Virus record (IMG/VR): IMGVR_UViG_3300020471_002176
Span: 1 to 63,771 of that record
Length of the DNA: 63,771 nucleotides
Source of the DNA: a virus
Lineage: Duplodnaviria; Caudoviricetes
Reading direction: 5' to 3' (one strand)
The notes under the pieces were generated by a model. That model had not been told where the DNA came from, did not search any database, and saw nothing but the letters and a program-made list of their open reading frames with translations. Position 1 is the first letter of the stretch. Every line of letters begins with the position of its first letter. Below are positions 1 through 63,771 of the stretch, piece by piece. A program made the translations under genes and the position numbers.

Positions 1-1
1 T

Positions 2-763
2 GACCTGGACGTATCTGATTTAGATAAGCTCGATGGCATCACTAATGGCACCGCTGCCGCAGGCAAGGCCTTGGTCGTTGACTCAAACAAGGATATTGGA
101 ACCATTAGAAACCTTACCATTGATGGTGTTTTCACTGATGGTAACTATACTTTTGATACAAGCGGCAACGTAACTGGCTTGGGCACTGTTGGTTGTGGTG
201 CAATCACCTCGACTGGGGCTTCAAGCATGGGTTCCTTAAATGTCGGCGGCACCCTTGCTTGCGACACTAGTTTTACGCTAGATTCCACCGTAATTAACGC
301 AACGGAGCTAGGCTACATTGATGGCGTCACTGCTGGCACTGCTGCAGCAAGCAAAGCCTTGGTTCTTGACGGTTCCAAGAATATTGCTACAATCGGAACG
401 GTTGGCTGCGGTGCAATCACCTCAACTGGTGTTTCTAGCTTTGCGGGCTTAAGCGGCGCCGCCATCGGCGCCGGCTTAACAGAAACATCCGGTGTTTTGA
501 GTATTGATTGGGTGAGTCAAACCTTCGCCGTCTCCGCTACTGCGGATGCTACTGCACTTGTGAGTGGTTCCACTGAGGCATTTATATCAGAAACACCTCT
601 GGCAGATTCCGTTCAGGTTTTCTTGAACGGCGCCCTGCAGAGGAAGTCAGGTTCTGCTGGCTACTATGATTATAAGCTTCATGATGATAATCGCCGCATC
701 AAATTCGAGGATGCACTTGAGGTTGCGGATGTGCTTATAGTCAACTACATTGCAAATAGTTGA
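2..763 (+). CDS. Virion structural / tail-fibre-like protein, 5'-truncated by the window
   Basis: Frame is open from base 2; Gly/Thr/Ala-rich with duplicated segments (TAAAxKALVxDxxKxI and TVGCGAITSTG twice each); C-terminal SVQVFLNG..Q...DY module; lies just before the sheath gene. Confidence 0.6.
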   Translation, partial: DLDVSDLDKLDGITNGTAAAGKALVVDSNKDIGTIRNLTIDGVFTDGNYTFDTSGNVTGLGTVGCGAITSTGASSMGSLNVGGTLACDTSFTLDSTVINATELGYIDGVTAGTAAASKALVLDGSKNIATIGTVGCGAITSTGVSSFAGLSGAAIGAGLTETSGVLSIDWVSQTFAVSATADATALVSGSTEAFISETPLADSVQVFLNGALQRKSGSAGYYDYKLHDDNRRIKFEDALEVADVLIVNYIANS

Positions 764-790
764 TAACTCACAATAACTAATCCCACCTTT

Positions 791-820
791 AGCCGGGGGC
801 ATCTGCCCCCGGTTTCCTTT
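791..820 (+). terminator. Rho-independent terminator
   Basis: GCCGGGGGCA-TC-TGCCCCCGGT hairpin followed by a T-rich tract. Confidence 0.75.
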
Positions 821-924
821 TGTTTCTCACCCGGCTTGATTTTTAATTCCTTTGGCTAAATTTAAAACTATTTACTTAAGTAAAACACTATGTATTAGTC
901 TTTTCCACAAGGAGAACCCCAAAG

Positions 925-3852
925 ATGTCGGTAAGAAAGTATAAATTTGTATCACCTGGAATATTTTTAAGAGAAATAGACAATTCACAGCTTCCGGCTG
1001 ATGCCCGAGCTATAGGTCCAGTTATTATTGGTCGAACTGAAAAAGGCCCAGCATTGAAGCCAATCATCGTAAAAGATATGGATGACTTCTCTAGAGTATT
1101 CGGCCTCACTGTTCCTGGTGGCGGCGCCGATACAAATGACCCATGGAGAGACGGCAACTCCACTCTGGCACCAGCTTATGTAGGGTACGCCGCTCAGGCT
1201 TATTTTGCAGCGGGCAACGAGACCCCGCTAACAGTGGTTCGTCTCCTAGGAGCCCAAGATCCCCAGGCCAATGCCGCGACCGCCGGAGCCGAAGCCGGGT
1301 GGCACGCAGCTTACGTTCATGGTGTTTTTGGCACCTTGGCATCGTCGGCCGGTAACAACATTCAACACGGTGTGACAAGCGGATCCTCGATCTACCCGTT
1401 AGCCTTATTTTACAGTAACGATGAAAATTTTGATGTTGGCCTGAAGGGCACCGCCTTTCATGGTGCCACCGCTTATGGCACCGGCTCACAAAACACTGGA
1501 TCACTCTTCAAGGCCGCGGCCGACGGCACCATTACGATAGGTGTAGGCTCAGGCTCGGGACCAGCCTATACGTGGAAGAAATGCACATTTGGTTCGCCCA
1601 CGGACAGAAATTATATTAGAAGAAGCTTCAACACAAATGCAGCTGCTACAAACGCAAGCATCTCACATGACATTGAAAATTATTGGCTCGGTGAAGTTTT
1701 CGAGGGAGCTATGGTTGATCTTGTCGCAGAAAAAGCAGATGATGAACAAGTGGTTTATTTTACAGCACCATTGTCAATAACCGGCAATGACGACCCAGAC
1801 ATGGGCGATCTGTCTTATCCAATGCAAGCGGCAAGAACGGGCTGGGTCATACACCAAGACCTAACCCACAATTCAGACCCAGAGACCGGGGAGGGATCAG
1901 GTTGGGACCCCAGGACAGACCTCAAGAAATTATTCAGAATTCACGCACTACACGAAGGAATTCAAGCATCTAAAGAGCTTGTGGTGCAGATTGAGGATAT
2001 AAAGATTGCAAACCCAGCAGCCCCAGATCCATATAGCAGTTTCACTGTAAAGGTCTATAACGCAGCTGAACTTTGCTTGGGCCTCGAAGCGAGAGAAACT
2101 TATTCTCTCTGCAACCTCAACCCAAACAGCCCAAAATATGTTGCTAGACAAATTGGAGATATGTATGCCAAGTGGCAACAATCAGAAAAGAGAAACAGAT
2201 TTTATGGGGAGAATCCAAATAGATCCCAACTAATCAGAGTGGAGATGCACCCAGACGTTGAAAACGGCCAACTTCCAGATACTTCTGTCGTTCCATTTGG
2301 TTTTTGGGGCCCTTCGGTACCTCATGATATCTTGCTTAGAGACACTATATTGCCGGGCTCCGCAAATGATTGGATATCGGGCTCCTTTTCTGCAGAGCAA
2401 GGAGGCTTCACAACCGAAGTCAATTCACAAACTCTCTACGGCACTGGCTCATTAAAGTGGCCAAGAATCCCCTTGATTGTTTCAGCTTCTAACGATGGCG
2501 GCCCTTTTGGCGTTCGTGTTGGCACTAACGCCGCCGGCTCGCGAGGAACACAGGTGGATCCTGGTTATGTAGATTATATCAGAAGGTTACCTCAGTTTTA
2601 TGAGATAGCCCAAAATCAAGACCTGGGCAAATCCTGGCCAGGCGCCGGCGCAAAAGCTTCTTTTGTGTTTACGTTGAATGACATAGTTGTTAGCGGCTCG
2701 AATCTTACTACCGCCGATGCACTAGTTGAGCATGCGTATTACAAATCTGGTTCATATGAGCTTGGAGATGCATTTACCTCTACTGGTTCCGCTTATGCAT
2801 CTCACCTTTTAGAGCTAGGTTACGACAAGTTCGCCATGCCACTGGTTGGGGGCTTTGACGGAATAAACATACTGGAAGCCAACCCGTTTAATAACTCAAC
2901 TCGAACCCTATCTGGCAAGTCCTCCCGAGAGTCGTATGCATATGCATCCGTTGAGCGCGCCATTGATACCATTTCCAATCCGGAAATAGTGGAACACAAC
3001 GTTGCATTGATGCCAGGAATAACGGTCCCCGGCTTAACAAAGAAGTTGGTTCAGGCCTGTGAAGCTAGATCTGATTCGTTGGCAATTATAGATCTGCCAA
3101 ATATTTATGTTCCTCCAACTGAAGAAAAGTGTGATGCTTTTCACGAGAGACTAAAAACAAATCCAAAGGCCGCGGCCAAAGAGCTTGTTGAGCGCCAACT
3201 AAACTCAAGTTATGGTTGCTCGTATTATCCTTGGGTCAAGGTTGCGGACCCGCACCAAGATGGCAAGCTTGTTTGGGTTCCGCCATCAGTTGTAGCTTTG
3301 GGTGTTTTTGCAAACACAGATAAGAGAGACGTGTGGTTTGCACCCGCAGGGTTTAATCGAGGCGGCCTTACCCTCGCTAATTGCGGATTACAGGTTACTC
3401 GCGTCTCGGAGCAGTTACTCTCAAAGGATCGAGACGCTTTGTACGAAGCGGGGATCAATCCGATCGCCTCGTTCGTGGGAGAGGGCATTGTTGTTTTTGG
3501 TCAAAAGACACTTCAATTGACCAGATCAGCTCTAGACAGGATAAATGTTCGAAGGCTGCTGATTTATGTAAAGAAGGAGATTTCTTTCTATGCAACCGAT
3601 ATATTATTCGACCAGAACGTTAAAGTTACTTGGAATAGGTTCTTACAAAGAGTGGTGCCATTCTTGGAGGGCGTTAAGACTCGATTAGGTCTTTCCGACT
3701 TCAAGGTTATCTTAGATGAGACAACCACAACTCCAGATCTTGTTGACAGAAATGTTTTGTATGCCAAGGTATTTTTAAAGCCTGCAAGGGCCATAGAGTT
3801 TATTGCCGTTGATTTCGTAATTACCCGAACCGGTGCCGCTTGGCAGGACTAG
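925..3852 (+). CDS. Contractile tail sheath protein
   Basis: N-terminal FVSPGIFLREID; C-terminal YYPWV, WFAPAGFNRG, GQKTLQ..SALDRINVRRLL, KPARAIEFI motifs. Confidence 0.95.
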   Translation: MSVRKYKFVSPGIFLREIDNSQLPADARAIGPVIIGRTEKGPALKPIIVKDMDDFSRVFGLTVPGGGADTNDPWRDGNSTLAPAYVGYAAQAYFAAGNETPLTVVRLLGAQDPQANAATAGAEAGWHAAYVHGVFGTLASSAGNNIQHGVTSGSSIYPLALFYSNDENFDVGLKGTAFHGATAYGTGSQNTGSLFKAAADGTITIGVGSGSGPAYTWKKCTFGSPTDRNYIRRSFNTNAAATNASISHDIENYWLGEVFEGAMVDLVAEKADDEQVVYFTAPLSITGNDDPDMGDLSYPMQAARTGWVIHQDLTHNSDPETGEGSGWDPRTDLKKLFRIHALHEGIQASKELVVQIEDIKIANPAAPDPYSSFTVKVYNAAELCLGLEARETYSLCNLNPNSPKYVARQIGDMYAKWQQSEKRNRFYGENPNRSQLIRVEMHPDVENGQLPDTSVVPFGFWGPSVPHDILLRDTILPGSANDWISGSFSAEQGGFTTEVNSQTLYGTGSLKWPRIPLIVSASNDGGPFGVRVGTNAAGSRGTQVDPGYVDYIRRLPQFYEIAQNQDLGKSWPGAGAKASFVFTLNDIVVSGSNLTTADALVEHAYYKSGSYELGDAFTSTGSAYASHLLELGYDKFAMPLVGGFDGINILEANPFNNSTRTLSGKSSRESYAYASVERAIDTISNPEIVEHNVALMPGITVPGLTKKLVQACEARSDSLAIIDLPNIYVPPTEEKCDAFHERLKTNPKAAAKELVERQLNSSYGCSYYPWVKVADPHQDGKLVWVPPSVVALGVFANTDKRDVWFAPAGFNRGGLTLANCGLQVTRVSEQLLSKDRDALYEAGINPIASFVGEGIVVFGQKTLQLTRSALDRINVRRLLIYVKKEISFYATDILFDQNVKVTWNRFLQRVVPFLEGVKTRLGLSDFKVILDETTTTPDLVDRNVLYAKVFLKPARAIEFIAVDFVITRTGAAWQD

Positions 3853-3910
3853 GGATTATAAAATATAAAAATTATATTTAAGAAACTATATATTACAGGA
3901 GATACAAAAC

Positions 3911-4531
3911 ATGGCCGAAGGAAATAGCCCCGCATTCTGGAATGTAACTAGCGTTGAGCCAAAAAGGCAATTCAGATGGTTTTTGACTGTCAACGGGATC
4001 CCTCAGTGGGTTTTAAAGACGGCAAAGAAGCCATCATTTAAGGTTACTGAGACTCCACATGATTTTTTGAACTACAAGTTCCATTATCCTGGCAGAATCG
4101 AGTGGGAACCAATAGACATAACACTAGTCGACCCCGTGCAGCCTGACTCAACCCAGATATTGTATAAGATGCTTCTAGATGGCGGCTATGTTTTGCCATC
4201 AAACTACCAAGCTCAGGCAGCCGCCACCAAACCGCGGACGATCTCAAAGAATTCTTTTGTAAAGGCTTTTTCGGGGGGCGGTGAAGTTTACCTGGAGCAG
4301 ATCTCCTCTAATGACCCAAACGAGGGCGGACAAACGGGCATGCTTGAGAAATGGGCAATTAAGAACCCATTCATTACGAGTTGTAATTTTGGTGATTTGA
4401 GTTATGAAAATGACGGCCTAGTAGAAATCAGCTTAACCATTAGGTATGACTTCGCAGAGTGCCTGATCGGCCCCGACACCGGAGGTGACCGCACAACCGG
4501 ATACACGCCCCCTAGAGGCACCACAGAATAG
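3911..4531 (+). CDS. Tail tube protein (T4 gp19-like)
   Basis: Follows the sheath; EPKRQFRW, YPGRIEWEPIDITLVDP, FGDLSY...ISLTIRYD motifs. Confidence 0.88.
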   Translation: MAEGNSPAFWNVTSVEPKRQFRWFLTVNGIPQWVLKTAKKPSFKVTETPHDFLNYKFHYPGRIEWEPIDITLVDPVQPDSTQILYKMLLDGGYVLPSNYQAQAAATKPRTISKNSFVKAFSGGGEVYLEQISSNDPNEGGQTGMLEKWAIKNPFITSCNFGDLSYENDGLVEISLTIRYDFAECLIGPDTGGDRTTGYTPPRGTTE

Positions 4532-4567
4532 ATTTTGAGTTTTTGATAAAGAAGAAAGAGAGTACAA

Positions 4568-5443
4568 GTGTCTAGAAATAAAAATAGAATAATCAGAGAA
4601 ACCGCAGAATTAGAGCCCCCAACAAGTCATACACCTCCAACACCACCAACGCCAACAAGGGAAGCAAACCCTTTTGGCCTATCTTTTGTTGAACCAACCG
4701 AGGTGGTGGAACTGCCATCAGCAGGTCGTTTTTACCCTGAGGACCATCCTCTTCACGGGGTATCTAGTATAGAAATAAAACAAATGACAGCAAAAGAGGA
4801 AGATATCCTCGCGAACAACAACTATATCGATAGTGGCCAGGTTTATGAAAGGTTGTTGGACAGTATAATAGTAAACAAGAGTATCAAATCGAAAGATTTG
4901 TTGCCTGGCGATCAAGACGCCTTGCTTCTTCGAGCCCGACGCTCTGGCTACGGTGATGAAATTGAAAACAACGAGTTCTGCCCATCGTGCGGAAAGCGAG
5001 TTGATGTGAAATATGACTTATCTTCAGTCGAAAACAAACAAACAGACCTCCCATTGGGTGTTCATTTTGAAGAGTCAAGCTCTACTTTTGCTTTCACTTT
5101 GCCAAAGAGCAATATCAAAGTATCAATGAGACTTCTGACGGGAACAGAAAAAGAATACATGAGAAAACAAAGAGAGAATAAAGAAAGACTCAATATAGAG
5201 ACGAATGACACGATTGACTTCCTGAGACAAGCCATAGTCTCAGCAAACGGGATTACAGACCCCGGCTTATTGAATCAGTTGGTAGAGGTCCTTCCAGCTA
5301 TTGATTCTCGTAAAATAAGGATCATGCAAAAAAGATTATCACCTTCAATCGACACGAGCCAGACAGCAACTTGTCCAAGTTGCGGAAGCGACATTGAGGG
5401 TGAAATTCCGTTTAACCTAAATTTTTTTTGGCCTGAATTATGA
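4568..5443 (+). CDS. Baseplate hub / tail assembly chaperone (T4 gp26-like)
   Basis: VELPSAGRFY, MTAKEEDIL, two CPSCG motifs, ends FFWP; between tube and tape-measure-like genes. Confidence 0.8.
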   Translation: MSRNKNRIIRETAELEPPTSHTPPTPPTPTREANPFGLSFVEPTEVVELPSAGRFYPEDHPLHGVSSIEIKQMTAKEEDILANNNYIDSGQVYERLLDSIIVNKSIKSKDLLPGDQDALLLRARRSGYGDEIENNEFCPSCGKRVDVKYDLSSVENKQTDLPLGVHFEESSSTFAFTLPKSNIKVSMRLLTGTEKEYMRKQRENKERLNIETNDTIDFLRQAIVSANGITDPGLLNQLVEVLPAIDSRKIRIMQKRLSPSIDTSQTATCPSCGSDIEGEIPFNLNFFWPEL

Positions 5444-5594
5444 ATATGTAGAAAAAGTGACCTATGAGGAGATCTTTTTTCTAAAAATGCACGGCAATTG
5501 GTCTTTTCAAGAGGCCTACAACCTACCAATACAATTAAGAAAGTGGTTTTGCAAGAGGCTATCAAAACACTTTGAGCAGATTAATCCTGAATAA
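5430..5594 (+). CDS. gp51-like tail/baseplate assembly extension, probably reached by frameshift from the upstream gene
   Basis: +1 frame after a T8 run reads GLNYEYVEKVTYEEIFFLKMHGNWSFQEAYNLPIQLRKWFCKRL; no convincing SD/start of its own. Confidence 0.65.
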   Translation, partial: GLNYEYVEKVTYEEIFFLKMHGNWSFQEAYNLPIQLRKWFCKRLSKHFEQINPE

Positions 5595-5633
5595 TCTTGT
5601 GTCAACATAATTATAATAAGGGGGTACTTATCC

Positions 5634-7358
5634 ATGACGCGCGAAGAAATGATCGCCGAAATCAATAGACTGAAGGGAGAAATCAAACTTCTCAGGAGCA
5701 CCCGCACCCGGGCTGAGACTTTCGATTCTGACGTCCCCAACCCGTCCGAATTCGCCACGCAACTGACTCAAAGCTACAATGACAATGTCTTTGGGAAGAT
5801 CTCAAAAGATTTCTCCGCGGCCATGAAACAGATGCAAATCGATGGCAATTCGTTTTTTTTAAACTTTGAGGAAGGTGGCAAGTTTCAATCTGGCTTAATG
5901 AGAGCAATGGATGTATCTCAAAAGATCACTGGGAACTACAAAGTCGGATCCGAGGTGATGAAAAAGCTGTCAGGAAACATGAAGACCTTTGTGAGTCTTA
6001 GCGAAAGTGGCCTTCAGTCTTTGACGAAGCAAAGTATCATATTCCAAAAGTTGGGACTTGATGCTTCTACTTATGGAAAAATATTAGATTCTGCTCGTTT
6101 AGCTTACGGTCAGAGTGAACAAGAAGCTGAACAACTAGGCAATTCATTGATGGCGCTGTCCATTAAGCTTTCTATACCTGCGCAGGTTTTGGCAACAGAT
6201 TTCAACAAGGCGCAAAAATCAATGGCGTATGATGCAGAAAAGTTAAACAATATTTTTCACAAATTGCAGTACACCTCTCGAACAACGGGTATAAATTTTG
6301 ATACACTGACTAGCAAGTTTGGCGATACGATGGATAATTTTAAAGGCTCCGCGGACATCGCTGGCCGCTTGAATGCTGTTTTGGGTGATTCTGTATTTAA
6401 TTCGATTGAGTTGCTGGGTATGAATGAAGCAGAGAGAGTTGGCACGATCACAGATAGAGTAAGAGCCAGCTTGCAAGCAAGAGGTAAAAATGTAAACGAA
6501 CTTGGCAAGTTCGAATTAAAAGCATTGGCCTCAAGCATTGGTTTGTCTCCTGAAGATACGAGACGCCTGCTGAGTGGAGAGTCTGTAGATGTAGAGCGCG
6601 CCCTAGAAAGTATGTCAGGTGGCAACCTGAAGGAACCTTCTGAGGCCGCAGCAAAAGGTTTGAAATTTTTCGAAAATACACTGAGACGGACCCGGAGTGA
6701 ACTAGAAAACTTTAATATAGACCTAAACGCCAGTCTTTTCGAGCGCCGCCGCACGGAAAGCGTAACGGGAACCGGCGCAATGGCCGGCTCATCCTTCTTT
6801 GCAGCGGATTATCTCAAAACTACCCGGGGATTGACGGACGCCATGGCCAAACGAATTGATGCGGCCTTGAAGCCATTCAGTATGGATGAGTTTCAAAAAA
6901 GGCAGGTTTCCGATATTGCAATAAGAGATTTTCGAATAATAAAAAGGCTTGAGGCTATCACTGCCCAAGGCCGCCAGGGCGAAAAAGGCCTATTACGGAG
7001 AGTTATAAATGAATTTAGAACCGCGAAACCTGCAGGCCCCGCTGGAGATTTTGATGATAGAAAGCGCGGCGTCCGCGTAGACCAGCGGAAGACAATTGAT
7101 GCGTACAAAGACTTCGCGGCTCTGCAAACCATCCTCACCCCCAACTTGGTAAGCGCCGCGGCCAGAGTCCAAAAAAAGCACATTGAGGCTCTTGGTGCCC
7201 ATTCGGCCGCACTGACCGCGTGGGCTGACGCCTCAGGCGCAGCCGTGGTGAATTTGAACGTCACCACCACCGGAGGACGCCCTCAACCGGTCCCGCTGAC
7301 CACCGCCCAGAAGGCGGCAATAGTGGACGATGTACTTGAAATTCTGAGGAGAAGGTAA
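5634..7358 (+). CDS. Tape-measure-like tail protein
   Basis: Position after the chaperone; helical Ala/Lys/Leu-rich composition. Confidence 0.6.
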   Translation: MTREEMIAEINRLKGEIKLLRSTRTRAETFDSDVPNPSEFATQLTQSYNDNVFGKISKDFSAAMKQMQIDGNSFFLNFEEGGKFQSGLMRAMDVSQKITGNYKVGSEVMKKLSGNMKTFVSLSESGLQSLTKQSIIFQKLGLDASTYGKILDSARLAYGQSEQEAEQLGNSLMALSIKLSIPAQVLATDFNKAQKSMAYDAEKLNNIFHKLQYTSRTTGINFDTLTSKFGDTMDNFKGSADIAGRLNAVLGDSVFNSIELLGMNEAERVGTITDRVRASLQARGKNVNELGKFELKALASSIGLSPEDTRRLLSGESVDVERALESMSGGNLKEPSEAAAKGLKFFENTLRRTRSELENFNIDLNASLFERRRTESVTGTGAMAGSSFFAADYLKTTRGLTDAMAKRIDAALKPFSMDEFQKRQVSDIAIRDFRIIKRLEAITAQGRQGEKGLLRRVINEFRTAKPAGPAGDFDDRKRGVRVDQRKTIDAYKDFAALQTILTPNLVSAAARVQKKHIEALGAHSAALTAWADASGAAVVNLNVTTTGGRPQPVPLTTAQKAAIVDDVLEILRRR

Positions 7359-7379
7359 TAACTAACAGGAGGATACAAA

Positions 7380-8114
7380 ATGACAAGGCGAGGAAACCCA
7401 ATAACGGACACAAGGCAAAAATCATCCGGATTTTTTAATTTTAACGAGCTTGCCGAAGCGAAAGAGCAAACAGTTGAGTTTACGCACGTCATGACTGGCA
7501 AAAACGTAAAGTTCCCAGCATTTATCACTCAGTATTCCGATGATTATTCTTTAACCTGGGGCAGCGAAACAATATTCGGGAGAATGGATTCAGTGAGGCC
7601 ATATTCAGGCACACAAAGAAAAATACAACTGGCATTTAAAGTTCTAGCCCCCGACTTGCAACATGCAAAGTATAATTTTAGAAAACAAAGTTTGCTTTCT
7701 CAAATGATGTACCCTGTCTATAGTGAGCTCCTTTCAAAAGGCAACAACACAGGTAGGACGATTAAAGCCCCTCCGCTTCTTAGGATAAAATTTATGAACT
7801 TGGTGCAAAATAAAGCAACAATAAATGCCGGGGGTCTCTTGGGCACTGCGCAGGGATTTCAATTTACTCCGAATGTTGAAGCCGGCTGGTATATGGATGA
7901 GCGCGATACAAAGCTGTACCCAAAGGAATACACTTTGTCTTTTACTTTTGATGTTCTTCATGAAGAAACACCAGGGTTCGATGAAACAGGAGAATTTATG
8001 ATAAAAGATTTTCCTTACGGCACTCAACCAACCACGAAAGATGATACTCCTTTTGGGGCCGTAACCACCCGCGACCAGCGTCGCGCTGCCGATGAGGAGG
8101 TAATGTATTCATGA
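7380..8114 (+). CDS. Baseplate / tail-tube initiator-like protein
   Basis: FPAFITQYSDDY..WGSETIFGRMD..Y.GT.R.I; PPLLRIKF; tail module context. Confidence 0.65.
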   Translation: MTRRGNPITDTRQKSSGFFNFNELAEAKEQTVEFTHVMTGKNVKFPAFITQYSDDYSLTWGSETIFGRMDSVRPYSGTQRKIQLAFKVLAPDLQHAKYNFRKQSLLSQMMYPVYSELLSKGNNTGRTIKAPPLLRIKFMNLVQNKATINAGGLLGTAQGFQFTPNVEAGWYMDERDTKLYPKEYTLSFTFDVLHEETPGFDETGEFMIKDFPYGTQPTTKDDTPFGAVTTRDQRRAADEEVMYS

Positions 8115-8455
8115 CAGATAGGAACCTTGAAAGGATTATTTACAGGAACGACAACGATTTGTATCGTAGGCGCCTGCAAGACAAAAATGTAAAAGAGTTT
8201 TATCACTATGGAAAGCTCAGGCTCAACCCCATCACAATAGAAGAGAGAAAAACCCTAACAACAAGAATGCATTCTTGGGGCCCAACGGATACTTTGTATA
8301 AGTTGTCATTCGAGTATTACGGTATAAAGGATTATTGGTGGCTTATCGGCTGGTACAACAAGAAGCCTATGGATTTCATGTATCAGCAGTCCGAGATGCT
8401 ACACATACCTTTCCCCCTGGAGGATGCACTCAGGCTAGCAACAAGGGAAACTTGA
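8111..8455 (+). CDS. Baseplate wedge protein (gp53/LysM-like)
   Basis: DTLYKLSFEYYG...YWWLIGWYN...LHIP pattern. Confidence 0.7.
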   Translation: MTDRNLERIIYRNDNDLYRRRLQDKNVKEFYHYGKLRLNPITIEERKTLTTRMHSWGPTDTLYKLSFEYYGIKDYWWLIGWYNKKPMDFMYQQSEMLHIPFPLEDALRLATRET

Positions 8456-8456
8456 T

Positions 8457-10700
8457 ATGGCAAAGGTATTACAAGCAAAATATGACTCGCAGGCTTTATT
8501 AATTTTTGCAAAGTATTTTTTGCAAAAAGGCGGTTTCAAGGAGTCGGATATAAAAGAAAAAGGCATACTCAAGGTAAAGGGGGCATATCAGCCTTCGGGT
8601 TTTATATCCAAAATTACTCAACCTAAGGCTGCCAGGAATATAACAAAAAATTTCTTTAATCTGCCAAATCACAAGTTGAATTCTCTAGTTCCAGAGGTTA
8701 GACTATATAAAGTGCACAAGTCTGGGAGGTATCAGCCGTTTTATTTCCCAACGGCAACTGATGTGGAGACATCAATTTCGAACAAGCCCTTTGGCATGAG
8801 TCACGCAGGTATTAAAACTTTTGATATAAACTTCGTCGGCCAGGATACTTTCACCGCAAAAAGGTTTTTAGACTGCAAGCTTACGATTTATGTTGATAAC
8901 CTAGAGTTCATATTCAGAGAACCGCCCGCGGGCTCTGATTATGCTGTCCTTGCAGATTTGTTCACAATCTCAAGAGCAAAGGGCAACAAAGCGCTAAAGT
9001 CGAAACAATCTGCCAAGCCGATTTCCAGTTCTGAGGTTTTTAACGCATCAAAGTACGAAATTGGCGCTATTGTAGGTTGGACAGGAGGCGAATCGGTGCT
9101 CACTTCAGCGGAGATCTCAGACATAGAAGAAACAAAACTATCTCTAAGAATGACGCTTTCGGATCACACTATAAACGTCGGAAAAGATGGCTCCGCAACA
9201 ATAGATATAAGCTACACAGCCCGTGTTTCGACGGTTTTGTCTTCAACTTTCTTTGACATAACAACAACTCCTTCTAATCTCGTCAATGCTGCCGTTGCTA
9301 TTGATATGGATTTAGCAGAAGCAAAAGAAATTGCTGACCCAAAAGTCCGCGCCGCAGCCATAAAAGAAATAAACGACAGAAAGAAGTCACAATTTCATAG
9401 GTCAATATCTGAGAAAATCTTGAAGCCTCTTGAAAAGTCTGGAAAAGTCCACTATATTATAGGTAATGATTTTCTTGCCGACTACTACAACGCAAGCAAA
9501 AAAGAAGATTTAGATTTAGCTGAGGGTATTGAAGATGAAGATGTTAAAAAAGCGGCAAAGAAAGAAATAAATGCGCCTCCGGCTACCCAGACGACCAAGG
9601 GGAAAAAGAAAAAAACTTCTGCATCGCTGCAGCAGGCACGCCACCCCCGCACTCAGCCGATATCTTATGTGAATTATGGTGATTTTTTGGAGCAAATATT
9701 CAAGTTTGCAAAAGAGAACATTCACGCCGCTATCAAGACAGTTAAAACGAAAAAACCGGCTGACATGAAAAAGAGAATTGCAGCATTACAAGAAAAGGCT
9801 CAAGAGATTGACCAAACCAAAGTGCTTTTGACTGATGTGTTGCTGACCTTAAAAGACGACCACACAGTCACAACGAACATCGCAGATATACCTATATCGA
9901 TGAAGACGCTGCAAGTTTTCTTTTTTCAAGAACTGGCGAACAAAAGGAAGTATTCTTTTACTTTGAAAGATGCTTTGCACCTAAGCGTCACAAAAGTGCT
10001 GCCACGGGCGCTTTCTAAATTTACAGCAAGTTCAGCGACTTTTCTTGACGCAGGGGTTAATTTGTCGTATATTTCAATATCGGGTAAAAAAATAAAAGAT
10101 AAAGGACCAGAAATCGATATTTCCAAGTTACCATCCTTTTTAAAGAGAAAGACACTGAAGCACAAAAAGGAGGAAATGGAATACTTTATAATCTACTCTC
10201 CACCTTCGAGGACAATAGGGTATAAGGGCGCTGGGATTCTGGGGCAAGATATGGTAAACGGCATATACCACTTTAACCTTAGTAAAGATCGCGGCCTAAT
10301 AAAAAGCATTGATTTTAAAAAATTTGACGTTAAATATAGAAGAGAGGGATTGATGGTCGACTCAGTGAGTCTTTATGACGAACTAAAGATGCCCTACAGC
10401 GCGAACATTTCAATGTTTGGTAACACTTTGTTTTTCCCTGGGTCTCAAATATTTATAGATCCAACTACAATAGGTTTTGGTGATCCAAGGAAATACGACT
10501 CTGCTGCATTTCGTATAGGGCTAGGTGGGTACTATACGGTGATCAGTGTAAGCCACTCTTTCAACGGCCCAGAGTATACCACAAACCTAGAGTGCTCATT
10601 TGGATCCTGGAAAGAGGACCGCGGCGGCGGAATGTTGGCATCGATGGCGGCCTCAGAGCTTGGAATAATTCCGGGTGAAAAAACGAGGAAATTGGGATGA
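8457..10700 (+). CDS. Putative baseplate hub protein
   Basis: C-terminal ANISMFGNTLFFPG...GLGGYYTVISVSHSF..YTTNLEC typical of hub proteins; context. Confidence 0.55.
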   Translation: MAKVLQAKYDSQALLIFAKYFLQKGGFKESDIKEKGILKVKGAYQPSGFISKITQPKAARNITKNFFNLPNHKLNSLVPEVRLYKVHKSGRYQPFYFPTATDVETSISNKPFGMSHAGIKTFDINFVGQDTFTAKRFLDCKLTIYVDNLEFIFREPPAGSDYAVLADLFTISRAKGNKALKSKQSAKPISSSEVFNASKYEIGAIVGWTGGESVLTSAEISDIEETKLSLRMTLSDHTINVGKDGSATIDISYTARVSTVLSSTFFDITTTPSNLVNAAVAIDMDLAEAKEIADPKVRAAAIKEINDRKKSQFHRSISEKILKPLEKSGKVHYIIGNDFLADYYNASKKEDLDLAEGIEDEDVKKAAKKEINAPPATQTTKGKKKKTSASLQQARHPRTQPISYVNYGDFLEQIFKFAKENIHAAIKTVKTKKPADMKKRIAALQEKAQEIDQTKVLLTDVLLTLKDDHTVTTNIADIPISMKTLQVFFFQELANKRKYSFTLKDALHLSVTKVLPRALSKFTASSATFLDAGVNLSYISISGKKIKDKGPEIDISKLPSFLKRKTLKHKKEEMEYFIIYSPPSRTIGYKGAGILGQDMVNGIYHFNLSKDRGLIKSIDFKKFDVKYRREGLMVDSVSLYDELKMPYSANISMFGNTLFFPGSQIFIDPTTIGFGDPRKYDSAAFRIGLGGYYTVISVSHSFNGPEYTTNLECSFGSWKEDRGGGMLASMAASELGIIPGEKTRKLG

Positions 10701-11896
10701 GTGAGGATAACTTTTTAGCAGGAAGCACATCCACGCTTTCAGAAGAGTTCTTGCAGAGGGCAAATTACAAGGAGCGCTTTTTAGAATTAATAAATGACCA
10801 TGACTTGCGATCTATGTTTGTCGACTTGTGGTATACGCGCCCAAATTATGGCTTGTTGAATGAAAAGTTCGAACCAGTTGTATTGTTGGTTGATGACGAT
10901 CGTTCGGCCCTCAAGCCTTTTGGTGGCCCATCAGATAATGTTTTCGCCGCATCCTTTACTGTCAATATGTTTAATAAATTTAGGAGCGAATATTTAGAAA
11001 AAATATCAAATAGCGACCTTCAGGTGCCTAGGTTCCTAAATCCGAACCTCGCAGTACAAACTGGGTATACAGAATTCGACCAAGCGGAAGGCTCACTCAC
11101 CCTTTACAGGGAATATATAATCAACTATTATTTCTTCGCCTTGAAGGACGAGGAATTTTATGACTTTAGAGGATTCTATGAAAGGTATCTCAAACTTGCA
11201 GAAGAAAATTTGCATAAATTTCCAATAACCAGAAGTGGTTTTGCGCTTAGCCAGCACTGCCCGGTGACGGTTTCTGGGATAGTTGTTGAATTGGCAACTT
11301 TGGATTATAGCGAAGATTCGATAAAACAGATGGTTGTCGATAGTGTCGATTTTCACTGCTTCGCAGAGCATTGCAACGGCTACGGTCTTATGATAGATAA
11401 AAACGCGCCTTGGAGACTGTTGGTAGATTTCGATTCAGTCACTTTTGAGGAACAAATGAAGTTGCAACAATCAAACACTGCAGCGACTAACACACTTAAT
11501 CATTGGTACAGAACTAAGACACATTATGATGACATATTTGAAGTAAAAGAACTGCTGTCTGCTGTCTATAACAGAATCGTTGAAGATCAGCCATTCTTCA
11601 ACAATCAGGTGAGACCTTCGGCCCCTGAAACGCTAGAGGATGAAAAATATTGGATAGATGTTCTGTGGAAAACAAGAACACTGGAACTTCAGGTATCGGA
11701 CCAATACGAACAGCACAGAAATGAGATACTTGTTTATCACGACCTCTACAGAAACACTTATGCTTCTAATCCGTTTAAGCCGGTTTCCGGAAAAATTGGG
11801 GAAATATGTGCGAATTTTATTGAAACCAAGCACAAAGTGCACTATAATATAAATACTGAAGAACCACTATATTTGAAAGACTATTATTCTAGATGA
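10697..11896 (+). CDS. Hypothetical protein (possibly structural)
   Basis: 399 aa ORF coupled to both neighbours by ATGA overlaps. Confidence 0.5.
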   Translation: MSEDNFLAGSTSTLSEEFLQRANYKERFLELINDHDLRSMFVDLWYTRPNYGLLNEKFEPVVLLVDDDRSALKPFGGPSDNVFAASFTVNMFNKFRSEYLEKISNSDLQVPRFLNPNLAVQTGYTEFDQAEGSLTLYREYIINYYFFALKDEEFYDFRGFYERYLKLAEENLHKFPITRSGFALSQHCPVTVSGIVVELATLDYSEDSIKQMVVDSVDFHCFAEHCNGYGLMIDKNAPWRLLVDFDSVTFEEQMKLQQSNTAATNTLNHWYRTKTHYDDIFEVKELLSAVYNRIVEDQPFFNNQVRPSAPETLEDEKYWIDVLWKTRTLELQVSDQYEQHRNEILVYHDLYRNTYASNPFKPVSGKIGEICANFIETKHKVHYNINTEEPLYLKDYYSR

Positions 11897-13020
11897 TCGT
11901 ACAAGCCCTTGATATAAAAGACAACTGTAAAGGGGTCTTTTTCGATGGCCATCTAATGACCAACGACTATCAACAAAAGATAAGCGAAGCTAAATACGCA
12001 TGGAAATATTCCGGCATTTTTGAGGGGATGAGCCACGATTTTCTCTATATCCTGACAAGGGGGGCTCCCCTTGAAGAGTTTTCGAAGGAAAAACAACAGT
12101 TTAGAGAAGTTAAGCAAATTTTAGAAGCACATCAGCGGGCCAGTGTCACTGCAAAAGTCGAGATGTCTGAAAACTGCTTTTATGATTTGTTGCCTGCAGG
12201 CTTGCTGAGTAGATATTTCTTATTGAGAGAAAGGGCGATGATCAATCTTTTAGAGAACAGGAATTTTGCAGAAGACAAACAAATTTTACACAAGGCCCAC
12301 ATTTTAACCAGCAGGCTCTCGCGACGACAAATTTTGGTTAATTCCGTCCCTAGGCAGATAAGCTATAATATTTTTGGAACAAAAACTGGCCGGTTTACAA
12401 ATTCCCGAACCAGCGTTCCAATATTGACTATGAAAAGGGATGACAGGGGAGGCTTGTCTCCAAAGAATAGTGTTTTTTTGGAGTTAGATTATAATGCAGC
12501 GGAATTAAGGACGCTTTTGGCCCTGCAGGGCACTGCGCAACCCGAAGAGGACTTGCATTTTTGGAATATGAAAAATATATATTCTAGCAAAATGACTAGA
12601 GACGAAGCCAAAAGGAAAATTTTTGCCTGGCTGTATAACTCCAAACTGCATGACAAACAGATAGAGGGTATCTATAACAGAGAGCATGTGCAGTCACAAT
12701 TTTGGTCTTCTGGATACATAAGCACTCCTTTCGGAAGAAAAATAGAAGTAGAGAGAAAAAATAGTTTAAATTACTTGCTCCAGTCGACAACTAATGATAT
12801 AGTGATAGAAAACGCCTTAAAGATATCGGAAGCACTAAAGGGTAAGAGAAGCTTTGTTTGCTTTACGATGCACGATTCGGTGGTTTTGGATTTTTGTAGA
12901 TCCGAAACGAAATTACTTAAAGATATTAAGGGGCTATTTATGAACAACAGATTAGGTCGCTATCCATGCAATATTGCAATTGGGAAAAACTATGGCGCGA
13001 TGAGGAAAGTGAAAATTTGA
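11893..13020 (+). CDS. Minimal family A DNA polymerase (no 3'-5' exonuclease evident)
   Basis: GTKTGRF, motif A LELDYNAAELR, motif B RDEAKRKIFAWLY, LNYLLQST, motif C MHDSVV. Confidence 0.85.
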   Translation: MIVQALDIKDNCKGVFFDGHLMTNDYQQKISEAKYAWKYSGIFEGMSHDFLYILTRGAPLEEFSKEKQQFREVKQILEAHQRASVTAKVEMSENCFYDLLPAGLLSRYFLLRERAMINLLENRNFAEDKQILHKAHILTSRLSRRQILVNSVPRQISYNIFGTKTGRFTNSRTSVPILTMKRDDRGGLSPKNSVFLELDYNAAELRTLLALQGTAQPEEDLHFWNMKNIYSSKMTRDEAKRKIFAWLYNSKLHDKQIEGIYNREHVQSQFWSSGYISTPFGRKIEVERKNSLNYLLQSTTNDIVIENALKISEALKGKRSFVCFTMHDSVVLDFCRSETKLLKDIKGLFMNNRLGRYPCNIAIGKNYGAMRKVKI

Positions 13021-13865
13021 AAGCAATCTTAGGTATTGGCACCGCGGGATCAAACATTGCGAATAGCTTTAAAAAGTTTAAAGCGTATGATGTCTATACG
13101 GTATCCAATCAAAATCAAAAAAATACAAAATTCAATTTAAAACTACCTACCTTTGATCACCCCGAAGAATATGAGAGTCATGTTGAGCCAAAACTTAAAG
13201 GCTTTATGGCCAAAATCTTTGGCCCGGTGGATGTTTTCCTGTGCGGTGCCAACTGCTCTACCGCAATATCCCTGCGCGCCCTCAAGCACTTACACGACCG
13301 AGGACAGAAAATTAATGTCTTTTATGTCGAGCCAGAGATAGAGGTACTGGGAAAGATTCAAACCCTACAAGAAAGAGCTTCCCGCGGTATTCTGCAACAA
13401 TACGCACGCTCAGGGTTGTTCGAATCAATAACGATATTATCAAATAAGTCTGTGGAGGTCTTTCTTGATTCTGTCACAATAATGAACTATTATAAGAAAC
13501 TAAATGAATGTATATCTTCGACATGCCATATGATTAACACTTTCAAAAAATCAGAATCAGTTGTCAGTACGTTTTCTAAGTTGCCGGAATCCTGCAAGAT
13601 AAAGACAATTGGGGTTTCATCTTGTGACGATCCCCGCGATGAGATGTTTTACCCCTTTGATGAGGAAAAAGAGGTGAGATATTACTTTGGTATAAGTAGG
13701 AGCAAACTAGAACAAGAAGAAGGTCTGCATAGAAAAATAATGGACAAAGTAACCAATAGGATGAAAGAGGGCATCACAGTGTCTTACTCTATTATACCCA
13801 CCGAATACGAAGAGGACTATGTTTACGTCGAATATTACTCTTCAAAAATTCAAGAAAACACTTGA
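13017..13865 (+). CDS. Divergent tubulin/FtsZ-like protein
   Basis: N-terminal ILGIGTAGSNIA and ITILSN match the FtsZ/tubulin GTPase layout; GGGTG signature degenerate (LCGANCSTA); TTG start overlapping the PolA stop inferred. Confidence 0.55.
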   Translation: MKAILGIGTAGSNIANSFKKFKAYDVYTVSNQNQKNTKFNLKLPTFDHPEEYESHVEPKLKGFMAKIFGPVDVFLCGANCSTAISLRALKHLHDRGQKINVFYVEPEIEVLGKIQTLQERASRGILQQYARSGLFESITILSNKSVEVFLDSVTIMNYYKKLNECISSTCHMINTFKKSESVVSTFSKLPESCKIKTIGVSSCDDPRDEMFYPFDEEKEVRYYFGISRSKLEQEEGLHRKIMDKVTNRMKEGITVSYSIIPTEYEEDYVYVEYYSSKIQENT

Positions 13866-13890
13866 ATTTGAAATTAACCAATGTTAATAT
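13862..13890 (+). promoter_or_regulatory. sigma70-type promoter
   Basis: TTGAAT-N17-TAATAT upstream of the SSB gene. Confidence 0.5.
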
Positions 13891-13965
13891 AAGATTTAGT
13901 TGGTCGGGATATTTGCCGACCTGCTTTAGCCTGTAAGAGCAAAAAAACAATAAGGAGGTTTTAAA

Positions 13966-14715
13966 ATGGCTATCAATTTAGACGCAATGCGTGAAAAACT
14001 AAACAAGTTAAACGGAAAAGGAGAAAAGAAGCAGTTCTGGCGCCCGGAAGAGGGCGAAAACAACATCCGAGTAGTCTCAATGCCCGACGGAGATCCTTTC
14101 AAGGAAAGGTATTTTCACTATAATGTTGGGACATCTGGTTTCTTATGTCCAAAAAAGAATTTTGGGGATGACTGCCCAGTTTGTAATTTTGGTAACAAGC
14201 TGTGGAATGAAGGAACGGAAGAGAGCAGAAAACAGGCAAAGGATTTCTTTGCAAAGCAGAGGTTCTTTTCTCCAGTCCTCGTCAGAGGAGAAGAAGACCA
14301 GGGGATTCGAATTTGGGGTTATGGAAAAATGGCCTACGAAAAGTTGCTGACAATCGTTTTGGACCCCGACTATGGTGATATCACAGATCCGGAAACTGGC
14401 AATGATCTGAAGATCATGTACGGAAAATTACCGGGTGCATCGTTCCCCCGGACAGATATTAGACCTAGACCAAGAAAGACTGTGTTGTGCGATGATGCAG
14501 TAGGTGGTGACGACCGCTGCGCAGAACTTTTAGAGTCGGTCCCTGATTTTGAAACTATTTTCGAGAGAAAGACAACTGAAGATGTTTCTTTGATTTTGGA
14601 GCAATTTTTATCTAGTGACAATGGAAGTGACGATGTTGAGAAGTATGGCAACGACAGCGCCACCACCTCGCCCGATGATGTTGAGGCTGCCTTTAATGAT
14701 CTGCTAAATTCTTGA
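13966..14715 (+). CDS. Single-stranded DNA-binding protein (T4 gp32-like)
   Basis: FWRP..GEN.IR, HY...LCPK..GDDCPVC zinc site, DITDPETGND, acidic C-terminal tail; strong SD. Confidence 0.88.
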   Translation: MAINLDAMREKLNKLNGKGEKKQFWRPEEGENNIRVVSMPDGDPFKERYFHYNVGTSGFLCPKKNFGDDCPVCNFGNKLWNEGTEESRKQAKDFFAKQRFFSPVLVRGEEDQGIRIWGYGKMAYEKLLTIVLDPDYGDITDPETGNDLKIMYGKLPGASFPRTDIRPRPRKTVLCDDAVGGDDRCAELLESVPDFETIFERKTTEDVSLILEQFLSSDNGSDDVEKYGNDSATTSPDDVEAAFNDLLNS

Positions 14716-14726
14716 GGTAGATACTT

Positions 14727-15854
14727 ATGTCAAGAAAAAAGAAACTGAAAAAGGGAGCTTTAGACATTGCTGCTGTGCGTGACATCATAAACAAAAAAGT
14801 CGGTCGCGACGTCGCACACTCGCTCCTTCACGATAACCCGACAGAGGTGAAGCAGTGGATTTCCACTGGTTCACGCTGGCTGGACTCAATAATCTGCAAA
14901 GGTAAGAGAGCAGGCATTCCAGTAGGAAAGATTTCAGAAATTGCAGGTCTTGAGGCTACTGGTAAAAGCTTTCTAGCTGCGCAGGTAGCCTCCAACGCCC
15001 AGGATCTGGGAATTGACGTTGTGTACTTTGATTCGGAATCGGCTATAGATCCTGACTTCCTGCAAAGAACAGGTTGTGACCTAGATAGACTGATGTATGT
15101 TCAAGCTGAATCCGTAGAATTTGTCTTAGAAACAATCGAAGAGCTGCTGTCTACGGGTAATAAATGGTTGTTCATTTGGGACTCACTAGCCCTAACGCCA
15201 TCGCTATCGGATGTGTCAGGAGACTATGATCCTCAATCGACAATGGCAATGAAGGCCAGAATTTTATCGAAAGGTATGTCAAAACTTGTCGTCCCAATCG
15301 CCAACGCCGATGCCACTTTGTTAGTGCTGAATCAGTTGAAAACGAATATCACTCGGTCTCCGTCAGAGGCGATGACCACCCCATACATGACTCCCGGCGG
15401 AAAAACGCTACCGTATTCGTATTCTCTGCGGGTGTGGCTAACAGGAAGAAAAGCAAAAGCGTCGTTTATCGTGGACGATAACGGTTACAGGATAGGTTCG
15501 GAAGTTAAAGTTAAATTGGAGAAATCCAGATTTGGCACAGCCGGCCGTACATGTAATTTTAAAATTCTATGGGGTGATGAATCTATCGGGGTCCAAGACG
15601 AGGAAAGTTGGTTTGACGCAATACAAATTTCTGATAGATTGAAGCAATCTGGTGCTTGGTTCACTCTCGTTAAGAACGATGGAACCGAAGAGAAGTTCCA
15701 GAGAAAGCAATGGATCACTAAGTTGAAGTCGGAAAGCTTTAGAGAAAGTGTATTGACAATCATGGATAATGATGTTATTATGAAATTCAAGAATAGAGAA
15801 GGCAAAGCTGACGACTTTTACGATACGGAACACCCACCAGTAGAAGCTGTCTAA
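14727..15854 (+). CDS. recA: RecA/UvsX recombinase
   Basis: ISTGS..LD, Walker A GLEATGKS, FDSESA, WDS, LNQLK, TPGGK. Confidence 0.92.
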   Translation: MSRKKKLKKGALDIAAVRDIINKKVGRDVAHSLLHDNPTEVKQWISTGSRWLDSIICKGKRAGIPVGKISEIAGLEATGKSFLAAQVASNAQDLGIDVVYFDSESAIDPDFLQRTGCDLDRLMYVQAESVEFVLETIEELLSTGNKWLFIWDSLALTPSLSDVSGDYDPQSTMAMKARILSKGMSKLVVPIANADATLLVLNQLKTNITRSPSEAMTTPYMTPGGKTLPYSYSLRVWLTGRKAKASFIVDDNGYRIGSEVKVKLEKSRFGTAGRTCNFKILWGDESIGVQDEESWFDAIQISDRLKQSGAWFTLVKNDGTEEKFQRKQWITKLKSESFRESVLTIMDNDVIMKFKNREGKADDFYDTEHPPVEAV

Positions 15855-15866
15855 AACCATAGCTAC

Positions 15867-15890
15867 AGCCCGGCTCTTGCCGGGCTTTTT
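15867..15890 (+). terminator. Rho-independent terminator
   Basis: AGCCCGGC-TCTT-GCCGGGCT followed by TTTT. Confidence 0.75.
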
Positions 15891-15904
15891 AATAGGAGAA
15901 TAGT

Positions 15905-16900
15905 GTGACTAAGAGAATAATGATTGTTGACGCATACAACCAGTTTGTTCGTGGCTATATTGTTGACCCGAGCAAGAACACCAATGGCCAGCCCATCGGA
16001 GGTATTCGCACGTTTATTAATATACTCAACAAAATCTCTAGAGAAGTCAGCCCTGATATGATTGTGGTAGTTTGGGATGGTCAGGGCGGATCCCAAACTA
16101 GAAGAAAAATCAATAAAAATTACAAAGAGGGTAGAAAACCACTAAGAGTGAATTGGTCAACAGAGGAGATGACGCCCCAGGACACAGACAACAATAGGCT
16201 GTGGCAACAATTGAGATTGGTAGAATATCTGAATCAGACTCCCGTTATCCAATTCATGGAGCCATCTGTTGAAGCCGATGATGTCATCTCTTATATCAAA
16301 TCTTCATCAATGTTTGAGGATTGGCAAAAAGTGATAGTATCGGCAGATAAGGATTTCATCCAGCTGCTAGACGACAAGACTTTATTGTATAGGCCCGTTC
16401 AAAAGGAGATCCTCAATAAAAACATGGTTGTAGAGAAGTTTGGTATTCATCCAAGAAACTTCGCCCTCGCCCGGGCAATTGCCGGAGACCCTAGTGACAA
16501 CTTACCAGGGGTACCTAGAGTTGGCTTGGGGACGGTGGCAAAAAGATTTTCGTTCTTGAAGAACGAAAAAGATTATTTTATCGAAGATTTGCTGGAAAAG
16601 TGTGACTCCAAGGAGAATAAAAAATTAAAAATTTATAAAAATATTTTAGAATCACAATCACTGATTAGGGAAAATTATGCAATAATGCAACTTTCTTCCC
16701 CTTCTTTGTCTATACAGGCTAAGAACAGGATAGACTCAGTGTTTGAGAATTACACACCCCAATATAATCAAACTGAAATTAGAAAAAGGATGCTAAAAGA
16801 CGGCGTTCTGACCGTCAATATGGTATCTTTGGAGCAAGGATTTAATAACGCGATCAACTTTCACTCTTCAGAAAACAACAAAAACCAAAAGCAAAAGTAA
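15905..16900 (+). CDS. 5'-3' exonuclease / flap endonuclease (T4 RNase H-like)
   Basis: IVDAYN, VVWDG, YKEGR, EADDVI, SADKDFIQL, GDPSDNLPGV. Confidence 0.92.
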   Translation: MTKRIMIVDAYNQFVRGYIVDPSKNTNGQPIGGIRTFINILNKISREVSPDMIVVVWDGQGGSQTRRKINKNYKEGRKPLRVNWSTEEMTPQDTDNNRLWQQLRLVEYLNQTPVIQFMEPSVEADDVISYIKSSSMFEDWQKVIVSADKDFIQLLDDKTLLYRPVQKEILNKNMVVEKFGIHPRNFALARAIAGDPSDNLPGVPRVGLGTVAKRFSFLKNEKDYFIEDLLEKCDSKENKKLKIYKNILESQSLIRENYAIMQLSSPSLSIQAKNRIDSVFENYTPQYNQTEIRKRMLKDGVLTVNMVSLEQGFNNAINFHSSENNKNQKQK

Positions 16901-16905
16901 GTAGA

Positions 16906-18288
16906 ATGCAGCAAACTGTAGATTTCTCTAAATTTGGAAAAACCTTTCAGGAGGACTTGTGCCATCTAATCCTAAATGATCGCTCCTTTGCGGATCAAAT
17001 GTTTGAAGTCCTAGACTTAGGCTTTTTGGAATTAAAGCACTTGAGAGTTTTCGTGGAGAAGATCTTGGACTATCGATTGAAATATGGGGTGCACCCAACT
17101 TCAAAGATTATGAGATCGATCATAAGGACAGACCTCGAAGATCAACTAGAGTCTGTAAAAATAAGAATAAGGGAATACTACGCACGAGTCCTTTCTGCTG
17201 GCAACGAACCCTCATCTTCAGAGTATATAAAAGATACCGCCCTAGATTTTTGCAAAAAACAAAAGTTGAAAGGTGCACTAATACAGTCTGTAGATTTAAT
17301 AAAGTCTTCTTCGTTCGATGAGGTTTCGAAAGTTATAAATGATGCATTGAAGCTTGGGTCAGATAACTCTCTGGGTTATGACTATATGGCTGATTTCGAA
17401 ACAAGATTCGAAATTAGAAGCAGGAACCCAGTGACATCAGGGTGGAAGCAAATTGATGACATAACGAAAGGTGGCCTAGGCCGCGGCGAGCTGGGCGTTG
17501 TTGTTGCGCCGACAGGTGCAGGTAAGTCAATGGTGCTGGTGCACCTAGGCGCCCGGGCTTTGAAGTCCGGAAAAAATGTTTTACATTACACTTTGGAATT
17601 GTCGGATACGGTGGTTGCCGGTCGCTATGATTCTTCCATCACTGGCGTGGAACTCAAGAACCTATCTGTCTTTAAGGAAAAGATATACGAGGAAATTAGA
17701 GAGATTGAAGGTAGGCTCATTATAAAAGAATATCCGACTCGATCTGCATCAATACAGACCATCAAAAATCATGTGGAAAAACTAAAGGTGCGTGGTTTCG
17801 AGCCGGATCTAATCATTGTTGACTATGGGGACCTAATAAAGCCTGAGTTTTCTAAAAAAGACGAAAAAAGGCACCAACTGGAGACTATTTACGAAGAACT
17901 CAGGGGTTTGGCACAGATCTGCGATTGTCCACTGTGGACTGCCTCGCAAACGAACAGGTCAGGCTTGAACGCTGAGGTTATCACCATGGAGTCTATCTCG
18001 GAGGCCTTTAATAAGTGTTTTGTAGCGGATTTTATCTTTTCGGTCTCAAGAACAATAGAGGACAAAAATACAAATACGGGTAGGGTCTTTGTGGCGAAGA
18101 ATCGCAACGGCCCAGATGGCTTAGTGTACCCTATCTTTATGGACACTAGCAATGTGAAGATAAAGGTTTTAGATCGAACCGATGAGACGGTCGGTGAGAT
18201 TATGGAAAAATCAGCGAAAGAGAGATTAGAAAATTTAAAGCAGAAATACGCGAATTACAAAAAACAAAAAAAGGAAGGAGAAAATTAA
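16906..18288 (+). CDS. dnaB: DnaB-like replicative helicase
   Basis: Walker A APTGAGKS, IIVDYGD, TASQTNR, KNRNG. Confidence 0.92.
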   Translation: MQQTVDFSKFGKTFQEDLCHLILNDRSFADQMFEVLDLGFLELKHLRVFVEKILDYRLKYGVHPTSKIMRSIIRTDLEDQLESVKIRIREYYARVLSAGNEPSSSEYIKDTALDFCKKQKLKGALIQSVDLIKSSSFDEVSKVINDALKLGSDNSLGYDYMADFETRFEIRSRNPVTSGWKQIDDITKGGLGRGELGVVVAPTGAGKSMVLVHLGARALKSGKNVLHYTLELSDTVVAGRYDSSITGVELKNLSVFKEKIYEEIREIEGRLIIKEYPTRSASIQTIKNHVEKLKVRGFEPDLIIVDYGDLIKPEFSKKDEKRHQLETIYEELRGLAQICDCPLWTASQTNRSGLNAEVITMESISEAFNKCFVADFIFSVSRTIEDKNTNTGRVFVAKNRNGPDGLVYPIFMDTSNVKIKVLDRTDETVGEIMEKSAKERLENLKQKYANYKKQKKEGEN

Positions 18289-18291
18289 AAT

Positions 18292-20154
18292 ATGGAATTG
18301 TCAAGCAAGATATTATCGGACATAACTGTGCACATGAAATATGCAAGGTACCTAGATTCAGAAAACCGCCGCGAAACGTGGGATGAATTAGTAACCAGGA
18401 ATATGAATATGCATCTAAAGAAGTTCCCTGAGATGGAACTTCAGATCAGGAAAGCCTACAAGATGGTATACAACAAAAAGGTTCTCCCTTCTATGAGATC
18501 CATGCAGTTTGGCGGGAAGCCAATTGAGGTGGCGCCAAATAGGATCTTTAATTGCGCTTTCATGCCGATTGACGATTGGCGCGCCTTCGGAGAAACAATG
18601 TTTCTTCTATTGGGGGGCACAGGGGTAGGCTACAGCGTTCAAAACCACCATGTTGAAAAATTGCCTGAAATCACTAAGCCGAATAGTAAGAGAACAAGAA
18701 GATTTCTAGTAAATGATTCCATTGAGGGCTGGGCAGATTCGGTCAAGGCGTTGTTTCGTAGTTATTTTTACGGAGGCAGCAAGTTGAGATTCGACTATTC
18801 AGATATTCGCCCGAAGGGATCACTGCTCATCACCTCGGGCGGAAAAGCTCCAGGCCCCCAGCCCTTGCGAGAGTGCCTCGTAAAACTAGAAGGTATGCTT
18901 TCCCTCAAGGAAAATGGAGATAAATTAACCTCGATAGAGGTCCACGACATGGTTTGCCATATCGCTGATGCTGTGCTTGCCGGAGGTATCCGCCGAGCAG
19001 CTTTGATTTCTTTGTTTTCTGCGGATGACCAGGAGATGCTGTCAGCAAAGACGGGAAATTGGTGGGAGAGAAACCCTCAACGTGGCCGCGCAAACAATTC
19101 AGTTGTTTTGCTGAGGCACAAGATTAACAAAGAATATTTTATGAATCTCTGGGATCGAGTGAAGGCATCAAACGCCGGCGAACCCGGCTTTTATTTTTCC
19201 AACGACAAAGATTGGGGTACGAATCCGTGCTGTGAGATCGGACTTAGACCCTTTCAGTTCTGCAATCTGACAGAAGTCAACGTATCGGACCTTGAGGATC
19301 AATCAGATTTCAATGAGAGAGTTCGAGCAGGGGCATTTATTGGCACATTGCAGGCTAGCTATACGGATTTTCACTATTTACGAGATATTTGGCGCCGCAC
19401 TACCGAGAGGGACTCGCTGATTGGTGTGTCTATGACTGGAATAGCCTCGGGCGCAGTCCTGACCTTAGATATGTCAGAGGCCGCCAATATCGTTAAAGAG
19501 GAAAACGACAGAGTATCTAAACTAATAGGGGTTAAACCAGCGGCTCGCACGACCTGTGTTAAGCCCGCCGGCACAACCAGCTTGACCTTGGGCACTAGCT
19601 CTGGAATACACCCTTGGCATGGTGAGTTCTACATAAGGCGCCTCCGCGTTGGAAAAAATGAACCAATTTACAGGTACCTGAAAACAAACCACCCTGATCT
19701 AGTGGAAGACGAGTATTTTAGCCCACATACTACTGCAGTAATCTCCGTCCCTCAACGCGCTCCAGAGGGGGCCATCACGAGAAACGAGTCAGCCCTGCAG
19801 CTGCTCAAGAGAGTCAAGAGGGTTACGGACGAATGGGTCCGCCCTGGATTTCGTAAGGGTCAGAATACTCACAATATATCCGCGACAGTATCCATCAAGG
19901 ATGCCGAGTGGGTTGACGTTGGAGAGTGGATGTGGGATAATAGAAACAGCTATAACGGACTATCGGTTTTACCTTATGACGGTGGCACCTATACCCAAGC
20001 ACCATTTGAAGATTGCTCAAAAGAAACATATGAAGTGATGATGAAGAGCCTTCAGACCATTGACCTCACAAAGGTGGAAGAGCAAGAAGACAACACCGAT
20101 CTCAAAGGTGAAGCTGCCTGCGCCGGCGGCGCTTGTGAAATTAATTTTATTTAA
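18292..20154 (+). CDS. nrdJ: Class II (adenosylcobalamin-dependent, monomeric RTPR-type) ribonucleotide reductase
   Basis: FNCAF, TNPCCEI, FCNLTE, VKPAGT, C-terminal ACAGGAC; no adjacent beta-subunit gene. Confidence 0.9.
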   Translation: MELSSKILSDITVHMKYARYLDSENRRETWDELVTRNMNMHLKKFPEMELQIRKAYKMVYNKKVLPSMRSMQFGGKPIEVAPNRIFNCAFMPIDDWRAFGETMFLLLGGTGVGYSVQNHHVEKLPEITKPNSKRTRRFLVNDSIEGWADSVKALFRSYFYGGSKLRFDYSDIRPKGSLLITSGGKAPGPQPLRECLVKLEGMLSLKENGDKLTSIEVHDMVCHIADAVLAGGIRRAALISLFSADDQEMLSAKTGNWWERNPQRGRANNSVVLLRHKINKEYFMNLWDRVKASNAGEPGFYFSNDKDWGTNPCCEIGLRPFQFCNLTEVNVSDLEDQSDFNERVRAGAFIGTLQASYTDFHYLRDIWRRTTERDSLIGVSMTGIASGAVLTLDMSEAANIVKEENDRVSKLIGVKPAARTTCVKPAGTTSLTLGTSSGIHPWHGEFYIRRLRVGKNEPIYRYLKTNHPDLVEDEYFSPHTTAVISVPQRAPEGAITRNESALQLLKRVKRVTDEWVRPGFRKGQNTHNISATVSIKDAEWVDVGEWMWDNRNSYNGLSVLPYDGGTYTQAPFEDCSKETYEVMMKSLQTIDLTKVEEQEDNTDLKGEAACAGGACEINFI

Positions 20155-20157
20155 AAC

Positions 20158-20186
20158 TTGACACATCAAGCTGTATACTATACAAT
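20158..20186 (+). promoter_or_regulatory. sigma70-type promoter
   Basis: TTGACA-N17-TACAAT. Confidence 0.7.
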
Positions 20187-20227
20187 ATATAATATACTCT
20201 AATAGAAAACCAATAAAAGGAGAAATC

Positions 20228-20488
20228 TTGAATACTACAAATGATCAAAAAGAAAAAGAACAGCATATGTCTGACTACATTAAACAGTTAGCTGCAATTG
20301 AAAATGCTATTGAACCCTTCAAGGAACAGAAGAAGGATTTGAGGGAATCGTTTCACGAGAACGGCTGGTTAACGAAGGAGGAAATGAGACTAGCAGTGAA
20401 AGCCTATAGGCTTGTCAAGTCGGACACTGATATGGATGAGCTGGTAGATTGCTTTCAGAGATTGAAGAAAGCTAGGGTGACGATTTGA
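20228..20488 (+). CDS. Small DNA-binding protein, GapR/DUF2312- or T4 DsbA-like
   Basis: YIKQLAAIE...KEQKKDLRESFHENG helical pattern. Confidence 0.45.
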   Translation: MNTTNDQKEKEQHMSDYIKQLAAIENAIEPFKEQKKDLRESFHENGWLTKEEMRLAVKAYRLVKSDTDMDELVDCFQRLKKARVTI

Positions 20489-20805
20489 AGATCACGAAAT
20501 TCAAACCAGTAAATAGACACATACACATTGTACCCCACACCGAAGAACCAAAGCAAGAATCAGGAGTACTCCTGCCAGAAAACTATAACCCTGAGCAAAC
20601 AAAATATGTGACAGCTAATGTTATTGCCGTCGCCGCGGACTGTAATAGCCAAATACAGAAAAGCTTCCGAGCCGGCCTAGGGTCCCTTAAGATTATTGTT
20701 GATAGATCAATGATAGAATTAGTGGAAACTAAAAATAAAAAACTTCATGTGATCCTGGAAAACTATGTTGTGGGCTTGTTAGACACACCAGATATTTTAG
20801 ACTAA
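20485..20805 (+). CDS. groES: GroES-like co-chaperonin
   Basis: FKPVNRHIHI..ESGVLLP..VIAV..VILENYVVG layout. Confidence 0.75.
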   Translation: MKITKFKPVNRHIHIVPHTEEPKQESGVLLPENYNPEQTKYVTANVIAVAADCNSQIQKSFRAGLGSLKIIVDRSMIELVETKNKKLHVILENYVVGLLDTPDILD

Positions 20806-20817
20806 TAAGGATTTTCA

Positions 20818-22932
20818 ATGAAAAATAGCATAATTTTATTTGTGGCGTTGCTTTTGGTGTCCTGCGAAGACAACGCGAAGACACATTCGCCAGAAGCGGC
20901 CAATCAATTTGAGGACCTAGGGAGGCTGCATATACCACCTGACGCCGCCCCTGAAGAGTCCCCGGACGCCTATCTCATTAGGCAGTGGGATTCTGCAGTG
21001 GACGCTCTTGTCGACGCAGCACCCGAGCGCGTCTGCGAGAATCTGTACGGCCGAGCACCATGTGAGATAGAGGGGTTAGTTGGTCCTTGCGCTATCGGTG
21101 AGAAAATTTGCTATTTAACACATTGGGGCCAGTGCTCACCCACAGCTTTTCCTAGACAAGAGGTGTGTAATGCAGTCGACGATGACTGTGACGGCAGGCT
21201 AAATGAGTCACCCTCTAATTTGGTAGAAGATCCGCAGATAGAGTTACTTTCTAGGGCTTGCTATACCGGTCCCCCTGGGACGCAAAAGTTTGGCCCCTGT
21301 CGCCCGGGAATCAGGCTTTGTACGCTATTAACAAGACAAACAGACGCCGGCGTAGAGGAGTACTATGGCTTTGGTGAGTGTGAGGGAGAAACGCCCCCTG
21401 GAGAGGAGCAGTGCGATTCAATTGACAATGATTGCGACGGATTGACTGATGAGGGGGTACTAAATGTCTGCAGCCAGTGCGGCCCAGACCCGATTGAGGT
21501 CTGTGACGGCGAAACAGATGAAGACTGCGATGGTTTGGTCGATGAAGGGGTTAGAAATATCTGCGATCTATGTGGCCCGGACCCAATAGAGCAGTGCGAT
21601 GGATTAGACAATGACTGTGACGATTCTGTCGATGAGGGGCTGTTAAACGATTGCGGAGAATGCGGGCCCCTTCCGCGTGAGCTTTGCGACTTTGTTGACA
21701 ACGATTGCGACGGCCATGTTGACGAGGATTTTGCTGAGGAGGTCTGTGCGTGTGACCATCCGGATTATGTACCTCAGCCCGAGATATGCAATGGCGCCGA
21801 CGAAGACTGCGACGGATTTGTTGACGAAGGGCCAAATGGCGGACCACTATCAATGCTCTGCTCTACTGATATCCTTACAAACGAGGTGTTGACTTATGAA
21901 AACCGTGCCGACGGCCCAGAATACGTAGCTGGTGATTGCAGATTGGGAGCGGCCTTCTGTGAACAGAGACGTAACGCCGACGGCGAATTACAATATGGCT
22001 ATTTCGAATGCCAGCAAGAAATAAGGCCTTCAGTCGAGCGCTGCGATAACGAGGATAACGATTGTGATGGTTCTGCGGACGAAGACTTTCAACAAGGTCG
22101 TGTTGCAGTTATGATGATCGTAGACATCTCTGGCTCAATGGACGACGGAGAGCTGGGTGCCGCTTTTGATGCTACACGAAATTCGGTCCGAAGACTGTTC
22201 AATGATGGCATCGAAGATGTGTGTTATATGCTTGCAGTTGTCGGAAACGATGATATGCCAGACCCCTACTTATCTTACCCTGGGGATAATTGCGTCCCTG
22301 GCGTAGAAGATCCGCCAATTGTGCCGATTGAGGATATGACAAACGCGGTAAATACACTCAGAAGACAGATTCAAGCTGGCGCCGTCAATCAAGGCGGAGC
22401 TTCAGAAAATACCCTCGATGCTCTAGGGAAGTTCTTCACAGACGACAGGATCGACTGGGACCGAGACGGTATCAACGATAACGTTCTCTGGAACACCAGT
22501 CGCCCAGAAGCCGCAATTCAAGGAATTGAGGACCAGTGGGAGGTTGATTTGAGTCTCTATACTCACAGGATCGCAATAGTTATCGGTGACGAGCCTGCAC
22601 AGGGGAGCGAGTTCAATAATCACGCTGCAGCTTCCGCCATGGCTCATGCAAATGGTATGGCGTTTATTATTGGAAATAGACAAAATGTTAATTCATATCA
22701 GCCATTAATTGACTTCGGCGCCGTTCATGTCGAGGGGCTGCAAGGATTTAGAAATAACAATGTGCAGCAAATAATTGATGTGGTAACCGAGGCTATCGAA
22801 GAGGCAGCTTGCATCAACAACCGACAAGGGCAGCAGGATGCAAGTCTATTCAGGCGGGGCAACTCTTCTATATACAGTTATGTGGCAAATATTTACGGGC
22901 ACTATAGTGAAAAACTTCAAATATGTTTGTAG
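20818..22932 (+). CDS. Lipoprotein with Cys/Asp-rich (MopE-like putative metal-binding) repeats and a C-terminal vWA domain
   Basis: Lipobox LLVSC; about 7 E-x-C-D/N-xx-D-x-DCDG-xx-DE repeats; MIDAS motif VDISGSM. Confidence 0.8.
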   Translation: MKNSIILFVALLLVSCEDNAKTHSPEAANQFEDLGRLHIPPDAAPEESPDAYLIRQWDSAVDALVDAAPERVCENLYGRAPCEIEGLVGPCAIGEKICYLTHWGQCSPTAFPRQEVCNAVDDDCDGRLNESPSNLVEDPQIELLSRACYTGPPGTQKFGPCRPGIRLCTLLTRQTDAGVEEYYGFGECEGETPPGEEQCDSIDNDCDGLTDEGVLNVCSQCGPDPIEVCDGETDEDCDGLVDEGVRNICDLCGPDPIEQCDGLDNDCDDSVDEGLLNDCGECGPLPRELCDFVDNDCDGHVDEDFAEEVCACDHPDYVPQPEICNGADEDCDGFVDEGPNGGPLSMLCSTDILTNEVLTYENRADGPEYVAGDCRLGAAFCEQRRNADGELQYGYFECQQEIRPSVERCDNEDNDCDGSADEDFQQGRVAVMMIVDISGSMDDGELGAAFDATRNSVRRLFNDGIEDVCYMLAVVGNDDMPDPYLSYPGDNCVPGVEDPPIVPIEDMTNAVNTLRRQIQAGAVNQGGASENTLDALGKFFTDDRIDWDRDGINDNVLWNTSRPEAAIQGIEDQWEVDLSLYTHRIAIVIGDEPAQGSEFNNHAAASAMAHANGMAFIIGNRQNVNSYQPLIDFGAVHVEGLQGFRNNNVQQIIDVVTEAIEEAACINNRQGQQDASLFRRGNSSIYSYVANIYGHYSEKLQICL

Positions 22933-23693
22933 AGAACCTGGTGATTGGCAGCTCTTACGAATCTTATTTATATAGTTTTCTAAAGGGCTACCATCACTTG
23001 AGCAACGGAGCCTTGGGTCCGCTCTTTTACGAGACAGCTAGAGTTGGGTTTTTTGGAGAAAAGAACAAGAAAGCTGCCCTGACTCACATTAAGATATTAC
23101 TGTCAATCGCAGGTAGGAGTTTTGATTTCCTAGACCTAGAAAAGATTAAAATAGAGGACTCCATGTTGCGGGTATATTCTGATTACCCTACTGTAAAATA
23201 CTCTTTTGGGTGTTGTTATATTTTCGACAAACAAAACGTAGTTCATGAAAACGAGATAGTTGGCAAACCTGAAATTATGTATAAGGTTGTAGATGATTTT
23301 GAAGTTAGAAATTTACCCAGAAGCCAGAAAACTATCCCGGCATTTAGTGAAGGCTTCTTGAAAGCTGTGAATTTTTATACGTCAGATCGTGTGCTTGGGG
23401 CGAAACATATAACTGACTGCGTAGCAGAATCTGTACTTTCAAGCGAACAAATATCCAGTTTGGAGTACTCTGATACAGTTGCTAAATTCTTGATTCAAAG
23501 CAAATTAAAATCCTTGGGGTACCTAGGTCGTATTTCCGGCAAGAGAGATAACGGAAAACACAAGTATTTGTCACCTGAAGTCACCCACGTTAACAGGTAT
23601 GTGTACAGTTTAGATCACAGCACTTATAAGAACACTGAGAGCGTGCTTTTTCTCAACTTATCGGAACACGAAATACTCAATAGTTATGTTTAG
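22923..23693 (+). CDS. Hypothetical protein
   Basis: 256 aa ORF; begins NLVIGS (degenerate Rossmann-like). Confidence 0.45.
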   Translation: MFVENLVIGSSYESYLYSFLKGYHHLSNGALGPLFYETARVGFFGEKNKKAALTHIKILLSIAGRSFDFLDLEKIKIEDSMLRVYSDYPTVKYSFGCCYIFDKQNVVHENEIVGKPEIMYKVVDDFEVRNLPRSQKTIPAFSEGFLKAVNFYTSDRVLGAKHITDCVAESVLSSEQISSLEYSDTVAKFLIQSKLKSLGYLGRISGKRDNGKHKYLSPEVTHVNRYVYSLDHSTYKNTESVLFLNLSEHEILNSYV

Positions 23694-24540
23694 CGCGACT
23701 AAAGGGAGGAATGTTGCAGGGATAATACCACTAGCAGGGTACCAAAATAATCTCGGCTCACCACTGCCAGATTACCTCCAGCTAATATCAAGCGAATATA
23801 CAGCCTTAGAAAGAAGCGTATATGAGTGTTGTTTTGCGGGATGCGACTCGATATGGATTGTATGCAATGACGATGTCAGTCCTGTGGTTCGCTCTCTCAT
23901 TGGCGACTACGTCATGAATCCGAAAATATATAAAACTTGGAATAAATTGAAAAATCACGAAGAACACAAAGAGTATATACCTGTTTTTTACGTGCCAGTT
24001 TTAAGAAAACACAGGAACAGAAGAGACAGCTTGGGCTGGTCGATATTAGATGGTTCGCTGACGGCATACAAGATCAGCAAGTCTATCACCAAATGGTCAA
24101 CACCAAGTAAATATTATGTTTCTTTCCCGTGCTCTATTTATAATCCAGAGGCGGTTTTCCCTTTTAGGGCGAAAATACGCGGCCCTGAGTCTTTTTATCT
24201 CTCACACGAGAATCAGACCGTCAAGGATGGCAAGTATTTGGGCTTCACTTTTTCGCCTGAAGATTGGCGCGTCTACAAGAAGTTCATCAGAGAAAACTGC
24301 ACAGGTGGATCCAAAGATCTGCACCCGAAAGAAAGGTGGTCTTCAAGGAACTTTAGTGTTGACAAAATATTTAATCGTGATACAATAAGCATTGATATCA
24401 AAATAGAACTAGATTCGTATTTTGATATGAATTCGTGGAATCACTTAATTGAGTACTATAGATCAGACTCAAAGTTAATGAAACCACATAAAGATATAAT
24501 AAAACCTTACAGAAAGAAAGATTGTTATGAAACAAAGTAA
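23686..24540 (+). CDS. Degenerate nucleotidyltransferase-like protein
   Basis: AGIIPLAG...P..L, GCDSIWIVC resemble the NTP-transferase N-terminus. Confidence 0.5.
   Translation: MFSATKGRNVAGIIPLAGYQNNLGSPLPDYLQLISSEYTALERSVYECCFAGCDSIWIVCNDDVSPVVRSLIGDYVMNPKIYKTWNKLKNHEEHKEYIPVFYVPVLRKHRNRRDSLGWSILDGSLTAYKISKSITKWSTPSKYYVSFPCSIYNPEAVFPFRAKIRGPESFYLSHENQTVKDGKYLGFTFSPEDWRVYKKFIRENCTGGSKDLHPKERWSSRNFSVDKIFNRDTISIDIKIELDSYFDMNSWNHLIEYYRSDSKLMKPHKDIIKPYRKKDCYETK
24359..24386 (+). promoter_or_regulatory. Internal sigma70-type promoter upstream of dnaE
   Basis: TTGACA-N16-TACAAT. Confidence 0.45.
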
Positions 24541-27500
24541 AATTAAGTTTGTAGGCCTGCACGCACATTCCGTAGCCGGCTCGCCATTTGATGCCCTGGG
24601 ATACCCGCAAGAGCATATGGATTTTGCGTATGACAACGGAATGGATGCCTTAGCGTTAACCGATCACGGAAATGCAAATGGTTTAGCCTATCAGGTTCTG
24701 CATGCAAAAAAAATGAACAAGGAGGGGAGGACCTTCAAGCCGATTTATGGCGTAGAGGCTTACTTTATTCCCTCGGTAGCAAACTGGAAAAAGGACTATG
24801 AGGAAGTGAGGGCAAATGCCAAGAGAAAGTCTGAATATGAAAAAGTCTTTTCGGGAACCCAGGTAGAAAACGAAGAATCAAAAAAGAAGATCAAGTCGGC
24901 ACTTAATCGAAGGCGACACTTGATTTTATTAGCCCAAAACCAAACAGGCTTGAAAAACATATTCAAAATGATATCAAGTTCTTATGTTGGCGATAATTTT
25001 TATCGATACCCCCGCGTTGATTACTCCCTACTCAAGAAATACAATGAAGGGGTCATAGCAGCTTCTGCGTGTCTTGGTGGGGTTTATGCCGGCGACTACT
25101 GGGAAAACAGAGACCTTGGACCCGACGCAGTATTGGAAGCTATGAGAAAAACAACATCAAAGATGAGAAGAATCTTCGGAGACAGGTGGTACGGCGAGCT
25201 GCAATGGAACAATGTTCCAGAGCAACACGACTTAAACAAGTATATAATTCAAATGCATCGCGAGACAGGCATGGAGCTCATCTCAACAGCAGATTCCCAC
25301 TACTATAACCCAGAGGTTTGGAAAGACAGGGAGTTGTACAAAAGGCTTGGTTGGCTTGGTAAAGGCCGCCCTGATTATATGTCGGAGAGTTTGCCACTAT
25401 CAGTCGAGGAAGTTGGATACGAATTGTATCCTAAAAACGGCGACCAAATGTGGGACTCGTACAAGAGATACTCTGCACTTGCAGGGGTAGAGTACGAGGA
25501 TGATTTGGTGATGCGCTCAATAACGAACACATACGATATCGCACACTCCAGAATAGAGCACTTCTTTCCGGATAACACGGTCAGACTTCCAGGATTTATT
25601 GTGCCAGAAGGCGCCTCCGCAGGTCAGACTCTCGCGGCCTTGTGTGCGGAAGGTCTGCGTAGCCTAGGCCTTGCACAGAACAAGGAATACGTTGATCGTA
25701 TTCGTTTTGAGATAGACACCATTGATTCAAGGGGTTTTTCAAAATATTTCTTAACAATGAAAGCAATTTCGGACATGGCTGTAGAGAAGCAACTCGTTGG
25801 CCCGGGCCGCGGCTCAGCGGCTGGGTCCCTTGTGTCTTACGTGTTAGGTATAACCCAAGTGGACCCGATTGTACACGGCCTTCAGTTTGAGAGGTTCTTG
25901 ACTAAAGGGGGTCAGGGTTACCCAGATATTGACTATGACGTATCTGACCCAATGGCTCTAAAAGAGTTTCTCATTGATGAGTGGGGAGATAACACAGTGG
26001 TGCCGATCACTAACTGGAACACTCTTCAGCTTAGATCTTTGATCAAGGATATATCAAAGTTTTATGGGATAAATTTCACTGAAGTTAACAATGTCACAAG
26101 CAAGATGGTTTTTGAGGCGACACCGCTAGCAAAGAAGGCCCATGGCATTTCCGCAGGGGTTTATGTCCCAACCTTTGAGGAATTGATGATGTACTCTGAA
26201 ACGCTTCAAAAATTCTTGGAAAAATACCCAGATATCAAGATTCATGTTGAAAAGTTGTATGGCCAAACAAGATCAGCAAGCCGGCATGCAGGCGGCGTGG
26301 TAATAGGTGAAAATCTTGATGAGTGGATGCCGTTAATAAACAGCGGCGGTGTGCGCCAGACTCCTTGGTCTGAAGGCCAGAATGTCCGCCACCTTGAACC
26401 CATGGGCTTCATCAAATTCGACATTTTAGGCTTGGCATCTCTTAGAATGATGGAGGGCGCCATCGAAAGGATCTTGAGGAGGCATTTCGGTGTAGAAAAT
26501 CCCTCGTTTAAAGAAATTAAAGATTTCTACGACGAAAATTTACACCCAGAAAAGATAGATCTAAAAGATGAAAAAGTTTGGCAAAACGTGTTTCACGAAG
26601 GCAAGTGGGCAGGCATCTTCCAGTTTACAGAGCCTGGCGCCCAGGCTTTTTGCAAAAATGCAAAACCAAACAACATCACAGACTTGGCAGCAATAACCAG
26701 TATTTATCGTCCTGGCCCCCTTTCGGCTGGAGTAGATAAGATGTATATAGGGGCGAAACAAAACCCAGAAGAGGTGGAATATCAAAGCAGTATCGCAAGA
26801 GAGGTCACAGAAGAGACCTATGGCTTCCTGATCTTTCAGGAGCAGATCGCCCTACTTGCACACAGGCTGGGTAAGAATCTAACCCTCGATGAGGGGAATA
26901 AGCTTCGAAAGCTCTTAACTAAGAAGGGCACTGGCGAAGTCCAAGAGAAAAAAGACAAAATTTGGTCTAAATTCCAAGAAGGTTGCTTAGAGAAGGGTAT
27001 GCCAAAGTGGCAAGCAAAGGAGCTATGGGATAAGTTCGAGTACTTTTCAGGATACGGGTTCAATAAATCGCACGCAGTCTCTTATTGCATGTTGTCTTTT
27101 CAATGTGCTTGGTTGTTAAATTATTACGAGGCCGAGTGGTTGTCAGCATTCCTAGACAAGGAGCCGGAGACGAGGAAGGAGCGAGCAATATCTACTGCTA
27201 GGTCTTTTGGATATAATATAGAGCCACTTAACGTGAATACTTCTGGTGTAGCCTGGGAAATTGCAGATGACAACTCAACACTCATACAGCCCCTCACCTC
27301 AATTAAGGGCTTAGGTTCAGTCGCTATCGACCAGATTGTCAAGAATAGACCATTCAACACAATCGAGGATTTTCTTTTCAATGCAGACATAAAGTATTCC
27401 AAACTAAACAAAAAGGCCCTTGATGCACTATGTAGAGCGCAAGCATTAAATGTTCTGGTGGATTCGAGATTCTCTGGGTTAAAGCATTTTTGGTCAGCTT

Positions 27501-27949
27501 GCGTGGTAGATCGACCCAGAAAAGAGAAGAATCTGCAAGAAAATATAGAAAAATACTACGGAGAAGGAGACTTCTCTGAAGAAGAGAAGCTTGAATACAT
27601 GGTTAGTTTGACTGGTGTTTTCCCGATCAGCGTCGTCATCACTCCTCGCGTCCGGGAGAAACTAGACGAGCTTTGTGTGCCTCCAATTTCAGAGTTTGAT
27701 GAGCAGTTGGGCGTAACCTGGTTCATACCGAGGGAATGCAAACTTAAAAAGACTAAGAACGGTAAAAAGTTTTTTGTTGTAAAAGTCATTGATGATAATA
27801 ACGAAACAAACACAATAAGGTGCTGGGGGGTCGACCCCGAGAAAGACGTGGTGCACATAAATCGTCCGTACATGGCGAGATTAAAATATGACCCTAATTG
27901 GGGATTCTCGACATTTAGTGTGAGAAAGATGTTTAAGTTACTAGGTTGA
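24527..27949 (+). CDS. dnaE: DNA polymerase III alpha subunit
   Basis: PHP domain LHAHS, ALTDHG; GPGRGSAAGS, PDIDYD, SRHAGG, KFDILGL, YGFNKSHA. Confidence 0.96.
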   Translation: MKQSKIKFVGLHAHSVAGSPFDALGYPQEHMDFAYDNGMDALALTDHGNANGLAYQVLHAKKMNKEGRTFKPIYGVEAYFIPSVANWKKDYEEVRANAKRKSEYEKVFSGTQVENEESKKKIKSALNRRRHLILLAQNQTGLKNIFKMISSSYVGDNFYRYPRVDYSLLKKYNEGVIAASACLGGVYAGDYWENRDLGPDAVLEAMRKTTSKMRRIFGDRWYGELQWNNVPEQHDLNKYIIQMHRETGMELISTADSHYYNPEVWKDRELYKRLGWLGKGRPDYMSESLPLSVEEVGYELYPKNGDQMWDSYKRYSALAGVEYEDDLVMRSITNTYDIAHSRIEHFFPDNTVRLPGFIVPEGASAGQTLAALCAEGLRSLGLAQNKEYVDRIRFEIDTIDSRGFSKYFLTMKAISDMAVEKQLVGPGRGSAAGSLVSYVLGITQVDPIVHGLQFERFLTKGGQGYPDIDYDVSDPMALKEFLIDEWGDNTVVPITNWNTLQLRSLIKDISKFYGINFTEVNNVTSKMVFEATPLAKKAHGISAGVYVPTFEELMMYSETLQKFLEKYPDIKIHVEKLYGQTRSASRHAGGVVIGENLDEWMPLINSGGVRQTPWSEGQNVRHLEPMGFIKFDILGLASLRMMEGAIERILRRHFGVENPSFKEIKDFYDENLHPEKIDLKDEKVWQNVFHEGKWAGIFQFTEPGAQAFCKNAKPNNITDLAAITSIYRPGPLSAGVDKMYIGAKQNPEEVEYQSSIAREVTEETYGFLIFQEQIALLAHRLGKNLTLDEGNKLRKLLTKKGTGEVQEKKDKIWSKFQEGCLEKGMPKWQAKELWDKFEYFSGYGFNKSHAVSYCMLSFQCAWLLNYYEAEWLSAFLDKEPETRKERAISTARSFGYNIEPLNVNTSGVAWEIADDNSTLIQPLTSIKGLGSVAIDQIVKNRPFNTIEDFLFNADIKYSKLNKKALDALCRAQALNVLVDSRFSGLKHFWSACVVDRPRKEKNLQENIEKYYGEGDFSEEEKLEYMVSLTGVFPISVVITPRVREKLDELCVPPISEFDEQLGVTWFIPRECKLKKTKNGKKFFVVKVIDDNNETNTIRCWGVDPEKDVVHINRPYMARLKYDPNWGFSTFSVRKMFKLLG

Positions 27950-27951
27950 TT

Positions 27952-28596
27952 ATGAATACGAAGATTTGCTCTAAATGTAAAAAGGCAAAGTGCCTGAATG
28001 AGTTTTACGTCCGCCGCGGCGCCAAGTACGCAGATGATGCACGTAGATCCGAATGCAAGGAATGTGGACTCCGTGCAGTTATAGAGTGGAAGAGCACCCC
28101 TGCCGGAAAAGCTTCTACTGAAAAGTATAAAAAAAGTGAAAAAGGCAAAGCCGCCAGGCAAGAGTACTACAAAAAAAATAAAGAAAAATTTAAAGAATAT
28201 AATAAGCAGTATAGAATAAAAAACAAAGATATTCTTGCAAAGAAACGGGAACAGTGGTACTCTGAAAATAGAGATGAGATTCTGGCAAAAAGAAGGTTGT
28301 GGAACCTTACGCCGGAAGGTAGATACAAGCAGTACAAATACAAGGCAAAAGAGAGAGGCCTTTCTTTTGAGTTGTCATTCGAGGAGTTTTGTAACTTGTG
28401 GAAAAAGCCTTGCACATACTGTGGTGCATCGATTGATACCATCGGAATAGACAGAGTTGACAATAACATTGGTTATAATATTAAAAATATAGTTTCTTGT
28501 TGTTCCTCCTGCAATACAAAGAAGGGGCAAATGACTTGCGAACAGTGGAATAGAATTTTGAAAAAGGAGACAAAAAATGACACTAAAAGTTTATAA
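27952..28596 (+). CDS. Free-standing HNH (homing-type) endonuclease
   Basis: CSKC/CKEC, Lys-rich helical region, CTYCG...IDRVDNNIGY...NIVSCC..CN.KKG. Confidence 0.8.
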   Translation: MNTKICSKCKKAKCLNEFYVRRGAKYADDARRSECKECGLRAVIEWKSTPAGKASTEKYKKSEKGKAARQEYYKKNKEKFKEYNKQYRIKNKDILAKKREQWYSENRDEILAKRRLWNLTPEGRYKQYKYKAKERGLSFELSFEEFCNLWKKPCTYCGASIDTIGIDRVDNNIGYNIKNIVSCCSSCNTKKGQMTCEQWNRILKKETKNDTKSL

Positions 28597-29026
28597 GGTT
28601 AGAAAAAACGCAAAGATTCCGGAAAGAGCACACCCAACAGATGCGGGGATGGACTTTTTTTTCTGCCCAGATGAAGAGGTGGCAATCACAATCCCGCCAG
28701 GCTCCAGCACGCTTTTGATGACAGGGGTCAAGGTTGAAGTGCCAGAGTCATGTATGCTTCAAATTATGAACAAATCCGGCATTGCCTCAAAGCGTTCGCT
28801 GGTGACAGGCGCCTGCGTTGTTGATAGTGGGTATGATGGAGAGATATTTGTGAATATACACAACATAGGCAAAACTCCGCAAACAATCTTACCTGGACAC
28901 AAAATAGCTCAAGGAGTTTTTGTTGAAATCCGACGCCCGATGCTCGTCGAAACGACTTCAAGTAGCGTTTATGGCAGCGAGACATCCCGCGGTCATGGCG
29001 CATTGGGCTCAACAGGAGATAAGTGA
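28577..29026 (+). CDS. dut: dUTPase
   Basis: DAGMD, KSG, VVDSGYDGEI, IAQ, RGHGALGSTG. Confidence 0.95.
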   Translation: MTLKVYKVRKNAKIPERAHPTDAGMDFFFCPDEEVAITIPPGSSTLLMTGVKVEVPESCMLQIMNKSGIASKRSLVTGACVVDSGYDGEIFVNIHNIGKTPQTILPGHKIAQGVFVEIRRPMLVETTSSSVYGSETSRGHGALGSTGDK

Positions 29027-29247
29027 TGACGTCTTTCTCAAGACAGCTACGCCGCAAAAAAAGAAACAGGTTTATGAAAACTTTCAAAAAGACTATGAAA
29101 AATTTCAAAAAGTCAGTTAAATGCTCTCAGTGCTCTCGCGAGCCCCGAGAAGGGGAGACGATCGATGCTTGGCTGATGCAAAGGTACTCTGATAGGATCT
29201 TGCTCGCATGCCCGGAGTGCTCCCAGGGGGATGAGCAAAATGTCTGA
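29023..29247 (+). CDS. Small basic Zn-ribbon protein
   Basis: CSQC and CPEC pairs. Confidence 0.5.
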   Translation: MMTSFSRQLRRKKRNRFMKTFKKTMKNFKKSVKCSQCSREPREGETIDAWLMQRYSDRILLACPECSQGDEQNV

Positions 29248-30265
29248 ACAACCTTTTCAGATGACGTTCTCATTCGACGACGTGTTGCTGGTTCCAAAGT
29301 TTAGCGACATAGGATCGAGAAAAGAGATAGACATCTCCTCACAAGTCGGAAGTCATAAATTTTCGTTACCTATAATTTCCAGCCCGATGGATACAGTTAC
29401 CGGAACAAATATGGCTAAGACTATTTTTAATCATGGTGGCCTTGGAGTTCTACATAGGTACAATACAATACACGAACAGTGCAAAATGGCCACAGACGCG
29501 GGCTCTGTTACATTGGCAGCCGCCGTCGGCGTCAGTGGAGACTTAATGGATAGGGTGGCCGCTCTGTGGACTGTAGGTGTTAAGATTGTTTGTGTTGATG
29601 TTGCTCACGGGCACCATTCAAATGTCGAGCAGGCCATAAAAAAAATTAAAGACCTGTATGCGGAAGACATGACAATAATCGCCGGCAATGTAGCCACACC
29701 AGAAGGGTTTAGTGATTTACAGTCTTGGGGCGCTGATGCGATTAGAGTTGGCATCGGCGGAGGCTCCATATGTAGTACTCGAATTCAGACAGGACACGGT
29801 ATCCCAACATTCCATTCAGTCTATGCCTGCAGTCAGGTGAAGGGGAGGGCTAGTTTGATAGCAGATGGGGGAATAAAAGCGACAGGCGACATCGTCAAAT
29901 CTATCGCCGCCGGCGCAGATTTTGTTATGCTGGGCTCGATGTTGGCAGGCACTGCCGAATCCCCAGGTGAGGTTATGAACTCCACCGGCGGCAAGAGATA
30001 CAAAGTCTATAGGGGGATGGCTTCCAGGGCTGCCCAAGAGGAATGGAGAGGCGAAGCAAGGTCGCTTGAGGGTATCTCTACGACGATACCATATAAGGGG
30101 TCTGTAGAAAATATCCTGACAGATTTAAAACAGAACATTAGAAGCGGTTTTTCGTATTCGGGAGCACGAAACAAGGAACAGTTCCAGAAATCTCCAGTCT
30201 TCATAAGGCAAACATCCTCAGGCGCCTCAGAGAGCGGCACGCATATTTTGAGTAAAAATGAGTGA
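29240..30265 (+). CDS. IMP dehydrogenase / GMP reductase family protein (no CBS domains)
   Basis: [43 protein letters not shown]. Confidence 0.9.
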
Positions 30266-30584
30266 TGATCAGTGGAGAAAATTGGTGTTCTATGAAACCA
30301 CCAGGAATTCAATAGAACTAAAGATCAGGCTTAGGTATGATTCAATTAGCCAGGGTTTGTTTTTTCGATCTCTAATCGACCGATATATCGCAGGTGACCC
30401 GAGAATTATAGAAATAGTTTCGGAGGTAAAGGAGAATAGCACTTCGATGGGTAAGAGAAACATAAAAAACTCTACAAGTGAAATCACCCAGGGAAAAGAT
30501 TTCGCAAGCGATTTGGGCCTTTCTGATCAGGAGAGACAAAAAATTTATGATATTTTAGAAACAGGAGATTGGGATTGGGAATAA
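30258..30584 (+). CDS. Hypothetical protein
   Basis: 108 aa ORF overlapping both neighbours. Confidence 0.45.
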   Translation: MSDDQWRKLVFYETTRNSIELKIRLRYDSISQGLFFRSLIDRYIAGDPRIIEIVSEVKENSTSMGKRNIKNSTSEITQGKDFASDLGLSDQERQKIYDILETGDWDWE

Positions 30585-30811
30585 AAAAACAAGAAACTTG
30601 CTGCACCTGCGAGTGTAATGGGCTGCCAAAAGAGCAGTGCAGATATTATATAGACTACGAAAAAGATGATAATTGTTGTTTAGTTGCAATAGAAAAGAAC
30701 GATAAAATGACTTTAAAACAAATATCAGAAAGATTAGGCATTAGTTTAGTTAGGGTTTCCCAGATAGAGAAAAAGGCACTGAGTAAGCTCTACAAAAAGA
30801 TAAAAATATAG
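30569..30811 (+). CDS. Stand-alone sigma70 region-4 HTH protein
   Basis: MTLKQISERLGISLVRVSQIEKKALSKL; Cys-rich N-terminus. Confidence 0.8.
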   Translation: MGLGIKKQETCCTCECNGLPKEQCRYYIDYEKDDNCCLVAIEKNDKMTLKQISERLGISLVRVSQIEKKALSKLYKKIKI

Positions 30812-30885
30812 CTTTTTTGTTATCTAAATACTATTTATTACTGTAATAAAAGCACACTTGTGTACCAACAAAAGGAGAAAAAAGA

Positions 30886-31419
30886 ATGAGTGGTAAAAAA
30901 TTGCTTTCGGAAAATACCGTGAGAAGGTTCATGCAGCTGGCTTCTATAGAGCCTTTAAGCAATAAGTTTATTGCTGAATCGCCAGCATATAAGGGAGAAT
31001 ACGACGACGATAAAGATCCGATGGAGGAGGCTCTAGAGGACGAGGAAGAACTCGAACTTGACGACGCCGACGACGAGATGGACTTAGACCCAGAACTTGG
31101 CGCCGAAGATGATGAGATGGACCTAGACCCAGAAATGGACGCCGAAGAGCCAGGTATGGCTGATATGTCTTTGACTGAGGAAGAGGCAAGAATTCTGATC
31201 GATCTTGGCAAGAGACTGGAGGAGGCTCTAGGAGAAGAGGGGGATTTGGCTGCCGATGACGATCTAGATGTTGCCCCTGTGGACGATGCCCCTGTGGATG
31301 CCGAAATGGACGCCGAAGAAGAGGTGGAAGATGAAGAAGAGCCACCTATGGCGGAATCCTTGGTTAACGAAGTCCTAAAAAGAGTGACCAAGAGAATTAT
31401 TAAAGAAAAGCTCAGATAG
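30886..31419 (+). CDS. Highly acidic protein, possibly scaffold / head-internal
   Basis: D/E-rich with duplicated DDEMDLDPE; LLSE and LVNE motifs; strong SD. Confidence 0.55.
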   Translation: MSGKKLLSENTVRRFMQLASIEPLSNKFIAESPAYKGEYDDDKDPMEEALEDEEELELDDADDEMDLDPELGAEDDEMDLDPEMDAEEPGMADMSLTEEEARILIDLGKRLEEALGEEGDLAADDDLDVAPVDDAPVDAEMDAEEEVEDEEEPPMAESLVNEVLKRVTKRIIKEKLR

Positions 31420-31446
31420 GGCAAAACTTCATGATCTCATTCTTTT

Positions 31447-31474
31447 AAAAAAAGCCGCACTTGTGCGGCTTTTT
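31447..31474 (+). terminator. Bidirectional-type terminator
   Basis: A-tract, GCCGCA-CT-TGCGGC region, then T-tract. Confidence 0.75.
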
Positions 31475-31508
31475 GTTTACTAGCTCGGCAGATCGTGATA
31501 TAATAGAC

Positions 31509-32240
31509 ATGCAACCCATCAAACGAAAAGAGAATAAAATTTTGAAAGAGAACAAGAAAGAGAACAAGAAAGAGAACAAGAAAGAGAAGAAGAAAGAGAA
31601 CAAGAAAGGTAAAAAGTCAAAAGAAGAACAAATTATCATCGTTAACAACATTCAGGCATCCTCGCCGCCTGAAGACAACCTTAGAACTGTCACTCTATAT
31701 GGCGACGTCACAGAAGACTCTGCCAAAGAGATTGTCTCTGGCTTGCTATATCTGGAGAGCACCTCGCAAGTATCCCAATACAAAGACCCCAGCGATCCGG
31801 ATTCTGAAATAGAACTAAGAAACTTAGATATAAATTTACTTGTCTCAACAAACGGCGGCTCTGCATCCGACATGTTCTCTATAGTGGATACAATGAAGAT
31901 GATCCAAGAAAAGACATGTGATGTTTCGACGCTAGGTCTAGGGAAGGTGTTTTCAGCTGGCGTGCCAATCTTGGCTTCCGGCACAAAGGGCAAAAGAAAC
32001 ATAGCAAAAAACTGCAGGGTAATGATTCACAATGTGTCCTCTGGCGTAGCCGGAACACTGGATACAATGGAGAATGAGATTCATGAAATTCGCTGGATTG
32101 AAGACAGTTATATAAATTGTTTGGTCGAAAATACCAAACTAACAGAAAAGAAGCTGAGAAAAATGCTGAACTCCAAAAAGGAAGTCTATATATCAGCCGA
32201 ACAAGCTATAAAACTGGGAATTGCGGACAATTTAGTCTAA
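31509..32240 (+). CDS. clpP: ClpP-family protease subunit
   Basis: LYGDV, STNGG, GKVFSAG (Ser), VMIH (His), YISAEQAIKLGIAD. Confidence 0.88.
   Translation: MQPIKRKENKILKENKKENKKENKKEKKKENKKGKKSKEEQIIIVNNIQASSPPEDNLRTVTLYGDVTEDSAKEIVSGLLYLESTSQVSQYKDPSDPDSEIELRNLDINLLVSTNGGSASDMFSIVDTMKMIQEKTCDVSTLGLGKVFSAGVPILASGTKGKRNIAKNCRVMIHNVSSGVAGTLDTMENEIHEIRWIEDSYINCLVENTKLTEKKLRKMLNSKKEVYISAEQAIKLGIADNLV
31545..31604 (+). repeat. 5 x 12-bp tandem repeat AAAGAGAACAAG (KENK) in the ClpP N-terminus
   Basis: Directly visible; one unit varies (AAAGAGAAGAAG). Confidence 0.9.
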
Positions 32241-32260
32241 TTACTATAAGGAGATAAAAA

Positions 32261-33829
32261 GTGGATTGGTTTAATTATTATAATAAAAAGCCGCAGGTTA
32301 CTAAATCTGAGGATTTCTTTTCTATTTTCGAAGAAGTTTGGAAAGAAAATGGAAATAGTCTTACAAAAAAGCAGAAATCGCTTCTTAGGGACGATTTTTT
32401 CCAAAATACTTTAAAAGAAATTTTCTCCGGTATTGACTATACTAGCATCGCCCGGCGCCCAATTAACGAGAACAAGAGCTTGGTAGACCTCCTTCGGGAA
32501 GAGGAGGAAGAATATACGATGCAGGAGATTCGGCTAGGTTTGCCAAAACTGAGGATATCGGAGGACTGGGGCAAGCCAGAATCAAACGATCGCCAAATTA
32601 TTCAAAGGTTTACTGCGTCGATCCCTGGAGACACACTTCAGCAAAAACTGGAATCGGTAAACAATGTAGCCACGGGCCAAGTTCAGATGGCATCACTGGG
32701 TCAAATCCTGGGCAGCCTAGTGGTCTTAGAAGTGTTGTATACGATTTTAGCACAATATACGGAATCTGCTGGCGGCTTTATCTTTGAAGGTTTCCTCGCA
32801 GGGTTATTTGGCAAAGACTCAGTTCAAATTACAGACGTTGGAGAAGACGATGGAGAAGCCACAGGAAAGCCCATAACAGACGTTCAATTAGGGGATAAGG
32901 AATATTCTCTAAAACTTCTCGGACCCGGAACATCTGTGAAGGGGTCTTGGAGAAACATGACAGAGCATTTTGCAGGCCCAAGAAACCACGTTGTTTATTT
33001 GGACGCCCGGCGCTCCAATCCTGGTGCAACTGATAGTCTTGAATTTGGTGAGTTTGTAATCACTTTGCCAAACTTTATGGATATATTTTATGAACCCTTC
33101 AAGGGCTTTGTTCCCCAGGAGGCCCCTGTAAAGACAAAAGAACAACTCATGAAGACTCTAGACAAGTACGGAGAGCTGGCTTTCGGAGTTCAATTTTCTG
33201 GACCCTTCGGCGGTAGAGGAAAGGGAGGCTTCAGTCTAAAAGGAGTGAAAAAAGAAAAGGATATGGCTATCCTTATGAGGGCTCTCGAAAACCACCCAGA
33301 AGAAAATATTGATGCAAAAGTTTTGTGGTCTAAAGAAGATTTTACAGCTAGTACTAAGGCGACATATCTCTTTGGTTCTGCAGCGCAGTTTAATGCAGTC
33401 CAGAGAGCCATCAAGACCGGCAAAAAGGAAAGAATCATAGCCGCACTCCGCAAGACGGATGGCTATATAAAGAAGAGGCAATTTGAATTCACCAGGAATC
33501 AGGCTGAGTCCATTTCAAATTTCCAGCACTTATCTACTATCATGCTGGGCGAGGAACAACTCAAAAAAACTTGGATGCTGTATGGGGACATTCTCAGAAA
33601 AACGGTAACACCGGTATATATGGCTATAGCACGTTTCAACGAAAATGTGTCAAAATATTTTATGGGCTCCGAAGAAGGCCTCCAGCGTAAGGCCCTGGCA
33701 CTGGCCGCTCAGCAAGACCTGGGAACGCTCAAGGAGGCGACGGATGAAGCAATATCACAAGTAGAGCAGTCAGAGAAAGATGAATATGCCCCAGAGAACA
33801 TAGACAGTCAATTAGCCGCGGCCGAATAA
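32261..33829 (+). CDS. Hypothetical protein with a possible PD-(D/E)xK nuclease-like core
   Basis: GFIFEGFLAGLF...PITDV....EYSLKL. Confidence 0.4.
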   Translation: MDWFNYYNKKPQVTKSEDFFSIFEEVWKENGNSLTKKQKSLLRDDFFQNTLKEIFSGIDYTSIARRPINENKSLVDLLREEEEEYTMQEIRLGLPKLRISEDWGKPESNDRQIIQRFTASIPGDTLQQKLESVNNVATGQVQMASLGQILGSLVVLEVLYTILAQYTESAGGFIFEGFLAGLFGKDSVQITDVGEDDGEATGKPITDVQLGDKEYSLKLLGPGTSVKGSWRNMTEHFAGPRNHVVYLDARRSNPGATDSLEFGEFVITLPNFMDIFYEPFKGFVPQEAPVKTKEQLMKTLDKYGELAFGVQFSGPFGGRGKGGFSLKGVKKEKDMAILMRALENHPEENIDAKVLWSKEDFTASTKATYLFGSAAQFNAVQRAIKTGKKERIIAALRKTDGYIKKRQFEFTRNQAESISNFQHLSTIMLGEEQLKKTWMLYGDILRKTVTPVYMAIARFNENVSKYFMGSEEGLQRKALALAAQQDLGTLKEATDEAISQVEQSEKDEYAPENIDSQLAAAE

Positions 33830-33835
33830 AAAAGC

Positions 33836-33863
33836 TTGACTTTTTTCTAAAATACCTTATAAT
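33836..33863 (+). promoter_or_regulatory. sigma70-type promoter
   Basis: TTGACT-N16-TATAAT before groEL. Confidence 0.65.
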
Positions 33864-33892
33864 ATAAACATAGACTTAAAAGCGAGGAAATC

Positions 33893-35461
33893 TTGAACAC
33901 AAAACTAGAACACGGAAATGAACTTAGAAGCAAAATTCTTAAAGGTGTAAATCTTTTGGCAGATTATGTTTCTGCCACGATGGGTCCAAAGGGCCAGAAT
34001 GTAATCATTCACAAAAAAGACAGAAGACCATTTGTCACAAAGGACGGAGTAACCGTCGCCCGAAACTTGTCTTTCGACGACCCGTTTGTAAACGTCGGCG
34101 CCGAAGCAGTAAAACAAGTATCAGCAAAGACAAACCATGATGCAGGAGATGGCACAACTACCTCAACAGTTCTAGCCAGAGAGTTACTTAATCAGGCGGA
34201 CAAACACATTCGATCTGGCACTCCCCCGATTGAAATAAAGAGGGGCCTTGAGAAGTGCTTGGCAGTATCGCTGCTCTCGTTAGAGGAGACCTCAAAGAGG
34301 ATCTCTTCAGAAGAGGAGATTTTTGGAGTAGCATCAATCTCAGCAAACAACGATCCAGAGATTGGGCAGTTGGTCGCTGAGGCAGTTTCACGAATTGGGA
34401 AGAATGGCTCAGTCACTATCGCGGATGCTAGGTCAATGACCACTACGCTGGATCTGGTAGAGGGCTTTAAATTTTCTTCGGGATATGCGGCAAACGCGTT
34501 TGTAACAGATGAAAGGAAAGGGATCATTCAGTATGAGGATCCTCTGTTTTTGGTAACTGATTCAAGAATCGACACTGTTCAGGAGATATTGCCCGCTCTG
34601 GAGATTGCAGCGAGAGAGAACAAGCCGCTTGTCATCGTCGCGGACGATATTGAGGGCCAAGCATTGGCGGCCTTGATCATGAACACGGTGCGCGGAACAA
34701 TGAAGATAGCAGCAGTAAAGGCCCCTGACTACGGTGAAGCGCGAAGAGATACTCTATCCGATCTCGCGGTTTCAACTGGTGCGACATTCTTTCAAAAATC
34801 AAGCACCTCGCCAATCTCAGAAATTCAAATCTCTGATTTTGGTCAAGCTAAGAGTGTCGAGATTACGAAGTTTTCAACAACAGTCGTGGATGGCAACGGA
34901 GGCGACCAGGAAATACTCTCCTTAATGGAGAAGCTGAAGAAAGAGGTTGCTGAAACAGAAGATTTAGATGAGGCAGCGAGAACCCAACAGAGGATTAGCA
35001 GGCTATCTTGTGGAGTGGCGATCATTAATGTGGGCGCTAGTACGGAGATAGAGATGATAGAAAAGAAGCACAGAATAGAAGACTCTCTAGAGGCTGTCCG
35101 CTCCGCACAGCAGGAGGGCATCGTTCCTGGCGGAGGATTAACCCTTTTGAACATTTCAGCCGATTTGGCAGTCGACTTTGATAACGAGGACCAAGCCGCG
35201 GCCCTAAATATATTCAAGAGAGCTCTCGAAGCCCCCTTCCGTGTTATGGCGGGCAACGCAGGAATCAATGCAGATGTTGCCCTGTTGAAAGTGCCAAAGG
35301 GTTCGGATGCTGTTGGTGTAGATTTCTCCACAGGGGAGGCCACAGATTTACTCGAAAGGGGCATCATAGATCCGACAAAAGTTACACGCTGTGCGCTGCA
35401 AAACGCAGTTTCGGTTGCGAATACTTTACTTTTGACAAATCACGGTATTATTGAAGTTTGA
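33893..35461 (+). CDS. groEL: Chaperonin GroEL
   Basis: TMGPKG, TKDGVTVA, AGDGTTT, GIVPGGG, GIIDP; lacks the GGM tail. Confidence 0.96.
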   Translation: MNTKLEHGNELRSKILKGVNLLADYVSATMGPKGQNVIIHKKDRRPFVTKDGVTVARNLSFDDPFVNVGAEAVKQVSAKTNHDAGDGTTTSTVLARELLNQADKHIRSGTPPIEIKRGLEKCLAVSLLSLEETSKRISSEEEIFGVASISANNDPEIGQLVAEAVSRIGKNGSVTIADARSMTTTLDLVEGFKFSSGYAANAFVTDERKGIIQYEDPLFLVTDSRIDTVQEILPALEIAARENKPLVIVADDIEGQALAALIMNTVRGTMKIAAVKAPDYGEARRDTLSDLAVSTGATFFQKSSTSPISEIQISDFGQAKSVEITKFSTTVVDGNGGDQEILSLMEKLKKEVAETEDLDEAARTQQRISRLSCGVAIINVGASTEIEMIEKKHRIEDSLEAVRSAQQEGIVPGGGLTLLNISADLAVDFDNEDQAAALNIFKRALEAPFRVMAGNAGINADVALLKVPKGSDAVGVDFSTGEATDLLERGIIDPTKVTRCALQNAVSVANTLLLTNHGIIEV

Positions 35462-35500
35462 TTTCCTCATGACTAGTTAAGTTAATGGAGGGCCAAGTCA

Positions 35501-35761
35501 ATGACAAATCAAAAATCTCTTATTGAGTTTGACAAAAAATTAGATAAACTCTGCAACGGAATGGATATAATGAAAGAAAAACAAGATCAAATGGCAGAAG
35601 ACATAGTTAAAATCAAAGAAGCAGTATATAATCCAGACGAAGGGTTGTATGCCAGACTTAGAGAGCTGGAAACTTGGAAAGCTTCCAGTTCAAAGATGAT
35701 CTGGACCCTCTTTACGGCCGTCATTGGGCTAATTTCAGCTCTTGTGTTAAAGAGTTTTTGA
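35501..35761 (+). CDS. Coiled-coil protein with C-terminal TM helix (holin/XhlA-like?)
   Basis: Heptad pattern followed by IWTLFTAVIGLISALVL. Confidence 0.45.
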   Translation: MTNQKSLIEFDKKLDKLCNGMDIMKEKQDQMAEDIVKIKEAVYNPDEGLYARLRELETWKASSSKMIWTLFTAVIGLISALVLKSF

Positions 35762-35768
35762 GGCAGAA

Positions 35769-36038
35769 ATGCTGTTAAAGATCAATAAGTTACTCTTGCA
35801 AAGCTCAGGCACAGACCTAACTCCCGCGGTGCAAGAGATGTATATAAACACTGATATGATACAGACAATTCGTGCCTATCCTAAGGTGAAAGAATATCTT
35901 AGGTCTCATGGGGATTTCGCAACGAATGAGTACTCATTGATAGAATACGGAAACCAAGAAAAGGAAGAAATAATCGTGCAAGGCACCCCAGAGGAAATTT
36001 TAACAAAACGTGTTACCGCAAAGGTTTTGTATGGTTGA
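35769..36038 (+). CDS. Hypothetical protein (FlbD-like pattern)
   Basis: MYINTDMIQTI...IIVQGTPEEI. Confidence 0.4.
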   Translation: MLLKINKLLLQSSGTDLTPAVQEMYINTDMIQTIRAYPKVKEYLRSHGDFATNEYSLIEYGNQEKEEIIVQGTPEEILTKRVTAKVLYG

Positions 36039-36291
36039 TAGATATTTTATTTATGGCAGGTCTACTTGTCCCTTCTGTACTCTCGCTGAGAATTTTTTAT
36101 CCGCCCAAAAGAGGGAATTTTATTTTTTTGACTACGCCGAGGAGCTCGATTCTTTAGACGAGGTGAAGCGCTTCTATTCGTCTGAGACTGTTCCCATTAT
36201 CTTGGAAAATAACAAAAAAACAGGCGAAACAATCAAAATTGGCGGCTACACAGACTTGCTAGACTGGCACCGATTTCAGACAGGAGAATAA
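36031..36291 (+). CDS. Glutaredoxin
   Basis: CPFC, TVPII, IGGYTDL. Confidence 0.9.
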   Translation: MVDRYFIYGRSTCPFCTLAENFLSAQKREFYFFDYAEELDSLDEVKRFYSSETVPIILENNKKTGETIKIGGYTDLLDWHRFQTGE

Positions 36292-36630
36292 TTGAAAGAA
36301 GATAAGCACATACCAGTAAAGGTTTCGGTATTCGAGAGAATATCGAAAAAGATGAAACCAATAAAGAACAAGGTGGGCTCTCTAATAGAGGGGCACTATA
36401 ACTCATCTTCAGTGTTTCCCGAGAGAGATTTGACGGTTTTGTTGGAGCTGCAAGTCTCTTGTACGATTCTATGTAATTTTCTAGATGAACTGAAGGAGCA
36501 GGCCACAGAGGCATCCACAGACGAACTTCAGCTACTGCCAGAGGAAGTTACACTATTGACCACCTTGGTGACCGCTGTTGAGTCTGCTTCTACCCATGGT
36601 CTTGGCAACACCAATCTTATGGATCATTAA
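36292..36630 (+). CDS. Hypothetical protein
   Basis: 112 aa ORF with SD. Confidence 0.45.
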   Translation: MKEDKHIPVKVSVFERISKKMKPIKNKVGSLIEGHYNSSSVFPERDLTVLLELQVSCTILCNFLDELKEQATEASTDELQLLPEEVTLLTTLVTAVESASTHGLGNTNLMDH

Positions 36631-36968
36631 TGAAATTAGTTGCAGGCATCTTGGCCTTCACGTTGGGTCAGATTTTCGGATGGTATCAACTTAACCTTCA
36701 GAACATTTCAGAGTGGTGGAAAGACAAGCCACTAGTTTCTGCCATAGTTTTTGGTATACCCACTAGTATGTTGTTTTGGTACGGTTGGAAATTTATTTAT
36801 GAATATTCAAGTGCAGCCTGGTCGGCGCGCTTCATTGGTTCTTGCACCGGTTATTTCGTTTTTGCAATATTGACATGGCAGGTCTTAGGCGAGTCTATGT
36901 TCACCCCAAAGACGCTTGTGTGTCTTGCGTTGGCAGCAATAATCCTTATAATCCAGGTTTTTTATTAA
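36630..36968 (+). CDS. Four-TM membrane protein (SMR/DMT-like)
   Basis: Four hydrophobic segments; LGE...K...L pattern. Confidence 0.5.
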   Translation: MKLVAGILAFTLGQIFGWYQLNLQNISEWWKDKPLVSAIVFGIPTSMLFWYGWKFIYEYSSAAWSARFIGSCTGYFVFAILTWQVLGESMFTPKTLVCLALAAIILIIQVFY

Positions 36969-37007
36969 ATTACATTAAAAAAAACTATTTATTAAAGGAG
37001 AATCGTT

Positions 37008-37406
37008 ATGAGTTTTGATCAGATTTGGAGAAAATTTCTTAAAGAAGACCTCTCTAGCGGGATCACCGAAGAAATAGGTCGGTCACGTCAGCGAGGTATA
37101 TATAAGTTCTATTGTATGTTATCGTATAATTTGACTACCTTGGAGGGCAAGTCCAGAGGTCTTGACGACATATTAGCGGATCTCAGAGCTTTGCCAAACG
37201 TAACGATCGTCACGGTTGTAGTGAGAAACCAGAAAATATCAGAAAGAAACTATGTAGCGGGTTTGTCTGTGAAATTCATACCTAGTATACCTGGGCAATT
37301 CAACTCCCCCGAAGATGTGAAACAGAGAATATTGCGAGATATCAGAAAGCTTGCTAATGTGGGGACCGTGTTTAAGATCTCTGCAGGTCTAGAAAGGCTG
37401 GAGTAG
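37008..37406 (+). CDS. Hypothetical protein (possibly virion-internal)
   Basis: N-terminal WRKFLKE; preceded by ACTATTTA motif and SD. Confidence 0.45.
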   Translation: MSFDQIWRKFLKEDLSSGITEEIGRSRQRGIYKFYCMLSYNLTTLEGKSRGLDDILADLRALPNVTIVTVVVRNQKISERNYVAGLSVKFIPSIPGQFNSPEDVKQRILRDIRKLANVGTVFKISAGLERLE

Positions 37407-38002
37407 TGAAGGACATATCGGAATCCAAGAGAGAGTCTTTGATGCCTTTAATTAGAGAGACTCTAAAAGAGGAGACAACGGAGATTATTCCTGTTTCAAT
37501 ATCTTGTTTGGAAGATTCAAAAACAGAGGGCACGCAGGTATCATTTTCCTTTGAAGAGCGTGCTTACGGCAAAACAAAAACACACACCTTTGAAGAGGTC
37601 GTAGGTTCTGGTTTTGTAGATTGTGTTTTTAGCGCTTGTCATAACCTCTACAGACAGCAATACAAAAGTCTGGAAAACATCAAATTAGTCGATCTCTTAG
37701 TTAAGCCCCTTTTCTTTTCGTCTAGAACAACGACTAATTCAGACGCTAAGACGAAAGTGGTATTGAAAGTTGAGATCAAAAAACATGGAGAGCAGGAATT
37801 TTACCACAAGTCTCGATCTATAATCCATTCTAGTTTTGTTAGTATATTATCTGCATTCGAGTTCTATGTGAATTGCGAAAAAAGTTTCCACAAACTTAGG
37901 GTCTTTATTGAAGAAGCACGAAATAGGAACAGATCAGATTTAGCCCAGGTCTACGTTTACAAGATAAGCGAATTAACGAGATACAATAATTATGAATACT
38001 AG
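37406..38002 (+). CDS. Stand-alone LeuA allosteric (regulatory) domain-like protein
   Basis: GSGFVDCVFSA...LVDLLV...SDAKTKVVL...SIIHSS..SILSA...VN parallels the IPMS regulatory domain. Confidence 0.6.
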   Translation: MKDISESKRESLMPLIRETLKEETTEIIPVSISCLEDSKTEGTQVSFSFEERAYGKTKTHTFEEVVGSGFVDCVFSACHNLYRQQYKSLENIKLVDLLVKPLFFSSRTTTNSDAKTKVVLKVEIKKHGEQEFYHKSRSIIHSSFVSILSAFEFYVNCEKSFHKLRVFIEEARNRNRSDLAQVYVYKISELTRYNNYEY

Positions 38003-38119
38003 GACAGCTGTCGTAGCAGCTATTATTACAGTTGCCATTTTTTTACTTAGAAATGTTTAATAAAATTATCATGATTCTTTGGATATTATCCTTAATTACT
38101 TTAGGGGTGGTAGTTTATT

Positions 38120-38383
38120 GTGCCAAAGAAGATATCAACAACCAGAGGATTGAAGGTCGGTGACCTCGTGTATCATCTTTTATATGGGAAAAGTTGGGTG
38201 GGTATTCTTTTGGATCTGAAAGAAGAGTCAAATGGGCTGTCTGCCCCCAGGGAAGTGGGTCTGGTTCAAGTCCAACCGGGAACCGACTATAGTGATTTTT
38301 TTAAGAAAAATGTTTCTAAGAAATATAGAGTCTCCGATAACATGGGCTATGTTTCGTTGAGTTGGTTGTTCAAGCTTGAGTAA
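38120..38383 (+). CDS. KVGDLV-family small protein
   Basis: LKVGDLVYH...VGILL. Confidence 0.55.
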   Translation: MPKKISTTRGLKVGDLVYHLLYGKSWVGILLDLKEESNGLSAPREVGLVQVQPGTDYSDFFKKNVSKKYRVSDNMGYVSLSWLFKLE

Positions 38384-38591
38384 GATAAAGCAAAAAGACC
38401 TCCAACCCGGAGATATGATCATTGTGCTCAACAACAGCTTCTTGCTCGTTAAGGAGACTCCAACCTTCTGGTATTACTTGTGCAATGGCAGTCACTCAGG
38501 TCGGGTGCGAAAAGAAAAACTGCGGTCGAAGTTAAATTCTCCAGACTCAAAGATACTTATTAAGTACAACCACAAGGAGGAACAAAAATGA
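38376..38591 (+). CDS. Small hypothetical protein
   Basis: LQPGDMIIV start, coupled ORF. Confidence 0.45.
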   Translation: MSKIKQKDLQPGDMIIVLNNSFLLVKETPTFWYYLCNGSHSGRVRKEKLRSKLNSPDSKILIKYNHKEEQK

Positions 38592-39418
38592 AAAATTGGA
38601 TCCACGAAATCGGCAGCTCCGGACAAGAAGTGCGCCGACTACAATCAGCACTAGGAAATATAGTGGTCGATGGCAGCTTCGGCCCCAAGACGGAGCAAGC
38701 ATTACAAGAATACCAGAGCAAAAATTCTCTTCAAGTTGACGGCCGTTCTGGCCCAGCAACACGGAGCACCTTGGAAATCGACATCTACCCAGGGATAGAC
38801 GTGAGCAAGTGGAACACGGTTAGCGACTGGTCAACTCTCAAGAACTCTGGGTTAGCTGAGTTTTGCTGGATCAAGGCAACGGAGGGCGGAGACTATATGT
38901 GCCAAGTGTTCGAAAAGCACGCCAAAGCTGCAGCTTCAGCCGGCATACCATATGGCGCTTATCACTTTGCCAGACCAGATTTGAATGACGATCCTCACCG
39001 CGAGGTTCGAAATTTTGTTAAAAATTGCCCGATTGAGAAGGGTCGCCTCCGCCCAGTACTGGATTTTGAAAAAGCAGGCGACCATTCTCCTGACTCTATT
39101 CGAGCCTGGGTTCTTGAGTTTTTACAGGAATTCGAAGCTCAGTCAGGTGTTAGGCCAATAATTTATACAGGGGGCAATATGACCAAATATCATCTCAATG
39201 GTGACACTACTGGCATAGACGATTATATTTTATGGCACGCATATTACAGCAAGAAAGCCCTTAAAAAAGGCATCAAAAAAGACCGCCTAGGAGGCTGGAA
39301 AGAGTGGACTGTTTGGCAATGGACTGGCTCAGGAGAGGTCCCTGGCCACGAGGGCGAGATAGATAGAAATTGGCTCGTGGGTGGCCCATCCGCTCTGAGA
39401 AAAATTAAAATAGAATAG
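38588..39418 (+). CDS. Endolysin: peptidoglycan-binding domain plus GH25 lysozyme
   Basis: VRRLQSAL..VDGSFGPKT..YQ..L.VDG; GIDVSKW, IKATEG, GAYHF, LDFE, WQWT, IDRN. Confidence 0.92.
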   Translation: MKNWIHEIGSSGQEVRRLQSALGNIVVDGSFGPKTEQALQEYQSKNSLQVDGRSGPATRSTLEIDIYPGIDVSKWNTVSDWSTLKNSGLAEFCWIKATEGGDYMCQVFEKHAKAAASAGIPYGAYHFARPDLNDDPHREVRNFVKNCPIEKGRLRPVLDFEKAGDHSPDSIRAWVLEFLQEFEAQSGVRPIIYTGGNMTKYHLNGDTTGIDDYILWHAYYSKKALKKGIKKDRLGGWKEWTVWQWTGSGEVPGHEGEIDRNWLVGGPSALRKIKIE

Positions 39419-39420
39419 TG

Positions 39421-39449
39421 TTGACACCTGGCTTTTTTCCTGATATGAT
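39421..39449 (+). promoter_or_regulatory. sigma70-type promoter
   Basis: TTGACA-N17-TATGAT. Confidence 0.7.
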
Positions 39450-39485
39450 GAAATCACACTTAAATTAAAAGAAAGGAAAATACAG

Positions 39486-39818
39486 TTGAAAATCAACGTA
39501 TTGTGTGTAGTTGCGATTTTGTTTTTATCTTCCTGTATCCACGACGAAAGTCAACAAAATGAAATCAATGAAACTGAGGAAATCTGGGTCTGTTATAACC
39601 CCAAATCCGAAAGGCACGGTAAGCCATGCAAAAAAGATTTCAATCCATCACTAGGAGAGTATGAAACCTGCCACTGGTCAATGAGTGGGTCGTCGCTGGC
39701 TCTCGACGAGAGCGCCTTTTGTTGGCTTCTTGAGAGGCGAGATTGCAGCCCACAGGCAGATTCCGACCTCGGATGGCAGGAATGGCAAGAAAAACATTGC
39801 CCTCTTTTTAGTGAGTGA
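39486..39818 (+). CDS. Small Cys-rich lipoprotein
   Basis: Lipobox FLSSC followed by six further Cys. Confidence 0.55.
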   Translation: MKINVLCVVAILFLSSCIHDESQQNEINETEEIWVCYNPKSERHGKPCKKDFNPSLGEYETCHWSMSGSSLALDESAFCWLLERRDCSPQADSDLGWQEWQEKHCPLFSE

Positions 39819-39825
39819 TACCTTC

Positions 39826-39907
39826 GGGGATATGGCGGAACAGGTAGACGCAGGAGACTTAAAATCTCCCGACTTCGGTCGTGTGGGTTCGATTCCCTCT
39901 ATCCCTA
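39826..39907 (+). tRNA. tRNA-Leu(UAA)
   Basis: Acceptor GGGGATA/TATCCCT, anticodon arm GGAGA-CTTAAAA-TCTCC, long variable arm, GGTTCGATTCC; no encoded CCA. Confidence 0.93.
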
Positions 39908-39997
39908 CAACAAACTTAAGAAACTTGATCATTTTCACTTGACACTCGCCAAGGGGTGATTATTGTATATTAAACCTACTGAACAAAGGAGAAAAAT

Positions 39998-41854
39998 ATG
40001 AGTAAGGTAATCGGAATAGACTTAGGGACAAGTAACTCTTGTGTCGCTGTTATGGAGGGCGGCTCACCAAAAGTCATCAACAATGAAGAGGGCCAGAGAA
40101 CTACGCCTTCGATGGTCGCATTTGGCAAGGGCGAGACAATGGTAGGCTCACCTGCCCGCCGCCAAGCTGTCACAAACCCAAAAGAGACAATTTATTCTGC
40201 TAAGAGGTTTATAGGTATGAAATTTAGCGAAGTGAAAAAAGAAGCTGAATCTATGCCCTTCGAGGTAAAGAAGAATAAATTAGGCATGTGCACCATCACC
40301 GCGAACGGTAAGGATGTGACCCCACAGGAAATCTCTGCAAGTATTTTGAGCAAAATGAAAACAGCAGCAGAAAAGTACCTAGGGGAGACTGTCGAAAGGG
40401 CAGTGATTACCGTGCCTGCGTATTTCAACGACTCGCAGAGGCAAGCAACGCGTGATGCAGGTAAAATTGCTGGACTCAAAGTGGAGAGGATTATAAACGA
40501 ACCCACCGCGGCTGCTCTTGCTTACGGCTTGAACAAGGGCGACCAAAGAAACATTCTTGTTTATGATCTTGGTGGTGGAACCTTTGACGTTTCTGTACTG
40601 GAGATCGGAGACGGAGTAGTGGAAGTGCTCAGCACCAACGGCAACACTCATCTAGGCGGCGACGATGTAGATAAGGTCCTTATCGAATGGCTCGTGTCGG
40701 AATTCAAGGGCTCAACTGGGGTCGATGTCTCCGGAGACTCGATGGTGATGCAACGCTTAAGAGAAGCAGCAGAAAAGGCGAAGATTGAACTCTCAAGCAC
40801 ACAGCAAACAAACATTAACTTGCCGTTTTTGACAGCAGACAACACAGGGCCAAAACATTTGGTGACAGACCTTAGTAGACCTGATTTTGAGAGAATGATA
40901 GATTCCCTCATTGAAGACACCATGGAGCCTGTGCAAAATGCACTTAAAGATGCTAATTTAGAAAAAAGTGCCATCGACGAGATCTTGTTAGTCGGAGGCT
41001 CAACGCGCATTCCAGCTGTTGTGGACAGGGTGGAGAAGTTTTTTGGCAAAAAGGTTTCGTCCTCCGTAAATCCGGATGAAGTGGTGGCCTTGGGCGCAGC
41101 GGTCCAAGGCGGCGTTTTCGTTGGCGAGGTTAATGATATCTTGTTGCTTGATGTCACTCCTTTATCGCTCGGGTTGGAGACTATGGGGGGAATTATGACA
41201 AGGTTAATCGACCGCAACACAACAATACCTTGCACTAAATCACAGGTGTTTACGACAGCAGAGGATAACCAATCGGCTGTAGACATCAAGGTACTCCAGG
41301 GAGAGAGGGAGTTTTCTAAAGATAATAAAATGTTGGGCACGTTTAAGCTTGATGGCATTATGCCTGCCCCGCGCGGCACGCCACAAATTGAAGTATCGTT
41401 TGACATTGACGCGAATGGTCTCGTGAGCGTGTCAGCAACAGACAAAAACACAGGAAAAGAGCAGAACATTACGATTACTGGCTCCGGCGCTATGTCTCCT
41501 GAGGAAATTGACAGACTTGTCGAAGAGGCACGCCAGAATGAGGAAGAGGATAGATCTAAAAAGAGGGAGATCGAGGAAAGAAATCAGCTGAGTGGCCTCG
41601 TGTTTCAGGCGGAGAAGTTTCTAAGAGATAACAAGGAAAAACTACCAGAAGAACAGCAGGAGCAGTTATCATCAGCTATCTCAAGGGCGTCTGAGTGTGC
41701 GAAAAGTGATTCAACCTCTGACTTTCAAGCCGAGATCTCCGCCCTCAGCGAAGCAATGCAGGAAGCAGGTAAGGCTGCCTACTCATCAGACGCAGAGCAA
41801 GAGCAGTCGCCACCTGATGAAGAAGTGATTGATGCAGAGTTTTCCGAGGCATGA
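39998..41854 (+). CDS. dnaK: Hsp70 chaperone DnaK
   Basis: [42 protein letters not shown]-terminus. Confidence 0.97.
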
Positions 41855-42060
41855 GCGGCCTCAAGAAAGACGTCAGGGTCGTGATATTGGACTATCCGTT
41901 TGGCAAGCCGCTAAATGTGACTGGTCACATTGTGGGTATACTTCCTGGAGACAGGTACAATGTCTTAATTGAGCACGGACTTCACGCAGGTCAGATTAAG
42001 AGCTACAAATACTGGAAACTACAGGTCATCAAGGACGACCAGCAAGGCCCAAATTGCTAG
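41851..42060 (+). CDS. Small SH3-like hypothetical protein
   Basis: ATGA-coupled to dnaK; beta-rich pattern. Confidence 0.45.
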
Positions 42061-42254
42061 AAGAAATAAGAGAGGTGATGCTGAGAACGTCTTCTGGTAA
42101 TTTTGTTGTACTGGAGCTAGTTCGACACAACAAGTTTGTCTCAATATCATTCGGCGATAAGAGGATAGACATTGACGCTGATAGTGCGTTTGATTTAGCC
42201 GACGCGTTGACGATGATTTCGAGCGATATTTTTTTAGAAATGGAATGGAAATAA
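42054..42254 (+). CDS. Hypothetical protein
   Basis: Coupled ORF. Confidence 0.4.
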   Translation: MLEEIREVMLRTSSGNFVVLELVRHNKFVSISFGDKRIDIDADSAFDLADALTMISSDIFLEMEWK

Positions 42255-42255
42255 G

Positions 42256-42540
42256 ATGGATGATGAGTTTGAGGAAAGAAGGGGCCCTGGCGTGAAGTGG
42301 CAAATGCTGGCACGAAGAGGGACACAGGTCATATCAGGTTATACAGTAGATAACTTGGACAAAAAGACCATAGAAGAGGCAGATAGCCGTTTTGAGCTAA
42401 TTTTCATAGAGTCGAGGAGGGTACTGCAGCAGTGCGCTTCCATGTGCCTAGATAACGAATATGAGCGCTTAAATGTATGCCAAAAGTTAGCCAGGGCTCT
42501 GGACAGATCCCTTGGGAGGAGGCAAAATAATGACAAGTGA
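42256..42540 (+). CDS. Hypothetical protein
   Basis: Coupled ORF. Confidence 0.45.
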   Translation: MDDEFEERRGPGVKWQMLARRGTQVISGYTVDNLDKKTIEEADSRFELIFIESRRVLQQCASMCLDNEYERLNVCQKLARALDRSLGRRQNNDK

Positions 42541-42802
42541 ATCTTCCGAAATCCTTCGAGGAGAATCAGTTATTGCCACACAGGACTACGACTTGTTTGG
42601 TAATAATGTTAATAATTGTCTGGGCATTTTCCTAAAAATCGACTCTCAGACAAATAAATCGTTAATTTATTTTCCTGAATTTGAAGAGTGGGCAGAGCTC
42701 ACACCTAGTCAATTTAAGAGAGAGGCTCCTGGTCGTATACCAAAAGAGAACAAAGAGTTCATTTCGAGGGTTAAAACTCTGGAGTATTCCTACGCACTAT
42801 GA
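42530..42802 (+). CDS. Hypothetical protein
   Basis: ATG after GGAGG SD. Confidence 0.45.
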   Translation: MTSESSEILRGESVIATQDYDLFGNNVNNCLGIFLKIDSQTNKSLIYFPEFEEWAELTPSQFKREAPGRIPKENKEFISRVKTLEYSYAL

Positions 42803-42987
42803 AATCAGAGCATGTTAAAGTCAACACCTTGTATTTCTCAAAAAGATTTAATTGCTATGGTATGTGCCTAGCGAAAGCCAGGTACATGGCCTATTTATTA
42901 TTCTCTGAAAATAACAAATCAGCATTTAGTGGTTGGTATCATTGCCAGGAGATAGAAAAAAGTCATAAAAAATTTGACAACTCTTGA
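42799..42987 (+). CDS. Hypothetical protein
   Basis: ATGA-coupled ORF. Confidence 0.4.
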   Translation: MKSEHVKVNTLYFSKRFNCYGMCLAKARYMAYLLFSENNKSAFSGWYHCQEIEKSHKKFDNS

Positions 42988-43002
42988 TTTTTGGCGTATA
43001 AT
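42974..43002 (+). promoter_or_regulatory. Perfect-consensus sigma70 promoter
   Basis: TTGACA-N17-TATAAT. Confidence 0.85.
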
Positions 43003-43032
43003 TTAAGTAGGTTAAAAAATAAGGATCACAAA

Positions 43033-43206
43033 ATGAAGGCTGGAGATTTAGTGTCCCACAAGAAATCAAGCAAATTTGCAGTAGTGGTGGAAACAACAGA
43101 AACTGCCCTTTTTCGCCGCACCGACTCTTTGGTTAAAGTCTTGTTTGTCGGCTGCACAAAACCAAGATATGTGCTGGAGAACTCCCTGAAAGTGTTAAAT
43201 AAATGA
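43033..43206 (+). CDS. KVGDLV-family small protein
   Basis: MKAGDLVSH; SD AAGGA. Confidence 0.6.
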   Translation: MKAGDLVSHKKSSKFAVVVETTETALFRRTDSLVKVLFVGCTKPRYVLENSLKVLNK

Positions 43207-43841
43207 TCGAGCAAATAGAGTTAGTCCACGAACGCTGCCAGAGCCTCGACGGACCCCCTAGAGATATTGAATTTCTATCATCAATCAAGCAGTATTATAA
43301 ATCAAAGGGATCCCTGTCACCGGGCCAAACCCGGTGGTTTGAGTCTCTGAAAGAAAAGTATTCTCAATCTGCTGTGGAACAACATCAGATTTGGAATTTG
43401 CAGTTTTCTGACTTCCATCGCGAGACTGCTATCAACGTTGCCCACTACTATAGGCAAACGCAGTATTATCAAGCATTAGTCAGCAAAGTTTTTGCAGATG
43501 TTGAGAATTTTACACTTTCTCAGCGAGAGTGGAATAGGTTCTGTGAAAATAAGTATGCTCTGAAGGTTAGAAACGAGTACGAAAAAGAGCTTCGATTCAA
43601 AATTGGTGACGCCATACAAATTAGGGCCTCAAATAAAGTTCGAGAGGCTAATTACAATAGCGATGGTCGTAGCCCTTCCCTTGGGCGCTTGGTTAACCGC
43701 GTTGGGTTTGTTATCAAGACTGATGCGAAAAAGATAACAAAAGCAAGAAAAGGATCCAGGGTGTATCAGGTGCTTTTGATCGGTGATACTTCACCAATTT
43801 ATGCTCACGAAGCTGACTTAAAGAAGGCAAAGAAAGTATGA
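43203..43841 (+). CDS. Hypothetical protein with a C-terminal KIGD-type SH3-like domain
   Basis: FKIGDAIQIR...VGFVI...YQVL. Confidence 0.5.
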   Translation: MIEQIELVHERCQSLDGPPRDIEFLSSIKQYYKSKGSLSPGQTRWFESLKEKYSQSAVEQHQIWNLQFSDFHRETAINVAHYYRQTQYYQALVSKVFADVENFTLSQREWNRFCENKYALKVRNEYEKELRFKIGDAIQIRASNKVREANYNSDGRSPSLGRLVNRVGFVIKTDAKKITKARKGSRVYQVLLIGDTSPIYAHEADLKKAKKV

Positions 43842-44203
43842 TAAAGTGTATTTCTTTTTTCTACAAAAACCAGAGAGTTGTGGTGAAAGCTGACTCTAGA
43901 GGCTTGTTTCGGGTACCCGTTTCTTACGTCAGGGATGCCTCGATTAAAACAGAATACAGAAATCTTAGGGCGATGCAAATAATCAAACACAAAATAATTA
44001 GAGATTGTGATCCTGTTATCACTCTCCAATCAGGAGAAAAGGTCCGAGTCTTTCAGGGTGGCGACCCGAGTTATTTACCCGCGATGTCAGAGGGTATCTT
44101 ACAAAAGCATGATGATGCAAACAAAAGTAAGACTTCCTTTGTCAAACAAACTACTTTCTATGATTTAGACGACTGGGGAGCGATGCTTGGATACTCAGAT
44201 TAA
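43838..44203 (+). CDS. Hypothetical protein
   Basis: ATGA-coupled ORF. Confidence 0.4.
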   Translation: MIKCISFFYKNQRVVVKADSRGLFRVPVSYVRDASIKTEYRNLRAMQIIKHKIIRDCDPVITLQSGEKVRVFQGGDPSYLPAMSEGILQKHDDANKSKTSFVKQTTFYDLDDWGAMLGYSD

Positions 44204-44411
44204 AATCGGAGACTTGGTCTGGGTCGTACCTGGACACAGATCCCTTACTGGGTGCCCGGAAACGCTGCTTTCAAAGGGCATAGTGATGTCCTCAGTTGGT
44301 GAAGACTGGTATAGGGTTTATCGTTCTTTCGGGAGGGAAAAGACTGACATTTCGGATTTTCCGTATTGGATGCTGAAGAGGGTAGAACAAAAAAGTTATG
44401 AAGGCGGGTGA
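44187..44411 (+). CDS. KVGDLV-family small protein
   Basis: IKIGDLVWV...KGIV; 14-nt overlap with the next gene. Confidence 0.55.
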   Translation: MDTQIKIGDLVWVVPGHRSLTGCPETLLSKGIVMSSVGEDWYRVYRSFGREKTDISDFPYWMLKRVEQKSYEGG

Positions 44412-44595
44412 TTTAGTGATTCTTTCGCAGCGTGCACGTCGGATGGAAACATACCCAACGCGCGTTGAAGATGTTGGCATGATCTACGGGACACCTTTCT
44501 TTTGTTCATATACAGTAATCTGGTCGTCCGATCTGAAAATATCAGTAAATATAGATGAAAGAGACTTGGAGCGCGTCAGTGCAAAAAAACAATAA
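44398..44595 (+). CDS. KVGDLV-family small protein
   Basis: MKAGDLVIL. Confidence 0.6.
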   Translation: MKAGDLVILSQRARRMETYPTRVEDVGMIYGTPFFCSYTVIWSSDLKISVNIDERDLERVSAKKQ

Positions 44596-44848
44596 ACCTG
44601 TTGAGATTGGTGATTTGGTTAGATGTTGCCACCGCAACACCCCAGAGTATGGCAAAACCGGAATCGTTTTAGATAGGATACACTATGTGGAACCTCTGGT
44701 CGTTGATGGCAGCCACCCTGACTCCTATAGCTGTAGGGTTCTCTTCGAAGAAGGCGAAAGGATGTACCGCGCCCGCTGGCTAGAGGTCGTATCAAGAAAA
44801 GTAAAGGAGGATCATAAATTGAAACATGAATACAAGACAGATATTTGA
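44579..44848 (+). CDS. KVGDLV-family small protein
   Basis: VEIGDLVRC...TGIVL; GTG start inferred. Confidence 0.55.
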   Translation: MQKNNKPVEIGDLVRCCHRNTPEYGKTGIVLDRIHYVEPLVVDGSHPDSYSCRVLFEEGERMYRARWLEVVSRKVKEDHKLKHEYKTDI

Positions 44849-45053
44849 CATAGGCGATCTCGTGAAGATATGCCACCCAGTCAACAAGGCGGGGGTAGTG
44901 CTTGAGACAAAACTGATCTCAGAGAGGACACATCCCCATGACCACGCCTGGCACCCAGATGAATATAGGTGCAAAATTCAATACTTAAATTCAAGAGCAA
45001 CTACTTGGGTTAGGGCAAAAATGCTTGTTCATTTATCAAAAATAAATCAATAA
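44826..45053 (+). CDS. KVGDLV-family small protein
   Basis: FDIGDLVKI...AGVVL. Confidence 0.55.
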   Translation: MNTRQIFDIGDLVKICHPVNKAGVVLETKLISERTHPHDHAWHPDEYRCKIQYLNSRATTWVRAKMLVHLSKINQ

Positions 45054-45058
45054 TATCA

Positions 45059-45087
45059 TTGACTTAACAAACAATTTCTGATAACAT
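45059..45087 (+). promoter_or_regulatory. sigma70-type promoter
   Basis: TTGACT-N17-TAACAT. Confidence 0.6.
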
Positions 45088-45121
45088 GTAGATACACAAA
45101 ATAAAGAAAGGCTATTTTATA

Positions 45122-45970
45122 GTGAGTTATAACGGAACAGTACACTGCAGCTATTGTGGAAAAAGAGGACACAATCGTTTGGGTTGCCCAGAGAGAAGAA
45201 AGAAAGCCCTTTCGGATCCAGATAGTTATATCGGCAGGCAGTATGCCCGCGAGCAGGAAAAGAGGCAAAGGCAGATTGCAAATCGAGTCTGCTCTTACTG
45301 CAAGCAACCCGGCCATAACCGCCGCGGCTGCGCCCTGTTGAAAGAGGATATACAATTAGTAAAAAATAGACAAAAAGAGTACATTGATGAGTTCACTCAG
45401 TCATTGTCCTCAAAGGGGTTCGGCCCCGGTACTTTGGTCAAGGTGCCGCAAGGCAACCCCAATGACCCTTGGTCAAGGGGTTATTTGGGTATGATTGACT
45501 CCATTCAATGGGAAAATGTGGACTTCCTGGCACAAGACGAAGACCCCAGTCGTTCTTGGCAGGGCAAGGAGCGCACTCTCGCCAGAGCTAGGGTTGTCTC
45601 GACTTTCGGATACGAGAATCTTGACGATAACTATTGGAATAGGCCGCCTGCATTTAATGATAAAGTGAATATCTCCCTGATTCAGTTAAGTGATATTTTT
45701 CGAAACTTGTTTTTTGCGGACGCAGATTTCCGTGATGGGGCACATTCGACTTTGCAAATTGTCGGCACAACAAAAACGCAACTTTCAGTCCCCCAAAAAG
45801 CCCCAGAGATAACTTCCTATCTTGAAGACCGGTTTCGTTTTCGCCCTGGACCCAGGGCAGACGCCTATGACAAAGAGAGGCAAGCCTTGTGGCTAAGTTG
45901 TTGGTCGAAAATTAGACAGGAAGAATACGAGAAGCACTCCTCGGAAAGATCTGAAAAACGTGGCTGGTAA
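45122..45970 (+). CDS. Protein with two CCHC zinc knuckles
   Basis: CSYCGKRGHNRLGC and CSYCKQPGHNRRGC. Confidence 0.75.
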   Translation: MSYNGTVHCSYCGKRGHNRLGCPERRKKALSDPDSYIGRQYAREQEKRQRQIANRVCSYCKQPGHNRRGCALLKEDIQLVKNRQKEYIDEFTQSLSSKGFGPGTLVKVPQGNPNDPWSRGYLGMIDSIQWENVDFLAQDEDPSRSWQGKERTLARARVVSTFGYENLDDNYWNRPPAFNDKVNISLIQLSDIFRNLFFADADFRDGAHSTLQIVGTTKTQLSVPQKAPEITSYLEDRFRFRPGPRADAYDKERQALWLSCWSKIRQEEYEKHSSERSEKRGW

Positions 45971-45992
45971 ACCAAAAAACAACAATAATTAC

Positions 45993-46021
45993 TTGACTTT
46001 ACAGCAACTTTTAGATATAAT
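45993..46021 (+). promoter_or_regulatory. sigma70-type promoter
   Basis: TTGACT-N17-TATAAT. Confidence 0.8.
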
Positions 46022-46129
46022 AGAAGAACAAAATATAAAAATAGATAATTTGAAGCCCCGAATTTGGGGCTTCAAAAGAGAAGACTTGAAGCATATCCTG
46101 TCAGAAATTTTAGAAAAGGCAAAAGATAA

Positions 46130-46711
46130 ATGTCGCAAAAACTATTGAACAATGTCTATCGAATGAATAACGCGGAGCTGATTGGCTTGGCCAAAAACTC
46201 CTTCCTCCCAGGTGAACTGCAATTAGCCATTGCCAAGACTGGATATCGACGAGGTCACGAGTACCTCGCAGCGAATGTAGGCTTAAGCAGAGAAGCAAGA
46301 GACTTCTTGTGGTCGGATGAGTGCAACAGGGGATATTCGCTAAAAGCGCTGATGTTATCGTACGGCCAGTTTTCAGATGGAAGTAAATACTGGGAATTTT
46401 ACAAGCGATACCCAAATGCTTGGAGTCGTTCATTCTGGCGTATGGCCGACGCATTTTTCGGCTCATATTGGCATCATAATGGCGCGGGTTCGCACACCCC
46501 CTCTGACCTGTTAAACGAGATTTATGACACTATCTTCCACAAGGCGCAGAGCATCGGCAGGAACGACATGCACTACCACAGAAACCATGGCTTATACCGT
46601 CTCGCGCGCCACCCGAATGTGGATCTTAAATTAGCAATTAAGCTATCGCAGTCAGGTGATGAGCGCAGCCAGAAGCTTGGATTTGATAAAATCGTCGAAT
46701 TATCAAGATAA
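46130..46711 (+). CDS. Hypothetical helical-repeat-like protein
   Basis: LAKNS.LP, LAANVGL, LARHPNV units. Confidence 0.5.
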   Translation: MSQKLLNNVYRMNNAELIGLAKNSFLPGELQLAIAKTGYRRGHEYLAANVGLSREARDFLWSDECNRGYSLKALMLSYGQFSDGSKYWEFYKRYPNAWSRSFWRMADAFFGSYWHHNGAGSHTPSDLLNEIYDTIFHKAQSIGRNDMHYHRNHGLYRLARHPNVDLKLAIKLSQSGDERSQKLGFDKIVELSR

Positions 46712-46740
46712 ATTTTCTTTGAAACTATTAAAATTATATC

Positions 46741-46769
46741 TTGACTTTGGGGTCTAGATATGGCATACT
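46741..46769 (+). promoter_or_regulatory. sigma70-type promoter
   Basis: TTGACT-N17-CATACT with a TG extension. Confidence 0.6.
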
Positions 46770-46817
46770 TATTAAAGATGGAAAACAATTACTGCATAAC
46801 AACAAGGAGATTTTTCA

Positions 46818-47891
46818 ATGGCAGTTGATTTCAGAACTTTTTCGGATATTGTTTCTTTTGTTACCGACGTGCGAAAGCCAGTGCTTTTACGCGGCCGACA
46901 TGGCATCGGCAAATCTACAGTTGTGTACGATTTCGCCAGAAGCAAGGGGCTTGAGGTTGTTGAGCGTAGGGCTTCGCAGATGACAGAGGGCGACCTCGTG
47001 GGTCTTCCTGTGATCTCTGACAACAGTACAACTTTCAATCCGCCAGATTGGTTCAAGAAGGCATGTGATAGTCCTGTTATCTTGTTTCTCGACGAGGTAG
47101 ATCGAGCCACATTGGAAGTTCGTCAGGGTATTTTCGAGCTTACGGATTCTCGCAAGCTAAATGGCCATATTCTGCATGAGGGTACACTTGTTTTCGCCGC
47201 AGTTAACGGTGGGGAGCACGGCTCACAATATCAGGTTGGTGAGATGGACCCAGCAGAACTCGACCGTTGGACCGTGTTTGACATCGAACCCTCAGTTGAG
47301 GACTGGTTAGACTGGGCTAAAGACAGCAACGTGTCTGATGTTACCTGGGATTTTATCAACCAAAATAGAACCCACCTTGAGCATAAGGATGATTATGAGC
47401 CAAACAAGGTATATCCTTCTCGCCGCTCCTGGGAACGTCTAGATCAGTGTCTTCAGAGCGGCTCCATGCTCTCGGATGATAACCTCAGCTCCAGCCCAAG
47501 GTTGTATAATCTAGCTTCTGCTTTTGTTGGGTTTGAGGCAGCAGTTTCCTTCAATGATTTTGTTGGAAATTACGACAGGCAAGTCACTGTTGAGGATATT
47601 CTGGTCAAGGGTTCCTTCGAGAAGGTCGCTGATTTCGGCATCAATGATCACACAGCGTTAATTGATAAGTTTGAGGCTGCTGAATCCTTCAAAGAAGAAC
47701 TAGAACAAGCCCAAATCAACAACTTGGCTAGGTATTTTGTGATGCTCCCTTCAGAAGTTGCTATGAAGTTGTGGTCTGTTCTCGGCAATGGCGCTTTGAA
47801 TAACACGATCAAATTACATCAGTCAGAGGTTGATGGCAGTTCGGTTTCAGAGTTCTTGGTTACAATCTTGGCTGGTGATACGGAGAAATAA
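46818..47891 (+). CDS. MoxR-like AAA+ ATPase
   Basis: GRHGIGKS, LFLDEVDRA, AAVN, MDPAELDRW, PSRRSW. Confidence 0.88.
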   Translation: MAVDFRTFSDIVSFVTDVRKPVLLRGRHGIGKSTVVYDFARSKGLEVVERRASQMTEGDLVGLPVISDNSTTFNPPDWFKKACDSPVILFLDEVDRATLEVRQGIFELTDSRKLNGHILHEGTLVFAAVNGGEHGSQYQVGEMDPAELDRWTVFDIEPSVEDWLDWAKDSNVSDVTWDFINQNRTHLEHKDDYEPNKVYPSRRSWERLDQCLQSGSMLSDDNLSSSPRLYNLASAFVGFEAAVSFNDFVGNYDRQVTVEDILVKGSFEKVADFGINDHTALIDKFEAAESFKEELEQAQINNLARYFVMLPSEVAMKLWSVLGNGALNNTIKLHQSEVDGSSVSEFLVTILAGDTEK

Positions 47892-47895
47892 GAGT

Positions 47896-49158
47896 ATGAG
47901 CACTGAGTATGATGCACAAAACAACAACTTTGACCTAAATTTGCACACGGCTAGACTGCTGATGGATGAGCCGTTTTTTGCATCTATCAGTAGGAGGATA
48001 GATAAACGCGCCTCATATTCAGTGCCGACCGCCGGAGTTATGGTGAACCCTGAAACTGGGCAATTTGAGATGCTCTATAATCCAGGCTTCTTTGCAAAGC
48101 TTACCGATGCCGAGCGCAGAGACGTGTTGAAGCATGAATATTACCACATCATCTTTCTTCATGTTACTGACAGGCTACCAGAAGGGGTGAATCCTCGTCT
48201 TTGGAATGTGGCTACGGACTTGGCCATCAATTCACACTTACACAATCTGCCAGCAGGAGGACTTATTCCTGGGGTGCATCCTTTCGACAACCTCCCTAGG
48301 GGCCAGTCAGCAGAGTGGTATTTGGCAAACTTGCCATCGTTTCAGGGTGGCGGTGATGATGCTCCAGAGCCCTCATCGGGTCAAGGTCAGGGCGAGTCAG
48401 GATCGGGTGACTCCTCGAACAAGGGAGGAGACAAGGAAGACGGCGATAGTAAATCGGATGATGGCATCCCCGACTCCCTCGACGATCACAGCGGCTGGGG
48501 CAACTGCAGCCAAGAAGTAAAGGATATGGCTAAAGAGAGATTAAAGGAGATCGTCAGGAAGTCTGCTGAGGAATGTGCACAGCGTAACTCCTGGGGTACT
48601 GTTTCTGCAGATGCTCGTGTGAAGATCATGAAGGTTCTCGAAACAAAGGTCGATTGGAAGAAAGTCTTGCGCTTTTTTGTCAAAGCAAGTCAGAAGGCGA
48701 ACAAGTCGTCCTCGATCAAGAGAATTAACAGGAGGTATGCTTATGTCCACCCTGGCCGCAAATCCAACAGAGTTGCAAAGATCGCGGTTTCGATTGACCA
48801 ATCAGGCTCCGTCAGCGACGCGATGCTTGCTAAGTTTTTCGCTGAATTGAACAAATTGGCCGAGGTAGCGGAGTTTACGGTGATTCCTTTTGATACTCGT
48901 GTCGATGAAAGTTTAATCTGGACATGGAAGAAAGGCTCCAAGGCTGGGCAAGAGAGGGTGATGTATGGTGGAACCTGTTTTGATGCCCCTACGGAATATG
49001 TAAACAAGAAAGGCGGCTTTGATGGTCACATTATTTTAACAGATATGTGCGCACCAAAACCCAAGCCAAGCAAATGTCAGCGCATGTGGATGACGACACC
49101 GGAACATGCCCGGAGACCCTATTTTGAGACCAAAGAAAGAACAGTCGTGGTTGATTGA
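47896..49158 (+). CDS. Metallopeptidase-like (HExxH) plus vWA-like domain protein (DUF2201 type)
   Basis: LKHEYYH, WNVATDLAIN, IDQSGSV, GGT.F, ILTD. Confidence 0.85.
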   Translation: MSTEYDAQNNNFDLNLHTARLLMDEPFFASISRRIDKRASYSVPTAGVMVNPETGQFEMLYNPGFFAKLTDAERRDVLKHEYYHIIFLHVTDRLPEGVNPRLWNVATDLAINSHLHNLPAGGLIPGVHPFDNLPRGQSAEWYLANLPSFQGGGDDAPEPSSGQGQGESGSGDSSNKGGDKEDGDSKSDDGIPDSLDDHSGWGNCSQEVKDMAKERLKEIVRKSAEECAQRNSWGTVSADARVKIMKVLETKVDWKKVLRFFVKASQKANKSSSIKRINRRYAYVHPGRKSNRVAKIAVSIDQSGSVSDAMLAKFFAELNKLAEVAEFTVIPFDTRVDESLIWTWKKGSKAGQERVMYGGTCFDAPTEYVNKKGGFDGHIILTDMCAPKPKPSKCQRMWMTTPEHARRPYFETKERTVVVD

Positions 49159-49161
49159 AAT

Positions 49162-49413
49162 CCATAGCGGTTAGGTATGGTGTCGGTTGGTCAAACTTGC
49201 ACACAGCACCCAGCACACAACCTTGGTGCATAGTGGTGCCATGAGCAAGCAACCGGCGGATTCTTGGAAATTATAATAGGATTGGCGCGATTGTCTATAA
49301 CCGCGTCCGTGTTCTTGACGGGCCTTCGGAGAGTGGGACGAGAGAGAAAGAAAATAAAATAAGACATAGGCTGGCGAAAGTCAAGGCGGTGAGGACAGCC
49401 TGACCCAAGAATC
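49162..49413 (+). ncRNA. Candidate structured RNA
   Basis: About 250 nt non-coding stretch with several nested complementary segments (see findings). Confidence 0.4.
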
Positions 49414-49424
49414 TAGGAGGCAAA

Positions 49425-49523
49425 ATGCAGGATATATTACATTGGGAGTATATCTGGAAGCTATTGATAGCGCTTCCGACTATTTTTATTTTTCTTTTGG
49501 TGTTTTTAGTTGTGGATGAATAA
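49425..49523 (+). CDS. Small TM peptide
   Basis: AGGAGG SD; MQDILHWEYIWKLLIALPTIFIFLLVFLVVDE. Confidence 0.5.
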   Translation: MQDILHWEYIWKLLIALPTIFIFLLVFLVVDE

Positions 49524-49608
49524 TTAAAATAGGTGCGTAAATTCTTGCGCACGCTTCACACACAGAGGGTACTAACTTGGGGTAATAACAGGGGTTTTTT
49601 TTGGTTTT

Positions 49609-50028
49609 TTGTATGCTAACTTCCTAGATTGGGGGGTTCATATTTTGCTGCATAAACCAAAAGGTCGATCTCGCTTCAAGTTTCACTGGAAACACCACGC
49701 AGTTGCAAGAAAGAATAAGAATCACGACCCTGATTATAAGCTTAAAATATGGCAAAACGAAACTTATCTAACAGCACTCGGAATAGCTTTGCATATACCT
49801 TTGATTTTCGTTTGGCCTGCTTTCGCGTTGACGGCTATATTTTATGGTCTTGTATATATGGTCCTTCATAGGATGACACATACTTACGTGGATTTTTTCA
49901 AAAAATGGATGCCTTGGCATTACGAACATCACATGGGCAAAAACCAGAATAAAAACTGGTGTGTTATTTGTCCTCTTATGGACCATATAATGGGAACGCG
50001 AGAAAAATGGCTCGACAAAGCTAATTAG
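49609..50028 (+). CDS. Fatty acid hydroxylase / sterol desaturase superfamily protein
   Basis: His boxes HILLH, HWKHH, HRMTH, HYEHH and NW...MDHIMGT; start uncertain. Confidence 0.75.
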   Translation: MYANFLDWGVHILLHKPKGRSRFKFHWKHHAVARKNKNHDPDYKLKIWQNETYLTALGIALHIPLIFVWPAFALTAIFYGLVYMVLHRMTHTYVDFFKKWMPWHYEHHMGKNQNKNWCVICPLMDHIMGTREKWLDKAN

Positions 50029-50031
50029 ATT

Positions 50032-50238
50032 ATGTCTTTGGAAGTAGGAGATCTTGTCGCCTGTTATGTGACAAACACTAGCGAATACGAATCCCTTATG
50101 AGCTGGGGTGTAGTCTTAGACACCAATACTGTTGGTGACGTGCTAGTTGTTGATAACGCCGGGTACACTCGCTGGTGGCCACCGTCACGTTGGAGAATCT
50201 TGAACAAAAAAGAACCAAAACCTCTTGACAAAAACTAG
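50032..50238 (+). CDS. KVGDLV-family small protein
   Basis: LEVGDLVAC...WGVVL. Confidence 0.55.
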   Translation: MSLEVGDLVACYVTNTSEYESLMSWGVVLDTNTVGDVLVVDNAGYTRWWPPSRWRILNKKEPKPLDKN

Positions 50239-50253
50239 AAAATAGTATATTAT
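50225..50253 (+). promoter_or_regulatory. sigma70-type promoter
   Basis: TTGACA-N17-TATTAT. Confidence 0.7.
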
Positions 50254-50287
50254 TATAATAATGACAATCACGAAAGAAAGGTCTCAA

Positions 50288-50662
50288 ATGGGCTATAGAT
50301 CAGAAGTTTGTATTGGATTGACGGACGCAGCCAGTCGTTTGTTTCGAACGATGGTGGAGCACATGCCACCAGGGCATGAGGTTCATCAGCTACTAAGGGA
50401 TGCTCAATCAAATTTACACAACACTCCGTGGACAAACCAACACAAGGCGCCAAACGTCGATTGTGAAGACAAGATGTACTGGGAATATGTAAAGTGGTAT
50501 GAAGGCTACGAATGTGTAGACTTCATTGAAAACTTCCTTTCAGAGTGTATCCCCGAAGATGATTACAGGTTTATACGCATCGGGGAAGAAAGTGACGACG
50601 TTGAAGAGAGGGGTGAATTCTTCGATGCGGACATATATGTAACGAGGTCGATTTCATGGTGA
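50288..50662 (+). CDS. Phage hypothetical protein
   Basis: MGYRSEV...VKWY...FIRIGEESDDVEERG. Confidence 0.6.
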   Translation: MGYRSEVCIGLTDAASRLFRTMVEHMPPGHEVHQLLRDAQSNLHNTPWTNQHKAPNVDCEDKMYWEYVKWYEGYECVDFIENFLSECIPEDDYRFIRIGEESDDVEERGEFFDADIYVTRSISW

Positions 50663-50985
50663 CTCTAGGCTCTCTGGTGAAAGAAGACTGCAGCATTGCG
50701 TCGAAGGCCCGCGTGGGTACGGTTGTCAAAGTTACAACGATCCCGTTGCATAATAATTATCAATGGCGCTCGGAAGTAGAGCGTTGGGTTTCCTACAATA
50801 ACCGAGCGGGAAATGAACAACCAGACATGAACATGTGTTACGTCATTCGCCCAGGAAAAGTGGCGACTGTAAGGTGGCAGAATGATTCTACAGATCGATC
50901 AGTACACATATTTTATGACGACTGCAATGGTCACTCTTTCTATAGTTATGGTAGCAACGGGGTGGAGGTCTTGAATGGAGACTGA
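50656..50985 (+). CDS. KVGDLV-family-like protein
   Basis: VTLGSLVK...VGTVV...VRW...VEVL. Confidence 0.45.
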   Translation: MVTLGSLVKEDCSIASKARVGTVVKVTTIPLHNNYQWRSEVERWVSYNNRAGNEQPDMNMCYVIRPGKVATVRWQNDSTDRSVHIFYDDCNGHSFYSYGSNGVEVLNGD

Positions 50986-51178
50986 AGGCATGTTGATGTG
51001 GCTGTTTATCTCTGTTGTCGGTGTGTTTATACTCATGAGGCTGTCTTCGCTTGCGGAGCAAACTAGACTGAACAGTTTACAGGAAGATCTCATGAGAGAG
51101 ACAGTTCGGCGTCTGGTGCAAAAAAGAAAGCTTGATGAGCTTTATGGCAGAGGAGATGATGAAAATGAAAGTCGGTGA
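50975..51178 (+). CDS. Small membrane protein ending in the cassette junction (ENESR*)
   Basis: N-terminal TM helix; 3' end ATGAAAGTCGGTGA. Confidence 0.55.
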   Translation: METEGMLMWLFISVVGVFILMRLSSLAEQTRLNSLQEDLMRETVRRLVQKRKLDELYGRGDDENESR

Positions 51179-51383
51179 CTTAGTGACATTGTCGGCTTAT
51201 GGCAAGTCAGTTAAGAGAGCATCCTGGATCGGCGCCGATAATTTCGGATTGATTATAAAGGTCGTCCCCTGGGCCAGCGGTAATGATTGCGACTATATTG
51301 TGCGATGGCAGAAGCCTACCTTAAATCGCCGTTGGCATCACGAAAGATATAACCAAAGAAAGGATCTTAAGTACTTGAAATGA
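51165..51383 (+). CDS. KVGDLV-family small protein
   Basis: MKVGDLVTLSAYG with an exact junction repeat. Confidence 0.65.
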   Translation: MKVGDLVTLSAYGKSVKRASWIGADNFGLIIKVVPWASGNDCDYIVRWQKPTLNRRWHHERYNQRKDLKYLK

Positions 51384-51880
51384 TTTGGGAAAATATCGAC
51401 AATCTAGTTTCGTATTTGCAAACTAGTGGCAAGTGCAAAAACATTGTAATGACGAGCGGTGGTTTTGACCCCGTGCACGTCGGTCATGTCCGGTGTATAG
51501 TTGAGTCGGCAAGTATCAGTAACAAATTAGAGGATTCGACCTTTGTGGTGGTTGCAAATGCAGATGAGTTCCTTCTCAGTAAGAAGGGGTTTATTTTTAT
51601 GCCCGAAGCGGAAAGGATGGAGATTTTGCAGGCAATTAAAGGTGTTGATCATGTTGTTAAGTGGTACGACGGGACGCAAACTTGCATAGGTGCGATTGAG
51701 AGGCTGGAGCCAACCTTCTTTACAAAAGGGGGGGATCGAAGCTCTAGAGACAGGATACCCGAGGCAGATATTTGCGATGCCATCGGTTGCAAAATTTTAT
51801 ATGGCATTGGTGGCAAGGATAAGGTACAATCTTCATCTTGGCTAACAAGTGAACACAACAAACATGAAGGAGAAGTTTAA
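51380..51880 (+). CDS. Cytidylyltransferase-like (HIGH) nucleotidyltransferase
   Basis: SGGFDPVHVGH, KKG..FM...ER, KGGDR, KVQSSS. Confidence 0.88.
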   Translation: MIWENIDNLVSYLQTSGKCKNIVMTSGGFDPVHVGHVRCIVESASISNKLEDSTFVVVANADEFLLSKKGFIFMPEAERMEILQAIKGVDHVVKWYDGTQTCIGAIERLEPTFFTKGGDRSSRDRIPEADICDAIGCKILYGIGGKDKVQSSSWLTSEHNKHEGEV

Positions 51881-51967
51881 TGGGTACATTTTTCGCGGTA
51901 ATGTTCGGAGTCTTTTTCGGCAATTTACTTCTGGCACTTTTTATCGAATCAGGAAACAGATAAATTT

Positions 51968-52252
51968 ATGAATAACACTAACGAATCGTTTAGAAATGTC
52001 AGGAAGCAGGCTTCAAAGATTTTGAAGGATATTTCAAACTCATACAACACTGGTCTTCTCGATGACCCCAACTTTGCTGCAAATTTCACAGCATTGCTGG
52101 CTTGTATTTGCGAGGGTAAAGTCACTGGCCGCATAGACGAAACTGGAGACGTTGTACTTTGGTCCTTAACGCCTGAGTACGAAGCTCAGCTTCTGGAACA
52201 GAGAAGATCTATTGCAGAGTCCCTAAATAACACCATCAAGGGTCCGTGGTGA
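51968..52252 (+). CDS. Hypothetical protein
   Basis: 94 aa ORF. Confidence 0.45.
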   Translation: MNNTNESFRNVRKQASKILKDISNSYNTGLLDDPNFAANFTALLACICEGKVTGRIDETGDVVLWSLTPEYEAQLLEQRRSIAESLNNTIKGPW

Positions 52253-52419
52253 AAAAGGGGGACATTGTTACTTATCTCAATCAGAGGGGACTGTTTGGTT
52301 TAGTGGTCGAAATCCTGGAGACAAGTAATTACGCCCCAACAATGGTAAGAGTGGCCTGGCTCCATAAGGAGCCGTCCGTGGAGCTAGTACCTCACTTGAG
52401 AATGTTGTCAAGCCAATGA
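52249..52419 (+). CDS. KVGDLV-family small protein
   Basis: VKKGDIVTY...FGLVV...VRVAW; coupled on both sides; not in the ORF track. Confidence 0.55.
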   Translation: MKKGDIVTYLNQRGLFGLVVEILETSNYAPTMVRVAWLHKEPSVELVPHLRMLSSQ

Positions 52420-52649
52420 AGTTAAACCCTGGAGATTGCGTTTACTATGGGGAGCATAGAGCCTTAGGTTTTTTGATTCGGCGTTTCACACCGAAAGACG
52501 ACCACAGAGTTCATTGGGAGTACGCTCTCAGGAGCCCACAGAGAGATGATTGGAGTAATATAATAGTGAGTATTCAGACTTCACCTGAAGCCTACTTTAT
52601 TCAGGGTTTTGAGGATAAGAGGCTGAATCTTTACAGGGCCCGACTATGA
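52416..52649 (+). CDS. KVGDLV-family-like protein
   Basis: LNPGDCVYY...LGFLI. Confidence 0.45.
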   Translation: MKLNPGDCVYYGEHRALGFLIRRFTPKDDHRVHWEYALRSPQRDDWSNIIVSIQTSPEAYFIQGFEDKRLNLYRARL

Positions 52650-52791
52650 TTTGGCACATATCCTATAGAATAGATAAAGGTGAAAAAAGACATATTTATG
52701 CTCTCAAGAAGATTTGCGAGCATAAGAAAAAACAGTTACTTGAAAAGTATGGCGAGAGGATAAAGTTCTCTCGCCTCGAAAAAGCATAGAC

Positions 52792-52864
52792 GGAGCACTG
52801 GCGCAATTGGTAGCGCATCGGACTTTTAATCCGCTGGTTCCGAGTTCGAGTCTCGGGTGCTCCA
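52792..52864 (+). tRNA. tRNA-Lys(UUU)
   Basis: Acceptor GGAGCAC/GTGCTCC, anticodon loop CTTTTAA, T arm CCGAG-TTCGAGT-CTCGG; no encoded CCA. Confidence 0.92.
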
Positions 52865-53034
52865 CAATACTTGGAGAAACAAAAAATGTATGAAGTGGTA
52901 CTACGCCATGGCGATGAGATGAAGACAGAAATTGTCAAGGCAATAGTTTTTGCAGAGGCAGCAACAAAGGCGTATTCCTTGAGAACATCGCTGGGCTTAG
53001 ACTGGAAGATTATGTCAGTCAGGAGAATTGATAA

Positions 53035-53247
53035 ATGAGTAGGGATCCAAAGGAGCTTTCAGCTTCAGCTCAACAACTAGCCCGATTGCTTCTTGATGTA
53101 GACAGAACAAAAAGGCAGAAAATTATTTGGTGTTTGGATACAGACTTTCGGGCAGCTGTTATCAAAGAGGTAGTAGCTCTAGAGAGCGAGGGGTACACTG
53201 CAAATACCCATGCGACTCCCCCTGGCAGGATTCCAAATTGTTCGTAA
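53035..53247 (+). CDS. Hypothetical protein
   Basis: SD AGGAG plus ATG. Confidence 0.45.
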   Translation: MSRDPKELSASAQQLARLLLDVDRTKRQKIIWCLDTDFRAAVIKEVVALESEGYTANTHATPPGRIPNCS

Positions 53248-53341
53248 GAGATGTCGTGCTCCGGTGCACCTGTTTTATGGCAGGGTGCGCCCTTGTCGGG
53301 GCCGTTTTTTTGATGCCATATTTTTTAAGGAGAAGTGAACA

Positions 53342-53593
53342 ATGACGACAATGAGAAATAGGCTCGTGGCGGAAGCCTGGTATGAAAACAAGGAGGCCAC
53401 AAACCACAGAGGCTCTTTGTGTACTGACGGGCAGCAACTATGGTCGTATCGACTGCTGATCGGAGATACGTGCTCGACTACGGGAAAAAAGGTTCTTAGA
53501 GACTACACCGCAAAGGGTACACACGGTTTCCAGTCTCAGACCACCTCGTGCCATGTTGGTCTTGCAGCACAATTTGCAGATATTATTGATTAG
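53342..53593 (+). CDS. Hypothetical protein
   Basis: SD AAGGAG; LWSY..IG...SQTTSCHV. Confidence 0.5.
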   Translation: MTTMRNRLVAEAWYENKEATNHRGSLCTDGQQLWSYRLLIGDTCSTTGKKVLRDYTAKGTHGFQSQTTSCHVGLAAQFADIID

Positions 53594-53698
53594 TCACTTG
53601 ACAGTCAAATTTATGTGATTATATTTTTATTAGCTGGCAAACTGCCGCAAGGGGAATGCCAGCTATTTTGTAACTTGCTAAAATAGGAGGAAATTAAA

Positions 53699-54136
53699 AT
53701 GAATGCAATTACAGTCAGACGACACCCTGGCCTTTTGGGTCACAAATATATAACTGAGGCACTTGATAACCTGTTTGGTGATCAACACTTCATGGACGGA
53801 GCAATTAAACACTCCACGAAAGGATACCCCGTAGCCGATATTTACCGCGACGACGATGGTAGTACAATTATTGAATTCGCCCTGGCTGGATTTAAGAGAA
53901 AGGAGCTAACCATTGATGTCAAACCTGATAAACGCGCCATCACCGTTACTGGAACGGCGAACGAGTCAAATGAAAAGAGGCATAGGATAGCAAGACGAAA
54001 TTTTACTCGCACTTATGTAAATTATGACGACAACCTGGATCTATCATCCACAAAGGCCACGTTTGAAAATGGCCTCTTGACAGTGAGAGTACCTCAGCGC
54101 CCTGAGGTAAAGCCTCTAACTATTGAAATTAATTGA
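53699..54136 (+). CDS. Small heat-shock protein (Hsp20)
   Basis: YPVADI, IEFALAGF, IARRNFTR, ATFENGLLTV. Confidence 0.9.
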   Translation: MNAITVRRHPGLLGHKYITEALDNLFGDQHFMDGAIKHSTKGYPVADIYRDDDGSTIIEFALAGFKRKELTIDVKPDKRAITVTGTANESNEKRHRIARRNFTRTYVNYDDNLDLSSTKATFENGLLTVRVPQRPEVKPLTIEIN

Positions 54137-54208
54137 TTTTTTTCTTGACGAAAAGAGAGAAAAATGGTAGTGTATAAATATAACAATAACAAAAGAAAGG
54201 ACATTAGT

Positions 54209-54469
54209 ATGTCACCAGAACAAGCACAGGAATTATTAGAGCGACTTAATATCCTCGAAGCGGAGAATGCAAATCTCAAGGAAGCGCAAAAAAGAAACGG
54301 ACTTCAGATGAAAGTCTCACAGAAGGGAGCAGTGAGCGTTTACGGCATGGGGCGTTTCCCTGTGACTTTGTACGCAGATCAATGGAAGCGCATTGACGCG
54401 GAGTTGATTCAGTCAGGTGAGCTCGATAACTTCATCGAAGATAATAAATCCTCTCTCACGTTTAAGTGA
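54209..54469 (+). CDS. Conserved small protein (coiled coil plus KVSQKGAVSVYGMGRFPVTLY)
   Basis: SD GAAAGGA; TTGACG-N17-TAGTGT promoter at 54145. Confidence 0.6.
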   Translation: MSPEQAQELLERLNILEAENANLKEAQKRNGLQMKVSQKGAVSVYGMGRFPVTLYADQWKRIDAELIQSGELDNFIEDNKSSLTFK

Positions 54470-54561
54470 TTTTTTGTTGGTGAGCGGGGCAAGTGCCAGG
54501 GGGAACAACAAAAGCGGCCTCGTGCCCGACCCCCGCTCACCACTTTAACTAGGAAATCTTT

Positions 54562-54738
54562 ATGAGGCTCGGCAGTCTAGTTCATTTTTGTTCCTCCTTC
54601 AAAAAGTGGAGCGAGGAATACTCTCCTCGAAACCCTGGAATAGTATTAGAGGTCAGAAACAAAGCTGCTCGTGTGCTGTGGCGCACTGGAGAGACTAGCT
54701 GTGAGCACTTATCCTTTTTAAGAACCCTGAGCGAATAG
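54562..54738 (+). CDS. KVGDLV-family-like small protein
   Basis: MRLGSLVH...PGIVL...VLW..G; not in the ORF track. Confidence 0.5.
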   Translation: MRLGSLVHFCSSFKKWSEEYSPRNPGIVLEVRNKAARVLWRTGETSCEHLSFLRTLSE

Positions 54739-54768
54739 GGTTATTTTTGAATAAGAGTTGGAGGCGAA

Positions 54769-54996
54769 ATGAAAGTCGGAGACCTAGTGAAGCTATCCAG
54801 TTATGGCATCGCCCGCGGTTACAATGCGCGCTTAACCACAGAAGATGCGACGCAATTAGGTTTAATTGTCAAGGTGAGAATAAACGGATCTTATCCTTAT
54901 AAAGTTCGATGGTCAAAACTTAAACCTAGCTCCATGGACGTTGGCCATATGCGTAGAGAATTGAAATACGCATATAAGAACGGGCAAATGAGATGA
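54769..54996 (+). CDS. KVGDLV cassette gene A1
   Basis: MKVGDLVKLSSYG; GGAGG SD. Confidence 0.7.
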   Translation: MKVGDLVKLSSYGIARGYNARLTTEDATQLGLIVKVRINGSYPYKVRWSKLKPSSMDVGHMRRELKYAYKNGQMR

Positions 54997-55199
54997 AAGT
55001 CGGTGATTTGGTTCGTTGGACAATGGTTGAACACTGTTATCATATTGCTTGTGGCGTACCTGGATTAGACTTGACAGACGCAAGAAAACGTGGTATTATA
55101 GTAGATAACAATGGCATTAACTTTTTTGTTCGCTGGGAGAACGGCGATATCAAGGCGGCAAAACCAAACACAATCGAGGTAATCAGTGAAAGTCGGTGA
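54993..55199 (+). CDS. KVGDLV cassette gene A2
   Basis: MKVGDLVRW...EVISESR*. Confidence 0.7.
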   Translation: MKVGDLVRWTMVEHCYHIACGVPGLDLTDARKRGIIVDNNGINFFVRWENGDIKAAKPNTIEVISESR

Positions 55200-55374
55200 C
55201 TTGGTCAAGTATGAAAGTTGGCATACGGGATTGCAAGGTCTGGCAGGAGTTGTTATTGAATTTAGGCCACTACCATCCGGCGACCGCGCCCGCGTCCTAT
55301 GGTCTACTTCTCGACCAACACCTATTCGCTGGGACTGGGCTGAAGAATTAAGGATTGTCAATGAAAGTCGGTGA
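55186..55374 (+). CDS. KVGDLV cassette gene A3
   Basis: GTG start; ...RIVNESR*. Confidence 0.7.
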   Translation: MKVGDLVKYESWHTGLQGLAGVVIEFRPLPSGDRARVLWSTSRPTPIRWDWAEELRIVNESR

Positions 55375-55567
55375 TATAGTTACAGATGATTTCTACGAGG
55401 ACATCGGTCTCATTGTAGGCGGCCCAAGACTATCGGAAGATTGCGATTTTGTTCGATTCGGAACAATGATGGGCGATGTTTACGAAGTAGTAGATGTGCT
55501 GTGTCCAGATGGCACGTTAAGGTTGTTTACAACGGATGAATTAAGAGTTATCAGTGAAAGTCGGTGA
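55361..55567 (+). CDS. KVGDLV cassette gene A4
   Basis: MKVGDIVTD...RVISESR*. Confidence 0.7.
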   Translation: MKVGDIVTDDFYEDIGLIVGGPRLSEDCDFVRFGTMMGDVYEVVDVLCPDGTLRLFTTDELRVISESR

Positions 55568-55742
55568 TTTAGTGAAGAACGGCCAGGGGCATACGGGGAT
55601 TGTGACAGGCATAGGGTACGTAGGCGCACTCAAGGCTTACGAGGAATCACCCAGCTTGAACCCAGACATTCACGTCATGACTCCGAATGGTTTTCGTCTC
55701 TGGTCATACAAGACTTTAAGGGTGATCAGTGAAAGTCGGTGA
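55554..55742 (+). CDS. KVGDLV cassette gene A5
   Basis: GTG start; ...RVISESR*. Confidence 0.7.
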   Translation: MKVGDLVKNGQGHTGIVTGIGYVGALKAYEESPSLNPDIHVMTPNGFRLWSYKTLRVISESR

Positions 55743-55905
55743 TTTGGTGAGATATTTTAATGCAGCTTATCACTCCACTCAGGTTGGTATCATTGTTGCT
55801 ACTGAGCATGGGCTTCAATCAATAAAGGTCCGATGGACGGACCACACGCCATCATCACGAGACTGGTATACCCAGTTTGAATTGAGAAAAGTGAAGGAGA
55901 TTTAG
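55729..55905 (+). CDS. KVGDLV cassette gene A6
   Basis: KVGDLVRYF...VGIIV...KVRW...ELRKVKEI*; not in the ORF track. Confidence 0.65.
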   Translation: MKVGDLVRYFNAAYHSTQVGIIVATEHGLQSIKVRWTDHTPSSRDWYTQFELRKVKEI

Positions 55906-55907
55906 AG

Positions 55908-56108
55908 ATGCCACTTGAAGACGATATTTTTGACGATTTTATGATGAATCGAGCATGTCAAGCTGCAATGTTTGCTGATTTTGTGGCTCTTCTAAATATG
56001 AAAGCAGTAGAGAACGTAAAAAACTCAGAAAAGATGGAACTTTTGACAGAGATCCTCAATGATTTGAAGCTTTTTACTAATCCTGCCATAAATGAGCTGA
56101 GCCACTGA
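55908..56108 (+). CDS. Hypothetical protein
   Basis: SD AAGGAG. Confidence 0.45.
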   Translation: MPLEDDIFDDFMMNRACQAAMFADFVALLNMKAVENVKNSEKMELLTEILNDLKLFTNPAINELSH

Positions 56109-56342
56109 ATGATACGTTCTAGATCCGAGCGACCCAAAAAGACAAAGATCGAGCTTGATCTCACAGGCCCACAAGGCAATGCCTATTACTTATTGGGCGT
56201 AACCAAGCGCCTTGGTGAGCGCCTTGGTTATTCGAAAAAGAGAATTGAAGCGATTCAACATGTGATGTTGCTTACTAATTATGAAGGCCTGATTCACACG
56301 TTCGATAAAGAATTTGGTGATTATGTCATACTTTGGAGGTGA
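56109..56342 (+). CDS. Phage hypothetical protein
   Basis: IELDLTGPQGNAYYLLG...NYEGLI..FDKEFG. Confidence 0.6.
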   Translation: MIRSRSERPKKTKIELDLTGPQGNAYYLLGVTKRLGERLGYSKKRIEAIQHVMLLTNYEGLIHTFDKEFGDYVILWR

Positions 56343-56410
56343 AATATGAGTTTCTGGGAGGCCCTCTTAAGAGGGTTAAAATTCTTCGATAAAAAAGAAA
56401 AGAAAAAAGC

Positions 56411-56439
56411 TTGACTCAGGCCCCTGATTTTGGTAAAAT
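56411..56439 (+). promoter_or_regulatory. sigma70-type promoter driving the second cassette block
   Basis: TTGACT-N17-TAAAAT with a TG extension. Confidence 0.75.
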
Positions 56440-56471
56440 AGTATTACGACAATCAAGAAAGGCTTATTTCA

Positions 56472-56675
56472 ATGTCCCACGCAATTTGTATCAAGTGCCA
56501 GTGTAGTTTTAATCCTCGTCGCCTAGAACTCGGTTATCGAACCTGCTTATCTTGTGGTGGTGCAGCCGCTGAGAAAGAAAGATCACGCAAAGCAAAGTGT
56601 TCTGCGCCTGCCTATAACAAGGGCGCATACCAATACGTCGGCACCGTTCAGGCCGCCAAAGGAGTCGGTCGTTGA
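56472..56675 (+). CDS. Small Zn-finger protein
   Basis: CIKC...RRLELGY.TCLSCG...YNKGAYQY. Confidence 0.6.
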   Translation: MSHAICIKCQCSFNPRRLELGYRTCLSCGGAAAEKERSRKAKCSAPAYNKGAYQYVGTVQAAKGVGR

Positions 56676-56875
56676 AGGTTGGCGATATTATCGAGGCTAG
56701 ACACGGCGAAATTGGTATGGTTATCTCAGTCGAGTATATGTACCCGACCCACCCTCAGTCGCCGGCTTCTCGTGTCAAGGTCGATTGGATCAGTGAGCCG
56801 CCTCAATGGTGTCCGCCCGGTCTAATGTTTTCGACGTTTGCGATCAAACGAGTGGTGAGTCGTGCATCGAGGTGA
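56672..56875 (+). CDS. KVGDLV cassette gene B1
   Basis: TTG start KVGDIIE; ends VVSRASR* with a 14-nt overlap. Confidence 0.65.
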   Translation: MKVGDIIEARHGEIGMVISVEYMYPTHPQSPASRVKVDWISEPPQWCPPGLMFSTFAIKRVVSRASR

Positions 56876-57026
56876 TTTAGTGAAGTATTACGGCTCCTGG
56901 AGCGATGTTGGCATTGTTCTCTTGGTTAATGACGAGGGAGGGACCGTCAAGGTACACCGCCTCCGAGAGAATGACACAAAGTGGTGGGTCACAAGCGGCT
57001 GTGAGGTCATCAGTGAAAGTCGGTGA
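56862..57026 (+). CDS. KVGDLV cassette gene B2
   Basis: HRGDLVKYY...EVISESR*; not in the ORF track. Confidence 0.65.
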   Translation: MHRGDLVKYYGSWSDVGIVLLVNDEGGTVKVHRLRENDTKWWVTSGCEVISESR

Positions 57027-57186
57027 CTTAGTGAGGGTCGAAAACTCCTATGTTAATCGTATTGGGATAATCGTTGCCAAGGCGGAACAAAACAGGTGTT
57101 ATCTTGTCCAATTCTGTGACGACAACAGCCCGATTCGGTGCTCTTATCATGTGAATGTTATCAGGAGAATCAGTGAAAGTCGGTGA
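57013..57186 (+). CDS. KVGDLV cassette gene B3
   Basis: KVGDLVRV...RRISESR*. Confidence 0.7.
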   Translation: MKVGDLVRVENSYVNRIGIIVAKAEQNRCYLVQFCDDNSPIRCSYHVNVIRRISESR

Positions 57187-57373
57187 CTTAGTGACAATGG
57201 TCCCATTCAACGCTCCTCCGCAGTTGTATGGCGTGGGTGTAATCGTGGAAAAGCTACAGCTATGTCCTTCAAATCCAAATGCTGTAAGAGTGAAGGTAAG
57301 TTGGTCAGGCGGCCTCAATACTCCGCCGCGCATCGGGAATTGCCACCCTAGAGTTCTGGTCCCACTATCATGA
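57173..57373 (+). CDS. KVGDLV cassette gene B4
   Basis: KVGDLVTM...VGVIV...VKVSW. Confidence 0.7.
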   Translation: MKVGDLVTMVPFNAPPQLYGVGVIVEKLQLCPSNPNAVRVKVSWSGGLNTPPRIGNCHPRVLVPLS

Positions 57374-57546
57374 AGATCGGTGATCTAGTGCAACACGTTG
57401 ATATGCCGAAAGCGCATCGCATCTTGGGTATTGTGGTTGAAACATATGTCGATCTCGATACATGCGATGTTATTTGGCTCGATAGAGGTAGTGAGGTTTT
57501 TCATCATTACACTTTTTCTTTGGAGCTAATCAGTGAAAGTCGGTGA
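57370..57546 (+). CDS. KVGDLV cassette gene B5
   Basis: MKIGDLVQH...ELISESR*; not in the ORF track. Confidence 0.65.
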   Translation: MKIGDLVQHVDMPKAHRILGIVVETYVDLDTCDVIWLDRGSEVFHHYTFSLELISESR

Positions 57547-57715
57547 TTTGGTAAAATTGATGCCCCATTGCCGCGACAGTGATCGACTAGCGATGGTGGT
57601 AGAGATGCCAGGCCCATTGTTTGGGCTTAATTGTGTGAAAATAATGTTTCTTGACAACGGTAAAAGAACACCGGCCACTAAGAATAATCTGGAGATCATC
57701 AGTGAAAGTCGGTGA
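57533..57715 (+). CDS. KVGDLV cassette gene B6
   Basis: KVGDLVKL...EIISESR*. Confidence 0.7.
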   Translation: MKVGDLVKLMPHCRDSDRLAMVVEMPGPLFGLNCVKIMFLDNGKRTPATKNNLEIISESR

Positions 57716-57902
57716 TTTGGTATACTATTGTGATGACCTTAACGATGACACCAGACCAGGTCTTGTTTTAGAGATTATAAGTTGGGTCGATAAAGGCGCA
57801 CCTGATAGAAACTTCGGCCTTGATATCAAAGTACTCTGGCCAGACGGCAGTCGAATGCTTTGTGGCGAACATGAATTGAGAACTGTTGATGAAAGTCGGT
57901 GA
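57702..57902 (+). CDS. KVGDLV cassette gene B7
   Basis: KVGDLVYY...RTVDESR*. Confidence 0.7.
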   Translation: MKVGDLVYYCDDLNDDTRPGLVLEIISWVDKGAPDRNFGLDIKVLWPDGSRMLCGEHELRTVDESR

Positions 57903-58047
57903 CTTGGTAAGACACAAACGTAGAAACTGGCACGCTCTTATCGTGACTGTTGACCAACCTCGAAGGCATATCAAGCTTTTGGATGAGGAGGGCAGTGTGT
58001 TTTGGGAAAGGATGAGCGACTACGAGGTGATCAGTGAAAGTCGGTGA
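57889..58047 (+). CDS. KVGDLV cassette gene B8
   Basis: MKVGDLVRH...EVISESR*; not in the ORF track. Confidence 0.65.
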   Translation: MKVGDLVRHKRRNWHALIVTVDQPRRHIKLLDEEGSVFWERMSDYEVISESR

Positions 58048-58201
58048 TCTGATTGTGGATAAAGAGTATCCCACCGAGCCAGGTATTATTATAGAAGAGA
58101 GTTCAGTTAACTTCTTTGTACTTGACCCCACCGGCAAAGTTGTGCCGCTTACGAAGGAGTATATTGAGGATGATTGCGAGGTGATCAGTGAAAGTCGGTG
58201 A
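58034..58201 (+). CDS. KVGDLV cassette gene B9
   Basis: KVGDLIVD...EVISESR*; not in the ORF track. Confidence 0.65.
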   Translation: MKVGDLIVDKEYPTEPGIIIEESSVNFFVLDPTGKVVPLTKEYIEDDCEVISESR

Positions 58202-58352
58202 TTTGGTTAGACTAAAAAGATACCCAACAAGTATGTCAGCGGTGGTTATCAGTATACTGAACGGCAATGGATACCTAGATATGCGGAGAGCTGACGGAGT
58301 GGTATGTTTCGCACATGAAAGTTCCTTGGAGGTAATCAGTGAAAGTCGGTGA
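58188..58352 (+). CDS. KVGDLV cassette gene B10
   Basis: KVGDLVRL...EVISESR*; not in the ORF track. Confidence 0.65.
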   Translation: MKVGDLVRLKRYPTSMSAVVISILNGNGYLDMRRADGVVCFAHESSLEVISESR

Positions 58353-58530
58353 TTTGGTTAGGTACACACCAGAGGGAACAATCGACGATCGCTGGGCTGA
58401 TTGGTATGGTCTGGTGGTTAGGATGATTCCAGGCACGTCCGAAATGACTGTGGTTAGGTGGAACAAGGACAACAATAACACATTATCAATCAGAAAAAAG
58501 GACTTAACTGTAGTCAATGAAAGTCGGTGA
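58339..58530 (+). CDS. KVGDLV cassette gene B11
   Basis: KVGDLVRY...TVVNESR*. Confidence 0.7.
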   Translation: MKVGDLVRYTPEGTIDDRWADWYGLVVRMIPGTSEMTVVRWNKDNNNTLSIRKKDLTVVNESR

Positions 58531-58636
58531 TTTGGTGAAAAATAATCTTGAAGCAGCCTTCGCCATCTCAGTGGCTATACTGATACCAATTTTTGCAATA
58601 CTGATTGGCCTTGCACTAGGGGCAGTGGTTGTATGA
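58517..58636 (+). CDS. Cassette gene B12: MKVGDLV fused to a TM helix
   Basis: MKVGDLVKNNLEAAFAISVAILIPIFAILIGLALGAVVV*. Confidence 0.55.
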   Translation: MKVGDLVKNNLEAAFAISVAILIPIFAILIGLALGAVVV

Positions 58637-58821
58637 CACTTAAAGTCGGTGATTTAGTAAAGGACAACCATCCGAGTTGGGCGGGTGCTGAAAGAATTGG
58701 CGTGATTGTCGGTCGGACAAAATCAGCACTGCACAACAAGTCATTCAAAGTCCTGTGGCGCAACGGCACCATCGGAAATAATGTTTGGGATTATGACTTA
58801 AAAATCATAAAAAGCTCTTGA
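58633..58821 (+). CDS. KVGDLV cassette gene B13
   Basis: MTLKVGDLVKD...IGVIV...KVLW..G. Confidence 0.7.
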   Translation: MTLKVGDLVKDNHPSWAGAERIGVIVGRTKSALHNKSFKVLWRNGTIGNNVWDYDLKIIKSS

Positions 58822-58846
58822 CTTTCAATAGTTTATCTGCTATACT
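58818..58846 (+). promoter_or_regulatory. sigma70-type promoter
   Basis: TTGACT-N17-TATACT with a TG extension. Confidence 0.8.
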
Positions 58847-58882
58847 ATGTGAGTAGAAACAATCAAGAAAGGTTATTTTTCT

Positions 58883-59062
58883 ATGGCTGGCAAAGCAAGA
58901 ATGAGATTTATCGCGAGGTCGAATCGACTTCGTTTTGAGCGTGACAGTGGACACTATGCAGGTGCTAACCTTTACGGTGTCGAATGCATTTACTGTCACG
59001 AGTATTTCCCCAATGTAAAGAAGCCAGAGTTTGGCGGCCATGTGTGCAGGGGCTGCAAATGA
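58883..59062 (+). CDS. Small Zn-finger protein
   Basis: SD GAAAGG; CIYC...CRGC; not in the ORF track. Confidence 0.5.
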   Translation: MAGKARMRFIARSNRLRFERDSGHYAGANLYGVECIYCHEYFPNVKKPEFGGHVCRGCK

Positions 59063-59253
59063 GGCATCGACTTGTTGAGGTTAAGTGGGATACCAACGAT
59101 GACCTTGGTATTTGGCATGACCCGCTAGACATCGGCCTGCCAGAAATCGTGACTGTGCCTGACCACATTGACGAGAATGATATAAGCGATTACCTTTCAG
59201 ACAGGTGGGGCTACTGCCACTTTGGTTGGAAGTTTGTAAAGGAGAGCGAATAA
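59059..59253 (+). CDS. Phage hypothetical protein
   Basis: VKWDT...LPEIV.VP...ISDYLSDRWGYCH. Confidence 0.55.
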   Translation: MRHRLVEVKWDTNDDLGIWHDPLDIGLPEIVTVPDHIDENDISDYLSDRWGYCHFGWKFVKESE

Positions 59254-59651
59254 TGTTTTATGGACCCTACACAAAACAAGAGTTTTATTCTGATGTATTA
59301 AAAGAATGGACCAACCCAGAAAACAAGACACATGGCGATGTTGTGTGTTCTTTGTTGAAAGGCAAATATAGTTGGGAAAGTCTCAAATCCCATTACACAA
59401 AAAACCCGTACATTGATGCTGAGCGTGGCCTATACGACTACCATTGCCAATTCGACGGGACAGCTGAAATTTACAGGCACGCTGACCGCGATGTGGCAAG
59501 AGATATTTTGTCGAGAATTGGCAGGTCAAATCCGGCCATGCAGAACAAGGTAACAGGTGCCATTAGGGCAATGAGAGCAAATGGGATTCATCTTTCACCG
59601 AAGACCAACAAGCCTGAAGTTGACTTCGCTTCACTGAGGAGCTGTAAATGA
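59253..59651 (+). CDS. Hypothetical protein
   Basis: TAATG coupling; SD AAGGAG. Confidence 0.5.
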   Translation: MFYGPYTKQEFYSDVLKEWTNPENKTHGDVVCSLLKGKYSWESLKSHYTKNPYIDAERGLYDYHCQFDGTAEIYRHADRDVARDILSRIGRSNPAMQNKVTGAIRAMRANGIHLSPKTNKPEVDFASLRSCK

Positions 59652-59881
59652 GAACAGTACAACAAATGGTTGAGGCTTACACGGAAATGAGAAGCCGGAG
59701 TGCTTTTGATAGTATGTATCAAGAGGCCATGTGGCAGTACATTGACATGGCCAAAGGCGGAGACGGAGGAGATCTCGGCTTTACCCGCGATGGAGAAACG
59801 ACCTGTCGAGGCATCAACTATCAGGGATACCCAGACGAGTTTTTTCAGCAGGTTTGTCTGAAAATGGGATGGCTCGGTTGA
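59648..59881 (+). CDS. Hypothetical protein
   Basis: Coupled ORF. Confidence 0.5.
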   Translation: MRTVQQMVEAYTEMRSRSAFDSMYQEAMWQYIDMAKGGDGGDLGFTRDGETTCRGINYQGYPDEFFQQVCLKMGWLG

Positions 59882-59986
59882 CTATGGCTCAGATGATTGG
59901 GGATATTTTCTTGCTCTTGTGCATCATCTGTGCAGCCGTAGTGTTCATCATAGCAAACGTAAGATATTTACCAGAGGATAAAGAAG

Positions 59987-60256
59987 ATGAATGAGGAGCC
60001 CTGGCGTCCAAAACCAGGCGCATTAGTGCAGATTTGGGACCACTCAGCAGAAAAAGAGCCCGCGGAGCTTCCGATCGTCGGCCATGGCGAAGTGGGTTAT
60101 GTCGTCAGACGCTCATCAATGGAGCTGACGCCAGACGGCCCAATTTTTGAGGTTATTTGCTTTGGTGAAAGTGAAACGACAAGACATCATGTTTGGCATG
60201 GCTGGCTAAGAGAGATAAATAAGACTTCTGATATTAAAAAAATAAATGATGCATAA
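59987..60256 (+). CDS. SH3-like hypothetical protein
   Basis: PKPGALVQ...VGYVV...FEV. Confidence 0.45.
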   Translation: MNEEPWRPKPGALVQIWDHSAEKEPAELPIVGHGEVGYVVRRSSMELTPDGPIFEVICFGESETTRHHVWHGWLREINKTSDIKKINDA

Positions 60257-60310
60257 TTTCTCCGCGTTGGCAGCCACCCTTGTAAGACCAACGCGGAGCT
60301 TCATTCTTGT

Positions 60311-60384
60311 GCGCTCTTAGCTCAGTTGGATAGAGCAACGGCCTTCTAAGCCGTTGGTCGGAGGTTCGAGTCCTCCAGGGCGTG
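60311..60384 (+). tRNA. tRNA-Arg(UCU)
   Basis: GCGCTCT/AGGGCGT acceptor, TAGCTCAGTTGGATAGAGC D arm, ACGGC-CTTCTAA-GCCGT, GGAGG-TTCGAGT-CCTCC. Confidence 0.93.
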
Positions 60385-60391
60385 CTGCTTA

Positions 60392-60645
60392 TGGCATGTG
60401 CGATGCCTTCCCGCGAGTGGGTAAATCAAGGGGCTACGTAGCCTTGAAAGCACTGGTGAGTTTTCTATGGGGGTTCTCACTGAAACAAAAAAAACCCCTC
60501 GTTTATCCCGTGGGGGACATAGACCAGATTGGTGGTGGGTAAGACTCAATCGAGCAGTAAGCCATCAGGTGGTTGCGTAAGCGTGGGAGTGATTCCCAGG
60601 GTAGGCTATGTCCAGTTGTGAGAAGTTGGGAACTCGCGACATTTT
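60392..60645 (+). ncRNA. Candidate structured RNA downstream of tRNA-Arg
   Basis: Successive hairpins plus an 8-bp closing stem GGACATAG/CTATGTCC. Confidence 0.4.
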
Positions 60646-60782
60646 TTGTAAAAAAAGGAGAAAAGAATGGTAGTTTCAGCAATAATTCTTGGAATTGTGA
60701 CGACATTGTTGCTTATTGCGGTCGCGGGTTAATCCCCGTCCCGCCCTCGCGCGATTTTTTTTCAATTCGCGGTATTTTTTTC

Positions 60783-60811
60783 TTGACCTAGCGGTCAAGA
60801 TAGGCTATAAT
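60783..60811 (+). promoter_or_regulatory. sigma70-type promoter with an overlapping palindrome
   Basis: TTGACC-N17-TATAAT; TCTTGACC-TAGC-GGTCAAGA. Confidence 0.8.
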
Positions 60812-60929
60812 GGTAACACAAACAATCGAGAAAGGTAAAAAATGTTGGACTTTGTTGCAACCGTCGCTGCAATCGCTATGGGACTCTGGGTAGGTCAGAT
60901 GTTAATCGACCGCTCTGGAAGGCGTTAGA

Positions 60930-61133
60930 GTGACACAAAAAAAATACAATCACGCATTTACGATTAGTTGGTCGTTCAACAGCGACTACTCAAAAGAAGA
61001 GTGGGAAGATAGGATCGACACACAGGAAGGGATCATGGAAGCCTGCGCCCACTTGTTTAAGCGCATCAATCAGGTAATGAAAGACCGTGAGGTTGATGCC
61101 TTTGATCTCTGGGATTCATACGAAAACCACTAG
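60930..61133 (+). CDS. Hypothetical protein
   Basis: 67 aa ORF. Confidence 0.45.
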   Translation: MTQKKYNHAFTISWSFNSDYSKEEWEDRIDTQEGIMEACAHLFKRINQVMKDREVDAFDLWDSYENH

Positions 61134-61141
61134 GGGGAAAA

Positions 61142-61357
61142 ATGCCTGGTAAAACAAAGTTGTTGCTGCTAATAATTGCCTTTGCCTTGCAGGGCTGTCC
61201 ACTTGAGGATCAGGGTTGCGAAAAAAAAGTTATGCAGTGCGAAGATGATATAGAAATGTTTTGCGATAAAAACGATTCAGGGTGCGGTGAAGTTTGCCAG
61301 TATTACACCTACGAATATTGTTATGAAGTTTGCAAGGGAGAAAAAAATGATCTTTGA
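61142..61357 (+). CDS. Small Cys-rich lipoprotein
   Basis: Lipobox LQGC; many Cys. Confidence 0.55.
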   Translation: MPGKTKLLLLIIAFALQGCPLEDQGCEKKVMQCEDDIEMFCDKNDSGCGEVCQYYTYEYCYEVCKGEKNDL

Positions 61358-61526
61358 AGGTATGAATTGTGGCTTCCGCACGATGACGCGCGAATATATC
61401 GAGCGAATGACGCGAGACGAACTCGTCGAATGGCTGGAGTTTCGAGGCACGGCGTGTTATGATGATGAACCAACAAGTCTGCTGCGCGATTGTGCGTTGG
61501 ACGATTACGACTGCGAGGCAATGTAA
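61347..61526 (+). CDS. Hypothetical protein
   Basis: SD AAGGGAG; coupled ORF. Confidence 0.45.
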   Translation: MIFEGMNCGFRTMTREYIERMTRDELVEWLEFRGTACYDDEPTSLLRDCALDDYDCEAM

Positions 61527-61759
61527 TGAAAAAAGGCGATCTAGTCAAGCCACTAAATAGCTGTGGTGGGGAGCCAGGACAAATTCGATGCGAGACAGCG
61601 ATCGTCGTCGAGTCTCGACAAAATGGTCCATTCACCCCAGAGAATACATGGTGGATGAAAGCGTGGTGTCCATGTGGCACAATCGAGGATTATTCATGGC
61701 ACTTTGAAAAGCTTGGGGAGGTCGAGCCAGAACTGGCTTACAGCGCGGATCCGATGTAG
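61526..61759 (+). CDS. KVGDLV-family small protein
   Basis: MKKGDLVKP; TAATG coupling. Confidence 0.55.
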   Translation: MKKGDLVKPLNSCGGEPGQIRCETAIVVESRQNGPFTPENTWWMKAWCPCGTIEDYSWHFEKLGEVEPELAYSADPM

Positions 61760-61814
61760 GCTCGACACCTACAATGTGGGATAAAACTATTTGCAATTCG
61801 CCGCTATTTTTTTC

Positions 61815-61843
61815 TTGACTCTGAGGGTTAAATCGGTTACAAT
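61815..61843 (+). promoter_or_regulatory. sigma70-type promoter
   Basis: TTGACT-N17-TACAAT. Confidence 0.75.
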
Positions 61844-61876
61844 ATATATATTGAACAATCGAGGAGCGCCCGAAAC

Positions 61877-62068
61877 ATGAATCGACTTCACGTAGTGAGA
61901 GAACATAGCCGACAAGATCCGATACTTCATTTCCATTGCCGACACGGTTGCGTCGATGCGTGGGGCAATCGAGTCAGGGACTATGCTTGCCCTTGGCACC
62001 ATGATGATGGTAGTGCTAAGGATATGAGCTTACCACGTCACGAGCGCGACCTTCCGAGGGTCAAATAA
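61877..62068 (+). CDS. Hypothetical His-rich protein
   Basis: SD GAGGAG downstream of a promoter. Confidence 0.45.
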   Translation: MNRLHVVREHSRQDPILHFHCRHGCVDAWGNRVRDYACPWHHDDGSAKDMSLPRHERDLPRVK

Positions 62069-62094
62069 ATCGACATGGGGGGGTCATTTTTTTA

Positions 62095-62123
62095 TTGACT
62101 TTCCCATGATTTTTTGATAGTAT
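62095..62123 (+). promoter_or_regulatory. sigma70-type promoter
   Basis: TTGACT-N17-TAGTAT. Confidence 0.7.
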
Positions 62124-62156
62124 ATATATACACAGAATGAGAAAGGGCTTTTTGCC

Positions 62157-62492
62157 ATGACAGAATCTACACGTTGGTATTACAGACTCGGCAATCAAGG
62201 CGGTCACGAATTTCTTTGGACGGGCGCCGTCACGGTTTCAGAGAAGATCTCCAAGGCGGAAGCGCGGCGCGTTGTTGCGAAGCACTGCCGCGTCGAGAGG
62301 CTGCCTGCTCGCACGATTGTTGTTAGTGACAGGGAACTCGCGAAGCGTAAGTGGTCCGAGGCTAAGATTCGACAGGCGACCAACAAGAACTCGCGTCCGA
62401 CACCCGTCGCGGTGGCACCAAAGGCATTCGAGGACGTTGGACCGTCGATGGACGAAATCCAAGCAATGCTCAAGAAACATGGTCTTGCGTGA
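62157..62492 (+). CDS. Hypothetical protein
   Basis: Downstream of a promoter; SD GAAAGG. Confidence 0.55.
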   Translation: MTESTRWYYRLGNQGGHEFLWTGAVTVSEKISKAEARRVVAKHCRVERLPARTIVVSDRELAKRKWSEAKIRQATNKNSRPTPVAVAPKAFEDVGPSMDEIQAMLKKHGLA

Positions 62493-62689
62493 TGCGCGTT
62501 TGGAGAACCTTAAAGGGTAGGCTCGCCCTAACCTACCCGCACACGGTCTTTTGTGGTCGTGCGGACAAATGGGGATTGAGTTATAGGCGGTACAACCTGC
62601 GAGTGAGTGAGGACACAACAACACCTTACAGTATCTTGCACGTTGGACCATATGAGTTTTTTATTCGACCGCAATCGGTCATCCTTTAA
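62489..62689 (+). CDS. Hypothetical protein
   Basis: GTGA-coupled ORF. Confidence 0.4.
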   Translation: MMRVWRTLKGRLALTYPHTVFCGRADKWGLSYRRYNLRVSEDTTTPYSILHVGPYEFFIRPQSVIL

Positions 62690-62704
62690 TCGGAGCGTTT
62701 AACA

Positions 62705-62917
62705 ATGAACAACACCACAACCTATCCAGTCGTATCCGTACCTTTCAAGGGCGGGTTTTACATGTGCGTCGCAGGCTCGAAGCGTGCCAATGTACTTGAG
62801 CGAGCCAATCGCGCTTGGGTCATGGGCTACGATGAGCTTTGCGCCGATCTTTACACCGAAGCGTTGCAGTCTCCAGGCTGCGCGTTCGAGGCTCGTGAGA
62901 ACAGCCGCCGCGACTAG
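62705..62917 (+). CDS. Hypothetical protein
   Basis: SD GGAG. Confidence 0.45.
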   Translation: MNNTTTYPVVSVPFKGGFYMCVAGSKRANVLERANRAWVMGYDELCADLYTEALQSPGCAFEARENSRRD

Positions 62918-62959
62918 ATAGAAGCATCAAACTTTTTTCTAAAACAGGTCATTTTTTTA

Positions 62960-62988
62960 TTGACTTTCCCTAGTAGTTGGGGTATAAT
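62960..62988 (+). promoter_or_regulatory. sigma70-type promoter
   Basis: TTGACT-N17-TATAAT. Confidence 0.8.
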
Positions 62989-63071
62989 ATATACATATTG
63001 AGAATCGAGGTGGGCTTGATTTTCAGTCTAACACGCCCTCGCGGGCATCTTGTCTCGAAAGGACAAACATT

Positions 63072-63347
63072 ATGAAGCGCGTACAAAGCAACATCATCAA
63101 CATCGGTTTCACCATCATGAATCAGAAGCAGGAGGTCAAGGACGGTCAAGGTCGCCTAAAGGCTACGAAGCAATCAAAGCAGGGTGTCGAACTTAATCAG
63201 GCTGTCGTCAACGGCTCCAGCGCGGGATGCACCTTCCGCACCATTAACGGCGCTCAGAAGTCCGCGCAGATCAACCTCGACAACGAGGCTCTGCGCGACC
63301 TGCTCACCGCTGTCAACGAGATTCTCGCTGTCACGGATGGTGAATAA
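63072..63347 (+). CDS. Hypothetical protein
   Basis: SD GAAAGGA. Confidence 0.55.
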   Translation: MKRVQSNIINIGFTIMNQKQEVKDGQGRLKATKQSKQGVELNQAVVNGSSAGCTFRTINGAQKSAQINLDNEALRDLLTAVNEILAVTDGE

Positions 63348-63475
63348 TATGTTTATTCAACGCGAGCGCGGTCGCCTTCGCGACATCTCCCATATTGCAA
63401 TGAGGGCGGCAAACCGCCCTCGACACAAGAAGTTTGTCAATCGCCCCATTCGACTATCCGAGGAGCTAAAATAAT

Positions 63476-63664
63476 ATGTTTGTTCAATCAAAGGCGGGAA
63501 CGTCATTCACTGAGAGATCGGGCGTTGCTATTAAGCAGCGACGCGGAAACCAAGAAACCCTAGTCCAGTGGTCGAACGGCGATCAGCGCTGGGTGCCTAC
63601 TGCAGACCTTGCTGGTGAGATTCGTCTCATCGGCGATAAGAGCGAGGAGTACCACAATGGCTAA
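63476..63664 (+). CDS. Small SH3-like hypothetical protein
   Basis: SD GAGGAG; ETLVQWSNGDQRWVP. Confidence 0.5.
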   Translation: MFVQSKAGTSFTERSGVAIKQRRGNQETLVQWSNGDQRWVPTADLAGEIRLIGDKSEEYHNG

Positions 63665-63771
63665 ACGCTCCAAGGTAAGCAGAGCATGGTCCAAAACAAA
63701 AAAGAAAGGGTGATGCACTGCCCCCTTGGGGGGGCTAACGCCTAAGAAAAAAAGCTCTTTTGTCCAAAAAA

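Follow-up and report, generated by a model that had tools for sequence, protein, structure and literature searches.

Why should a phage carry roughly 30 versions of a single tiny barrel protein, widely diverged from one another and amounting to about one third of the genes in one 25-kb region? The question is raised by a 63.8-kb piece of an uncultured marine myophage (63,771 nucleotides, called the window in what follows), which represents about 35% of a genome of about 185 kb. Our answer, which we hold to be probable though some way from assured, is that these copies form a single unnamed family of five-strand beta-barrels with one domain each, of the SH3/KOW/Tudor-like type, and are putative fast-turnover binding modules whose genes would be exchanged at a short junction. 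No RNA run containing the region was found among those searched, and a search for cultured relatives found none.

An earlier, sequence-only reading of this DNA had proposed more than 30 small proteins with a KVGDLV head, in a tandem array and at 16 further positions. Each of the 16 indeed carries a plus-strand open reading frame (ORF) whose head fits x-G-[D/S/A]-x-[V/I]. Membership was judged with a profile derived solely from the 18 array genes and searched against 1164 six-frame ORFs of at least 30 aa: the array genes score E 1e-12 to 2e-20 against their own profile, no minus-strand ORF among the 1164 falls below E=1, and nine dispersed genes are recovered at E<1e-3, namely eight of the listed heads (38120, 43033, 44398, 44579, 44826, 51165, 52249 and 54562) and one member that had been overlooked (63476–63664, E 5e-4). 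Iteration leaves the profile stable at 27 members. As a protein family, then, 14 of the 16 listed heads stand (eight solid, six probable) and two, 38376 and 52416, lack sequence support; the figure of more than 30 does not hold for solid members, and is reached only when the six probable ones are added. A relaxed version of the head motif turns up 37 times across the three plus frames vs 4 times across the three minus frames, and the 11-mer AAAGTCGGTGA of the array heads occurs 16 times on the plus strand and never on the minus strand, with 0.03 expected. The family matches no Pfam or PHROG model at that model's threshold. It is widespread all the same: 2933 cluster representatives among 1.84 billion match at E<=1e-3, many of them sharing the head and the ESR tail, and 57 of the 139 IMG/VR loci fetched carry at least three copies.

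The tandem array (54769–58821; like every feature below, on the plus strand) contains 18 genes of the family, encoding 52-75 aa each, and one ORF that has only the head. Gene 1 (54769–54996, 75 aa) is preceded by a terminator-like hairpin at 54723–54742, the only one near the array, and is followed by gene 2 (54993–55199, 68 aa), which has a reciprocal best hit of 58% in the relative G002, gene 3 (55186–55374, 62 aa), gene 4 (55361–55567, 68 aa, net charge -9, with a long beta2-beta3 loop), gene 5 (55554–55742, 62 aa) and gene 6 (55729–55905, 58 aa), the copy chosen for modelling. Three small ORFs unrelated to the family interrupt the array at 55908–56675. It resumes with gene 7 (56672–56875, 67 aa), which has a TTG start and a diverged junction, gene 8 (56862–57026, 54 aa, MHRGDLV head), whose orthologues in three relatives are 51-69% identical, gene 9 (57013–57186, 57 aa, GTG start), which has reciprocal hits in none of four relatives, and gene 10 (57173–57373, 66 aa, GTG start), which lacks the ESR tail. 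Genes 11 (57370–57546, 58 aa), 12 (57533–57715, 60 aa), 13 (57702–57902, 66 aa, GTG start), 14 (57889–58047, 52 aa), 15 (58034–58201, 55 aa, net charge -8), 16 (58188–58352, 54 aa) and 17 (58339–58530, 63 aa) follow, and gene 18 (58633–58821, 62 aa, beginning MTLKVGDLV) closes the series. Between the last two lies a 39-aa ORF (58517–58636), an MKVGDLVK head followed by a hydrophobic stretch; the profile matches the head alone (E 4e-4), and we rejected it as a barrel-length member.

The nine solid dispersed copies are spread over the rest of the region. The first (38120–38383, 87 aa, E 5.6e-4) has syntenic orthologues in the relatives G001 (60%), G002 and G004. The second occupies 42991–43206 (head at 43033, E 6.5e-7). 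A cluster follows with 44398–44595 (65 aa, E 8.8e-5), which shares 14 nt with the end of 44187, 44555–44848 (97 aa, head at 44600, E 8.4e-8) and 44826–45053 (75 aa, E 4.2e-5, orthologues in G001 and G002); the last two had been singled out as a sub-pair, and they are indeed 32% identical over 73 aa (E 2e-6). The copy at 51132–51383 (head at 51165, E 1.9e-8) is the only dispersed one with the exact array 11-mer, and in G002 it is best matched by the gene that closes that phage's array. The remainder are 52246–52419 (57 aa, E 4.2e-4), 54562–54738 (58 aa, MRLGSLV head, E 4.7e-4), which lies directly upstream of the array, and the overlooked 63476–63664 (62 aa, E 5.4e-4), which lacks the KVGD head and has a G001 orthologue (59-60%) that is also a profile hit. 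As had been proposed, the dispersed heads are written in varied codons.

Six further heads are more distant (E about 0.012-1.5) and, once their orthologues are added, align to the family with an hhalign probability of 70-92%, vs at most 0.7% for eight control small ORFs; judged by these alignments, they are probably members. Four of them are 50032–50238 (68 aa, E 0.014-0.04; 91.9% with three orthologues, the one in G001 being a profile hit), the C-terminal domain (43599–43841) of the 212-aa protein 43203–43841 (E 0.014-0.06; 91.6% over residues 133-209, the G002 orthologue being a profile hit), 59987–60256 (89 aa, 88.7%), whose own head is KPGALV and whose homologues retain GDLV, and 61490–61759 (head at 61526, E 0.012-0.17; 87.3% over the first 25 columns only). 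The other two are possible members: 50656–50985 (109 aa, TLGSLV head, E 0.15-1.5; 76% over 24 columns) and 44187–44411 (74 aa, E 0.24-1.2; 70%), whose G001 orthologue is a profile hit with a VKVGDLV head and an -ESR tail. With the 109-aa protein and the C-terminal domain set apart, family proteins are mostly 52-97 aa long. The ORF at 52416–52649 reaches an hhalign probability of 14-20%; its ESM Atlas model matches barrels of the DUF1653 and CarD-RID types (TM 0.55-0.62), and its fold may be SH3-like. For 38376–38591 the alignment (hhalign 0.6-1%) gives no support for membership. The G001 homologue of that ORF has an additional C-terminal part with an LDLHG motif.

The proposal of a small barrel scaffold with variable loops was borne out by structure prediction. 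AlphaFold models of array gene 6 (55729, pLDDT 87.8) and of the outlier 59987 (pLDDT 74.2) have the same five-strand SH3-like topology; in both, DSSP assigns strands 1-5 with an 'HHH' turn between strands 4 and 5, the arrangement that defines the fold, and both find the same set of KOW, Tudor, PsaE and NdhS matches. The conserved positions lie in strands (KVGDLV, G-I/V-V-V, V-x-W, L-x-V-I); three loops differ from copy to copy in sequence and, as had been noted, in length, spanning 1-20, 0-16 and 3-16 residues. Strand order, the short helical turn before the last strand and a size of about 55-60 residues are common to the wider superfold (KOW of NusG/Spt5, Tudor/chromo/PWWP, PsaE, NdhS, PetP, R67 DHFR and YorP of the B. 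subtilis phage SPbeta; TM 0.6-0.8, Z 6-8), and the family head (GD-hydrophobic-V) is similar to the beginning of a KOW motif. Unlike the known SH3-like proteins, to whose solved structures they are 7-24% identical, these proteins stand alone, with a conserved head of their own and, in arrays, an -ESR tail. The paper on the Viral AlphaFold Database (PMC12487901) states that the largest structural clusters confined to phages consist of small barrels of the SH3/Tudor-like type.

Such a fold tells us nothing specific about the ligand. We find it plausible that the copies are a putative repertoire of binders, as had been suggested for defence proteins, RNA polymerase or ribosomes: fast-turnover small modules directed against host factors or host defences, of which each copy would have its own target. 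Purifying selection on each copy, fast turnover, the location in an ORFan-rich accessory region and net charges from -9 to +10 are consistent with this, the charges making a single common ligand unlikely. The copies could instead be RNA-binding regulators of the Sm/KOW type that act on the stability or translation of phage or host mRNA, and not on diverse proteins. The fold class includes the nucleic-acid binders of the KOW, Sm/LSm and Tudor groups, and 16 of the 27 window copies have a pI above 8. Yet four of the 27 are strongly acidic (-5 to -9), and the family alignment has no conserved basic or aromatic surface patch beyond the strand-forming residues. A parallel is offered by T4 GoF, MotB.1 and Frd.2, early proteins assigned to a family with an 'LSm-like fold' by Kim et al. 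2025 (PMC12152347): these too, compared by description only, are small, sequence-dissimilar phage proteins with a common predicted small-barrel N-terminal fold, although they are three scattered genes with no common junction, as against about 30 copies here. In the assay described there, neither GoF nor MotB.1 showed an effect in its wild-type form, and we consider the RNA-binding explanation unlikely, if worth keeping in mind.

What distinguishes the array from the dispersed copies, which lack it, is the junction between neighbouring genes, exemplified at 58325–58358. Its consensus is roughly GGAGGT-ATCA-GTG-AAAGTCGGTGA-TTTGGT, it includes a 14-nt gene overlap, and it is read in two frames: the upstream gene ends in ..EVISESR and a stop, while the same stretch holds a strong ribosome-binding site of the GGAGGTGATC type and the GTG or ATG start and KVGDLV head of the downstream gene. 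The residue in the tail goes with the start codon: it is S where that codon is GTG, and N or D where it is ATG. Over 19 aligned boundaries, column identity is 73-100% across about 28 nt and 26-57% elsewhere; in the gene bodies, DNA identity equals background and protein identity is at most 40%, which makes the array copies as diverged as the dispersed ones. The suggested homogenisation of the array is thus upheld at the boundaries of about 28 nt and fails for the gene bodies. Its junction-limited form is plausible, since exchange of whole cassettes at the junction would itself keep the junction uniform, and translational coupling alone could also account for the conservation. The consensus folds at -4.4 kcal/mol with invariant pairs, and no promoter hexamers or strong hairpin were found at the junctions; within the array, promoter-like sites occur only at 55017, 55071, 56411 and 58517, one of them straddling a junction. 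On the gene strand the 11-mer occurs 16 times in the window and 16, 15, 9 and 3 times in four relatives (never on the other strand), counts that partly reflect sample selection, since the relatives were chosen for carrying the junction 14-mer. In marine contigs the 11-mer is joined to many different flanks (contig joints, sides below 40 nt).

Comparison with the relatives, whose genomes are about 160-190 kb, suggests how the array may evolve. Each carries 12-27 copies, a count in related phages that the earlier reading had called for, and the genes of the chain differ from the window in number and order, reciprocal best hits between the window array and the relatives being permuted. Gene 5 has orthologues of 74-76% in G001 and G002 at different array positions, with DNA identity dropping at both junctions, and the orthologues of gene 16 (63-67%) are likewise permuted. 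Four of four cassettes, each compared with two relatives, fall from 60-95% DNA identity inside to 20-45% just outside. The dispersed copies, in contrast, have syntenic orthologues and mostly keep their positions. Between G001 and G002, high-scoring segment pairs (HSPs) are one cassette long; 10 of 11 cassette-length HSPs show at least 83% identity, and 6 of 46 others at least 80%, a contrast that is inflated because short HSPs are detectable only at high identity. Synonymous divergence (pS) between these two relatives is free of that bias, and is 0.04 and 0.52 for the two cassette pairs on which this contrast rests, vs 0.72-0.88 for eight core genes; a third pair is saturated at 0.84. No recent exchange of window cassettes was seen, their pS against the relatives being 0.58-1.0, at or near saturation.

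We infer that the array chain would be translated as a coupled polycistron, that the junction would serve as a short homology patch where co-infecting relatives swap whole genes, and that this swapping, together with the dual-coding constraint, would keep the junction codons fixed. The same movement might be taken to mean that the array genes are mainly selfish mini-cassettes, which spread through junction homology with little or no benefit to the phage. The transfer of cassettes between lineages does outpace the divergence of core genes, and three of the 18 array genes have no counterpart in the relatives, with four more having only hits below 40%. However, in 12 orthologue pairs between window and relatives (head and tail excluded) pN is 0.22-0.31 vs a pS of 0.58-1.0 (saturated in 11 of 12), from which each copy is seen to be under purifying selection; no copy has lost the residues that form the barrel, and 12-27 copies persist even in lineages with no more than 55-70% identity between their core genes. 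A mainly selfish character is therefore rather improbable in our estimate.

A narrower form of the binder explanation would have the proteins be stand-alone mimics of the NusG/Spt5 KOW domain; they would compete for KOW partners, for example ribosomal protein S10, RNA polymerase or Rho, with the effect of uncoupling host transcription and translation or redirecting them. Spt5 KOW gives the closest structural match (Z 8.0, rmsd 2.5, 56 aligned), with Tudor, PsaE, NdhS and R67 DHFR also among the hits, and the best sequence matches of the family profile, all below threshold, are the KOW regions of NusG (E 0.026) and uL24 (about 0.028-0.03), with PsaE similar. Against this, a search of the region's 37 small proteins gave no match to Pfam KOW (PF00467) at its gathering threshold or even at E<=1, Tudor, PWWP, PsaE and NdhS lie within 1 Z unit of Spt5 KOW, and some 30 highly divergent copies are hard to square with one conserved partner, all of which leaves such mimicry very unlikely. 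That the array is a repeated DNA element yielding chance ORFs and no protein family would suit a DNA word as its most conserved feature, and is scarcely credible in the face of the array-only profile result, the confident AlphaFold model, a pN far below pS, thousands of metagenome homologues and dispersed members with the same protein pattern in different codons.

The exchange proposed here has a close precedent in the promoter-early stem-loop (PeSL) cassettes, which according to Arbiol et al. 2010 (PMC2839356) and Comeau et al. 2014 (PMC4122927) underlie modular shuffling in the hyperplastic regions of T4-type phages. In that system a large myophage has small, non-essential genes separated by a short conserved repeat, and relatives differ by insertion, loss, replacement and reordering between repeats; the array junctions likewise mark the places where related phages have gained, lost or reordered genes. 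PeSLs as characterised in these sources are, however, intergenic promoter-plus-terminator units. The array junctions do not combine a strong sigma-70-like early promoter with a stem-loop terminator; there the repeat is itself part of the coding sequence, made up of a ribosome-binding site, the start and head codons and an overlapping stop, and links one protein family in one putative translationally coupled chain. A further mark of PeSL cassettes is the formation of excised mini-circles, which contig joints with sides below 40 nt are too short to reveal. As for integron-type cassette arrays, with a tyrosine recombinase (IntI) and attI/attC sites flanking the cassettes, no integrase domain was found among the 40 larger proteins of the window, which covers about 35% of the genome, nor any attC-like imperfect palindrome at the junction. 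Repoila and colleagues reportedly described in 1994 a T-even internal-protein locus of polymorphic genes with a conserved N-terminal leader, a capsid-targeting peptide that is cleaved off. Both systems combine variable small genes with a conserved 5' coding segment that could serve as a recombination patch; the leader is removed, whereas the conserved head of the array family is the first strand of the fold.

The region may be early, as it had been labelled, the sole basis being sigma-70-like sites and their strand bias: 26 sites with at least 10 of 12 matches lie on the plus strand vs 4 on the minus strand. One of them, at 42974–43002, matches at all 12 positions and lies by the dispersed member 42991–43206.

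The small SH3/KOW/Tudor-like barrel proteins with a KVGDLV head form one family of a single fold class with variable loops. They are held by purifying selection, and the genes of the array (18 tandem family genes and one head-only ORF on the plus strand, 54769..58821) are joined by a dual-coding junction and permuted cassette by cassette among related phages. In an alignment of the 19 array boundaries, a stretch of about 28 nt, roughly GGAGGT-ATCA-GTG-AAAGTCGGTGA-TTTGGT, is conserved at 73–100% per column; the gene bodies between junctions lie at 26–57% per column, which is background, and array copies share 40% protein identity or less over their full length. The homogenisation that had been suggested for the array from its fixed codons thus holds at the junction but does not extend into the gene bodies. 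On the plus strand of the window AAAGTCGGTGA occurs 16 times, and on the minus strand never, against an expectation of 0.03. The junction is read in two frames with a 14-nt overlap: the upstream gene ends in ..L-E-V-I-S-E-S-R-stop, the downstream gene begins GTG-K-V-G-D-L-V, and the upstream E-V-I codons (GAG GTG ATC) make up a near-perfect predicted ribosome-binding site, 6 nt ahead of that start. As the tail residue follows the next start codon—-SESR with GTG, -NESR or -DESR with ATG—the tail is co-determined with the start of the next gene. Part of the uniformity of the junction is owed to this dual-coding constraint, the T of GGT making the TGA stop. Dispersed copies, that is, family genes outside the array, encode the same head with differing codons, as the sequence-only reading had observed, and lack the -ESR tail. 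An RNA hairpin at the junction is possible, but was set aside as weak and lacking covariation. Full-text literature searches gave no description of either the family or the junction.

Outside the array, the same reading had listed 16 related heads, and all 16 coordinates carry a plus-strand ORF with the head pattern; a relaxed head motif is found 37 times in plus-strand frames versus 4 times in minus-strand frames. A profile made from the 18 array genes and searched against 1164 six-frame ORFs of at least 30 aa retrieved nine dispersed ORFs at E<1e-3 (51132, whose head is at 51165, 44555, 42991, 44826, 44398, 52246, 54562, 63476 and 38120) and no minus-strand ORF below E=1; 63476 is a member that had not been listed. 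Iterated with the new members, the profile was stable at 27. For eight doubtful ORFs, hhalign on single sequences had little power (0.6–73%) and was repeated, profile against profile, with orthologues added from four related phage genomes, G001–G004. The probability was then 92% for 50032 and for the C-terminal domain of 43203, 89% for 59987, 87% for 61490/61526, 76% for 50656, 70% for 44187, 20% for 52416 and 1% for 38376, and 0.7% or less for eight unrelated small ORFs treated in the same way as controls. The profile itself matches three orthologues from relatives: those of 50032 and 44187 in G001 and that of 43203 in G002. In G001, the 44187 orthologue begins with a VKVGDLV head and carries an -ESR tail, and the GDLV head is retained in homologues of 59987. 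Eight of the 16 heads are therefore solid members and six are probable ones (hhalign 70–92%), membership of 38376 and 52416 finds no sequence support, and the proposed figure of more than 30 copies is reached when the six probable members are added to the 27 solid ones. The ESM Atlas model of 52416 resembles DUF1653 and CarD-RID barrels at a TM of about 0.6.

The G001 homologue of 38376 (G001:20001-40000, local ~1960-2418, minus strand) is twice as long and has an extra C-terminal part with an LDLHG motif, which we take to be reminiscent of Smr domains. A 39-aa ORF at 58517-58636 combines an exact array junction and MKVGDLVK with a hydrophobic, membrane-helix-like stretch, and may be either what is left of a cassette or an unrelated mini-gene with an acquired family start. 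The array is also interrupted at 55908-56675 by three unrelated small ORFs of 66 aa, 77 aa (a phrog_1933 member) and 67 aa (two CxxC pairs; phrog_4593), with a promoter-like site at 56411, the last of them ending in a diverged junction at which array gene 7 begins.

The AlphaFold model of the array copy 55729, made from a 27-sequence alignment (pLDDT 87.8), has five strands, the last of them preceded by a short helical turn, and Foldseek and VIA-align place it among the SH3-like small barrels: Spt5 KOW (Z 8.0), PWWP, PHF19 Tudor, NdhS, R67 DHFR, PsaE, PetP, YorP and HspQ. The outlier 59987, modelled from four sequences only at pLDDT 74.2, has the same strand order and structural matches, and the two members modelled thus do not have the heterogeneous folds that would have spoken against a common scaffold. 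Conserved columns are located in the strands; loop lengths range over 1–20 residues (beta1-beta2), 0–16 (beta2-beta3) and 3–16 (beta3-beta4), and net charge over -9 to +10. Against PDB, the family profile gives sub-threshold sequence matches only, nearly all of them KOW proteins and PsaE, and one rival reading takes the copies to be KOW mimics. Pfam matches none of the 37 small proteins above threshold (weak matches to DUF1918 and YccV-like, both E 0.0039), and PHROG offers no fitting family, with a single weak match (phrog_12836, E 0.0066) for 51132. The fold class itself is already well known, and SH3/Tudor-like small barrels are reported to make up the largest phage-only structural clusters and to be the commonest phage-only fold (PMC12487901). 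The matches in BFVD are small uncharacterised phage proteins; they include runs of neighbouring UniProt accessions, which suggests that other uncultured phages, too, carry several copies. To our knowledge, almost none of the small SH3/Tudor-like phage barrels has a known function.

Relatives were found in IMG/VR contigs by a 14-nt DNA junction word, and among 139 fetched loci at least one family member is present in 78, at least three in 57 and at least eight in 26. Five whole records (three rated 100% complete, of 185–191 kb, one 88% and one 61%) gave 25, 27, 14, 15 and 17 matches; counting copies in related phages by profile, which the earlier reading had proposed as a check, gave 27, 27, 12 and 15 in the four downloaded genomes G001–G004. 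G001 and G002 are collinear with the window, their core gene products being about 80% identical to its own at the protein level. The exact 11-mer of the array occurs on the gene strand 16, 15, 9 and 3 times in G001 to G004 and not at all on the other strand; these genomes were chosen via the junction word, which partly accounts for its presence in them but not for its number or strand bias. The 11-mer is kept there despite saturated synonymous sites in core genes. Of 1.84 billion cluster representatives searched with the profile, 2933 matched at E<=1e-3, most of them 50–70 aa long and many with the same head and ESR tail. Among the matches, P0146 joins two family units in frame and ends in -ISESR; P0106, of 1156 aa and with no Pfam match, has at least five family-like repeats after a 400-aa N-terminal part; and P0009, with ZZ fingers and a weak MIB_HERC2 match in Pfam, is probably a eukaryotic SH3-like repeat protein. 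A dedicated search for longer, fused forms of the family found none at E<=1e-3, which is weak evidence.

Dispersed and array copies differ in how they have evolved. Best counterparts of the dispersed copies 38120, 43203, 44187, 50032, 59987 and 63476 occupy matching positions in relatives, and 44826 has counterparts in G001 and G002 that are not strictly in place. Best counterparts of array copies are not at matching positions: reciprocal best hits of at least 50% link window genes 9, 10, 13, 16, 24, 25 and 26 to G002 positions 25, 17, 10, 26, 6, 19 and 8, and window genes 13, 16, 24 and 26 to G001 positions 16, 14, 20 and 12. For three of the 18 array genes, none of the four genomes yields a reciprocal hit, and for another four every hit lies below 40%. 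Four cassettes (single array genes between two junctions) were each set against two relatives: inside, DNA identity is 60–95%, and just beyond both junctions it falls to 20–45%. The sole dispersed copy with the array 11-mer, 51165, has as its counterpart the last gene of the G002 array, as though a cassette had changed place.

Between G001 and G002, two single cassettes (G001:11681-11862 with G002:130934-131114, and G001:14616-14798 with G002:130615-130797) share 92–94.5% DNA identity, against an average of 72% in alignable core DNA. Ten of 11 cassette-length HSPs between these genomes lie at 83–94.5% identity and 40 of 46 other HSPs below 80%, a contrast inflated by the fact that short HSPs are detectable only at high identity. 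Synonymous divergence escapes this bias, yet is based on two cassette pairs: pS is 0.04 and 0.52 in these, a third G001–G002 pair is saturated (0.84), and core genes stand at 0.72–0.88. No recent exchange of the window's own cassettes was seen, their pS against relatives being 0.58–1.0. Apparent joints between array junctions in contigs of four marine DNA runs were rejected as rearrangements of this phage, the 21–37 nt at their sides being the junction shared with other phages. In 12 orthologue pairs of the window and a relative, leaving out the codons of head and tail, pN is 0.22–0.31 and pS 0.58–1.0, the latter saturated in 11 of the 12, and the ratio is 0.09–0.35 where computable; the family proteins are maintained by purifying selection. 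A further rival reading regards the array genes as selfish cassettes.

The mechanism we propose is that the chain of array genes would be translated in coupled fashion, that co-infecting relatives would exchange genes by homology at the junction, and that the proteins may serve to bind diverse host or defence targets; set against such binding, the copies could instead be RNA-binding regulators. Going further, we speculate with some diffidence that the junction is a dedicated plug-in site, beyond a by-product of gene overlap, which makes the array a recombinase-free cassette exchange system, and that thousands of SH3-like binders (2933 clusters at 50% identity) circulate as a common pool among large marine phages, each carrying a subset that changes and is matched to the physiology and defences of the hosts it currently infects. 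If this were true, the array would functionally be an integron lacking an integrase, supplying counter-defence or host-takeover modules. T4-type phages shuffle small genes at short conserved repeats called PeSLs (PMC2839356 and PMC4122927), which as described there are intergenic promoter-terminator units; the present junction is not such a unit, and in comparison with those T4-type cassettes junction-based turnover of accessory genes is built differently here. A single 28-nt sequence that serves as the stop of one gene and as the ribosome-binding site, start and first strand of the next would give a phage a way to chain, co-translate and swap tiny genes. The lineage has about 30 natural variants in each genome, and the sea holds thousands, all built on one scaffold whose loops vary; they amount to a ready-made library for finding binding targets.

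At least 10 of 12 positions of a sigma-70-like site are matched at 26 places on the plus strand of the window and 4 on the minus strand, with a 12-of-12 site just before the family ORF 42991, and ahead of the first array gene lies a terminator-like hairpin. These predicted sites are compatible with transcription of much of 10–63 kb by the host polymerase, and are silent on the "early" timing. RNA runs containing the region were absent among the matches listed.

The window, 63,771 bp long, is an entire IMG/VR virus record and is rated as linear and as about 35% complete. Its larger genes encode tail sheath, a T4-type baseplate protein, gp32-like SSB, RecA/UvsX, DnaB, Pol III alpha subunit, RNR, dUTPase, GMP reductase, ClpP, GroEL, DnaK, Hsp20, a MoxR/VWA pair and GH25 lysozyme. 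The chaperone and protease set (31461-35461, 39998-41854, 46818-49158 and 53699-54136) is unusually full for a phage, with ClpP, GroEL, DnaK/Hsp70, Hsp20 and a MoxR-type AAA ATPase with its DUF2201 VWA/metallopeptidase partner. A 704-aa protein at 20818-22932 carries many MopE-type putative metal-binding motif repeats (PF11617, E 2e-23). From 36 kb to the end, the window consists of small ORFs on a single strand; a PHROG scan of 39 neighbouring non-family ORFs gave matches for 7 and none for 32, none of them informative on function.

When 38000-62000 was compared by megablast with 50,697 phage records, no close GenBank phage came up, the tRNA-Arg gene being the only hit among the matches listed (15 of 55 records), and tblastn of the array copy 57533 against the same records found nothing at E<=0.01. 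In tblastn, relatives of the Pol III alpha subunit are at 30% identity or less, which implies that there is no cultured relative. The window has three tRNAs; its tRNA-Arg(TCT) gene (60311-60385) matches many unrelated phages, and is thus a widely shared tRNA instead of a lineage-specific one, and its contig depth is very high in each of the four marine runs (270–457 in three). Contigs of marine metagenome runs contain parts of the array. A host assignment from a 21-nt junction word, present in four MAG/SAG contigs, was rejected: the labels (Flavobacteriales, Legionellales, Halobacteriota and "uncultured bacterium") conflict, and no host is therefore assigned. These are probably phage contigs; one is from a Halobacteriota single-cell assembly and one was binned in a Flavobacteriales MAG, while the Legionellales MAG contig (84.5 kb) has 10 family matches in 6 kb and the unclassified MAG contig 14 in 4.5 kb.
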